DNA of 33,661 nucleotides. Source: an uncultured Negativicutes bacterium. GTDB lineage: Bacteria > Bacillota > Negativicutes > CTSoil-072. Under the pieces are notes generated by a model. It had not been told where the DNA came from, ran no database searches, and saw nothing but the letters and a program-made list of their open reading frames with translations. Numbering within the stretch: position 1 is the first letter of the stretch; each line of letters opens with the position of its first letter. The translations under genes were made by a program, and so were the position numbers. Of the stretch, positions 1 through 33,661 are shown one piece after another. Where the stretch lies: positions 594 to 34,254 of the forward strand of contig CAYUNV010000002.1 in assembly GCA_964446265.1 (NCBI GenBank), written 5' to 3'.

Positions 1-380
1 AGCCCCATGCCCACATAAAACGCTTCCGGCACGATATCAGACAGCACTAGCGAGTAACCGCAATTCCTTACCGTTGCCAGTTCTCCCTCTGCCGCTTCTT
101 CCAGCTTATCCAGCCATGAATTCACACTCCGGATGGTTTCAGTAAAATCCACCTTACCGGTTTTAATATCGGAAATTAGTTGAAATCCCACATCAAAAGG
201 CTGTACCGTAAGAGACGGCAACTGTCCTGCCAATAACTGCGCCAGCTTCATCTGCCGCGAATGGCACTTCATGGTAATAGAAATTTCCGGTTGCTGTTGA
301 AACATCTCCTGGACTAATGCGATCGATCGCGTCAAATGTCCATAGCCAAAACCGGAAATATAAAAGACAATTTTCTTCAT
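1..380 (-). CDS. Glycosyltransferase-like protein, N-terminal part only (gene continues beyond the left window edge)
   Basis: Hand translation of the minus strand from ATG 380-378 gives MKKIVFYISGFGYGHLTRSIALVQEMFQQQPEISITMKCH..., open to position 1. The beta-strand plus G-rich GFGYGH loop is typical of GT-B (MurG/GT28-like) sugar transferases. It is absent from the ORF track because it has no stop codon in the window. Confidence 0.45.
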   Translation of the reverse strand, partial: MKKIVFYISGFGYGHLTRSIALVQEMFQQQPEISITMKCHSRQMKLAQLLAGQLPSLTVQPFDVGFQLISDIKTGKVDFTETIRSVNSWLDKLEEAAEGELATVRNCGYSLVLSDIVPEAFYVGMG

Positions 381-441
381 CGTTTCCCTATACCTCCACC
401 GGATCTTATATTTTATCGTTGCCAATAACATCATGTTTCAT

Positions 442-520
442 AAAAAAATTCGCCTAAGCCATAGACTACACCTGCATCGGCTGTGATTACCAATGCTAAA
501 TGCAGTTTACGCCTAGGCGA
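442..520 (-). terminator. Putative intrinsic terminator downstream of the nitroreductase gene
   Basis: Minus-strand RNA has UCGCCUAGG (520-512) pairing with CUUAGGCGA (458-450). An inner CUGCAU/AUGCAG helix lies between them, and a U7 run follows (plus-strand A-run 442-448). Confidence 0.45.
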
Positions 521-574
521 CTTCTTATAAATTCAGTAATTATTGTAATTTCATTTTTGACAACAAACCTGGCC

Positions 575-1387
575 TTACTTAAACTCGATCTGGAGCGGGT
601 TTCGGTCCACCAGCCTGTTATAGCGATATTGGGGATAGCCGGCAATGATAGCGCCGCTAAACTCCCTGTCTTCCGGCAAACTCAAAAGATCCAACAAGGG
701 CTTGTAGCCGGAAAACGCGCACATCTGCAAAAGTCCGACCCAACAAGTTCCTAACCCTAACGTCGGCGCATACAATTCTACATAGGTCAAGGAAGATTTT
801 GCATTGTCCCGCCCGTTTTCAAGGCCTTTAGGCGCAGTGGCGATGATCAGGCAAGGCGCGTTTCGCAAAACAGAGTCTGTTCCGCTGTCTTGAAAACGCT
901 TTAAAACTCCCGCATACCGTTTGGCCCAATAAGAACCAGCTTGCAATTGCTCCTTCATCCAGTCATTGACCAAGTTGGTAATGCCCTGCAAAATTTGTGG
1001 ATCTTCAACGATTACGTAAGATATACTCTGAAAATTGCTGGCCGTAGGTGCAAAACGGGCAATATCCATCAGTTGCATCAATTTTTCTCTCGGTACCGGT
1101 TTCTTTTCATAATTGCGAATTGACCTTCTGCTCCGCAAAAATTGGTAGGCCTTTTCGCGCTCTACGCCCATCGCATCTGTCAACGAAGTTTGCTGTGCCA
1201 ACGGCGACCGTACATTATCCAGTGCTTCATGAGGACAGGCGGCAACACAATGCCCACAGGCGATGCAATATTCAGGATCTATCGCCTGCGGCCACTCCTC
1301 CTTTAGTTGGATGATTCCGATAGGACAAACCTTTGCGCAAATTCCGCATTTTATGCATTTTTCCTGGTCTACCCGGATCAGTTCCAT
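575..1387 (-). CDS. Ferredoxin-domain (2x[4Fe-4S]) / nitroreductase-family fusion protein
   Basis: ORF 575..1396. The N-terminus carries CIKCGICAKVCP and CIACGHCVAACP, followed by the nitroreductase-fold signature RRSIRNYEKKPVPREKL...FAPTASNFQSISYVIV. The start was moved to ATG 1387, which has AGGAG 8 nt upstream. The GTG at 1396 and ATG at 1393 overlap that Shine-Dalgarno (SD) sequence. Confidence 0.8.
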   Translation of the reverse strand: MELIRVDQEKCIKCGICAKVCPIGIIQLKEEWPQAIDPEYCIACGHCVAACPHEALDNVRSPLAQQTSLTDAMGVEREKAYQFLRSRRSIRNYEKKPVPREKLMQLMDIARFAPTASNFQSISYVIVEDPQILQGITNLVNDWMKEQLQAGSYWAKRYAGVLKRFQDSGTDSVLRNAPCLIIATAPKGLENGRDNAKSSLTYVELYAPTLGLGTCWVGLLQMCAFSGYKPLLDLLSLPEDREFSGAIIAGYPQYRYNRLVDRNPLQIEFK

Positions 1388-1466
1388 GATCATCACTCCT
1401 CATCCCATTTATCGTATGGTCGTAATCTGATGAAAGCGGATCTTCACTTCGACATTCGGCAAACAA

Positions 1467-1769
1467 TCAATCTTCATCCTCTTCGTCTTCGGATTCTTCG
1501 ATATCTTCTACTTTAGGATGCAGTAGTATCCCACTCAGTGCAAAACCATCACGGAGCCCGCATTTATACATTTCCCGTTCCGCAGCGCCAACCCATTTTA
1601 CTATAGCCATTCTTAGCTCTTTTCCCTGCTCCGGCGATAAAGATTCCAGCAATATTTTTACTTTCGCCTCAGCTTCAATAACCGTTTTGCCCTTGGCTTC
1701 TTCGCCGGTCCTTTTGTAGCGAACAAAAAGGTTTTCCAACAATGTTCTTTCATGATCCTTTGTGTTCAT
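1467..1769 (-). CDS. Small hypothetical protein with an acidic C-terminal tail
   Basis: ORF 1467..1787, where the track start is a TTG. ATG 1769 has GGGAG 8 nt upstream. The product is 100 aa and ends in EDIEESEDEEDED. No family was recognised. Confidence 0.45.
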   Translation of the reverse strand: MNTKDHERTLLENLFVRYKRTGEEAKGKTVIEAEAKVKILLESLSPEQGKELRMAIVKWVGAAEREMYKCGLRDGFALSGILLHPKVEDIEESEDEEDED

Positions 1770-1923
1770 TTTCGCCACTCCCGACAATTTTATAGCACTT
1801 TCTTCTTCGTAAAAGATATGCGAGCTTTCCCTGATTGGTTATGGATGATAGGAAGAATATTATAATTAAAATATTCAATAAGCAATAATCAGTTCCTGCA
1901 AATAAGTCATAAAATTCTGTTAA

Positions 1924-3018
1924 TTATTTATTGCCGATAATTTCAATTAATGCATAGTTACGGGAACCCATGCCGATCTTTTCCGCATGTTCCAATTGAA
2001 TTGAACCGTTTTTTTCTGGGAAAGCCAATTTCCCCAGAGTATTGCCGTACGCTGCGGCTGTTAAATCCTCCGTAGCCTGATCAATGGCAACCGGATCAAA
2101 AGAGGCTAAAATACCCAAGTCCGGAATGAATTTTTCATCAGGACATTTGACAAGACAGTCGCAGTGTTGGGTCATATCGGTTAAAATGTTAAAATAAAAA
2201 CATTTTCCTGGTTTATCAATAACCGCCCCATAAGCATGTTCCGTCATGCTCTTTTGAAGATACCCTTGATCGGCGCCAAAATCGTATTTCACCGCATCAA
2301 ACCGGCAAGTCGCTATGCATTCTCCGCAACCAATGCATTTTTCCGCAACAATAAAGGCCTTGCCGCTTTGTTCAACAATCGCATCGGCGGGACACCATTT
2401 ACTGCACTTATGACAATTGGCGCACAACGCTGCGTCAACTACCGGCAATACAGCCGAGTGCTGCCGTCTTTTTCCCTTACGGCTTGCCAAACCCATGCCA
2501 AGATTTTTAATACAGGCAGCCAAGCCAGTAGAAATGCAGCCTGTTGCATGGGAGACCACAAAAAGCACATCTGCGCTTTTGACTTCTTTGGCCACATTGA
2601 CAGTCTGGTGCACCTCGCCGGGAATGGCAACTTCGTATTCCGTATTGCCAAGAAGACCGTCAGCCATAATAAACGGGGCCCCAATGTTTTCAATGCCAAA
2701 ACCCTGTCGATGCGCCTGCATGAGATGCTGCGCGGCATTATGCCGCTCGCCTTTGTATAAGGTCGATGTTTCCGTCAGAAATGGCAGTCCGCCGGTTATT
2801 TTTATTTTCTCCACTAATTCCCGGATCAATTCCGGCTTAATCCGGGTCACATTGGTTCCTTCGCCCACATGCAGCTTAACCGCAACAAAATCTTTTTGCG
2901 CAACAGTTGTCCCGGCTGCTGCGGCATCGTATAACTGTCTTAGCGCATTCGCCTGTTGAACGGCAGACACATTATTAGCCAATCGAAATAAATACACTTT
3001 TGCACTCAATTTTTTCAC
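1924..3018 (-). CDS. DUF362-type protein with a C-terminal 2x[4Fe-4S] ferredoxin domain
   Basis: ORF 1924..3102. It has a DUF362-like core (FVAVKLHVGEGTN...PFLTETSTLYKGERHNAAQHL) and Cys motifs CANCHKCSKWCP and CIGCGECIATC. The first 28 track codons look non-coding. GTG 3018 or TTG 3009 follows a GGGGTG SD, so the exact start is uncertain. Confidence 0.7.
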   Translation of the reverse strand: MKKLSAKVYLFRLANNVSAVQQANALRQLYDAAAAGTTVAQKDFVAVKLHVGEGTNVTRIKPELIRELVEKIKITGGLPFLTETSTLYKGERHNAAQHLMQAHRQGFGIENIGAPFIMADGLLGNTEYEVAIPGEVHQTVNVAKEVKSADVLFVVSHATGCISTGLAACIKNLGMGLASRKGKRRQHSAVLPVVDAALCANCHKCSKWCPADAIVEQSGKAFIVAEKCIGCGECIATCRFDAVKYDFGADQGYLQKSMTEHAYGAVIDKPGKCFYFNILTDMTQHCDCLVKCPDEKFIPDLGILASFDPVAIDQATEDLTAAAYGNTLGKLAFPEKNGSIQLEHAEKIGMGSRNYALIEIIGNK

Positions 3019-3149
3019 CCCTATGATAATTAATAGAAACGTAATTAGAAAACCCGGCTTGCGCCGAGCTAGTATAGCGACGGTGGAAGCCGCTGGTTGC
3101 ACTTATGTACACCAGACAAAATTTTATACTTTCTGGTGTACTAACAAAA

Positions 3150-4316
3150 TCAGATATAGTCGCACATGCGCCGGACTACCGTTTCGCTATATCCAAAACC
3201 AAAGACTTCCGTCTTTGTCTTCTTGCCACAGGTAACGTTCACAATCTCCCGCATAACCTGTTCACCCATTTCCTCCATCGTCTTGTCGCCCTCAAGAACG
3301 GCGCTGAAGTCCATGTCCATATTGTCGTTCATCTTAAGGAACAGATCATGGTTCGCTGTAACCTTAAGCACCGGGACAATAGGGTTGCCGATGGGATTGC
3401 CTCTGCCGGTAGTAAACACGATCAACTGGCAGCCTGCAGCCACCTTTGCCGTCACAGACAACATATCATAGCCGGGAGTGTCCATATAAATCAGACCTTT
3501 TTGGCTTGGGCGGTGGGCACATTCAACAACCTCCATAACGGGTTTAGTGCCGCCTTTATGAATACAACCCAGCGACTTTTCTTCGAGCGTTGTAATCCCA
3601 CCTGCCTTGTTGCCCGGCGAAGGCTGTCCCGAGCGTAAACTTTGGTTTACCTTCCGCAAATCCTCTTCTAGTTTCACGCAGATATCCAAGATTTTTTGCT
3701 GGACTTCCGGCGTTGCCCCCCGTCGGGCGAGGATGTGTTCCGCGCCGATAATTTCCGGCGTCTCGCTGAATATCGTCGTCCCGCCCAGATCAACCAACCT
3801 ATCACTGACACACCCCATAACCGGATTTGCAATCAAGCCGGAGGTTGCGTCTGATCCGCCGCACTCGATCCCCAGCATAAGTTCCGTCATTGGAAACTCC
3901 TCTTGCCGGCAGGCCGATGCCGCGACAACCATTTCCTGCGCCAGCTTGACTGCTTTGCAGATTGTGTTCACCGTCCCACCCTCGTCTTGTATCACTAGCG
4001 ATTGCAGCGGTTTATTGGTTTTTGCCCGGATGATCTCCGCCATTTCGCCGACACAATTCGGTTCACAACCCAAACCGACTAAAATAGTTCCGTAGACATT
4101 GGGATTAGCCGCCAAACCAACTAAAACATCCTGGGTTAGTTTTTTATTTCCTTCCACTTCACCGCAGCCGCCTTGATTCACGAAACTCACTGCCCCATTG
4201 ACTAATCCGGCAATAATACGGCAGGTTTCATTCGCACAACCAACAGTAGGCAATATCAGAACATGGTTGCGGATGCCGACCAGGCCGTCAGGCCTTCTAT
4301 ATCCATAAAAATTCAC
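3150..4316 (-). CDS. UxaA/GarD-family dehydratase, large (catalytic) subunit; SuyB-like architecture
   Basis: 388 aa starting MNFYGYRRPDGLVGIRNHVLILPTVGCANE, with GIECGGSDATSG and FTTGRGNP segments. These match my recollection of the C-terminal domain of altronate/galactarate dehydratases. Here it is encoded as a separate polypeptide. Confidence 0.8.
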   Translation of the reverse strand: MNFYGYRRPDGLVGIRNHVLILPTVGCANETCRIIAGLVNGAVSFVNQGGCGEVEGNKKLTQDVLVGLAANPNVYGTILVGLGCEPNCVGEMAEIIRAKTNKPLQSLVIQDEGGTVNTICKAVKLAQEMVVAASACRQEEFPMTELMLGIECGGSDATSGLIANPVMGCVSDRLVDLGGTTIFSETPEIIGAEHILARRGATPEVQQKILDICVKLEEDLRKVNQSLRSGQPSPGNKAGGITTLEEKSLGCIHKGGTKPVMEVVECAHRPSQKGLIYMDTPGYDMLSVTAKVAAGCQLIVFTTGRGNPIGNPIVPVLKVTANHDLFLKMNDNMDMDFSAVLEGDKTMEEMGEQVMREIVNVTCGKKTKTEVFGFGYSETVVRRMCDYI

Positions 4317-4335
4317 GGTAGATCCCTCCTAATTA

Positions 4336-4623
4336 TCAAGTACTGGAAATCGGACTGGCAATATTGTGTTCATGCACATAACTTCCCTGGCAAATATCTT
4401 GCGTGGCCACACCGATAATTTCGCCATATTTGTGCACAAATTCGTTTTTAGCGATATCCCTAACGGCAAATTTATGAAATTTAGGGATCGCTTCGATGAT
4501 GTCGACTCTGACTTTTTCGTCATTTTTTAGATACTTGCCAATATCGCCCGTTTTCAACTCGACGATGGCCGTAGCAACATCATCAGCTGCGCTGATTAAA
4601 ATAGCATTAATTTTTTCTTCCAT
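4336..4623 (-). CDS. UxaA-family small subunit (SAF domain); SuyA-like architecture
   Basis: 95 aa from ATG 4623, with a GGGGTGA SD about 5 nt upstream. ...AADDVATAIVELKTGD... resembles the N-terminal SAF domain of UxaA/GarD. A 19-nt gap separates it from the large subunit on the same strand. Confidence 0.75.
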   Translation of the reverse strand: MEEKINAILISAADDVATAIVELKTGDIGKYLKNDEKVRVDIIEAIPKFHKFAVRDIAKNEFVHKYGEIIGVATQDICQGSYVHEHNIASPISST

Positions 4624-4689
4624 ATTTTCACCCCTTTTTAACAAGAATCCCTGCAGTCTCCGACAAGAGATTACAGGGATATTTTAGTT

Positions 4690-4719
4690 ATCATAGGCAG
4701 AGTTACAATTTTGTTTCAA
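4690..4719 (-). promoter_or_regulatory. Candidate sigma-A promoter of the SAF/UxaA operon
   Basis: The minus strand reads TTGAAA (4719-4714), an 18-nt spacer, then TATGAT (4695-4690). Nested palindromes flank it at 4702-4739. A 14-bp stem-loop follows in the 5' UTR (about 4647-4680). Confidence 0.5.
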
Positions 4720-4754
4720 GCAATATTGTAACACAATATCCATAGTTGATGCGT

Positions 4755-5840
4755 TTAACCACGGTTTAGCACACATACATTTCCTTGCGGAGAGCGGCAC
4801 TGATTGCAATAAATACATTTAGACGGCGATGTATCGCCATTTTTCCATTGCTTGATTAGATATGGATCCGCCAGCAGCGGCCTGGACATCGCAACATATT
4901 CAATTGGCGTTTCCGCCAAAATAGCGCTAACCACCTCAAAAGTCCTTAAGCCGCCAATTAAAATTACTGGCACTTTAGTTTCTTCCGCCACTTGTACGGC
5001 GTACCGTTTAAAATAGGCTTCCTTCTCCGGTGAATCAATGTTCGGCCGAAAATTGCATAATTCTTTGGCCGCCCGAATACCACCGCTCACTTCAATGGCA
5101 TCGATGCCTCGTGCCGCTAACTCGGTACAGACATATAAACAATCGCTAAATTCCATACCGCCAGGAACAAAATCCTCCGCATTAATTTTAATCAACACCG
5201 CATAATCCCGGCCAACACGCTCACGGATAGCGTCGTAGACTTCGATAATGATCCGCGCCCGGTTTTCAATCGACCCGCCATATTCGTCCTGTCGTTTATT
5301 GTGCAGCGGACTTAGCCACTGGTTCAGTAAATAGCCGTGGGCAGCATGGATTTCGACGCCGTCAAAACCGCCTTGTTTGCCTCGATACGCGGCATCGGCA
5401 AATTCCGTCACTAGGTTTTGAATATCGTTCCTGCTCATTTCTTTTGGAACCACTCCGGTGCCAACTTCCGGAACTGCTGACGGCCCCCAAATCACACGTT
5501 GTTCCGGTTTAAAGGTAGTCGCAGATCCGCCATATGCCAGCTGTAATACAATGCTGCTGCCATAAGAATGTACCATAGCCGTTAACCGGCGATAATCATC
5601 TATAAATGAATCGTCACAGGCGCCGATCATTCCCGGATTTGGCTGCTCATTTTTGCTGACGAAAGCATAGCTGGTAATGATAAGACCCACGTCCCCTTCC
5701 GCCAAGGCGCGATAAACATTGAATAAGCGTTCGGTGATATGCCCGTTTTCATCCGCCATATTTTCCCATGTAGCACTCCTGACAAAACGGTTCTTCAGTT
5801 TCATATTGTTGATTGTCGTAGCATCGAATAAAGTCTTCAT
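4755..5840 (-). CDS. NADH:flavin oxidoreductase, Old Yellow Enzyme family (TIM-barrel only, Cys-rich C-terminus)
   Basis: 361 aa with the OYE hallmarks FVRSATWE and HAAHGYLLNQWLSPLHNKRQDEYGGSIENRARI. It ends with CIYCNQCRSPQGNVC, which resembles the Fe-S motif of enoate/2,4-dienoyl-CoA reductases, but there is no downstream FAD/NAD(P)H domain. Confidence 0.85.
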   Translation of the reverse strand: MKTLFDATTINNMKLKNRFVRSATWENMADENGHITERLFNVYRALAEGDVGLIITSYAFVSKNEQPNPGMIGACDDSFIDDYRRLTAMVHSYGSSIVLQLAYGGSATTFKPEQRVIWGPSAVPEVGTGVVPKEMSRNDIQNLVTEFADAAYRGKQGGFDGVEIHAAHGYLLNQWLSPLHNKRQDEYGGSIENRARIIIEVYDAIRERVGRDYAVLIKINAEDFVPGGMEFSDCLYVCTELAARGIDAIEVSGGIRAAKELCNFRPNIDSPEKEAYFKRYAVQVAEETKVPVILIGGLRTFEVVSAILAETPIEYVAMSRPLLADPYLIKQWKNGDTSPSKCIYCNQCRSPQGNVCVLNRG

Positions 5841-5903
5841 AGGATCCTCCCATAAGAATGATTAGTATGCGTCAATTTCACATTTTACACTACGGCCGCC
5901 AAA

Positions 5904-6467
5904 TTACCGGTGAAGAGCATAATGTTCCACTAAATTGCCCAGCAGGTCTGTAGCAGGTTCCACAAATGCGTCATGCATTGGCTTGACCGTGGACAAATAC
6001 CGCTTAACCGTATTCTCAAACGTGCTGCCGCGCTCCTTGATATCCCTTTCAATGCGGCGTATCAAGCGGATGTCAGGGTCAGCATCGACAAAGATCTTAA
6101 AATCTAAGATGGAGCATAGTTCCGGAATTGCCAAGACAAGGATCCCTTCTAAAATTGCTACCGATTTAGGCGAAAGCGTTGTAGTTTTATCCGTACGGCT
6201 ATGAATGCTGTAATCATAAGATGGAACTTCGACCGGCAGTCCCTGCCGCAGCTGGTTTAAGTGGGATATTAGCAATTGGCTGTCAAATGCGTTCGGATGA
6301 TCCAGGTTTTCTTTTTCCCGCTCTTCAAGCGTCATATGCGACCGGTCAATATAGTACCAATCTTGGGATAGGTAGGCAACATTTTCTTGGCCGAACCGTT
6401 CTGCAATGGTTCGGGCTACTGTTGTTTTTCCTGCTCCCGATCCCCCCGCAATACCGATGATGATCAC
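5904..6467 (-). CDS. udk: Uridine kinase
   Basis: ORF 5904..6482, where the track start is TTG. GTG 6467 has a GGGGGTG SD 6 nt upstream. It has the P-loop IGIAGGSGAGKTT and the YYIDRSH, LDHPNAFD, ILEGILV and VDADPDIRLIRRIERD blocks. The C-terminus looks shorter than canonical Udk (see findings). Confidence 0.8.
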   Translation of the reverse strand: MIIIGIAGGSGAGKTTVARTIAERFGQENVAYLSQDWYYIDRSHMTLEEREKENLDHPNAFDSQLLISHLNQLRQGLPVEVPSYDYSIHSRTDKTTTLSPKSVAILEGILVLAIPELCSILDFKIFVDADPDIRLIRRIERDIKERGSTFENTVKRYLSTVKPMHDAFVEPATDLLGNLVEHYALHR

Positions 6468-6581
6468 TCTCTGCACCCCCAATAACGCAAATTAAGGTCA
6501 CACCTCTGGTTTCTGCTTCTGATACAGCTTATTGGAATGACGGTGGATTGCCATAATGCGATCCACCGCCATTATGAGGTT

Positions 6582-9500
6582 TTAAATCTTATTCTCGCTC
6601 AAATACTTGTAATAGCGGTTGCGGTCCCTGGCATCCTGTTCCGCCTTTTTGAACAGTTTTTCCGCCTGGTCCGGATAATCTTGCGCCAACGAAGCAAACC
6701 GGGTTTCACTGAGCAGGTACTCTTTGAAGTCTGCGGTTGGTTCCTTCGAGTCCAACATAAAAGGATTTTCGCCTAACTTCTCGCGGTCAGGATTATAGCG
6801 GTAGAGCGCCCAATAACCGGCTTCGACAGCCCGTTTCTGCTGTAGTTGGGCACTGCCCATGCCCGCTTTGATGCCGTGGTTGATGCATGGAGCATATCCA
6901 ATTATCAGGGATGGTCCGTTATACGCTTCAGCTTCGGCAATGGCTTTAAGCGTTTGGTTGCGATCGGCGCCCATACAAACCTGGGCAACATAGACATAAC
7001 CGTAACTCATCGCCATCCGGCCCAAATCTTTTTTCTTCGTTTCTTTGCCGGATGCTGCAAATTTAGCAACAGCAGCCGCCGGAGTAGATTTCGAAGATTG
7101 GCCGCCCGTGTTGGAATACACTTCCGTATCTAAAACAAAGATATTGATGTTTTCACCGGAAGCCAAAACATGGTCTAATCCGCCAAAGCCGATATCATAG
7201 GCCCATCCATCACCGCCAAACGCCCAATAAGAAGGCAGGACAAAATAGTCTTTTCGTTCGTAAAGGGCCGCCAAAGCAGGATCGGCATTAAACGGCTTTA
7301 ACGCTTCTTCGAGCGCCGCAGCCCGTTCCCTCGTACCTTCTGAACGATCCATACCTTCCAGCCACGATTTAAGAGCAGAAGACAATTGGGTAGGCAAGTC
7401 ACCATGTAATACATTTCTGACCAGATTAGCCAGGTTGTTCCGAACCGCTTTTGATCCCATATAGAGGCCCAAAGCAAACTCAGCTTCATTTTCGAAGAGG
7501 GAATATCCCCATCCAGGCCCATGGCCTTTGCCGTTGACGGTATAGGCGGTAGACGGCGAGGAATTGCCCCAAACAACGACGCAACCGGCGGTATTTGCTA
7601 GAATCATCCGGTCACCATACAGCTGAGTAATCAATTTTGCATAAGGAGTTTCGCCGCAACCGGCGCAGGCGCCCGAAAACTCCAAAAACGGCTGAAGAAA
7701 CTGGCTGCCCTTCAGAGTGGTTCTCTGCGACTGCGGCAAATCTTCCACTTCGATACGTTTTAGATACTCCCAATTCTCCTCCATTTGGTCCCGATACTCT
7801 GACAATGGAACCATTTCCAACGCTTTACCCTTTACCGGACAAACCGCAATGCAGTTGCCGCAGCCTGTACAATCCAGAGCAGAGATCGCCATGGTGTAAT
7901 TTTTGTTTTCAAAACCAACCGCTTTTTTTACAGATATGCCCGCCGGCGCAGCCGCTGTCTGCTCTTCCGACAATAACTTCGGCCGCAATACGGCATGGGG
8001 GCAAACAAACGAGCACTGGTTGCATTGGATGCATTTATCCACTTTCCAGAAAGGCACTTCCAAAGAGATACCCCGTTTTTCATACTGGCTGGTACCCATG
8101 GGGAAAGAACCATTTTCCCTGCCGTTGAAAATACTCACCGGCAGCTTGTCCCCTTGTTGACGCGTTACGGGGAACATGAATTTTTCGATGAATTCAGGAA
8201 CCGGCTCGCCTTTTTTGGCCGCAGAAACGTCAACGGCAGTACGCCAAGCAGCAGGAACTTCTACGCGGACAATATTGGCAATCCCCGCATCAATGGCCTG
8301 CCAGTTCATTTCAACGACATCCATGCCCCGCTTGCCATAGCTCTTTTCCACAGAACTCTTGAGATATGCCACGGCTTCTTCTACCGGAAGAATCTTGGCC
8401 AGTTGGAAGAATGCCGCTTGCATAACCATGTTAATTCGACCGCCCAACCCCACGTCCTGGGCAATTTTAACTGCGTTGATACTATAAAATTCCACACTTT
8501 TTTCCGCAATTGTCCGCTTCAACGCGGCCGGCAGCTGTTCTTCCAACTCTTCCTGGTTCCAAACGCAATTCAGCAGGAAACGTCCTCCTGGTTTGATGTC
8601 TTCCAAAAGATCATAGGTCTGGACATATGACTGGTTATGGCAAGCCACAAAATCAGCCCGATTAATTAAGTAGGAGGATTGGATTGGTTTTTTTCCGAAG
8701 CGGAGATGGGATACTGTCAGACCGCCGGACTTTTTCGAATCATAAGCAAAATAGGCCTGTGTATATAAATTGGTATGATCGCCGATAATCTTGATTGCTG
8801 ATTTATTTGCGCTGACAGTGCCGTCAGAACCCAAGCCCCAGAATTTGCAGGCCGTTGTCCCTTCCGGAGCGGAATCAAATTCTTCTTGGTAAGGCGGCAA
8901 CGATAAGAACGTCACATCATCATGAATTCCAACCGTGAACCCATCCACCGGTTTATCCATTGTCAAATTCTTATAGACTGCCATGACATGGGCAGGTGTA
9001 AAATCCTTAGAACCAATGCCATAGCGTCCACCAACAATAAGCGGAGCGTTCTCCCTGCCATAGAAGGCGGAGCGCACATCCAAATATAATGGTTCACCGG
9101 ATGCTCCCGGCTCTTTCGTGCGATCCAGCACCGCAATCCGTTTTGCGGACTTGGGTATCGCCTCTAACAGATGTTTATTCGAGAAAGGACGATATAGGTG
9201 GACTTCCAGCAGGCCATAATTACCGCCATGCGCGTTCTGGTATTCAATCGTTTCCCTAACGACCGAACAACCGGACCCCATGGCCACTATCACATCTTCA
9301 GCCGTAGGTGAACCGTAGTAATTGAACAACTTATAGCTGCGCCCTGTAAGCTTATTAATATCATCCATATACGACTGCACAGTATCCGGTACCGGCAGGT
9401 AAAACTTATTCACCGCTTCCCGGGTTTGGAAGAAGATGTCCGGATTCTCCGTGCAGCCATGCATAACAGGATGGTCCGGGTTGAGGGCATCATCGCGAAA

Positions 9501-10115
9501 TTTTTTCAATGCTTCTTTGTCGATCAAGGAAGCTAGTTCGTCGTATTCAAGCACCTCAATTTTCTGCACCTCATGCGAAGTGCGGAAGCCATCAAAAAAG
9601 TGAACGATCGGCAAACGGGCTTTAATGGCGGAAAGATGCGCCACCGCAGCTAAATCCATACACTCCTGTACGCTGCCCGATGCCAACAACAGACAACCGG
9701 ACTGCCGGACCGACATGACATCCTGGTGATCACCGAAAATACTCCAGGCATTGGTTGCCAAAGCGCGGGCGCTGACATGAAACACACCCGGAAGAAGCTC
9801 ACCGGCAATGCGATACATGACAGGCAGCATCAACATCAAGCCCTGAGATGCTGTGTAAGTCGTAGAAAGCGCGCCGGTGGAAAGGCTGCCGTGCATGGCG
9901 CCGGAAGCTCCGCCTTCAGACTGCATCTCACGCACCATCACTTTGTTACCAAAGACATTCAGACGTCCATGGGCCGACCATTCATCAACCAACTCTGCCA
10001 TTACCGACGAAGGAGTAATCGGAAAAATCGTCGCCACTTCTGTAAATGCATACGAAACATGGGCCGCGGCAGTATTGCCGTCCATCGTCATTTGTCTACG
10101 CTTTTCCACTTTCAT
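6582..10115 (-). CDS. nifJ: Pyruvate:ferredoxin (flavodoxin) oxidoreductase, single-polypeptide type
   Basis: About 1177 aa. Motifs include MDGNTAAAHVSYAFTEVATIFPITPSS, the ferredoxin domain CIQCNQCSFVCPHA / CTGCGNCIAVCP, and the TPP region GGDGWAYDIGFGGLDH. ATG 10115 was chosen as the start. GTG 10109 is an alternative, as GGAGG lies at 10122-10118. Confidence 0.95.
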   Translation of the reverse strand: MKVEKRRQMTMDGNTAAAHVSYAFTEVATIFPITPSSVMAELVDEWSAHGRLNVFGNKVMVREMQSEGGASGAMHGSLSTGALSTTYTASQGLMLMLPVMYRIAGELLPGVFHVSARALATNAWSIFGDHQDVMSVRQSGCLLLASGSVQECMDLAAVAHLSAIKARLPIVHFFDGFRTSHEVQKIEVLEYDELASLIDKEALKKFRDDALNPDHPVMHGCTENPDIFFQTREAVNKFYLPVPDTVQSYMDDINKLTGRSYKLFNYYGSPTAEDVIVAMGSGCSVVRETIEYQNAHGGNYGLLEVHLYRPFSNKHLLEAIPKSAKRIAVLDRTKEPGASGEPLYLDVRSAFYGRENAPLIVGGRYGIGSKDFTPAHVMAVYKNLTMDKPVDGFTVGIHDDVTFLSLPPYQEEFDSAPEGTTACKFWGLGSDGTVSANKSAIKIIGDHTNLYTQAYFAYDSKKSGGLTVSHLRFGKKPIQSSYLINRADFVACHNQSYVQTYDLLEDIKPGGRFLLNCVWNQEELEEQLPAALKRTIAEKSVEFYSINAVKIAQDVGLGGRINMVMQAAFFQLAKILPVEEAVAYLKSSVEKSYGKRGMDVVEMNWQAIDAGIANIVRVEVPAAWRTAVDVSAAKKGEPVPEFIEKFMFPVTRQQGDKLPVSIFNGRENGSFPMGTSQYEKRGISLEVPFWKVDKCIQCNQCSFVCPHAVLRPKLLSEEQTAAAPAGISVKKAVGFENKNYTMAISALDCTGCGNCIAVCPVKGKALEMVPLSEYRDQMEENWEYLKRIEVEDLPQSQRTTLKGSQFLQPFLEFSGACAGCGETPYAKLITQLYGDRMILANTAGCVVVWGNSSPSTAYTVNGKGHGPGWGYSLFENEAEFALGLYMGSKAVRNNLANLVRNVLHGDLPTQLSSALKSWLEGMDRSEGTRERAAALEEALKPFNADPALAALYERKDYFVLPSYWAFGGDGWAYDIGFGGLDHVLASGENINIFVLDTEVYSNTGGQSSKSTPAAAVAKFAASGKETKKKDLGRMAMSYGYVYVAQVCMGADRNQTLKAIAEAEAYNGPSLIIGYAPCINHGIKAGMGSAQLQQKRAVEAGYWALYRYNPDREKLGENPFMLDSKEPTADFKEYLLSETRFASLAQDYPDQAEKLFKKAEQDARDRNRYYKYLSENKI

Positions 10116-10312
10116 ACCTCCCGACTTGTTGTAAATTGATACCCGCAATCCATCTCACTGTACCATGAGCACATATTATTTAATCTTCCATACATTTACA
10201 CAAAACCCTGCCTATTTTATTTGAATACATATTTTCATGTTCGCAAATCGGCACTGTTTGAAAAAACGGATTTGCTTCAAACTGTGTGGGATGGAATTAC
10301 TCTCCGATGGAC

Positions 10313-10343
10313 AAAAAAACCGCCTAAACACAATGTCTAGGCG
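10313..10343 (-). terminator. Intrinsic terminator after the CoA-ligase gene
   Basis: Minus-strand RNA has CGCCUA (10343-10338) pairing with UAGGCG (10326-10321) across an 11-nt loop, then G followed by U7. Confidence 0.55.
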
Positions 10344-10389
10344 ATGAAAATACACATATTAAAAATTAGGCGATAGTCGGAAATAATTT

Positions 10390-12030
10390 TCATGCGGGCT
10401 TATTAATGCTGTTGAGCTTGTTTCTGATGTCTTGCCGCAGCAGGAACTTTTGCACTTTTCCTGATTCTGTGCGGGGCAGACGGTCGACGATTTCAATGCG
10501 TTCCGGACATTTATATTTGGGTGCTTTCTTTTCCGTGAAATACGCTACGAGATCATCCGTAGTAAGACCTTTAGCCGAATCATTGAGAACGACATAAGCG
10601 CACACCTTCTCACCCAATCGTTCATCCGGCATGGACACAACAGCGATTTCACGGATATTCGGATGCTGCAATAAGAAATTCTCCACTTCGCAGCTACTGA
10701 TGTTTTCCCCGCCGCGGATGATGATATCTTTGATCCGGCCGGTAATTCGGATATATCCGTCAGCATCCATCTTGCACATGTCGCCGCTGTAATACCAGCC
10801 TTCCTCGTCAAGAACTTTCGCCGTCAATTCCGGTTCCCGTAAATAGCCGACAAATACATTCGGCCCACGCGACACTTCTTCCCCTTCGGTTTCCGGCGAA
10901 AGAGTATTGTGCGACTGGTCAACAATCTTTATTTCCACTCCTGGCACTGCATAACCGTCACTATTGATGATGCGTTCGTCAGTATCGTGCAAAGCCGTTG
11001 CCGCATGCGGCACGCTCTCCGTAGAACCATAAACACCAAGCACTTTAAAACCGGCCTGCATTGCTTCTTTCACCATATGCCTGGGTATCGGCGCCCCGCC
11101 GCATAAAAAGTACCGGAGAGAACTAATATCATGCTTCGCCGCCTGGAGCGCGCGGAGGATATCGTGAACAAAGGGAGTGGCACCCATTCCACAAGTGCAT
11201 TTTTCCTGTTCGATAAGCTTCAATGTATTTTCCGGGATGAATATGTCCTGGAGAACGCTTTTTGCGCCAAAAAGGAACGGCATTGTCACGCCATGATGAA
11301 AACCAGTGGCATGTCCTACCGGCGCCGGCATTAATATCGTATCGAAGGAATTGAAATTTACTCTGGCCGCAAACGCTTTTTCGGCAGCAATAATATTATT
11401 GTGCGTTAACATGACCCCTTTGGGATTTCCTTCGGTACCGGAAGTAAACAGTACGGCCGCCAAATCATCTGCATTTACTTCGGCAACGTTCTGAGTTGGA
11501 TCATAATCCCGCAGCACCTGTTCCAATGTCAGACATTGCGTATTTTCCTGATATTTGTCTACCATGACCACTTGTTGGAGACTCGGTACAGTAGGAACTA
11601 ACGATTCAGCCACTTCAAAAAAGTTTCTCTTTTTAAACATATACGGGAAGAATAAGACCTTGCTTTCACATTTATTTAAAATATAGGATAAGTTACGCTC
11701 ACTGTAATTCGGGCAAAGGGCATTACAAATCGCCCCCGCTTTCAAACAGCCAATGTAAATCACCGTGAACTCCGCCCAGCCAGGCATCAGCAACGTGACA
11801 AAATCACCCGGCACAATGCCCTTTGCTTGCAAATACGCCGCCACTCGGCTGGAAGCTTCGTCAAGTTCTCTGTACGTAAACGATTTTCCCTGGAAATCGA
11901 CGACGGCTGTTTTTTCCGGGACGCTTCTTACCGCCATTTGCCAATAATCGACCAGGGTCGCATCCCCCCAGTACCCAAGTTTGCGGTACTTTTCCCTTTG
12001 TTTTTCATTGATTTTATATTCTAAAGGCAT
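10390..12030 (-). CDS. AMP-forming acyl-CoA ligase, FadK(YdiD)/AliA-like
   Basis: 546 aa with the adenylate-forming motifs LFTSGTEGNPKGV, YGSTES, GWYYSGD and LPRTESGKVQKF. The N-terminal YRKLGYWGDATLVDYWQ block matches my recollection of E. coli FadK. Confidence 0.85.
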   Translation of the reverse strand: MPLEYKINEKQREKYRKLGYWGDATLVDYWQMAVRSVPEKTAVVDFQGKSFTYRELDEASSRVAAYLQAKGIVPGDFVTLLMPGWAEFTVIYIGCLKAGAICNALCPNYSERNLSYILNKCESKVLFFPYMFKKRNFFEVAESLVPTVPSLQQVVMVDKYQENTQCLTLEQVLRDYDPTQNVAEVNADDLAAVLFTSGTEGNPKGVMLTHNNIIAAEKAFAARVNFNSFDTILMPAPVGHATGFHHGVTMPFLFGAKSVLQDIFIPENTLKLIEQEKCTCGMGATPFVHDILRALQAAKHDISSLRYFLCGGAPIPRHMVKEAMQAGFKVLGVYGSTESVPHAATALHDTDERIINSDGYAVPGVEIKIVDQSHNTLSPETEGEEVSRGPNVFVGYLREPELTAKVLDEEGWYYSGDMCKMDADGYIRITGRIKDIIIRGGENISSCEVENFLLQHPNIREIAVVSMPDERLGEKVCAYVVLNDSAKGLTTDDLVAYFTEKKAPKYKCPERIEIVDRLPRTESGKVQKFLLRQDIRNKLNSINKPA

Positions 12031-12087
12031 TTTACCAACCCCTTAGTTGGGCACTTTGCATAGCTATTGGCGCCCAGTAAATCTGTT

Positions 12088-13383
12088 TCATCGTGTAATC
12101 GATGTCGCCCGTAAGGATTGCGGTATTATTTGTTTTACCGTAACTGTGAATGTTAAAATCAGCGAACCGAGGATAGATATCCCGGCACCTAAATAGAGGG
12201 CCATATTATACCCATAAGCATCGACAACAACCCCGGTCAACAAGGGAGAGGTTATGCCGCCGATCGTAGCGAATGTCGCCCAAAGGCCAGTGATTTTACC
12301 GGCGTTTTTCCGGGAAAAAACCATGGGCATCGAATAATAGCCCCCCATAGTAAGGCATAAAATCCCATTCGATGCAGAAATTAGAGCTACCACGTTGATT
12401 GCGTTTTCTGCCCTTGATCCCATGATCAATAAAATACCGGCAGCGACCATGCCAATGATCGGAATGATTTTGCGGCCGAAATTATGGCCGAATTTCGCGG
12501 CTGCTTTGTCAGCCAAGTACCCGCCGATCGGGTAGGTAAAGATGGCAACCATATAGGGCATCATGGTATAAATAGCGCTTTGCGTCAATTGGAGGCCAAG
12601 CCCCCGTACAAAATAAGTCGGCAGCCAAGTCATAAACAAGTAAAAAAGATAATTGGTGCAGAAAAAGGATACCGCCCCGGTCCAAACCGACGGAGTCGAA
12701 AAAATGTCTTTCGGAGTCAATTCAGAAGCCGGCTTATCTTCAACAACCCCTGACTGCCCTCGCTCCGTTTTAATATAAGCCAGTTCTTCCTTACTGATAG
12801 TGGGGTGATTTTCGGGCTTATCCTTACCGAACTTCATCCATATAAAAATCCAAAGCGGATCAATAAAAGCAAAGGACCAGAACACCATATGCCAGTTCCA
12901 TTGATGAATAATCCAGGCAGCAATCGGCATGGTCAACGTGATGCCTAAAGGAACCCCTACCAAACAGATCCCTTGCGCCAAACCGGTTTCATGTTTAGGA
13001 ACCCATTTGGCCACCATCGAAGAAATTGCCGGCAAAGCTACGCCTTCACCCATACCCATTAAAATCCGGATGGCCACCATTAAACCGAGGGTTGAACCGA
13101 AAGGCGTTAAGAAAACAAAGATTGACCACCAAACAGCCCCAAAAATAATAACTTTGCCTCCGCCGAACCGGTCTGCCAACCATCCGCCAATAATCATGCT
13201 GCATGCATAACCGATAAAAAAGGCGGTTGACACTAAGCCAAACTGCGTTCCCGTCCAGTTAAATTCTTTCATCATGGATGGGCCGGCAATCGACATATTC
13301 GAACGGTCCATGTATAACACTACGTAACATAAAAGGAATTGCGCTATGATCAACCATCGTGTATTGCCAATCTTTGAACTCAT
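12088..13383 (-). CDS. MFS permease, anion:cation symporter (ACS, DgoT/ExuT-like) type, copy 1
   Basis: ORF 12088..13431, with the start moved to ATG 13383 (AAAGGAGAG SD). It has 12 hydrophobic segments, the LADRFGGGKV loop motif and TWLPTYF. It is clearly paralogous to 19850..21100, sharing MMKEF.WTGTQFGLVSTAFFIGYA. Confidence 0.85.
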   Translation of the reverse strand: MSSKIGNTRWLIIAQFLLCYVVLYMDRSNMSIAGPSMMKEFNWTGTQFGLVSTAFFIGYACSMIIGGWLADRFGGGKVIIFGAVWWSIFVFLTPFGSTLGLMVAIRILMGMGEGVALPAISSMVAKWVPKHETGLAQGICLVGVPLGITLTMPIAAWIIHQWNWHMVFWSFAFIDPLWIFIWMKFGKDKPENHPTISKEELAYIKTERGQSGVVEDKPASELTPKDIFSTPSVWTGAVSFFCTNYLFYLFMTWLPTYFVRGLGLQLTQSAIYTMMPYMVAIFTYPIGGYLADKAAAKFGHNFGRKIIPIIGMVAAGILLIMGSRAENAINVVALISASNGILCLTMGGYYSMPMVFSRKNAGKITGLWATFATIGGITSPLLTGVVVDAYGYNMALYLGAGISILGSLILTFTVTVKQIIPQSLRATSITR

Positions 13384-13464
13384 GGTTATCTCTCCTTTAA
13401 CAATACAAAGTCCCTGTGCCTTTGAGTCCATTATACCTTGATGAAGATAGCTAAGACAGATTAC

Positions 13465-13549
13465 AAAAATCCAGGAATTACGTGTTCATGGCTACCAAGG
13501 CAGAAAATACTTTCTGCCTTGGTAGCCTGAACACTTCTTAAACCTGGAT
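13465..13549 (-). terminator. Long composite hairpin plus U-tract between etfA and the MFS/ligase genes (terminator or attenuator)
   Basis: There is a perfect 17-bp core, 13490-13506 pairing with 13511-13527, with a 4-nt loop. It is extended by GUGUUCA/UGAACAC and by AUCCAGG/CCUGGAU (13549-13543 with 13475-13469). UUUU follows on the minus strand. Confidence 0.6.
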
Positions 13550-13648
13550 TCATGAAATTTCCTCATCTGCACCCAGGTTTAAAGAATTGACACATTTGCC
13601 AAGCGCAAAAACCTTTAAAACAAATGGCTGATCGAGAAAAAAGTCAAA

Positions 13649-14656
13649 TTAGCTTGCTTTCACTTTTTTAATTTCTTCTACCATTGCCGGTATGACTTCT
13701 TGAAAATCACCAACGATACAGTAATCAGCGATTTCAAAGATCGGCGCATCCGGATCTTTGTTGATGGCGATAATCGTTTTGGAAGACGACATGCCTGCCA
13801 AATGCTGAATTGCCCCCGAAATTCCGCAAGCAATATACATTTGCGGTCCAACTGTCTGGCCTGTCTGGCCTACCTGTTGATGATGAGAAATCCAGCCCGC
13901 ATCAACAGCTGCTCTGGATGCTCCGATAGCACCGCCAAGAAGGTCAGCCAGTTCTTTCAGGATCGCGAAATTTTCCGGTTTGCCCAAGCCTCTGCCACCT
14001 GCTACGATAACATCGGCTTCTTCCAGCTTAATGCCGGAATCGGTAACAGTTTTAACGACCTCAACCACTTTTGTTTTCATTTCTTCCGCCGGTGTTTTGA
14101 TATCTTCTTTTACCACGTCGGCTGTCTTCGCTGCATCCGGCTGAACTTTTTTGAACACGCCAGGCCGGACCGTCGCCAGCTGCGGTCTGGTCTCCGGAAC
14201 TGAGCAAACAGCCATCAAATTTCCGCTGAATTCGCGTTTGGTAAACTCAACCGTTCCGCCGGCGCCGCCTACCATGGCGATGCAATCCGCAACCAATCCG
14301 GTATTCAGTTTGCAAGCTGCGCTGGCAGCCAAATCTTTACCGTTGTTGGTTGATCCGATCAGGAGTACAGAAGGTTTATACTTTTCAACCAGTTTACCTA
14401 TCACATAGCTGTATCCGTCAGCGCTAAAGTTTTGATATTCATCGCCGTCAACGCTGATGACTTGATCCGCACCATACGCGATCGCATCCTTAACGGCAGC
14501 ATCCACATTTTTGCCGATAACAACAGCAACCAGACTTTCCTGGCTGGCTGCAGCAAGCTGCCCGCCGGGGTTCAATAACTCCAGGCCGGTATTTTTAGCC
14601 TGTCCTTGTTCTGTTTCAATAAATACCCATACATTCTTGTAATCGCCGATATTCAT
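13649..14656 (-). CDS. etfA: Electron transfer flavoprotein, alpha subunit
   Basis: 335 aa with a C-terminal FAD-binding region (...VGQTGQTVGPQMYIACGISGAIQHLAGM...). GGAGG SD is present. A 14-nt gap separates it from etfB. Confidence 0.9.
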   Translation of the reverse strand: MNIGDYKNVWVFIETEQGQAKNTGLELLNPGGQLAAASQESLVAVVIGKNVDAAVKDAIAYGADQVISVDGDEYQNFSADGYSYVIGKLVEKYKPSVLLIGSTNNGKDLAASAACKLNTGLVADCIAMVGGAGGTVEFTKREFSGNLMAVCSVPETRPQLATVRPGVFKKVQPDAAKTADVVKEDIKTPAEEMKTKVVEVVKTVTDSGIKLEEADVIVAGGRGLGKPENFAILKELADLLGGAIGASRAAVDAGWISHHQQVGQTGQTVGPQMYIACGISGAIQHLAGMSSSKTIIAINKDPDAPIFEIADYCIVGDFQEVIPAMVEEIKKVKAS

Positions 14657-14670
14657 TGCTTAACCTCCAT

Positions 14671-15459
14671 TTAAATAAGCGTAGCCTCTACTAACTTTTC
14701 AACCAATTTACGGGCCGCATCCTGGCCGGTCGCCTCTTTGATCATAACGCCCGACTCTTTCTTGGCCGGCACAAACGTCTTTGTCACTTTGGCCAAAGAG
14801 CCTTTCAGCCCCAATTTTGCTGGATCGATTCCCGGCAGGTCCGCCGGAGTCAATACGTCAATCTTTGCTTTATTGGCCTCCATTTTCCCTTTAACGGAAG
14901 CAAAGCGCGGTTCGTTGATCGTTTTGGTAACCGTGCAAAGAGCAGGAAGCTGCGCTTCAACGACTTCATACCCATCGTCTGTTTCGCGGTTTACAACAAC
15001 CTTGCCGCCATCTACCTGGATTTTTGCGGCATACGTCAATTGTGCAATGCCAAGCTGCTGGGCCAAAGCCGGACCTACTTGGGCGGTTTCCGAATCAATC
15101 GCTTGTTTGCCGCAAATGATCAAATCAAAATTGCCCAGCTTCTTGATCGCGTTGGCTAAGATATAGCTGGTGGTGTAGGTGTCGGAACCGGCAAATGCCG
15201 GATCGCTGATCAGGACGGCTTTCGTCGCACCTACGGAAATACATTCTTTGAGGGCTTTTTTGGCTTGATCCGGTCCCATGCATAGTGCGGTTACCGTGCC
15301 GCCATGCGCTTCTTTCAACTGGACAGCTGCTTCCAGCGCGTGTTTGTCAAACGGATTCACGATATTCGGCAGACCGTCTCTCACTAAGGTATTGCTAGCC
15401 GGATCCATTTTGACATCCGTTGTGTCAGGTACTTGTTTAATACAAACCAGGATATCCAT
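14671..15459 (-). CDS. etfB: Electron transfer flavoprotein, beta subunit
   Basis: 262 aa starting MDILVCIKQVPDTTDVKMDP...LVRDGLPNIVNPFDKHALEAAVQLKE. This resembles clostridial Bcd-associated (bifurcating-type) EtfB as I recall it. GGGAGGAG SD is present. Confidence 0.9.
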   Translation of the reverse strand: MDILVCIKQVPDTTDVKMDPASNTLVRDGLPNIVNPFDKHALEAAVQLKEAHGGTVTALCMGPDQAKKALKECISVGATKAVLISDPAFAGSDTYTTSYILANAIKKLGNFDLIICGKQAIDSETAQVGPALAQQLGIAQLTYAAKIQVDGGKVVVNRETDDGYEVVEAQLPALCTVTKTINEPRFASVKGKMEANKAKIDVLTPADLPGIDPAKLGLKGSLAKVTKTFVPAKKESGVMIKEATGQDAARKLVEKLVEATLI

Positions 15460-15476
15460 GTAATTGCTCCTCCCTG

Positions 15477-16610
15477 TTACTTCAACAATTCTTTAGCGAT
15501 GGTCATCCGTTGAATCTGGTTGGTTCCTTCAAAAATCTGGAATACTTTAGAGTCTCTCATCAATTTTTCAACCGGATATTCTTTGCTTACGCCATAACCG
15601 CCGAAAAGCTGTACTGCATCCGTGGTTACTCTGACTACAGTGTCACCACAGAAGGTTTTCGTGATTGCGCCTTCCAACGTGACAGGATCGCCTTGGTCCA
15701 TAAGCCGCATAGAATAATTAACCAATTGGCGGGCAGCCTGGGTTTGGATCTCCATATCGGCCAGGATCATTTGTACTGCCTGGAATTCGCCGATCGGTTT
15801 ACCAAATTGCTTTCTTTCTTTGACATACTTGATGGACTCATTGATAGCCGATTGGCAAATACCTACAGCCAGGGTGCCTACGAAAGCGCGGGAGATGTTC
15901 AGCGTATTCATAGCAACTTTGAAGCCGATTCCTTCTTCGCCCAATAAATGGGAGGCCGGAACCCGGACATCCGTGAAGGCAACGTCGCAGGTATTGGATA
16001 AACGAAGGCCCAATTTGTCTTCATGTTTACCCACCGTGATACCGGGACGGCTTTTCTCTACGATAAACGCGGATAAACCTTTTAATCCTTTGCTCTTGTC
16101 CGTGGAAGCAAATACTACGAAAATATCGGCATAACCGCCATTGGTTACAAAACATTTTGTCGCATTGATCACATACTCATCGCCATCTCTTACTGCAGTA
16201 GCTCTGACAGCACCGGCGTCGGAACCGGCGTTCGGCTCAGTCAGACAGAATGCGCCAAATGCGCCAGGAGCGATGATATCGGCAAACAATTGCTTCTGCT
16301 CCGCATTGCCGGCTAAAAGGACGGAACGCAGAGCGACAAAGGATGTGACCAGCGAAATGGCAAACCCGGCATCCACTTTGGCTAATTCTTCAAAGATCAC
16401 AGCAGTTTGTTCATAGCTCATTCCTGAACCGCCATACTCTTCGGGAATTTCCAAAACATGCAGTCCCATTTCAAAAGCTTCTTTCAGGAGTTCCAACGGA
16501 AAGTCGCCTGTTCGGTCAAACTCGGCCACCTGGGGTTTAACGCGGCGGATCGCAAAATCCCTGACCATTTCCACCATTTCTTGCAGTTCTTCCGGTGATA
16601 ATTGCACCAT
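15477..16610 (-). CDS. Acyl-CoA dehydrogenase (butyryl-CoA-dehydrogenase-like), copy 1
   Basis: ORF 15477..16631, with the start moved to ATG 16610 (GGAGGA 7 nt upstream). Motifs are CLTEPNAGSDAGA and the C-terminal QIFEGTNQIQR with the catalytic Glu. A 17-nt gap separates it from etfB. Confidence 0.9.
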   Translation of the reverse strand: MVQLSPEELQEMVEMVRDFAIRRVKPQVAEFDRTGDFPLELLKEAFEMGLHVLEIPEEYGGSGMSYEQTAVIFEELAKVDAGFAISLVTSFVALRSVLLAGNAEQKQLFADIIAPGAFGAFCLTEPNAGSDAGAVRATAVRDGDEYVINATKCFVTNGGYADIFVVFASTDKSKGLKGLSAFIVEKSRPGITVGKHEDKLGLRLSNTCDVAFTDVRVPASHLLGEEGIGFKVAMNTLNISRAFVGTLAVGICQSAINESIKYVKERKQFGKPIGEFQAVQMILADMEIQTQAARQLVNYSMRLMDQGDPVTLEGAITKTFCGDTVVRVTTDAVQLFGGYGVSKEYPVEKLMRDSKVFQIFEGTNQIQRMTIAKELLK

Positions 16611-16695
16611 TTCGTATTCCTCCACATTCATATTTTGTATAAGAATTTTTCCTCGTTAGCAACACTCTTTACGCTACGCAGCAAGCGATGAATAA

Positions 16696-17001
16696 TTATC
16701 CTTGCTGATAAATAATCCCTTTGCCTTGCTCCGGATAATTCCAGGAATATCCTTCCGAGCCTTTGTTCAATCGGCTGCAGACGAAACGACAATTTCCGCA
16801 CTCCAAACATCCCACATGGTCAAAGCTCAGTTTGTCGTTAATCGTATCCCATTTATAGCGTTCGGCGGGGCAGCAGAACGTGCAAGCCCGGTTATCCGTG
16901 CAGGTACGGCAGGCGATTTTATCGACAATGATATGCGAGTTGACATCATCACTGTCAAAGCGGTTTTTCGCGAGGCGATCATCCATGGAAAGAATTTTCA
17001 T
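16696..17001 (-). CDS. fixX: FixX-type ferredoxin-like protein
   Basis: 101 aa from ATG 17001, with GCLECGNCRFVC and the ...WNYPEQGKGIIYQQG tail typical of FixX/YdiT. An extra CRTCTDNRACTFCCP motif is present. Its ATG overlaps the fixC stop codon (ATGA at 17001-16998). Confidence 0.85.
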   Translation of the reverse strand: MKILSMDDRLAKNRFDSDDVNSHIIVDKIACRTCTDNRACTFCCPAERYKWDTINDKLSFDHVGCLECGNCRFVCSRLNKGSEGYSWNYPEQGKGIIYQQG

Positions 17002-18281
17002 AACGACCGGCCCCCTTTCCATGCGTCTTTCAGGATTTCAAAATACGGCAGTTTACCGGAAAATACGGTTTGCTTCACTAAATCGAAAACCGACTTGGAA
17101 GGCTTGGCATCGACTGTGTACATGCTTTTCATCATTTCCAGCGCCAATCCCGGATACGTATTAAACAAATGATAAGAATGGGCAATATAGTCATGCGAAT
17201 TTTTAAAGGTCTGCAAATCTTTCAGGACATAGGGTTGCAATTTGTCTTCGTATTGTTTTAAGAAATTTTTGGAGTAGTCGTTGGCATCGATGGCCGCAAT
17301 CGCAGTTTCTGCTGCTGCTATGCCGGAGAGGATCGCATAGTCCATTCCCCGTACCGTGAACCCACGGTTGACTACGAGTCCGGCCGCATCGCCGGTCAGC
17401 AGAAAACCATCCGAGTAAAGCTGCGGCAGCGAGTTGTAGCCGCCTTCCGGAATCACATGGGCCGAATACTCGACCACTTCGCCGCCCTCAATATAGCGGG
17501 CAATCGACGGGTGCTGCTTCAGTTGTTCCACGACATCAACGATGGGCAGATTAGAATTTTTCCAGCCATAAGAGTCTACTACCAACCCAAGGGAAATGCT
17601 GTCTTTGTTCGTGTACAGGAACGCGCCGCCGCTGATGTTTTTGTTGCAATCACCCACGCAGAGCACCGCTGCTCCTTTGCCGCTTTCCAGGTTAAACCGG
17701 TCATTAATTTTTCCCTCTGACATCCTGATGACGTGTTTCGCACCAACAGCCATGTTTTTCACGTTCAACGGCTTGATTAAACCGGAGCGTTCAGCCACGA
17801 TGGCATTGACGCCTTCCGCGCTGATAACCAGATCGGCCTCCAATTCCTCTTCGCCCATTTTAACGCCGGCCACTTTTCCGTCCTTTATGATTAGGCCGTC
17901 CACCGTACTGCCGGCGATCAGCATAGCGCCTTCTTCTTCCGCCTTCGCGGCCAGCCAGGCGTCAAACTTCGCCCGCAACACCGTATGTGATGGACTGATA
18001 TGGGAAAATGTACTGTCAATTGCCATGCTATCTTCGGGAGTCATCATCATCATGATTTCCCGCGTTACTTCCCGCTCAAGAGGGGCATCTGCCCACTCTC
18101 CGGGCATCAAGGCCTCAAGAGCATAGGTATAGAGTCGGCCGCCTGTTACGTTTTTCGCTCCCGGCGTTTCTCCCCGGTCCACGAGGATCACTTGCTTTCC
18201 GGCTTTCGCCAGACGATAAGCAGCGGCAGAACCAGCCACCCCGGCACCAATTATAATTACTTCGAATTTATCTTCTGACAA
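16998..18281 (-). CDS. fixC: FixC-type FAD-dependent Etf:quinone oxidoreductase
   Basis: 427 aa with a TTG start and a GGGGGA SD 7 nt upstream. The dinucleotide fold VIIIGAGVAGSAAAYRLAKAGKQVILVDRG is present, and length and layout match FixC/YdiS. Confidence 0.9.
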   Translation of the reverse strand: MSEDKFEVIIIGAGVAGSAAAYRLAKAGKQVILVDRGETPGAKNVTGGRLYTYALEALMPGEWADAPLEREVTREIMMMMTPEDSMAIDSTFSHISPSHTVLRAKFDAWLAAKAEEEGAMLIAGSTVDGLIIKDGKVAGVKMGEEELEADLVISAEGVNAIVAERSGLIKPLNVKNMAVGAKHVIRMSEGKINDRFNLESGKGAAVLCVGDCNKNISGGAFLYTNKDSISLGLVVDSYGWKNSNLPIVDVVEQLKQHPSIARYIEGGEVVEYSAHVIPEGGYNSLPQLYSDGFLLTGDAAGLVVNRGFTVRGMDYAILSGIAAAETAIAAIDANDYSKNFLKQYEDKLQPYVLKDLQTFKNSHDYIAHSYHLFNTYPGLALEMMKSMYTVDAKPSKSVFDLVKQTVFSGKLPYFEILKDAWKGGRSL

Positions 18282-18427
18282 GGCTCTGTCCCCCTTTTAA
18301 TAAAGTACTTGTATTGATACACTACGACTCATGCGGTCGTAGGAATATCCAATGTTAATTTTTCAAACAGTCCGGGCGCCGGCGTTAACAAAAACGTAAA
18401 CGCCCGGGATAGCACACCACACTGTCT

Positions 18428-19699
18428 TTACGGTAAAGGATTGGGCGCCGATGTTGACGCTACTTTATCAAACTTCAGTTCCTCGCCTTCGTACGCTTTA
18501 ACAGCTCCGGAGGCAATGATTTTTTCCGCGTTCTCTTCTGAATAGCCATATTGTTTCAAGTATTTGCGGGTATCGTAACCGATCGGCTTGGAAACCCATA
18601 GTCCCGGATCCCCAACGCTCTTCAGTCGGATCGGCGTTGTCGGTACGACCCGTTCCCCATAATTGTCATATTGCACGCGCCGCAAAATATCATTGGCGTA
18701 GGCTTCCTCATCGGCCAGTACATCGTCGATGGTAAAGGCTTTTTGATACGGAGTTCCGGTTGCTTCGAAAATCTCCACCCATTCGTCATAGTTCTTTTTG
18801 GCAAACGCTTTTTCAAACGCTTCAATGACATAACCGTTCGTTTTATTCGCCGTCAACTGTTCCAGAGTGTTGTATTCTTCTTTGCCCTTCAGGTCTTCAA
18901 TGCCAAAGGCCTCAACCATCTGGTTAAAACAGTCGTTGTAGAGCGTTTGACAAATCAGGAACCAGACCCCATCTTTCGATTTGTAGCAATTGTTCGAAGG
19001 CATGGTTACCCATTTTCTTGATCTTGGGTAAGCAGCTCCGGACTGGCGGGATACGATCGCATGCTGCATAGCCCAGCAAGCAACATGGTACAGGTTCACA
19101 ACGACCTTATCGCCCAGGCCGGTTTTCCCTTTTCTAACCAATGCAGCCAGAATACCTGCACTCAGGAAACCACTTGCATTCCAATCTCCGAAAGCAGCCG
19201 GCACATTGACGGGGCTTTCACCGATTTGCGGGAAAGCGGTCAATATCCCGCCGCGGGCGGAATAAGCCGTGGCATCATAGCCTTTGGAATCCTTTTCCGG
19301 CCCTCTTTCACCGTAGCCCCGCATGTGCGCATAAACCAGGTGCGGAAACTTTTTACTAATCGTATTGTAATCAAGACCTAGTTTTTCCAATGCTTTATCG
19401 CGGTAGTTGGTCACCATGACATCGGCAGTTGCCAATAGTTTATACACAAATTCGATACCATCTTTGTTTTTTAGGTTAACACTCAACCAATTTTTCCCAA
19501 GGCTGGGCATATCGAAAGCGGGGTCTTCAATATCATCGCGCAGCATACCGTAACCAGGCCCTTGGGTACGCATTTCGTCACCGCCAAAAGGCTCTATCTT
19601 GATAATCTCAGCGCCCATTTCAGCAAGAATTCTCGGGCACGCCGGCGCAGCTACGAAAGAAGCCAGTTCAACAACTTTGATCCCTTCTAATCCTTTCAA
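18428..19699 (-). CDS. Family III CoA-transferase (CaiB/BaiF/Frc family)
   Basis: 423 aa with a TTG start and an AAGGGAG SD 8 nt upstream. The N-terminal GIKVVELASFVAAPACPRILAEMGAEIIKIEP is the family-III signature. Confidence 0.9.
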   Translation of the reverse strand: MKGLEGIKVVELASFVAAPACPRILAEMGAEIIKIEPFGGDEMRTQGPGYGMLRDDIEDPAFDMPSLGKNWLSVNLKNKDGIEFVYKLLATADVMVTNYRDKALEKLGLDYNTISKKFPHLVYAHMRGYGERGPEKDSKGYDATAYSARGGILTAFPQIGESPVNVPAAFGDWNASGFLSAGILAALVRKGKTGLGDKVVVNLYHVACWAMQHAIVSRQSGAAYPRSRKWVTMPSNNCYKSKDGVWFLICQTLYNDCFNQMVEAFGIEDLKGKEEYNTLEQLTANKTNGYVIEAFEKAFAKKNYDEWVEIFEATGTPYQKAFTIDDVLADEEAYANDILRRVQYDNYGERVVPTTPIRLKSVGDPGLWVSKPIGYDTRKYLKQYGYSEENAEKIIASGAVKAYEGEELKFDKVASTSAPNPLP

Positions 19700-19849
19700 A
19701 GAAAAAACTCCCTTCTTAACTTTAGACTGTCAACTATCCGAGTCGGCCGCCTCTGTCACGAGGTCGGCCGCTCGCATTACACGCTAACCGGGTAGCTGCC
19801 ACAGTAAAATCCGGACACCCCAGCCAGCGGATAGTCCTATTCGGATGCA

Positions 19850-21100
19850 TTAGTGTTGGTCAATCTGCCTGATCTTGGCAAAGAACAGGATGATCGCTCC
19901 CAAAATCGCCATGGATGATCCCAAGAACAAAGCATAGTTATAACCGAAACTGTCAACCACTATACCTGTAAGCAGTGGAGCCGATATACCGGCCATCGTG
20001 CCGATCGTGCCATACATACCAACGATAGTACCAGCATTTTTTGGGGCGAATACCATTGGGATAGAGAAAAATCCGCCTTGAGTCAGTGTTAACAAACCCA
20101 TGGAAGTGGCAATCAGTATAATCGCTACGATCGCATCCGGAGCCTGGGCACCGAAAATCAGCGCAATACCACCGATGACTAAACCAATAACCGGGAAAAG
20201 TTTCCGTCCGATATTCTGGCCATATTTCTTGGAGGCCCAGTCAGCCAGCACTCCACCCAACGGATAAGTAATCATGGCCACGCCATATGGGATCATTGTC
20301 ATGTATCCGCTTTTCACCAAGGTAAAGCCACGGCCTACAGCAAGGTAAGTGGGCAGCCAAGTTAACAGCAAGTAAAACACGTAGTTGTAACAGAAGTAAG
20401 CAATAATCGCTCCCCACACAGAAGGAACAGAGAAGATCTGCCCGGAAGTGAAGCTCGGAGCATTATTGGATCCAGCTGTTGCTCCCTGCCCAGATTGAAT
20501 ATACTGCAATTCTTCCTTGCTTACCCCCGGATGCAGTTCCGGACGGTCTTTGCCCAGCCAAACCCAGAAAATGCACCAAATAGGGCCGAGGACGGCAAAG
20601 AGATAGAATACAGTCTGCCAGTTGTAATTCTGAATGAGATGCACACCGATGAGCATTGTAAGAACAACACCGGCCGGAACCCCAACAAGCGTCATCCCCT
20701 GGGCTTTCCCAGCTTCGTTTTTCGGTACCCATCGAGATACTAAAGCCGAAGTAGAAGGCAAGGTAACACCTTGTCCTATACCAACTATTGCGCGCATAAA
20801 CATCAGGGATCCAATGGTTCCTGCGCCGATAGGGGTTAGGAAGGTAAACAAAGACCAGAGCAACGTTCCAGCGACAATTACTTTCGTGGCGCCAAATTTG
20901 TCAGCCAACCAACCGGCCGGATACATGGTCAGTGCATAACCAATAAAAAACGCGGTAGAAACCAAACCAAACTGGGTTCCTGTCCAGTGAAATTCTTTCA
21001 TCATGACGGGACCGGCAATGGATATACTGGCCCTGCCTAAATACACAAAAGTGAAGCAGACCACTAACAGGAATACTATTTGCCAACGTTTATTTGTCAT
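19850..21100 (-). CDS. MFS permease, anion:cation symporter (ACS) type, copy 2
   Basis: 416 aa with an ACGGAGGAAG SD. It has LADKFGATKV and TWLPTYL, and is paralogous to 12088..13383. Confidence 0.85.
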   Translation of the reverse strand: MTNKRWQIVFLLVVCFTFVYLGRASISIAGPVMMKEFHWTGTQFGLVSTAFFIGYALTMYPAGWLADKFGATKVIVAGTLLWSLFTFLTPIGAGTIGSLMFMRAIVGIGQGVTLPSTSALVSRWVPKNEAGKAQGMTLVGVPAGVVLTMLIGVHLIQNYNWQTVFYLFAVLGPIWCIFWVWLGKDRPELHPGVSKEELQYIQSGQGATAGSNNAPSFTSGQIFSVPSVWGAIIAYFCYNYVFYLLLTWLPTYLAVGRGFTLVKSGYMTMIPYGVAMITYPLGGVLADWASKKYGQNIGRKLFPVIGLVIGGIALIFGAQAPDAIVAIILIATSMGLLTLTQGGFFSIPMVFAPKNAGTIVGMYGTIGTMAGISAPLLTGIVVDSFGYNYALFLGSSMAILGAIILFFAKIRQIDQH

Positions 21101-21191
21101 AAATCTTCCTCCGTTATATTAAAACTCTTCTAACAACCATTCCAACCCAGAGCCGTGACCAACTTTCTACCTTCAAGCAAGCTAACTGTTT

Positions 21192-21716
21192 CTAGGATTT
21201 GAAATAGTCCTGCATCTTTTCCAGAGGAACCCCCAGCAACCCCTTTGCTTTTATGTATAAATATATAATGAAACCTCGCTTACAGCGGAATAAACACTCC
21301 TCGCAAATAGCCCTGTCACAATACACATAGGCATCCTCATCAGACAAAGGGAATACCAAAGGCGGCCGTTTCTTTTCCGTAACATATTTGATGTAGCTAC
21401 CGGTAAAGGTCTTAAGCAATATCCATTCCGGCCTATTCTCCGGCTGTACTGTTTCCCAAAATACCTGTACGGCACTCTGGTTGAAACCGCCAACGATTTT
21501 ATAATCGACATGAATTTCAGGTGAAACATCTTCAAGTTGCAAAGGCTTCAAGCGCTCCATGGGCACATCGCAACAGACCGGCGCATGAACGGGCGTATCG
21601 TAGCCTAAAACTTGATACAACCGGGCACAATGATTGCAACGATAGATAACGACATCAGGGCACTCCGGCCAAGGCTTTCTGCCTGCCCTGCTTCTTAACG
21701 GTCCGAACTCCGGCAA
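21192..21716 (-). CDS. Cys-rich protein with an N-terminal desulforedoxin-like (CxxC...CC) domain; function unknown
   Basis: 174 aa with a TTG start and GGAGG 9 nt upstream. YRCNHCARLYQVLGYDTPVHAPVCCDVPM matches the Cys-X2-Cys...Cys-Cys pattern of desulforedoxin and the desulfoferrodoxin N-domain. The C-terminal part lacks the His ligands of superoxide reductase and instead carries CDRAICEECLFRC. Confidence 0.6.
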   Translation of the reverse strand: MPEFGPLRSRAGRKPWPECPDVVIYRCNHCARLYQVLGYDTPVHAPVCCDVPMERLKPLQLEDVSPEIHVDYKIVGGFNQSAVQVFWETVQPENRPEWILLKTFTGSYIKYVTEKKRPPLVFPLSDEDAYVYCDRAICEECLFRCKRGFIIYLYIKAKGLLGVPLEKMQDYFKS

Positions 21717-21916
21717 AATTCCAGTCCTCCCAGTACATTCTTAACCTGAAGCCAGTAGCCTATCTGCAACCCCTGTTTCCGTTCCGGGAGCATCGATCTC
21801 CGGTCTTCATAAGCTCCTTCAACAAGGACCGCATTAGCTGATTTTTTTCAGAACATCCTAATATATTGGCAATATTTCGATAACTTAGTTTACTAGCAGT
21901 TTCAATTTCGTATGGA

Positions 21917-21957
21917 TTAAAAAGATAGGGCCACCAGCTGCAAGTTGATGACCCTAT
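21917..21957 (-). terminator. Intrinsic terminator after acyl-CoA dehydrogenase copy 2
   Basis: A 12-bp stem forms between 21957-21946 and 21936-21925. It is fully paired only on the minus-strand RNA, with 2 G-U pairs. CUUUUUAAUC follows. Confidence 0.6.
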
Positions 21958-21969
21958 ACTGTTTTCAAA

Positions 21970-23154
21970 TTACCAGAGATACTCTAAGACACCGCCGTGT
22001 TTGATCGTCTCGCGGGAAATGGTAATCCGCTGTACGGTAGGCGTACCTTCTTCAAGCCACATCGCACGAACGTCGCGATACAAGCGCTCGGTCGGACCAT
22101 ACGGACAATCTTCGAAGTAGCCTACGCCGCCGAAAATCTCCAGCATTTCATCACTAACCAGTTTGGTCGCATGGATACTGAATAATTTGCACATTGCGGC
22201 TTTTTCTTCGATGTATTCGCCGTGCGGATCTTTTTCGTAGTCCTTTGCGAAGTCATACACCATGGTGCGAAGAGCATGGGTATATGTAGACATATCGGCA
22301 ATCTTCATTCTGATCGCTTGACGCTCAATGATCGGTTTTCCGAAAGTTACACGGTCATGGGCGCGTTTGAGGGAGATTTCCAGCATCCGTTGGCACATAC
22401 CGAGGTTGCTGGCTGCAATATGAACACGGGAAACGGACAGGGAGTGAATAGAAATATGCAGTCCGTCACCCTCTTTGCCGAGCAAATATTTCTTCGAAAC
22501 TCTCATGTTTGTGAACTTTAATCCGGTATGGCCTGATCCACGGCAGCCCATCATATGAGGCATCGGAGTCAGTTCATAACCAGGGGTGCTGGCAGGAACC
22601 ATGAACGTGGAGAGGCGGCGATCTTTCGGAGCGTCCGGATCAGTAACACAGGTAATATAAGAATAGTTGCTGCAGTCAGTATGCGAGATCAGGTATTTTT
22701 CCCCGTTGATGATATAATCATCGCCATCTTTTACTGCAAGAGTATGCAAGTCAGCGCCGGTTCCGCCGCTTTCCTCGGTAACAGCCCAGTTCGTGAAAAC
22801 GGTTCTGTCTTGGAAACCAGGCATTAATTCTTTCTTGAGCTCTTCACTGCCGAAGTCGTACAGCGGGCGCCAGTTCAAGTCCATGGCATAGTGGAGATGC
22901 ATCCGCATGCCGCCAGGCCCACGGCTGAATTCTTCCTGCAGTCTCAGAATTTGAGTTTCGCTAAGGTCCCAACCGCCGTATTCAACCGGCAGGGGAGCGC
23001 GATACAGATTGTTCTTGATGCACAACTGATAAAATTCCTCCGGAAACACATTCGTGTCTTCGATAGCTTTTTGCATCTCATCAAGAGTGCCCTCTGTAAA
23101 TTCCCTGATCTGTTTAAGATACGCCTCAAATTCTTGGTCGGTGATTTTTGCCAT
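21970..23154 (-). CDS. Acyl-CoA dehydrogenase family protein, copy 2 (divergent)
   Basis: 394 aa with an AAGGGGGA SD. It has an ACAD fold (WAVTEESGGTGADL, DDYIINGEKYLIS, C-terminal LEEGTPTVQR). It appears to have its own promoter and terminator. Confidence 0.85.
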   Translation of the reverse strand: MAKITDQEFEAYLKQIREFTEGTLDEMQKAIEDTNVFPEEFYQLCIKNNLYRAPLPVEYGGWDLSETQILRLQEEFSRGPGGMRMHLHYAMDLNWRPLYDFGSEELKKELMPGFQDRTVFTNWAVTEESGGTGADLHTLAVKDGDDYIINGEKYLISHTDCSNYSYITCVTDPDAPKDRRLSTFMVPASTPGYELTPMPHMMGCRGSGHTGLKFTNMRVSKKYLLGKEGDGLHISIHSLSVSRVHIAASNLGMCQRMLEISLKRAHDRVTFGKPIIERQAIRMKIADMSTYTHALRTMVYDFAKDYEKDPHGEYIEEKAAMCKLFSIHATKLVSDEMLEIFGGVGYFEDCPYGPTERLYRDVRAMWLEEGTPTVQRITISRETIKHGGVLEYLW

Positions 23155-23196
23155 TTTGTTTCCCCCTTGTTATTTTTATAACTATTGGATGATTTG

Positions 23197-23255
23197 ATTA
23201 TATGTGCTTTTCTTATCAGCGTCTAATTGATAAATATTGCATGGTTTTATCAATT
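23197..23255 (-). promoter_or_regulatory. Candidate LysR-dependent promoter of ACAD copy 2 (-10 TATAAT, poor -35, overlapping inverted repeat)
   Basis: The minus strand has TATAAT at 23202-23197 and a weak -35 (TTAGAC/TAGACG). The perfect inverted repeat AATTGATAA (23225-23233), 13 nt, TTATCAATT (23247-23255) abuts the -35. Confidence 0.45.
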
Positions 23256-23400
23256 CATAGATAAATTTCATCGATTATTTGTAATTGGGCAAATTTTTAG
23301 TCATTTTATCTATGAAACATCTTTACAATAATTAAGAACGCAACAACCATTAGAGAGCACAACAACTTAAACATCAACAAAATGGCCATTTAGCAAGGAC

Positions 23401-23442
23401 AACAAAAACCTCCCCCATAGAATTGCTTCTACAGAAGAGGTC
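23401..23442 (-). terminator. Intrinsic terminator after the LysR gene
   Basis: A 16-bp stem forms between 23442-23427 and 23422-23407 with a 4-nt loop. It is completely paired only as minus-strand RNA (six G-U pairs, which are C-A or A-C mismatches on the plus strand). UUUGUUGU follows. Confidence 0.6.
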
Positions 23443-23541
23443 TTTTTTCACTATTAATTGAATTTATGTCTACAATGAAGTTATAGTCTATTTATATAGT
23501 TTATTTCTATAGATTCCGTTTTCTTTACGAAAAACGAAAAT

Positions 23542-24465
23542 TTACCGGCAATAGACAGCCTTTATGATATCTTTGCTGTAATTGAGGACATAGTTTTTCA
23601 CTTGCCGGACGGCCATAGATTCATGCCTGTTTTTCATATGGCCAAGATAAATCATTCTTGTATAGACAGGATTTCTTATTGGCAATACCTTCAAAGGAAA
23701 ATTATGAAAGATAGGACTGTCGGGAGCAATTGCAATTCCTACATTGGCAACAACCAGTCCAGACATGGAAATTTCATTTTCCACTTCACAGGCAACCTTG
23801 GGAATGAGATTGACCTTTAAAAACAAGCGGTTGATCTCTTGCTTCAAACCCGGTTTATCGGAATAATGGATCAGTTTATAGGGCTCCAGTTCTTTCAAGT
23901 CAACACTTTCTTGCGAAGCAAGCGGAGAATCATAGGGCAAAATCGCCACTAGCTTCTGTTCACCGAGTGGTATGAATTCCACATCCGTATCTTTCGGTAT
24001 GAGAGAAACGAAAATTAAATCCAGGTTCCCGGCCTTTAGATCCCTCACTAAACCGTGGGTACATTCATTGAGTGTAGTGCCTTCCCGCAGAAGGAACTCT
24101 ACATTTAAATTTTGGTTATCTTTTTTAAACTGCCCGACTAGATTGGGAATAAAATGGGCGCTGAGAGTATAAATAAAGCCGATATTGATTTTCCCTTCAG
24201 TATCAGCCGAGAACTCCCTTACCTTATTAATACCAGTTTCTATTTCAGATAATGCTTTTTCCACATAAGTCAGAAACACCCGGCCTTGCTCTGTCAGCAC
24301 TATATTGCGCCCTTGTTTTTCAAATAAAGGAACGCCAATCTCACTTTCCAAAGCAGAAATTGAATGACTCAGGCTTGGCTGCGTTATACAAAGATTCGTG
24401 GCGGCTTTTGTGCAATGTTGCAATTTGGCGAGAGTTCTAAAATAGTTTAACTGGTAAAGATTCAT
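23542..24465 (-). CDS. LysR-family transcriptional regulator
   Basis: 307 aa. The N-terminal wHTH is MNLYQLNYFRTLAKLQHCTKAATNLCITQPSLSHSISALESEIGVPLFEKQGRN, followed by a periplasmic-binding-protein-like effector domain. AAAGGAGAGG SD is present. Confidence 0.9.
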   Translation of the reverse strand: MNLYQLNYFRTLAKLQHCTKAATNLCITQPSLSHSISALESEIGVPLFEKQGRNIVLTEQGRVFLTYVEKALSEIETGINKVREFSADTEGKINIGFIYTLSAHFIPNLVGQFKKDNQNLNVEFLLREGTTLNECTHGLVRDLKAGNLDLIFVSLIPKDTDVEFIPLGEQKLVAILPYDSPLASQESVDLKELEPYKLIHYSDKPGLKQEINRLFLKVNLIPKVACEVENEISMSGLVVANVGIAIAPDSPIFHNFPLKVLPIRNPVYTRMIYLGHMKNRHESMAVRQVKNYVLNYSKDIIKAVYCR

Positions 24466-24549
24466 GCGCCTCTCCTTTAATCAATTAATATTCATTGATC
24501 TACTTTACCAAGGTGACAGAAACGACTGACTATTTATACTCTTTGTGAA

Positions 24550-24579
24550 ATTATATCCCATCTCGATTTGCTCCGTCAA
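24550..24579 (-). promoter_or_regulatory. Candidate sigma-A promoter of the LysR gene
   Basis: The minus strand reads TTGACG (24579-24574), an 18-nt spacer, then TATAAT (24555-24550). The palindrome ATCAAT-N8-ATTGAT (24480-24499) lies in the predicted 5' UTR. Confidence 0.6.
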
Positions 24580-24728
24580 GATTGTTAATTAAAAGTCTGT
24601 GTTAATTGAAAATCATATTTCTATCTGAAATCGACAGGATCAGAACATTTCAAGACTCCCATTAATGCATCATTCATCATAGTTTTGAACCTGCTGCAAA
24701 ATGTTTTGAAAAAACTGCAAACTAAATG

Positions 24729-25682
24729 CTAAAACATATGGCTAAACATCAACTGAATAGACGAGTGATTCATATTGGTTAAATATTGCTGATTATCTTT
24801 ATACATTAAATCCATCCTGTTCTCAGCACCGAAACTATGCGCAAAACCGTAATAATACCCTTTTTCGTTATGTTCAAAAGCAGTTTTCTCGTTCATATCA
24901 GCATTGGGTTCGGTTTTGTGAGTAATAACATAAAACTGATTAGACGGATCAAGTCGGTAACAGGCACCCAAATTATGAGCAGTCATATCGGTCTTGGATG
25001 GCGCTTGAGAATGTTCGGCATACAGGAAGAATTTGTTGACTTCATAAGAACTATAAATAGCGTAATAATTGACATCCGGCTTCAAATCGGCAAAATCATA
25101 CCTAGCTAAGGTACCGCCCGCAACCAGCCGCGGCGAGTACTGATGCAAATAGGTAATGCTATAGATGCGATTATCCGCTACCTCTTTGTTATCTTCCTGG
25201 GCCACAATCACCTTGAGATAATTGCCTCTTTTATTCGTCTCCATGGAAATGCCATCTACAAAAGAATACCGTCCTATCGATTTGGTATTATCATAAAGCA
25301 GCCCTGTAACCCCAACCATAGCGCCTTGGCGTCCAAGTTTATACGTATACCCTGCATTGGAATACATCAGACAAAATTGATCCAGTTGGGCAACGAATTT
25401 CCGCTGGCGTTGATAATCTGCAAAATCACGGCCAAAATCTTTTTTGGATAAAAACTGTATTCCGAAACGAACATACACAGAAACGTGCTCATTGATGGGA
25501 ACATTGTACCCCACAGCTATCGTATTGATAAAACCTGAACCGGATTTTTTCGGCTCAATGTCATTCTTATCATCGCGATATTTCAATGTTTCAACACCGT
25601 CTAGGATTGGCGTTCCGGCTTGTGCAACGCCTGCTAGCAAGAAGAGAATTGGCAGCAGTATGATTAGAAAAAGGTATCTCAC
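24729..25682 (-). CDS. Putative outer-membrane beta-barrel (porin-like) protein
   Basis: ORF 24729..25766. The start was moved to GTG 25682 (GAGGGGG 7 nt upstream), giving the signal peptide (M)RYLFLIILLPILFLLAGVAQA/GT. Alternating aromatic and polar strands run throughout, rich in Y, G and N, and the C-terminus ...IQLMFSHMF ends in Phe as in OMP barrels. Confidence 0.6.
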   Translation of the reverse strand: MRYLFLIILLPILFLLAGVAQAGTPILDGVETLKYRDDKNDIEPKKSGSGFINTIAVGYNVPINEHVSVYVRFGIQFLSKKDFGRDFADYQRQRKFVAQLDQFCLMYSNAGYTYKLGRQGAMVGVTGLLYDNTKSIGRYSFVDGISMETNKRGNYLKVIVAQEDNKEVADNRIYSITYLHQYSPRLVAGGTLARYDFADLKPDVNYYAIYSSYEVNKFFLYAEHSQAPSKTDMTAHNLGACYRLDPSNQFYVITHKTEPNADMNEKTAFEHNEKGYYYGFAHSFGAENRMDLMYKDNQQYLTNMNHSSIQLMFSHMF

Positions 25683-25771
25683 TGATATACCCCCTCTCAA
25701 CATCATCGGCTGGACAGACAACTCTGTTAAAGATCTCGTCCTTGCATGCATCAATACTGCCGGCAAGACGC

Positions 25772-25799
25772 AAAAACCGACCTAACAAGGTCGGTTTTT
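25772..25799. terminator. Symmetric (bidirectional-type) terminator hairpin between htpX and the barrel gene
   Basis: AAAAACCGACC (25772-25782), loop TAACAA, GGTCGGTTTTT (25789-25799). The stem is flanked by an A-run and a T-run. A second 11-bp hairpin lies at 25851-25886. Confidence 0.6.
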
Positions 25800-25910
25800 G
25801 CCAATAATCAATCGCGAAAAACGTCCAACTACAGTTTTATATTACCAACCCCGTTCATGCTGTTAATTCTATTATAGCATGAACGGTTTTTACTCCCACA
25901 GAGTTTCTTA

Positions 25911-26783
25911 CTAGCTCCTAATTTTCTTTGCCAACGCTTCCAGCTTAGCAGCTCTTTGCTCCGTTGCCGGATGCGTGCTGAACAAGCTCATCATCCAACC
26001 GCCCGCTTTGCTTAGCGGGTTAACAATGAACATATGGGACGTTGCCGGTGTAGCTTGTTCCATTACTCCATGACGGGCATAATATTCGATTTTCCGTAAC
26101 GCACTGGCAAGCGCCAAAGGATTATTGCACATCAGTCCGCCGGCTTCATCCGCCTGGTATTCCCTTGAACGTGAGATTCCTAATTGAATGAGAGTCGCAG
26201 CCAAGGGGGCAAGCACGATCAAAAATACAAATTCAATCATTCCTGCAATGCCGCCGTTATCTTCATCATCACTCCGTCCACCACCAAATATGGCGGCCCA
26301 TTGCGCCATATTTGCAATCATGGTAATGACACCGGCAACCGTAGCAACGATCGTACTGATGAGCGTATCACGGTTTTTGATATGTGCAAGCTCATGTGCA
26401 ACAACACCCTCAAGTTCCTCATAATTCAGTGCTCTCATGATCCCGGTGGTAACGGCAACTGCGCCATGCTCCGGGTCCCGTCCGGTTGCAAACGCGTTCG
26501 GCGTATTGGTTTCCATGATAAGTACTTTGGGCATTGGCATATTCGCTTTTTTTGCCAGACCGGCAACCATCTGGACTAACTCCGGCGCATCATTCTCCGA
26601 AACTTGTTTTGCGCCATACATACTGAGGACAATCTTGTCACTGTACCAATAACTCACAAAATTCATCAGTATAGACACAACAAACATGACCATCATCCCT
26701 TTGGCGCCGCCAAAGAAACTGCCTGCCGCTAATAATAACCCGGTTAATGCCGCTAATAAAACCGTTGTTTTTAGGCTATTCAT
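25911..26783 (-). CDS. htpX: Membrane zinc metalloprotease HtpX
   Basis: 290 aa with N-terminal TM helices, the [10 protein letters not shown] zinc motif, two further TM helices and the conserved REYQADEAG segment. GGAGG SD is present. Confidence 0.9.
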
Positions 26784-26898
26784 TTTTATTCAACCTCCAT
26801 TTTATTTTTATTGTAATTTTGAAGTATCACATTACCTCATCCTATTTAAACGGAAATGTCATCAGCCTCCTTGATAGGTACATAGTATAGATATATAC

Positions 26899-27027
26899 AA
26901 AAAACGAGACCACAGGTATGAACATTGCTCAAACCTTAGGTCTCGCTAATTGGTTTTACCAACGGTAGTGCCAGACGTTTTTAACGCCGGTTGTTGACAC
27001 TAGCCTAGTAAGCTACTCCCCTAGGGG
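26899..27027 (-). promoter_or_regulatory. yybP-ykoY (Mn2+) riboswitch-like leader with terminator expression platform, upstream of htpX
   Basis: Minus-strand RNA has CCCCUAGGGGAGUAGC (27027-27012) ... UUAGCGAGACCUAAGG (26949-26934). These match the two hallmark conserved blocks GGGGAGUAG and UUAGC(A/G)AGACC. The flanks CCUAGG and CCUAAGG are complementary, forming P1. Hand-drawn helices are 27002-26996 with 26972-26966, a hairpin at 26988-26974 and a hairpin at 26962-26950. The terminator is CGAGACC (26945-26939) with GGUCUCG (26911-26905) plus U6 (26904-26899), and it overlaps the 3' conserved block. Confidence 0.65.
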
Positions 27028-27044
27028 ATTATTCGATTAAAGTA

Positions 27045-27073
27045 ATTATACCGAGATCTCGATTTAGTGTCAA
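27045..27073 (-). promoter_or_regulatory. Consensus sigma-A promoter driving the riboswitch leader
   Basis: The minus strand reads TTGACA (27073-27068), exactly 17 nt, then TATAAT (27050-27045). The predicted transcription start site (TSS) at about 27038 is 10 nt before the aptamer P1. Confidence 0.7.
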
Positions 27074-27144
27074 GATAATTCGCTTTTCAGATAATTCGAC
27101 GAGAATGTAAATGATACAGTAAAACAATTCTGAATCGACTACAT

Positions 27145-28836
27145 TCATTTACGAGTATATGGAAAATATTTTACATCCTCATCTTTTATATGTCCAATTA
27201 TAACATCATCGGTAATAAACGAAAGAAAGGCAGACAATTTCAGTTCATTTTTATGATATGCTTCCTTACGTTTTAATGCTTCTGCGAGTAACGTTTTGTG
27301 AATAATGGAGTGTCTTTTTTGATCCGAATATCCCATATTAAAGAGAATATGGTTCTCATAATTAAAATGTTGCTCTACACGTTGCAACAACATATCCACC
27401 TGACGATCCACTTTTTCAAACTCCACATTAGAAAGCGAATAGAAAATCAGGCGGTTCGTTAGTTCAAGCAATTCACGATGCTGATCATCAATAATTTTAT
27501 TGCCACTCTCCCATTCCTTGCTCCAATGAAGTTCTATCGATGCCACAGGCAACCGCACTTGTTCATCCGACCCAACAACACGGTTACGACCGCCTTTTTT
27601 AGCGCGATACAGAGCTTCGTCTGAACGCTGGAGCCAGCTATCAAAGGTTTCATCTTTAATCCTTTCGGCGACACCGAAACTGCCGGTATAACGGCCAACG
27701 ATAGGATGAGTATTTTTGTCCAAGGCTTCCCGGATTTTCTCTGCTGCCCGAAGAGCTCCGTGAATATCGGTTTCCGGCATCAATACTACAAATTCTTCGC
27801 CACCCACCCTGGCGAGGATATCTGATTTGCGTATCATGTGACTGACTATCACAGCAGTTTGTTTCAAGACTTCATCGCCGACCAGATGGCCCCACGTATC
27901 ATTGACACGTTTAAAATTATCCAAATCCAGAATAATCATCGACAAAGGCTCATTATAGCGATCTGATCGTTCTGCTTCTTCCTCTATTTTTTGATAAAAG
28001 TAATGTCTGTTAAACAAACCGGTTAACTCGTCTGTAACGGCAAGCAGCTCCAATGCCTCATTTTTTTTCTTTAAAGCTTCAGTCATCATAATCAATTCAT
28101 CATTCTTTTTATTCAGCTGGATTTCCATATTTCTCTTTTCCGTTACATCTCTTGCAGCGGCATAGATATATTTCCCATGCTGCACAGCGTTCCATTCAAT
28201 ATAACGGTCAGTGCCGTCTTTGCATTGAAACCTGGTAACTAAACGGCGAATCGGCTTCTGCGCCGCTAAATCTTTCATCGCATCATTGATGGCAGTTACC
28301 TCGTCATCATGAACTAAATCCAAAATATTCATTCCTACCAATTCTTCAATTGCATAACCCAAAATATGTTCAAACGATTGGTTAATTTTCATAAAATTCC
28401 CGTCAGTATCGCACACAGACAGCAAGTCTAAATTGGTAGCGAAAAAGCTTTCAATTTCCTGTTCCTGCAAATATTCCGTCGTGATATCGTAAAATATGCA
28501 GGCAAAAATATCGTTGGATAGTGGAAATACCGTAATACGCATCCATTTCTGTGCTAAGGGATGGAATAATTCAACACTTGCTAACTTATGATTCATGATC
28601 ACATCTTGCACAACCATTTTCCATCTCTCTAATTCTGTCCAATCCGTAACAACTACTGCTTGAAAGCTTTTGCCCACCACAGCAGAAGCTTTCACCTTCA
28701 TCATATCTTCGTATGCTTTATTTATTCTTAAATATTCATAGTCGTAAGGAATACCTTGCTCATTCAGCATAACCCGATGATATGAATATGCTATTGGGGA
28801 TTTTTCAAAGAACTCCGTACAATATTGTTCTTTCAT
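27145..28836 (-). CDS. PAS-PAS-GGDEF diguanylate cyclase with a C-terminal hemerythrin-like domain
   Basis: 563 aa. It has two PAS-like regions and a coiled linker. The GGDEF domain carries an intact RKSD I-site and VGGEEF. The tail has the bacteriohemerythrin ligand pattern (IIDDQHRELL, EQHFNYENHIL, KRHSIIHKTL, IIGHIKDEDVKY). Confidence 0.85.
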   Translation of the reverse strand: MKEQYCTEFFEKSPIAYSYHRVMLNEQGIPYDYEYLRINKAYEDMMKVKASAVVGKSFQAVVVTDWTELERWKMVVQDVIMNHKLASVELFHPLAQKWMRITVFPLSNDIFACIFYDITTEYLQEQEIESFFATNLDLLSVCDTDGNFMKINQSFEHILGYAIEELVGMNILDLVHDDEVTAINDAMKDLAAQKPIRRLVTRFQCKDGTDRYIEWNAVQHGKYIYAAARDVTEKRNMEIQLNKKNDELIMMTEALKKKNEALELLAVTDELTGLFNRHYFYQKIEEEAERSDRYNEPLSMIILDLDNFKRVNDTWGHLVGDEVLKQTAVIVSHMIRKSDILARVGGEEFVVLMPETDIHGALRAAEKIREALDKNTHPIVGRYTGSFGVAERIKDETFDSWLQRSDEALYRAKKGGRNRVVGSDEQVRLPVASIELHWSKEWESGNKIIDDQHRELLELTNRLIFYSLSNVEFEKVDRQVDMLLQRVEQHFNYENHILFNMGYSDQKRHSIIHKTLLAEALKRKEAYHKNELKLSAFLSFITDDVIIGHIKDEDVKYFPYTRK

Positions 28837-28989
28837 ATCCTTTCCCCCTCACTATGCTTGAGGTATACCAGACTGTAAAAAGGTTCTTACTTCTATTTTA
28901 TCAGAATATTGCAAATAAGTATCCTGTTAATAACACAAAGTCATTTTTCTCACCTAATACAAATATTCCAGAAAAACGAACCATAGAGC

Positions 28990-29014
28990 AAAACCGACCT
29001 GAGAAAGGTCGGTT
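28990..29014 (-). terminator. Putative terminator after the pyruvate-kinase-domain gene
   Basis: AACCGACCU (28992-29000) pairs with AGGUCGGUU (29006-29014). On the minus strand it is followed by UUGCUCU, which is a short U-tract. Confidence 0.45.
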
Positions 29015-29072
29015 GCCGGTTAATTGCTCCATTTACTAATTTTTCTCGCCGCTTCTTCCACCCTGTAGAAAT

Positions 29073-29630
29073 TTATGCCTGCAACGGTTTGCAGATGATT
29101 TCTTTAATGTAAGTATCAAACAGGTTTTGGGCATGAGCCGGCCGAATGATGACCGCAGTGTCCGCCCCCTTGCCACTTCCGGCAACAGCAACGATGTCTT
29201 TGCCATAGGGTATCAATCCGCCATCGAGCGCCATGATCGAAATTTCCACGCAAACCTTGGCGCCTTGCCCTAACATCCGCAGGCTGTGCGCGACAATTTC
29301 GACCGGATAAGCGCCACTAAAGCGACGGCTGATCGCACGCTCCGCGCCCGATAATACATGGGCAGTTGTGTAAACCTCAATCCCCACATTCTTAAGCCGG
29401 CCGCGCGCTTCCTTAGCCATTTCATTGACGCCCGGTTCAGAAGTTCCATACGCATGAGAAACACAAACAACCTGTAGTCCCTCTGCCTTTTCCGCTAATT
29501 TCAGTGCAGTTTCGCCGCTCGTCGAGGCAACAACAAGGTATGAAATCCCTTTTTCTTTGGCTGTCTTTATTGCAACTGCAATCGTAGCATCCGTATTTTG
29601 CGGGCCGGATTCTTCCCAATACACAATCAA
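29073..29630 (-). CDS. Pyruvate kinase alpha/beta (C-terminal) domain-containing protein
   Basis: 185 aa with a TTG start. YLVVASTSGETALKLAE... and the overall length match stand-alone PK C-terminal-domain proteins of anaerobes, as I recall them. Confidence 0.65.
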   Translation of the reverse strand: MIVYWEESGPQNTDATIAVAIKTAKEKGISYLVVASTSGETALKLAEKAEGLQVVCVSHAYGTSEPGVNEMAKEARGRLKNVGIEVYTTAHVLSGAERAISRRFSGAYPVEIVAHSLRMLGQGAKVCVEISIMALDGGLIPYGKDIVAVAGSGKGADTAVIIRPAHAQNLFDTYIKEIICKPLQA

Positions 29631-29658
29631 TCACACTCCCATTCTATGTTTAGAAAGA

Positions 29659-29892
29659 TTATTGTTTAAAAAACCGGATGATCAACAACAATACAATCGC
29701 CCCAATCGTCGCCATAACAATCTTGCCGATTGTGCCATGCGCGGTCAAACCCAAAAAACCAAACAAATATCCGCCAAGAAATGAACCGATGACACCAACG
29801 ACCAGGTCGCCAAAAAGGCCAAACCCCGAACCTTTCAGCACATGTCCAGCCAACCAGCCGGCGATAATACCAATAACAAGAAACCAAATCAT
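29659..29892 (-). CDS. GlsB/YeaQ/YmgE-family small membrane stress protein
   Basis: 77 aa starting MIWFLVIGIIAGWLAGHVLKGSGFGLFGDLVVGVIGSFLGGYLF, with three glycine-zipper TM helices. GAGGAGGGA SD is present. Confidence 0.8.
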   Translation of the reverse strand: MIWFLVIGIIAGWLAGHVLKGSGFGLFGDLVVGVIGSFLGGYLFGFLGLTAHGTIGKIVMATIGAIVLLLIIRFFKQ

Positions 29893-29979
29893 TCGCGTTC
29901 CCTCCTCTTGGTCTCAACTTGTCCTTTCAAATAGAAAGATGGCAGAAACAGAATGTTTTGTGTGAATTAAAAACAAATC

Positions 29980-30022
29980 ATGAAAAGAAAAAGGCAGGAA
30001 GTCTCTTTTGCGAAAAAACTTC
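29980..30022 (-). terminator. Putative intrinsic terminator after dapA
   Basis: The minus-strand hairpin GAAGUUUUUU-CGCAA-AAGAGACUUC spans 30022-29998 and has two G-U pairs. The U-rich sequence CUGCCUUUUUCUUUUC follows. Confidence 0.5.
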
Positions 30023-30034
30023 ATGCCCTTTCAG

Positions 30035-30913
30035 TTAAATCAATCCGTATGCCTGCATCTCTTTGCGAAGAAGTGCGAGGTTACCCTCAGAAAGTTCCGT
30101 AAGCGGCAGCCTGCATGGACCCGCGTTGAAACCCATAAGGTTCACAGCAGTCTTGACCGGGATCGGGTTGACTTCGGTAAACAAAGCCTTTATGAGATCA
30201 AGGGTCTGCAATTGCATTTTAATCGCGCCGTTTATGTCCCCTTGGAAAAAGTTCATCACCATATCATGCGTATCTCGCGGGATAATATTGGCCAAAACAG
30301 AAATGACACCTTTGCCGCCGAGCGACAGTACCGGTAAAACCACGGGATCATCACCGGAGTACACGGAAAAATCCGGGCCGCACAAATTGACTATATCGCC
30401 AACCTGCCCGAGATTACACTCTTTAATCGCAATAATGTTATCGATTTCCGATAACAGCTTGACCGTCTCCGGATTTATATTCATATTGGTCCTGCTCGGC
30501 ACGTTATATAAAATCATCGGGACTTTGACGCTATCGGCGATCAGCTTGAAATGCTGATACAAGCCCTTTTGCGTGGCTTTATTATAGTAGGGGGTAACGG
30601 ATAATATCCCGTCAACACCGACCGCTTCCGCTTCTTTCGACAGTTCGACTGCATGCCGGGTATCATTGCTGCCGGTGCCGCCAATAACCGGTACCCGCTT
30701 ATTTACGGCATCAACTGCAAACTTAATGACTTCAATATGTTCTTTATCCGGCATCGTAGAAGCTTCGCCGGTCGTACCGCAAACAACAATTGCATCGATC
30801 CCGTTTTCAATTTGGAACTCAATAAATTCCGCTAACGCCGGATAATTAACCCCTTCTTCTGTAAAGGGAGTTACAATCGCTGTTGCTGAACCGATAAAGA
30901 GTGGTTCTCTCAT
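30035..30913 (-). CDS. dapA: 4-hydroxy-tetrahydrodipicolinate synthase
   Basis: 292 aa with GSATAIVTPF, VVCGTTGEASTM, YNVPSRT and the Schiff-base Lys context IIAIKEC, at the length typical of DapA. Confidence 0.9.
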   Translation of the reverse strand: MREPLFIGSATAIVTPFTEEGVNYPALAEFIEFQIENGIDAIVVCGTTGEASTMPDKEHIEVIKFAVDAVNKRVPVIGGTGSNDTRHAVELSKEAEAVGVDGILSVTPYYNKATQKGLYQHFKLIADSVKVPMILYNVPSRTNMNINPETVKLLSEIDNIIAIKECNLGQVGDIVNLCGPDFSVYSGDDPVVLPVLSLGGKGVISVLANIIPRDTHDMVMNFFQGDINGAIKMQLQTLDLIKALFTEVNPIPVKTAVNLMGFNAGPCRLPLTELSEGNLALLRKEMQAYGLI

Positions 30914-31204
30914 AAATTACACCGCCTTTTGAAATTTGTCCTATGGACATAGCTATGATATTCTTTATTTTCCTCTTTCAATGAATACTTCCTGCTTTTC
31001 TAAGAAATATTCTTCCACCTCCGGTTTCCCCGTGCTAAAACATACCAGCACAACAGCATTCCCAGCTTCATGACAGGGCGTTATGCCCATCTTTGTTTAT
31101 CCCGCAATAGATCAAAACCTAAAACACACAAGTATTCTTCGCCGTTTCCGGCCTTCTTTCCTTCGCCAATAACCAAGTTGCAGCAATATAACGATAAAAA
31201 TATG

Positions 31205-31245
31205 AACCCTATTACCGAAAAATATACATTTCAGGCAATAGGGTT
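31205..31245 (-). terminator. Hairpin terminator after the flavin reductase gene
   Basis: A 12-bp stem forms between AACCCUAUUGCC (31245-31234) and GGUAAUAGGGUU (31216-31205), with one G-U pair on the minus strand. CAUAUUUUUAUCG follows. The plus strand also has a T-rich tail. Confidence 0.5.
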
Positions 31246-31292
31246 GTTTGTTTTCTACAAGCAGTTGCTGATACAACAGATAACCATGCAGT

Positions 31293-31862
31293 TCAAACGC
31301 CATCGGGAATTTTATCCTCCATCAGATGACGCAGATTAATCGTTTCACCGTCGACCACAAAGGTGCCGTCACCATTGGCATGGAATGTACGCCGTTCCTT
31401 CCGGTCATTGTCAATCCATGCCCGGACGCCCCGCAGCAAAAAGATACCCGGATCCTCCAGATAATTGGTTACTTGACATTCCAGGCAGGCGAGGCACTCC
31501 GCAACCAATGGCGCACCCACTACACTTGCCGGCAATGGCGTTAGTTCAAATGCCGTAAATTTATCAACACTGGTGCCGGAACAATCACCAATACGGACCA
31601 CTTTTTCTGCAATATCAATGGTCGGAACTGCCAACACACATTCTTTTTTCTGCACCAACGCATTGAACGAGTAGTTCCACGGACCAGTGGTAAGGGCAAT
31701 ACACGGAGTAAAATCTGTCACCATGTGCCAGGAAATCGTCATAAGGTTATTTTTCCGCCCGTCGTTTGTTGTGACCAGAATAACCGGTCCTGGCTCAAAC
31801 AGCATAAATGCTTTGGGGAGCGGTAATTCCATGAAAGCCATACTGATCAACCGTCCTTTCAC
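31293..31862 (-). CDS. Flavin reductase-like (FMN-binding split-barrel) protein
   Basis: 189 aa with PGPVILVTTNDGRKNNLMTISWHM, typical of the flavin reductase domain. The track start is GTG 31862. ATG 31841 is an alternative, so the start is uncertain. Confidence 0.75.
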   Translation of the reverse strand: MKGRLISMAFMELPLPKAFMLFEPGPVILVTTNDGRKNNLMTISWHMVTDFTPCIALTTGPWNYSFNALVQKKECVLAVPTIDIAEKVVRIGDCSGTSVDKFTAFELTPLPASVVGAPLVAECLACLECQVTNYLEDPGIFLLRGVRAWIDNDRKERRTFHANGDGTFVVDGETINLRHLMEDKIPDGV

Positions 31863-31977
31863 TTCATTATTTTCCTGCCATTTATTCTAAACATTTACTT
31901 AAAGTCAAATTCTGTGTACCATTCGCAAAGTATTGTGTTAAGATTAAACCAATGTTATTACAACCATGAGGTGCAAA

Positions 31978-32799
31978 ATGATTTCGGATTGGATCAATAA
32001 AATACACAATATCGATTGCATAACCGGCATGAAAAAACTTCCAGACCATTCCATCGATTTAATCATTGCTGATCCTCCCTACAACCTCTCTAAAGGAGCA
32101 GCTTGGAAATGGGATAACAGCGTGAAACTTGATGGCATGGGTGGTAATTGGAATAAAGTGATGGAAAATTGGGATGACGTGGACTTTGAGCAATATTGGG
32201 AATTCACGATATCATGGCTAACCCAGGCGAAACGGATTTTAAAGACTAGTGGTTCCATGTGGATCTTCGGAACCTATCACAATATTGGGATCATTAATGT
32301 TATTTGCCAAAAGTTAGGAATCGAGATAATCAACGAAGTCATTTGGTATAAACGCAATGCCTTTCCTAATCTATCCGGCCGCCGCTTCACCGCCAGCCAT
32401 GAAACGATTTTATGGTGTCATGCCGGCGGTAAAAAAAGAGAATATTTCTTTAATTATGAGTATACCAAAAATACTTCCTTTCCTGAAGATAACTTAAAAA
32501 TTATCGAAAAACAGATGCGTACGGTCTGGGATATTCCGAATAACAAAGAAAAAAAGGAATCAGCCTTTGGCAAGCATCCAACACAAAAACCGCTCCGCGT
32601 CCTGCGGAGAATGATTCTGTCGGCAAGCAAACAAGGAGATATATGCTTAACCCCTTTTAGCGGCGTTGGCAGTGAATGCGCGGCGGCGAAAGAAGCAGGC
32701 AGAAATTATATAGGCTTTGAAATAGACAAGTCTTATTACGATATCTCTGTCCAGCGTCTGGACCATGTCGTTTTCGGTTCAAGAATTGAGCAAATATGA
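31978..32799 (+). CDS. Beta-class DNA methyltransferase (N6-adenine or N4-cytosine), DpnA/M.MboI-C-like
   Basis: ORF 31966..32799, with the start moved to ATG 31978 (GAGGTG SD). Motif IV IIADPPYNL precedes motif I FSGVGSE, which is the beta permutation. NEVIWYKRNAFPNLSGRRFTASHETILWC and GKHPTQKP resemble DpnA as I recall it. Confidence 0.85.
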   Translation: MISDWINKIHNIDCITGMKKLPDHSIDLIIADPPYNLSKGAAWKWDNSVKLDGMGGNWNKVMENWDDVDFEQYWEFTISWLTQAKRILKTSGSMWIFGTYHNIGIINVICQKLGIEIINEVIWYKRNAFPNLSGRRFTASHETILWCHAGGKKREYFFNYEYTKNTSFPEDNLKIIEKQMRTVWDIPNNKEKKESAFGKHPTQKPLRVLRRMILSASKQGDICLTPFSGVGSECAAAKEAGRNYIGFEIDKSYYDISVQRLDHVVFGSRIEQI

Positions 32800-32869
32800 T
32801 CCAATAACGAATAAAAATAAGCTGATACTACATATTTTTTTGCAAATAATAGCGCCGCGAGGGAACAAA

Positions 32870-33661
32870 ATGAACAAACAAACAAAAATACGGCCGGTAA
32901 TTAAATGGAGCGGCAGCAAGCGCAGCCAAGCAGCAGAAATAGTTAAACGGTTACCTTCCTTCCAAAAATATTATGAACCGTTTATTGGCGGAGCTTCTGT
33001 TGCCTTCATGGTTAATCCCCACAGCGGGATCTGTGGGGATATCTGTATGCCATTAATTAATTTATGGAATATCATTAAATCGGAACCAGAAAGCCTATTC
33101 CACTCCTATAATGAAGCATGGGACCGGCTGCAAAGAGACGGTTATCCAGTCTATTATGAAATACGGGATCATTTTAACCAAACGCAATCTCCCTATGATT
33201 TGTTTTTTTTGTCGCGGACATGCGTCAATGGGTTGATCCGCTTTAACAAAAATGGTGAATTCAACAATTCTTTACACCACACAAGAAAAGGCATTCATCC
33301 ACTTACCCTCAACAAGATCCTGTTAGACTGGTCTGCAAGAATTAAAAATATTGAATTTAGAGCCGGCGATTATCGGGATACCACAACGGATATGACAAAA
33401 CAGGATTTTATTTATCTGGATCCACCCTATTTCAATACAAAAGGCCGCTACTATGGCACAATTGACTACGAAGAATTTTTAAGTTATTTGGAATCCCTGA
33501 ATTCTAAGGGCATTAAATTCGCTCTTTCTTTTGATGGCATACGGGACGAAATTGATTATACGATCGAATTACCCAAAGATCTTTACAAACGGCATATCAT
33601 GCTCGAAGCAGGAAACTCCAGTTTTAAAAAAGTGATGGATAAACGCACGGAAAAAGTTTGC
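32870..33661 (+). CDS. Dam-family (alpha-class, D12) DNA adenine methyltransferase, 3'-truncated by the window edge
   Basis: Hand translation from ATG 32870 (GAGGGA SD) is open for 264 codons to the window end. Motifs are IKWSGSKRS (the KWAGGK equivalent), EPFIGGASV (motif I), NGLIRFNKNGEFNNS and YLDPPY (motif IV). It is absent from the ORF track because it has no stop codon. Confidence 0.85.
   Translation, partial: MNKQTKIRPVIKWSGSKRSQAAEIVKRLPSFQKYYEPFIGGASVAFMVNPHSGICGDICMPLINLWNIIKSEPESLFHSYNEAWDRLQRDGYPVYYEIRDHFNQTQSPYDLFFLSRTCVNGLIRFNKNGEFNNSLHHTRKGIHPLTLNKILLDWSARIKNIEFRAGDYRDTTTDMTKQDFIYLDPPYFNTKGRYYGTIDYEEFLSYLESLNSKGIKFALSFDGIRDEIDYTIELPKDLYKRHIMLEAGNSSFKKVMDKRTEKVC

Follow-up and report, generated by a model that had tools for sequence, protein, structure and literature searches.

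Gene content and operon layout

The analysed window, a stretch of 33,661 nucleotides from an uncultured Negativicutes bacterium, holds between positions 10,390 and 24,465 a set of twelve genes, all on the minus strand. The sequence-only reading had described them as co-oriented, and every open reading frame is present with its family assignment upheld. Read in the direction of transcription, the set begins with a LysR-family regulator (23542..24465; HTH_1 and LysR_substrate profiles), followed by ACAD2, a divergent flavoenzyme of the acyl-CoA dehydrogenase family recognized by its profile families and homologue identities (21970..23154), and a Cys-rich protein assigned to the desulfoferrodoxin fold by alignment and fold comparison (21192..21716). 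Next come MFS2, by family assignment a permease of the anion:cation-symporter type (19850..21100), a family-III (CaiB/BaiF) CoA-transferase with the invariant Asp172 (18428..19699), and a FixC/YdiS-type ETF:quinone oxidoreductase flavoprotein (16998..18281) with its FixX/YdiT ferredoxin-like partner (open reading frame 16696-17022). The remaining genes encode ACAD1, a Bcd-type short-chain acyl-CoA dehydrogenase/enoyl-CoA reductase (15477..16631), the bifurcating-type (group 2) small subunit EtfB (14671..15459) and large subunit EtfA (13649..14656), MFS1, a permease of the same family as MFS2 and 52% identical to it (12088..13431), and a FadK-type AMP-forming acyl-CoA ligase (10390..12030).

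The ATGA overlap reported for fixC and fixX is present (...TTATGAAA...), provided FixX begins at Met8 (position 17001); the gene then spans 16696..17001 and encodes 100 residues, a length matching that of its homologues. The true start of MFS1 may be Met17. As had been noted, domains of a hydratase, hydroxyacyl-CoA dehydrogenase, thiolase or 2-hydroxyacyl-CoA dehydratase occur in none of the major open reading frames of the window.

The regulator had been taken as the head of a twelve-gene island. Its gene belongs to the set, but appears to form a separate transcription unit, with a sigma-70-like promoter site upstream (24550..24579, minus strand; TTGACG-18-TATAAT, recognized solely by its 11/12 consensus match) and an intrinsic-terminator-like hairpin of 19 pairs with a T-run behind it (23404..23445). 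The other eleven genes, running on the minus strand from ACAD2 at 23.2 kb to the ligase at 10.3 kb, have the appearance of a single operon. Its probable promoter is a site ahead of ACAD2 matching the consensus at 10/12 positions (23197..23225; TAGACG-17-TATAAT), and its probable end a terminator-like hairpin with T7 directly 3' of the ligase gene (10319..10345); the promoter scan gave no enrichment over shuffled sequences (29 vs 24.9). Four intergenic gaps among the genes of the set measure 146-253 bp. A perfect palindrome, TTGATAAA-N11-TTTATCAA (23227..23253, minus strand), abuts the -35 element and is a candidate LysR box. The palindrome is not kept in relatives, in which only the adjoining AATTAGAC -35-like element is retained; an ATTAGAC element recurs 5' of ACAD2 in three related loci (L082, L083 and L081).

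Conservation of the gene set

Clusters in Desulfitobacterium and Dehalobacterium display an identical gene order, with a LysR homologue in Desulfitobacterium that is 65% identical. Variant arrangements are found in Bacillus sp. 1NLA3E, Anaerosinus, Brenneria, Telmatospirillum and a gut Lachnospiraceae/Enterocloster-type form. Among 35 well-flanked metagenome loci, mostly from human gut and many near-identical, so that the counts are not independent, the Cys-rich protein is accompanied by ACAD2 in all 35, by the CoA-transferase and ACAD1 in 34 each, by the ligase and the LysR regulator in 33 each, by EtfB in 32 and by EtfA in 31. Since this set of genes stays linked in several phyla, the arrangement is, judged by gene order, far beyond chance. 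This supports the earlier view of the island as one functional unit akin to cai/fix, ydi and car, and shows it to be conserved.

Two further expectations agree with this picture. The ten domain-annotated related loci contain no beta-oxidation Pfam domains, and near-identity to enzymes of a characterized pathway is not seen: only the ligase passes an equivalog cut-off, that of FadK (NF004758, 804.7 vs 736; 55% identity to E. coli FadK). We found no published characterization of the cluster in the literature. A functional link to the neighboring PFOR gene, as suggested earlier, does not hold up: PFOR occurs in 0 of 93 related loci searched by tblastn, and its adjacency, limited to this contig, is on this distribution coincidental.

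Several components vary between hosts. The anion MFS permeases stand in this locus but not in the gut variant, which has an unrelated membrane protein in their place. Anaerosinus carries an additional 4HBT thioesterase, extended variants carry an additional Zn-ADH and SDR, and six loci (L002, L003, L004, L085, L091 and L093) have a second family-III transferase, 24-25% identical, beside the main one.

Flavoenzymes and electron transfer

The best PDB match of ACAD1 is 5ol2_C, the C. difficile Bcd of the Bcd-EtfAB complex, and its score against Bcd (342 bits) exceeds that against CarC (283 bits). Against structurally characterized bifurcating Etfs (CarDE and those of A. fermentans and C. difficile, T. 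maritima EtfABCX, and LctBC), EtfB and EtfA reach about double the scores that they reach against canonical ETFs. For EtfB, CarD gives 237 bits, with 4kpu_B, 5ol2_B and 7koe_A also among its matches, compared with ~110 bits for the human and Paracoccus proteins. The co-existence of a clostridial-type Etf with FixCX, already pointed out from the sequence, is thereby corroborated.

FixCX had been counted as part of the island. None of the 35 well-flanked metagenome loci encodes it, however, nor does the gut variant, and Anaerosinus has in its stead a membrane Fe-S oxidoreductase containing about five TM helices, a pair of CCG domains and two [4Fe-4S] motifs. This pattern marks FixCX as a module that is accessory and depends on the host, as would be expected if the connection to quinone were optional. 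On thermodynamic grounds, such an ACAD/Etf pair would run only reductively in a fermentative host that lacks a high-potential acceptor.

ACAD2 is the most conserved protein of the set, with identities of 69-92% among its best 120 homologues, which cover Bacillota and Actinomycetota, and of 53-82% in proteobacterial loci. It keeps the catalytic Glu, within LEEGT, and is 29% identical to ACAD1. In Eggerthellaceae it is found with the CoA-transferase and LysR, without a nearby Etf, and in one locus (L094) only with the Cys-rich protein and LysR, indicating that ACAD2 needs neither ACAD1 nor Etf in cis. A single C=C reduction or desaturation had been proposed for the whole island; as the conserved core holds an Fe-Cys protein together with two distinct ACADs, a pair of steps, each redox or redox-assisted, is more likely than one.

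A Cys-rich protein with a desulfoferrodoxin fold

The label desulforedoxin-like, given to the Cys-rich protein earlier, holds for its N-terminal Dx-type Cys4 site (C27, C30, C48 and C49) but understates the rest, which completes a whole desulfoferrodoxin fold (Foldseek probability 1.0, target-normalized TM-score 0.66-0.72) with a degenerate second center. The two-domain architecture and the N-terminal site are shared with desulfoferrodoxin (Dfx), the 2Fe superoxide reductase. In contrast, the histidines of the His4Cys center II are lost and only its cysteine is kept, as C133; a 40-residue C-terminal extension adds three further invariant cysteines, and together these form a second Cys4 site (C133, C138, C141 and C145). 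All eight cysteines are invariant in seven aligned cluster-linked homologues. Across a family of 38 sequences the four C-terminal ones are invariant, and C27 and C49 are at least 90% conserved.

By sequence comparison the protein belongs to a small, unnamed and separate family, which counts 95 representatives at E<=1e-10 out of 1.84 billion and lies many orders of E-value from classical Dfx. It is most likely a previously undescribed putative iron-binding protein derived from desulfoferrodoxin. Its gene had been viewed as an inserted extra; co-occurrence with ACAD2 in 35/35 loci makes it a core component instead. The gene adjoins the ligase gene and not ACAD2 in the variants from gut, Brenneria and C. 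aromativorans, so that a specific partnership with ACAD2 is only one reading. The family search revealed no fusion of the Cys-rich domain to an ACAD.

Comparison with known systems

The Acetobacterium woodii carABCDE genes share with the island a CoA-transferase, an AMP-forming ligase, an ACAD-type enoyl-CoA reductase and a bifurcating-type EtfB/EtfA, and among solved structures CarD and CarE come closest to the island subunits; the underlying logic is also that of this caffeate respiration operon. The island differs in adding ACAD2, the Cys-rich protein, permeases, LysR and, here, FixCX, in an EtfA without the N-terminal ferredoxin domain of CarE, and in an ACAD1 nearer to Bcd than to CarC. 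E. coli caiTABCDE/fixABCX, which converts carnitine to gamma-butyrobetaine, likewise combines a transporter, ligase, family-III CoA-transferase and ACAD-type reductase with Etf and FixCX. However, the island lacks the CaiD hydratase and CaiE, has anion MFS proteins in place of a BCCT antiporter and an Etf of clostridial rather than FixAB type, and scores below every Cai/Fix equivalog cut-off.

The E. coli ydiM-ydiN-ydiB-aroD-ydiF-ydiO-ydiP-ydiQRST-fadK region, of unproven function, matches in its two MFS proteins, CoA-transferase, ACAD, EtfBA, FixCX and ligase, and Brenneria joins a ydi-like half to ACAD2, the CoA-transferase and the Cys-rich protein. Unlike the island, it encodes a family-I transferase (YdiF), an AraC-type regulator and unrelated MFS proteins; identity is only ~30% between ACAD1 and YdiO and between Etf and YdiQR, and ACAD2 and the Cys-rich protein were not found in the 22-kb ydi region. 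The bifurcating NADH:quinone/ferredoxin systems EtfABCX of Thermotoga/Pyrobaculum and FixABCX of rhizobia share the coupled fixC/fixX and a bifurcating-type Etf, and T. maritima FixC (7koe_C) is the best PDB match of the island FixC. In contrast to these, the island encodes an ACAD between fixX and etfB, and many of its relatives dispense with FixCX.

Proposed mechanism and alternative explanations

We give about even chances to the island being a self-contained system that imports, activates, reduces and releases one class of organic acid. It would follow the plan of car (caffeate respiration) and cai/fix (reduction of carnitine/crotonobetaine), extended by an ACAD2/Fe-protein module. LysR would detect the acid or its CoA ester and switch on the 11-gene operon. 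One MFS permease would take up the anion, and its paralogue would probably export the product or take up a related substrate. The FadK-type ligase would form the first CoA ester at the expense of ATP, after which the family-III transferase would move CoA from product-CoA to incoming substrate. Such a ligase-plus-transferase CoA loop and a bifurcating CarCDE are documented in A. woodii (PMC8085960). We infer that the Bcd-like ACAD1, docked on the bifurcating-type EtfBA, drives NADH-dependent enoyl-CoA reduction with co-reduction of ferredoxin; in hosts with menaquinone, FixCX or the membrane Fe-S oxidoreductase would tie the same Etf to the quinone pool. ACAD2 would then act on the CoA ester in a further step specific to the substrate, either another C=C reduction or a redox-assisted elimination, partnered in one-electron transfer by the two-center Fe(Cys)4 protein.

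Identical parts would serve to oxidize an acyl-CoA, with Etf and FixCX handing the electrons to quinone, which counts against a reductive direction. Other points against the preferred reading are that ACAD1 does not score higher with CarC than with Bcd, that ACAD2 also occurs without a nearby Etf, that the Cys-rich gene lies beside the ligase gene in several variants, and that its product was not found fused to an ACAD. In an oxidative catabolism, activation of a saturated acid would be followed by one or two dehydrogenation steps, catalyzed by the two ACADs; electrons would pass over Etf and FixCX to menaquinone, and the remaining degradation would be encoded elsewhere. Possible substrates are alicyclic acids, cyclohexanecarboxylate for one, and short- or medium-chain fatty acids like those suggested for E. 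coli ydiO-ydiQRST-fadK. The inventory match to ydi, the FadK equivalog assignment of the ligase and the 43% identity of FixC to YdiS agree with this. The cyclohexanecarboxylate module of Geobacter and Syntrophus also consists of two ACADs and a family-III CoA-transferase, and cyclohexanecarboxylate-CoA ligase and cyclohexane-1-carbonyl-CoA dehydrogenase are the second-best NCBIfam models, yet these equivalog scores fall far under the cut-offs (337 vs 650 and 466 vs 792). Moreover, FixCX is absent from the commonest (gut) variant and from Anaerosinus, ten domain-called loci encode no hydratase, dehydrogenase or thiolase in cis, and the Etf is of the bifurcating type, nearest to the reductase-associated CarDE. 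Passing electrons from an acyl-CoA on to menaquinone runs energetically uphill (about -10 mV vs -74 mV). We therefore regard oxidation as unlikely.

Alternatively, ACAD2 might be a flavin-dependent lyase that expels a hydroxyl, amine or thiol leaving group from the beta or gamma position of the CoA ester, similar to BbuA, which takes trimethylamine off gamma-butyrobetainyl-CoA in the bbu/gbu pathway of Emergencia timonensis. The resulting enoyl-CoA would be reduced by ACAD1/EtfBA, with the small metalloprotein in the role of the BbuD ferredoxin. The bbu cluster, comprising an ACAD-like lyase, a small Fe-S protein, a transporter, a thioesterase and two family-III CoA-transferases acting as a hetero-oligomer (PMC8364193), resembles the island in composition, all the more so given the second transferase in six variant loci and the thioesterase in Anaerosinus; the Zn-ADH and SDR of extended variants suggest hydroxylated substrates. 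BbuA, however, is 26% identical to ACAD2, no more than to ACAD1 (29%), and the retained catalytic Glu, also present in BbuA, does not discriminate. The transporter is of MFS and not BCCT type, the metalloprotein is Dfx-derived rather than a 2x[4Fe-4S] ferredoxin, the island has its own Bcd-like ACAD/Etf and ligase, and no feature identifies a leaving group, making this route rather improbable.

The Cys-rich protein could also be an oxygen-stress accessory, a superoxide-reductase relative that shields autoxidizable reduced flavoenzymes and carries no pathway electrons. Bcd/Etf-type complexes do leak electrons to O2, and the fold, a weak sequence similarity to Dfx and a Brenneria homologue that matches Pfam Desulfoferrodox and retains three of the four center-II histidine positions would agree with such a role. 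It is nevertheless quite doubtful, as Bacillota members carry other residues at these histidine positions, the whole family instead conserves four C-terminal cysteines without exception, and the family is tightly tied to the cluster and distant from classical Dfx. Chance juxtaposition of separate units, to which the four wide gaps and the unenriched promoter scan might point, has a near-negligible probability and is already contradicted by order and co-occurrence conserved across phyla (31-35 of 35 metagenome loci).

For the preferred reductive system, our best guesses at the substrate are alicyclic or aryl-propenoic acids, unsaturated or hydroxylated, of plant or dietary origin. As its distribution among sequenced loci indicates, the operon is real, widely conserved and common in human-gut Enterocloster-like bacteria.

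A Conserved, Co-oriented Gene Cluster

The twelve ORFs on the minus strand between positions 10390 and 24465 of the window are all co-oriented, and Pfam and NCBIfam searches confirmed all the families named by the sequence-only reading. The LysR protein combines HTH_1 and LysR_substrate domains. The two acyl-CoA dehydrogenases, the Bcd-type ACAD1 and the divergent ACAD2, are both full-length and 29% identical, with the catalytic Glu aligned in FEGT and LEEGT, and the two MFS permeases are paralogues of the galactonate/ACS type (52% identity). The ATGA overlap proposed for the fixC stop and fixX start is correct provided that FixX begins at Met8, from where the protein has the same length as its homologues.

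On the minus strand, promoter-like sites lie before LysR (24579-24550) and before ACAD2 (23225-23197), a 19-pair terminator hairpin follows LysR (23445-23404), and a hairpin with T7 is found directly 3' of the ligase gene (10345-10319), all four being consensus matches only. Judging by these promoter-like sites and terminator hairpins, the eleven structural genes appear to make up a single operon and LysR a transcription unit of its own. The promoter-like site of ACAD2 is preceded by a perfect palindrome, TTGATAAA-N11-TTTATCAA; as a LysR box it is a candidate only, and relatives do not conserve it. Rfam and tRNA scans of the window returned no RNA family and no tRNA. GC content is 36-37% across the LysR and porin-like genes (23000-25000), compared with 45-51% in the operon.

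The view that the cluster is one unit is borne out by the gene-neighborhood comparison, in which its genes travel together across phyla and metagenome loci. The identical eleven-gene order occurs in Desulfitobacterium sp. Sab5 and Dehalobacterium formicoaceticum, at protein identities of 62-92%. Rearranged versions are found in Bacillus sp. 1NLA3E, Anaerosinus massiliensis, Telmatospirillum and Clostridium aromativorans, while in Brenneria a ydi-like arm (ACAD, EtfBA, FixCX, ligase and Cys-rich protein) lies opposite an arm of ACAD2, CoA-transferase and MFS. A further form belongs to gut Lachnospiraceae, assigned by one source to Enterocloster. A profile of the Cys-rich protein, run against metagenome contigs, yielded 35 loci flanked by at least 8 kb on the upstream and 2 kb on the downstream side. 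The Cys-rich gene is accompanied by ACAD2 in all 35, by the CoA-transferase and ACAD1 in 34 each, by the ligase and LysR in 33 each, by EtfB in 32 and by EtfA in 31, counts that overstate independence because the human-gut contigs among these loci are in many cases near-identical. The cross-phylum cases are free of this redundancy. Instead of MFS permeases, the gut variant (locus L089, 18209-19516, and gut metagenome loci) encodes a protein of 435 aa that shows about ten hydrophobic segments, has no Pfam match and is presumably a transporter of an undescribed family; its LysR gene is followed by that of an FMN_bind/FAD_binding_2 flavin reductase.

The cluster is not a complete fatty acid β-oxidation operon. 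No major ORF of the window has a β-oxidation or 2-hydroxyacyl-CoA dehydratase domain, as had been noted earlier, and the enoyl-CoA hydratase, 3-hydroxyacyl-CoA dehydrogenase and thiolase that mark a β-oxidation operon are each missing from the window and from the annotated related loci (0 of the 10 with precomputed domain calls). The idea that the neighboring PFOR belongs to the system had to be abandoned, with no counterpart beside the cluster in 93 related loci. The PFOR ORF as listed (6582-10148, minus strand) has a TTG start and an N-terminal extension, MRVSIYNKSGGMKVEKRRQMTMDGN..., and translation probably begins at an internal Met codon instead.

Bifurcating-Type Etf and Its Partners

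The affinities of the electron-transferring flavoprotein can offer a view of the redox chemistry involved. EtfB scores 194-237 bits against 6fah_B, 4kpu_B, 5ol2_B, 7koe_A and 7qh2_B, compared with at most 111 bits against the human, Paracoccus and Methylophilus ETFs. EtfA follows the same trend, bifurcating Etfs scoring about twice as high as canonical ones. The nearest solved Etfs are CarD/CarE of the A. woodii caffeyl-CoA reductase and those of A. fermentans, C. difficile, T. maritima EtfABCX and LctBC. By these similarities, EtfBA is assigned to group 2, the bifurcating type, its closest relatives being experimentally bifurcating. The 335-aa EtfA aligns to CarE from residue 65 on and is devoid of the CarE ferredoxin domain. 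ACAD1 finds its best solved relative in Bcd of the C. difficile Bcd-EtfAB complex (342 bits), with CarC at 283 bits.

Of the CoA-activating enzymes, the AMP-forming ligase passes the curated FadK model NF004758 (804.7 vs. a cut-off of 736) and is 55% identical to E. coli FadK. The family-III CoA-transferase has no close solved relative, the best being human SUGCT (E = 1e-40), and its homologues bear generic names throughout. Several cluster variants contain a second family-III transferase, 24-25% identical.

The FixC flavoprotein and the ferredoxin-like FixX adjoin etfBA, the arrangement that defines EtfABCX/FixABCX systems. FixC scores almost equally with the YdiS model (399 bits; 399.4 against a cut-off of 466) and the FixC model (397 bits); among solved structures, the FixC subunit of T. 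maritima EtfABCX is closest to it. FixCX is not obligatory for the system, being missing from the Anaerosinus locus (L081), from the gut form L089 and from 35 of 35 well-flanked metagenome loci. L081 is the one full cluster without FixCX, and directly upstream of its ACAD2 (4335-6344) lies a gene for a protein of 669 aa that has about five TM helices at its N terminus, two CCG domains and two [4Fe-4S] motifs (CxxCxxCxxxCP). We take it to be a membrane Fe-S oxidoreductase of the kind found beside etfAB in syntrophs; it appears to stand in for the Etf-to-quinone link in Anaerosinus.

ACAD2 and the Cys-Rich Protein

ACAD2 is related only distantly to solved acyl-CoA dehydrogenases (at most 191 bits) and is the most conserved protein of the set. 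Among its best 120 homologues, from Bacillota and Actinomycetota and including Desulfitobacterium, Sporomusa, Pelosinus, Pelotomaculum, Bacillus, Lachnospiraceae and Eggerthellaceae, identity amounts to 69-92%; in proteobacterial loci it is 53-82%. Eggerthellaceae-type contigs (L091, L002 and L003) harbor several ACAD2 paralogues, 67-72% identical to the window protein and with three copies in L091, which sit near family-III CoA-transferase and LysR genes, with Etf absent nearby. This expansion resembles the reductase-family expansions known in that group. Of the cluster genes, one 2-Mb contig has only LysR, ACAD2 and the Cys-rich gene.

The Cys-rich protein has no match in a Pfam search and only weak desulfoferrodoxin matches (TIGR00320, 21.6 bits vs. 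a cut-off of 146.9; PDB 1dfx and 1y07, E ~1e-4). Its AlphaFold model, built from 38 homologues (pLDDT 83), was compared by Foldseek with 2Fe superoxide reductases (2ji2, 1y07 and 1dfx), giving a probability of 1.0 and target-normalised TM-scores of 0.66-0.72. According to this model, the protein shares the two-domain fold of desulfoferrodoxins and their N-terminal Cys4 site, the desulforedoxin cysteines C27, C30, C48 and C49 being kept in the alignments. Centre II, with its four His and one Cys, is not preserved and the family cut-off is not reached. The centre-II histidines are replaced in Bacillota members, and Brenneria retains three of the positions. C133, C138, C141 and C145 are invariant, C133 being the counterpart of the superoxide reductase Cys ligand and the other three lying in a C-terminal extension.

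A profile search of 1.84 billion representatives returned 95 family members at E ≤ 1e-10, with classical 125-aa desulfoferrodoxins surfacing only at E = 1e-8 to 1e-4, and revealed no fusion of the Cys-rich domain to an ACAD. All named members are labelled "hypothetical" or carry automated SOR/Dfx labels. We read the protein as a small, distinct desulfoferrodoxin offshoot in which a second Cys4 site replaces the catalytic Fe site. On this reading, an electron carrier or structural metal site fits better than a superoxide reductase.

Neighboring Genes

About 6 kb downstream of the operon, the minus strand encodes a split UxaA/GarD (SuyAB-like) dehydratase, with a SAF-domain small subunit (4336-4644) and a GD_AH large subunit (3150-4316). 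It is accompanied by an OYE flavin oxidoreductase (4755-5840), a DUF362 Fe-S protein (1924-3102) and a ferredoxin-nitroreductase fusion (575-1396). In the metagenome locus L108, a split dehydratase with 43% and 34% identity directly adjoins a LysR-CysRich-ACAD2-CoA-transferase cluster, and the group could be a second, linked hydroxy-acid module.

Three further minus-strand genes lie on the other side. The 345-aa protein at 24729-25766, without a Pfam or NCBIfam match, has a hydrophobic N-terminal segment, is rich in Tyr, Asn and Gly and ends in ...SHMF; it resembles an outer-membrane β-barrel, which would point to a host among the diderm (Negativicutes-like) Bacillota. The gene at 27145-28836 encodes a PAS-GGDEF diguanylate cyclase that carries a hemerythrin domain at its C terminus and is possibly an O2- or redox-sensing c-di-GMP synthase. 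A stand-alone PK_C protein of 185 aa (29073-29630) consists of the pyruvate-kinase C-terminal domain only, and a DapA-family gene (30035-30913) adjoins it.

Comparison with Known Systems

The cluster works like the caffeate (car) and carnitine (cai/fix) systems and shows partial homology to the ydi cluster of E. coli. Apart from FadK, its proteins fail the Cai, Fix and Ydi equivalog tests, and two of its conserved components have no counterpart in car, cai/fix or ydi. For bbu, the γ-butyrobetaine system, ACAD2 was rejected as a BbuA orthologue at 26% identity, the bbu authors' criterion being > 70%. The carnitine proteins are likewise distant, with a CaiB score of 103.6 (cut-off 413) and CaiA scores of 196.2 for ACAD1 and 125.9 for ACAD2 (cut-off 540). 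Whereas cai/fix comprises the CaiD hydratase and the BCCT antiporter CaiT, no major ORF of the window has an ECH or BCCT domain, and the transporters are MFS permeases. The ydi system shares the FadK equivalog ligase, but scores stay below the cut-offs for YdiO (224.6/537), YdiQ (133.4/338), YdiR (139.3/528) and YdiS (399.4/466), and YdiF is a family-I transferase, in contrast to the family-III enzyme of the window. With car, the window shares a CoA-transferase, a ligase, an ACAD and a bifurcating-type EtfBA in one cluster; it lacks a CarE-type EtfA with N-terminal ferredoxin domain and a CarC-orthologous ACAD.

The best match to the inventory and Etf affinities is the documented caffeate system: there the ligase primes the pathway, CoA is handed on from product to substrate by the CoA-transferase, and CarCDE bifurcates electrons while reducing the enoyl-CoA (PMC8085960). 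The reductive direction is favored here for three reasons: the Etf is of the bifurcating, reductase-associated type, the most abundant variant belongs to a fermentative Lachnospiraceae lineage without FixCX or another quinone link, and electrons would have to move uphill from acyl-CoA to menaquinone. Where a host contains quinones, the same Etf would be connected to quinol/quinone through FixCX or the membrane Fe-S protein. A quinone-linked analogue is E. coli cai/fix.

The conservation of a second ACAD together with a metalloprotein points to a second substrate-specific step, which might reduce another C=C bond or, as in bbu, be a redox-assisted elimination. In the bbu cluster, an ACAD-like lyase is found with a ferredoxin and two family-III transferases that form a hetero-oligomer (PMC8364193); several variants of the present cluster likewise have two family-III transferases.

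Hints at the Substrate

The hints at the substrate are weak, and none amounts to an identification. Full-text literature searches found no published characterization of the cluster or its substrate, and neither these searches nor the source names of homologues gave a pointer; a preprint on 3-phenylpropionate was set aside, as it concerns acdA/carC instead. The extended variants of Brenneria, C. aromativorans and Telmatospirillum add an MFS permease, a Zn-ADH (Tdh/IolM-like) and an SDR, and this gene content suggests hydroxylated acids. As substrate clues in themselves, the Zn-ADH and SDR were discarded, giving generic matches only.

E. coli has a relative of the ligase-FixCX half, which shares a co-oriented block with ydiM, ydiN, ydiB (quinate/shikimate dehydrogenase) and aroD. 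In E. coli K-12 (1771071-1784677), ydiM, ydiN, ydiB, aroD, ydiF, ydiO, (ydiP), ydiQRST and fadK follow one another nearly uninterrupted, so that quinate/shikimate genes are joined to acyl-CoA/Etf/FixCX genes, which may be a clue to the class of substrate that the ydi family as a whole handles in the cell. An aroE-like gene near the Telmatospirillum cluster is weak evidence for a shikimate link because it scores above the cut-off for biosynthetic aroE and is encoded on the other strand, with an MCP gene in front of it. One ACAD2-CysRich locus is adjoined by a UbiD/UbiX/LpdD aromatic-acid decarboxylase cluster, and cyclohexanecarboxylate-type ligase and ACAD models are second-best matches, far below cut-off. 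The anaerobes that carry the cluster live in the gut, in soil or in sediment or are plant pathogens, a distribution that fits a plant-derived acid.

At the speculative end, and in our judgment improbable, ACAD2 and the double-Cys4 protein would form an unrecognised type of acyl-CoA redox enzyme, in which a flavoenzyme of ACAD fold relies on a dedicated rubredoxin-like Fe protein in place of ETF. Together with Bcd/Etf, it would strip hydroxyl groups and C=C bonds stepwise and reductively from a plant- or diet-derived hydroaromatic acid, for example converting quinate/shikimate to cyclohexene- or cyclohexane-carboxylate. Such a gut-microbial conversion has been described since the 1970s; if true, this reading would supply its missing genes and give a function to the E. 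coli ydi y-ome cluster beside ydiB-aroD.

Significance

CoA-loop reductase systems such as car, cai/fix and bbu turn specific dietary or host acids into electron sinks for anaerobes and shape gut metabolite pools. The present cluster is one more of these systems. Highly conserved and related to an unexplained E. coli y-ome cluster, it occurs commonly in contigs from human-gut metagenomes that belong to an Enterocloster-like lineage. Unsurprising in principle, it is yet widespread, gut-prevalent and experimentally tractable, with a new metalloprotein family attached. Once the substrate is identified, about eight gene families would gain a function together, and the role of this metalloprotein family, a descendant of superoxide reductase, would be defined.

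Follow-up and report, generated by a model that had tools for sequence, protein, structure and literature searches.

The htpX gene of an uncultured Negativicutes bacterium is preceded by a leader of the yybP-ykoY (Mn2+) riboswitch class, and this leader most probably acts as a transcriptional ON riboswitch that controls htpX (we put the probability at roughly 0.8). It is located on the minus strand of the stretch of DNA that was analysed, 33,661 nt in length and here called the window. The class of the RNA and its mechanism are textbook material, and the element itself is not new. The novelty lies in the target, a membrane quality-control protease that would be placed under direct Mn2+ sensing. 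HtpX is an under-appreciated target gene of a known riboswitch class.

Features of the locus:
27045-27073, minus strand: sigma-70-type promoter (TTGACA 27073-27068, 17-nt spacer, TATAAT 27050-27045)
26934-27026, minus strand: Mn2+-type (yybP-ykoY class) aptamer in a predicted three-way-junction form, 54.9 bits with the covariance model R1
27026-27020 with 26940-26934, minus strand: helix P1.1, 7 positions with one C.A mismatch
27021-27012, minus strand: GGGGAGUAGC, containing the 5' strand of loop L1, GGAGUA
27013-27009 with 26949-26945, minus strand: helix P1.2
27004-26995 with 26973-26964, minus strand: helix P3.1
26989-26994, minus strand: metal-binding loop L3, ACAACC, 6 nt, with the invariant C-A kept
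26988-26984 with 26978-26974, minus strand: helix P3.2
26963-26959 with 26953-26949, minus strand: helix P4
26944-26941, minus strand: 3' strand of L1, GAGA
26899-26947, minus strand: intrinsic terminator (expression platform), a composite hairpin of 9+4+5 bp at 26947-26903 followed by U6
26947-26939 with 26911-26903, minus strand: terminator 5' arm AGCGAGACC paired with GGUCUCGUU
26936-26933 with 26917-26914 and 26931-26927 with 26923-26919, minus strand: upper stems of the terminator
26904-26899, minus strand: U-tract, U6
26784-26898, minus strand: spacer between terminator and htpX, 115 nt as read from the sequence
26872-26842, minus strand: conserved upstream Shine-Dalgarno-like box with mini-ORF, in the spacer
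26798-26794, minus strand: Shine-Dalgarno sequence of htpX, GGAGG, in the spacer
25911-26783, minus strand: htpX, 290 aa, HELAH motif, inner-membrane M48 zinc metalloprotease, the regulated gene

Read along the minus strand, TTGACA and TATAAT are followed about 20 nt further on by CCCUAGGGGAGUAGC and a long hairpin that contains GUGUCAACAACC. A short hairpin, GUUGGUAAAACCAAU, comes next, then UUAGCGAGACCUAAGG, and finally GGUCUCG and the U6 tract, which ends at 26899. Transcription would start at about 27038.

Promoter, downstream gene and relatives of the leader

The perfect TTGACA-17-TATAAT promoter of the initial annotation is present at 27073-27045, with a consensus match of 12/12 in the promoter scan. 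No other site in the window deviates from the consensus by one mismatch or less; 0.18 sites of this quality would be expected by chance, and 16 of 100 shuffled sequences had at least one. Taken alone the promoter is not significant; its position is kept in relatives, with a -35/17/-10 promoter at the equivalent place in Propionispora sp. 2/2-37 (locus L008), Methylomusa anaerophila (L211) and the closer-relative contigs L203, L204, L206 and L208. The upstream neighbour of the leader is a PAS-GGDEF-hemerythrin gene, the end of which is at 27145. A Pfam scan of 14 window ORFs, located between 16998 and 32799, revealed no Mn transporter, and a tRNA scan of the window gave no hits.

As originally stated, 115 nt lie between the U-tract and the ATG of htpX, and the ORF at 26783-25911 encodes an M48 peptidase (Pfam Peptidase_M48, PF01435, 122.9 bits). 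All top five NCBIfam matches of the product are HtpX equivalogs, with the best two scores, 369.6 and 363.7 bits, just below the respective cut-offs of 422 and 369. Relatives that are 75-78% identical to the HtpX of the window are annotated in their source as zinc metalloprotease HtpX. With its M48 domain, its HEXXH motif and HtpX equivalog models as best matches, the protein belongs to the HtpX family. In the spacer, the sequence AAGGAGGCUGAUGA(C/U)AUU is common to the window, L203 and L204; the surrounding spacer sequences are not alike.

The distribution of the leader was assessed in 80 htpX loci from GTDB species-representative genomes. In a strict motif scan, the motif was present only in L008, in a Selenomonadales metagenome-assembled genome (L019) and in Megamonas hypermegale (L026). 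With the covariance model R1, a single further locus was found, L006, in which terC carries the riboswitch, about 1.8-2.6 kb from htpX. Among the 80 loci, the leader stands immediately upstream of htpX only in Propionispora sp. 2/2-37. In Sporomusa, most htpX genes are without such a leader, and none was found among the species of the 80-locus set. With so few carriers, the leader is therefore not a general feature of htpX genes.

A protein search then yielded closer relatives, with HtpX proteins 81-87% identical to that of the window. All six closer relatives that were examined carry the promoter-aptamer-terminator unit before htpX, as do Propionispora and Methylomusa anaerophila. In the contigs fetched for the closer relatives (L203, L204, L206/L207, L208/L209 and L210), it scores 52.7-58.8 bits with R1 and sits 70-240 nt upstream of htpX. 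In M. anaerophila, where HtpX is 78% identical, the aptamer scores 51.7 bits. Between the riboswitch and htpX of this organism lies a 78-aa ORF that we consider spurious, as it has no family match and starts inside the terminator. The unit is thus kept at nine htpX loci including the window, which have HtpX proteins 75-87% identical, and the proposed check for an equivalent leader at htpX orthologues of related genomes was positive at eight further loci. For six leaders of this htpX clade, the share of paired cells is 91.8%, and compensatory changes occur in seven pairs. The htpX leader is conserved across a subclade of the Sporomusaceae that includes the cultured Methylomusa anaerophila and Propionispora.

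Aptamer anatomy and class membership

The aptamer reads CCCUAGG/GGAGUAGC ... GUGUCA/ACAACC ... UUAGC/GAGA/CCUAAGG from 27026 to 26934. By arithmetic, the chance expectation of its composite motif, GGGGAGTAGC-N12-18-TCANNA-N30-55-AGCNAGACC, is about 1e-6 for the window. In L1, the 5' strand GGGGAGUAG, with the A-minor adenosine, faces the 3' strand AGC(A/G)AGACC. The corresponding parts in the window are GGGGAGUAGC at 27021-27012 and AGCGAGACC at 26947-26939, in columns that are invariant in 110 aptamers, and L1 is canonical.

L3 is also recognizable, as GUCA/ACAACC with UGGC closing the loop and with the invariant C, C and A columns present. A26992 in this loop is presumably the equivalent of the Mn-coordinating A41 of L. 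lactis. The length of the loop is unusual. L3 has 7 nt in 97 of 100 aligned aptamers and 6 nt in the remaining 3, namely the window, L008 and L134. A 6-nt L3 was also found in L203, L204, L208 and L210 and is a hallmark of the htpX clade of the window, being found in most of its leaders. An exception within the relatives is Methylomusa (L211), with an L3 that is not shortened (ACAUACACC). Since the short L3 lies in the metal-binding loop, affinity or selectivity could differ. For the mapping of L3 to the L. lactis riboswitch, published statements on A41 and A48 were consulted (PMC6754395).

Helix P2 is absent. Between P1.2 and P3.1 there is CUAG alone, and the aptamer is predicted to be a three-way junction instead of the canonical four-way junction. 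The validated alx riboswitch, which has been described as a three-way junction (PMC12153347), has no P2 either, and the same is true of the metagenomic aptamers, at least 120 in number and with classical target genes among those downstream. P2 is hence a usual but not an obligatory feature of the class. P1.1 is weak: the minimum-free-energy fold of the isolated window aptamer is without P1.1, whereas that of L008 has it. The claim of an element of about 95 nt with complementary flanks that form P1, and with internal helices, fits the region 27026-26934, where 26 of the 29 base pairs of the family can form.

The metagenomic aptamers were collected by scanning contigs with the composite motif, the spacing of which leaves no room for P2. 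The scan gave at least 120 loci. Among the matches listed, the first downstream gene belongs to the TerC family at 44 loci, encodes a P-type ATPase at 18, a GDT1/UPF0016 protein at 13, a LysR-type regulator at 9 and HtpX at 4. TerC, P-type ATPase and GDT1/UPF0016 genes are classical targets of Mn riboswitches, and the training set therefore consists of genuine Mn-riboswitch material. R1 was built from 110 non-redundant metagenomic aptamers, with all htpX-linked sequences left out and with a hand-written structure (P1.1/P1.2/P3.1/P3.2/P4). It was run against 610 kb, comprising the window, the 80 htpX loci, two E. coli loci and the loci L090, L124, L158 and L185. There were 11 matches at E<=1, none of which appears spurious. 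The window scores 54.9 bits on the minus strand (26930-27030, E 1.4e-12) and L008 56 bits. The score of the window exceeds those of both validated E. coli members, alx (44.8 bits) and mntP (33.2 bits).

Covariation supports the helices P1.1, P1.2, P3.1, P3.2 and P4. After realignment of 100 sequences, the share of paired cells is 90.3%, compared to 31-47% in slid controls. Double changes are found in 23 of 29 pairs of the family alignment, and covariation reaches a score of 0.604, where slid controls give about 0.11. The window itself forms 23 of the 29 pairs as aligned, and 26 when a one-column register shift of P4 in its subclass is read by hand. From the raw MAFFT alignment, RNAalifold recovered P1.1, P1.2, P3.2 and part of P4 only; P3.1 and P4 required the hand-written structure and realignment to the model. 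Because the search pattern behind the R1 training set came from the window itself, the motif share of the score is circular. The helices, the target genes of the training set and the recovery of two validated E. coli members by R1 are independent of this circularity.

The proposed search with the Rfam model RF00080 gave a result that is formally negative. At gathering thresholds, Rfam 15 has no match in the whole window. In a sensitive scan, RF00080 assigns 17 bits to the window (E 0.012; gathering threshold 45 bits) and 10 bits to L008. However, the positive controls miss the threshold as well. E. coli mntP, for which a crystal structure is known, scores 44.9 bits, just under the threshold, and the validated E. 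coli alx has no match at E<=10. The TerC-linked Negativicutes leaders L019 and L026 have no match at E<=0.1. The RF00080 model of Rfam 15 has 177 positions and includes P2, P3 and a P4 with a long loop, but lacks the 3' strand of P1 and L1. With such a model, and with positive controls under the threshold too, the low score does not discriminate and reflects the model more than the window. Aptamers without P2, which appear to be widespread, escape the current Rfam Mn model, and annotation pipelines therefore under-call the Mn riboswitch.

Terminator and proposed switch

The 3' conserved block of the aptamer doubles as the 5' arm of the terminator (26947-26939) and is followed by U6 at 26904-26899, in agreement with the initial annotation. 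The terminator has a folding energy of -26.1 kcal/mol (z = -7.06), and the minimum-free-energy fold of the whole leader is the terminator form (-53.8 kcal/mol, z = -5.3). A simple terminator scan did not report it, because its apical part exceeds the loop limit of that scan. The 5' arm runs through P1.2 and the 3' strand of L1 into the first part of the P1.1 3' strand, so that the aptamer and terminator folds are mutually exclusive. Such an arrangement is the standard ON-switch logic of the class (PMC6754395), and competition for the 3' strand of P1.1 identifies the terminator as the expression platform. An equivalent terminator in L008 has -26.4 kcal/mol (z = -8.2), and others are present in L203, L204, L206, L208 and L211. 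In every htpX-linked relative the terminator overlaps P1.1.

We propose that RNA polymerase initiates at the strong promoter (27073-27045). The weak P1.1 would, at low Mn2+, yield its 3' strand to the far more stable terminator (26947-26899), and most transcripts would stop short of htpX, at the U-tract. With rising cytoplasmic Mn2+, L1 and L3 would dock around the metal and stabilize P1.2, L1 and P1.1. The docked aptamer would keep the GAGACCUAAGG strand, the terminator would not form, and RNA polymerase would read through into htpX. HtpX would then act alongside TerC-type Mn2+ exporters and metalation factors at the Sec translocon, in a situation of Mn2+ excess that may call for extra membrane-protein quality control. 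The original idea that promoter, Mn2+ aptamer and overlapping terminator form an ON switch for htpX draws support from the loops, the R1 matches, the overlap of the two folds and the conservation of the unit.

HtpX as a target and comparison with known systems

The gene downstream of the leader does not encode TerC, MntP, GDT1/UPF0016, a P-type ATPase or YybP, but HtpX, which is no metal transporter. The association had been called atypical, and this is correct in so far as htpX is not a classical target; it is not unique, however, and recurs in other bacteria, related as well as unrelated. The aptamer of the window is nearest to GDT1-linked aptamers. Upstream of htpX in L090 there is a TerC-type aptamer, nearest to TerC-linked ones, and in L124, L158 and L185 an aptamer of a third type. 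All four of these leaders have a normal 7-nt L3, and HtpX of L124, L158 and L185 most resembles proteins of the Bacteroidota/Ignavibacteria type. Judged by sequence, at least three aptamer lineages stand directly upstream of htpX and appear to have been recruited independently. In view of the three aptamer types, the Bacteroidota/Ignavibacteria-like HtpX proteins and the overlap of terminator and P1.1 in all of them, htpX is not a chance target.

There is also a genomic tie to terC. L019 and L026 carry riboswitch-terC-htpX operons, and the contigs L203 and L204 have a divergently transcribed terC with a second riboswitch before it, on the opposite strand. TerC is found within 3 kb of htpX in 7 of the 80 loci, from several phyla. 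This fits findings in B. subtilis, where the TerC proteins MeeF and MeeY are located at the Sec translocon, where HtpX, FtsH and SecY/SecDF co-purify with them, where meeY (ykoY) is under a Mn riboswitch, and where FtsH becomes essential when both TerC proteins are lost (PMC10550928). In the open-access literature, we found no published report of htpX as the target of a Mn riboswitch. According to the best reading, HtpX would be co-induced with the Mn-export and metalation machinery at high Mn2+, which predicts that Mn2+ excess creates a need for HtpX activity. We lean slightly towards a wider interpretation, namely that HtpX is a repeatedly recruited member of the Mn2+-riboswitch regulon (in at least three lineages, from the Negativicutes and a group with Bacteroidota/Ignavibacteria-like HtpX), co-regulated with TerC and often encoded beside it, and that the short L3 may set a metal set-point of its own in the clade of the window. 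If so, TerC-mediated Mn2+ export and metalation at the Sec translocon and membrane-protein quality control by HtpX would be coupled in a conserved module.

Fold and switch might be as described, with a pocket retuned by the short ACAACC loop to another divalent cation (e.g. Cd2+, Co2+ or Zn2+) or to a Mn2+ level far above or below that of TerC- or GDT1-linked aptamers. A 6-nt L3 is rare in the class and yet found in most leaders of the htpX clade, L3 holds the Mn-coordinating adenine and phosphates (PMC6754395), alx and mntP differ in L3 in ways believed to tune affinity (PMC12153347), and HtpX is a zinc enzyme. Nevertheless, we consider such retuning unlikely. The invariant C-A of L3 and the entire L1 are intact, the L3 of Methylomusa and of the other htpX-linked leaders (L090, L124, L158, L185) is not shortened, and the back-to-back arrangement of htpX leader and terC riboswitch in L203 and L204 suggests one shared signal.

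The resemblance to GDT1-linked aptamers could also mean that the leader is an evolutionary leftover of a GDT1- or TerC-type riboswitch that lost its transporter gene, with an accidental adjacency to htpX and no selected role; loss of the first gene from a terC-htpX operon like those in relatives would give the arrangement in the window. Such an origin is hard to reconcile with an intact promoter, aptamer and terminator that are conserved with compensatory changes across the nine htpX loci, or with the several aptamer lineages directly before htpX, and a strong terminator without function would silence htpX. We therefore give it very little credence. The same holds for the suggestion in the initial annotation that the leader is a free-standing RNA of about 140 nt ending at the terminator, with htpX transcribed from its own promoter in the spacer. 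It would be in line with the high stability of the terminator, with the long spacers of the window and of L211 (about 250 nt), and with a TTTAAA-16-GATACT site with an upstream TG. This second promoter (TTTAAA 26850-26845, GATACT 26828-26823) did not hold up, as it matches the consensus at only 8/12 positions, is absent from the output of the promoter scan and is not conserved. It has no counterpart in the relatives with short spacers (L008, about 36 nt; L210, 74 nt; L208, 84 nt), which leave no room for a promoter, and the terminator overlaps P1.1 just as in cis-acting Mn riboswitches. There is no positive evidence for the free-standing RNA. The 115-nt spacer could contain an additional weak promoter. 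The preferred reading is thus still that of a cis-acting ON switch for htpX.

With the ON-type yybP-ykoY riboswitches of Firmicutes (B. subtilis yybP and ykoY/meeY, L. lactis yoaB; RF00080), the window shares GGGGAGUAG of L1 with its A-minor adenosine, the invariant C-A of L3, the AGC(A/G)AGACC 3' strand, and the helices P1.1, P1.2, P3.1, P3.2 and P4. In both, the 5' arm of the terminator is the 3' strand of P1.1, and ligand binding is expected to cause read-through. In contrast to them, the window lacks P2 (three-way instead of four-way junction), has 6 instead of 7 nt in L3, precedes the gene of the protease HtpX and not of a Mn2+ exporter, and does not reach the gathering threshold of Rfam 15. 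Like the window, E. coli alx, located before a TerC-family gene, is without P2, is detected by R1 and is missed by Rfam 15. Unlike the window, it has UCAUUAC in L3, GGGGAGUAAC in L1, a long P4 that contains a terminator, and a pH-linked expression platform acting on translation. In the window, the L3 stem is instead mntP-like (GUGUCA/UGGCAC), P4 is short, and a classical terminator serves as platform. Of the features of an alx-like three-way-junction subclass, only the absence of P2 is shared, and the differences in L3, P4 and platform place the window outside it.

The nearest aptamers, with 62-67% identity to the window, are those linked to GDT1/UPF0016 genes (L183, L099, L107, L113, L161 and L170). 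They share the GUCAACA stem of L3, a P4 of the form GUUGG...CCAAUUAGCGAGACC and the GUCUCG(C)U-tract design of the terminator, and differ in a 7-nt L3 (ACAUACU or ACAUGCU) and in the GDT1-family transporter encoded downstream. In the terC-htpX operons of Selenomonadales (L019 and L026), htpX is likewise under a Mn-type riboswitch without P2 and with a terminator. Unlike in the window, however, terC comes first there and htpX follows as the second gene, and the L3 of their TerC-type aptamers reads UCAUUAC or UCAGUAC.

Genes and spacer around htpX

In the window, htpX is followed on the same strand by an ORF for which neither Pfam nor NCBIfam gave a match:
24729-25766, minus strand: 345-aa ORF downstream of htpX, with a signal-peptide-like N-terminal region and the C-terminal end ...SHMF
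These features would fit an outer-membrane beta-barrel protein in a diderm member of the Negativicutes. The gene differs from the one in the closest relatives, where a convergent CNNM/CorC-type divalent-cation efflux gene lies directly downstream of htpX (L203 3409-4758 and L205 953-2302, both on the minus strand). On the other side, the PAS-GGDEF-hemerythrin gene stops at 27145, and no hairpin terminator was apparent from there to the promoter of the htpX leader (window 27074-27145). The riboswitch terminator would also be met by read-through from this gene.

The spacer between terminator and htpX contains a further element:
26872-26842, minus strand: Shine-Dalgarno (SD)-like box and mini-ORF (counterpart in the close relatives L203 and L204 at about 2415-2445)
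In all three sequences, a perfect SD-like AAGGAGG is followed after 3 nt by an AUG. The predicted product is MTFPFK* in the window and MIFS* in L203 and L204. The AAGGAGGCUGAUGA(C/U)AUU box is kept in all three, whereas the flanking spacer is not conserved. SD-like mRNA stabilisers, termed STAB-SD, are known in Bacillus. The element could encode a leader peptide, or it could be a STAB-SD-like stabiliser of the mRNA. In Methylomusa anaerophila (L211 2270-2460), the corresponding spacer is about 250 nt long, very AT-rich, and bears repeated AATATAAATGATAATATA units.

Linkage of terC and htpX

L203 and L204 each carry two Mn-type riboswitches, of which one precedes terC and the other, on the opposite strand, precedes htpX:
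L203 265-371, minus strand: Mn-type riboswitch
L203 2259-2360, plus strand: Mn-type riboswitch
L204 2055-2161, minus strand: Mn-type riboswitch
L204 2260-2362, plus strand: Mn-type riboswitch
In L204, the two are arranged back-to-back within a single 540-nt intergenic region. Genes for Alx-like TerC proteins are also found 0.2-1.5 kb from htpX, on the same strand, in Cytophagia, Chlorobi and Ignavibacteria (L033, L035, L050, L071). As the covariance model found no riboswitch at these four loci, the terC-htpX linkage reaches beyond the riboswitch-bearing lineages.

Other possible non-classical targets

Among the matches listed, nine GC-rich contigs (L148, L097, L145, L186, L157, L130, L108, L189, L172) have an ORF for a LysR-type transcription regulator (HTH_1 and LysR_substrate domains) that begins at most about 30 nt from the aptamer. 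Such a regulator, not being a transporter, would be a further non-classical riboswitch target. In another metagenome contig there is a riboswitch whose type matches that of the htpX leaders in L124 and L158:
L091 7627-7729, minus strand: riboswitch
The ORF 53 nt downstream encodes a 357-aa fusion of a beta-carbonic anhydrase (Pro_CA) and a UPF0114 membrane domain.

P2-less aptamers and known manganese riboswitches

The Rfam 15 'Manganese' model (RF00080) comprises 177 positions, including a long loop in P4, and lacks the 3' P1/L1 strand. The regions scanned with it were window 26948-27027, L082 7468-7558 and L081 13320-13590. In the Rfam 15 scan, the TerC-linked Negativicutes aptamers were missed altogether, and validated alx gave no match at all; validated mntP scored 44.9 bits, below the model's own 45-bit threshold. 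Three-way-junction (P2-less) Mn-type aptamers are abundant, with at least 120 loci in the metagenome contig scan (L083-L202). Among the matches listed, they precede genes for TerC, P-type ATPases and GDT1, in both AT-rich and GC-rich hosts. A 2025 paper described alx-like riboswitches as exclusive to Enterobacteriales; the absence of P2 by itself is clearly not confined to this order.
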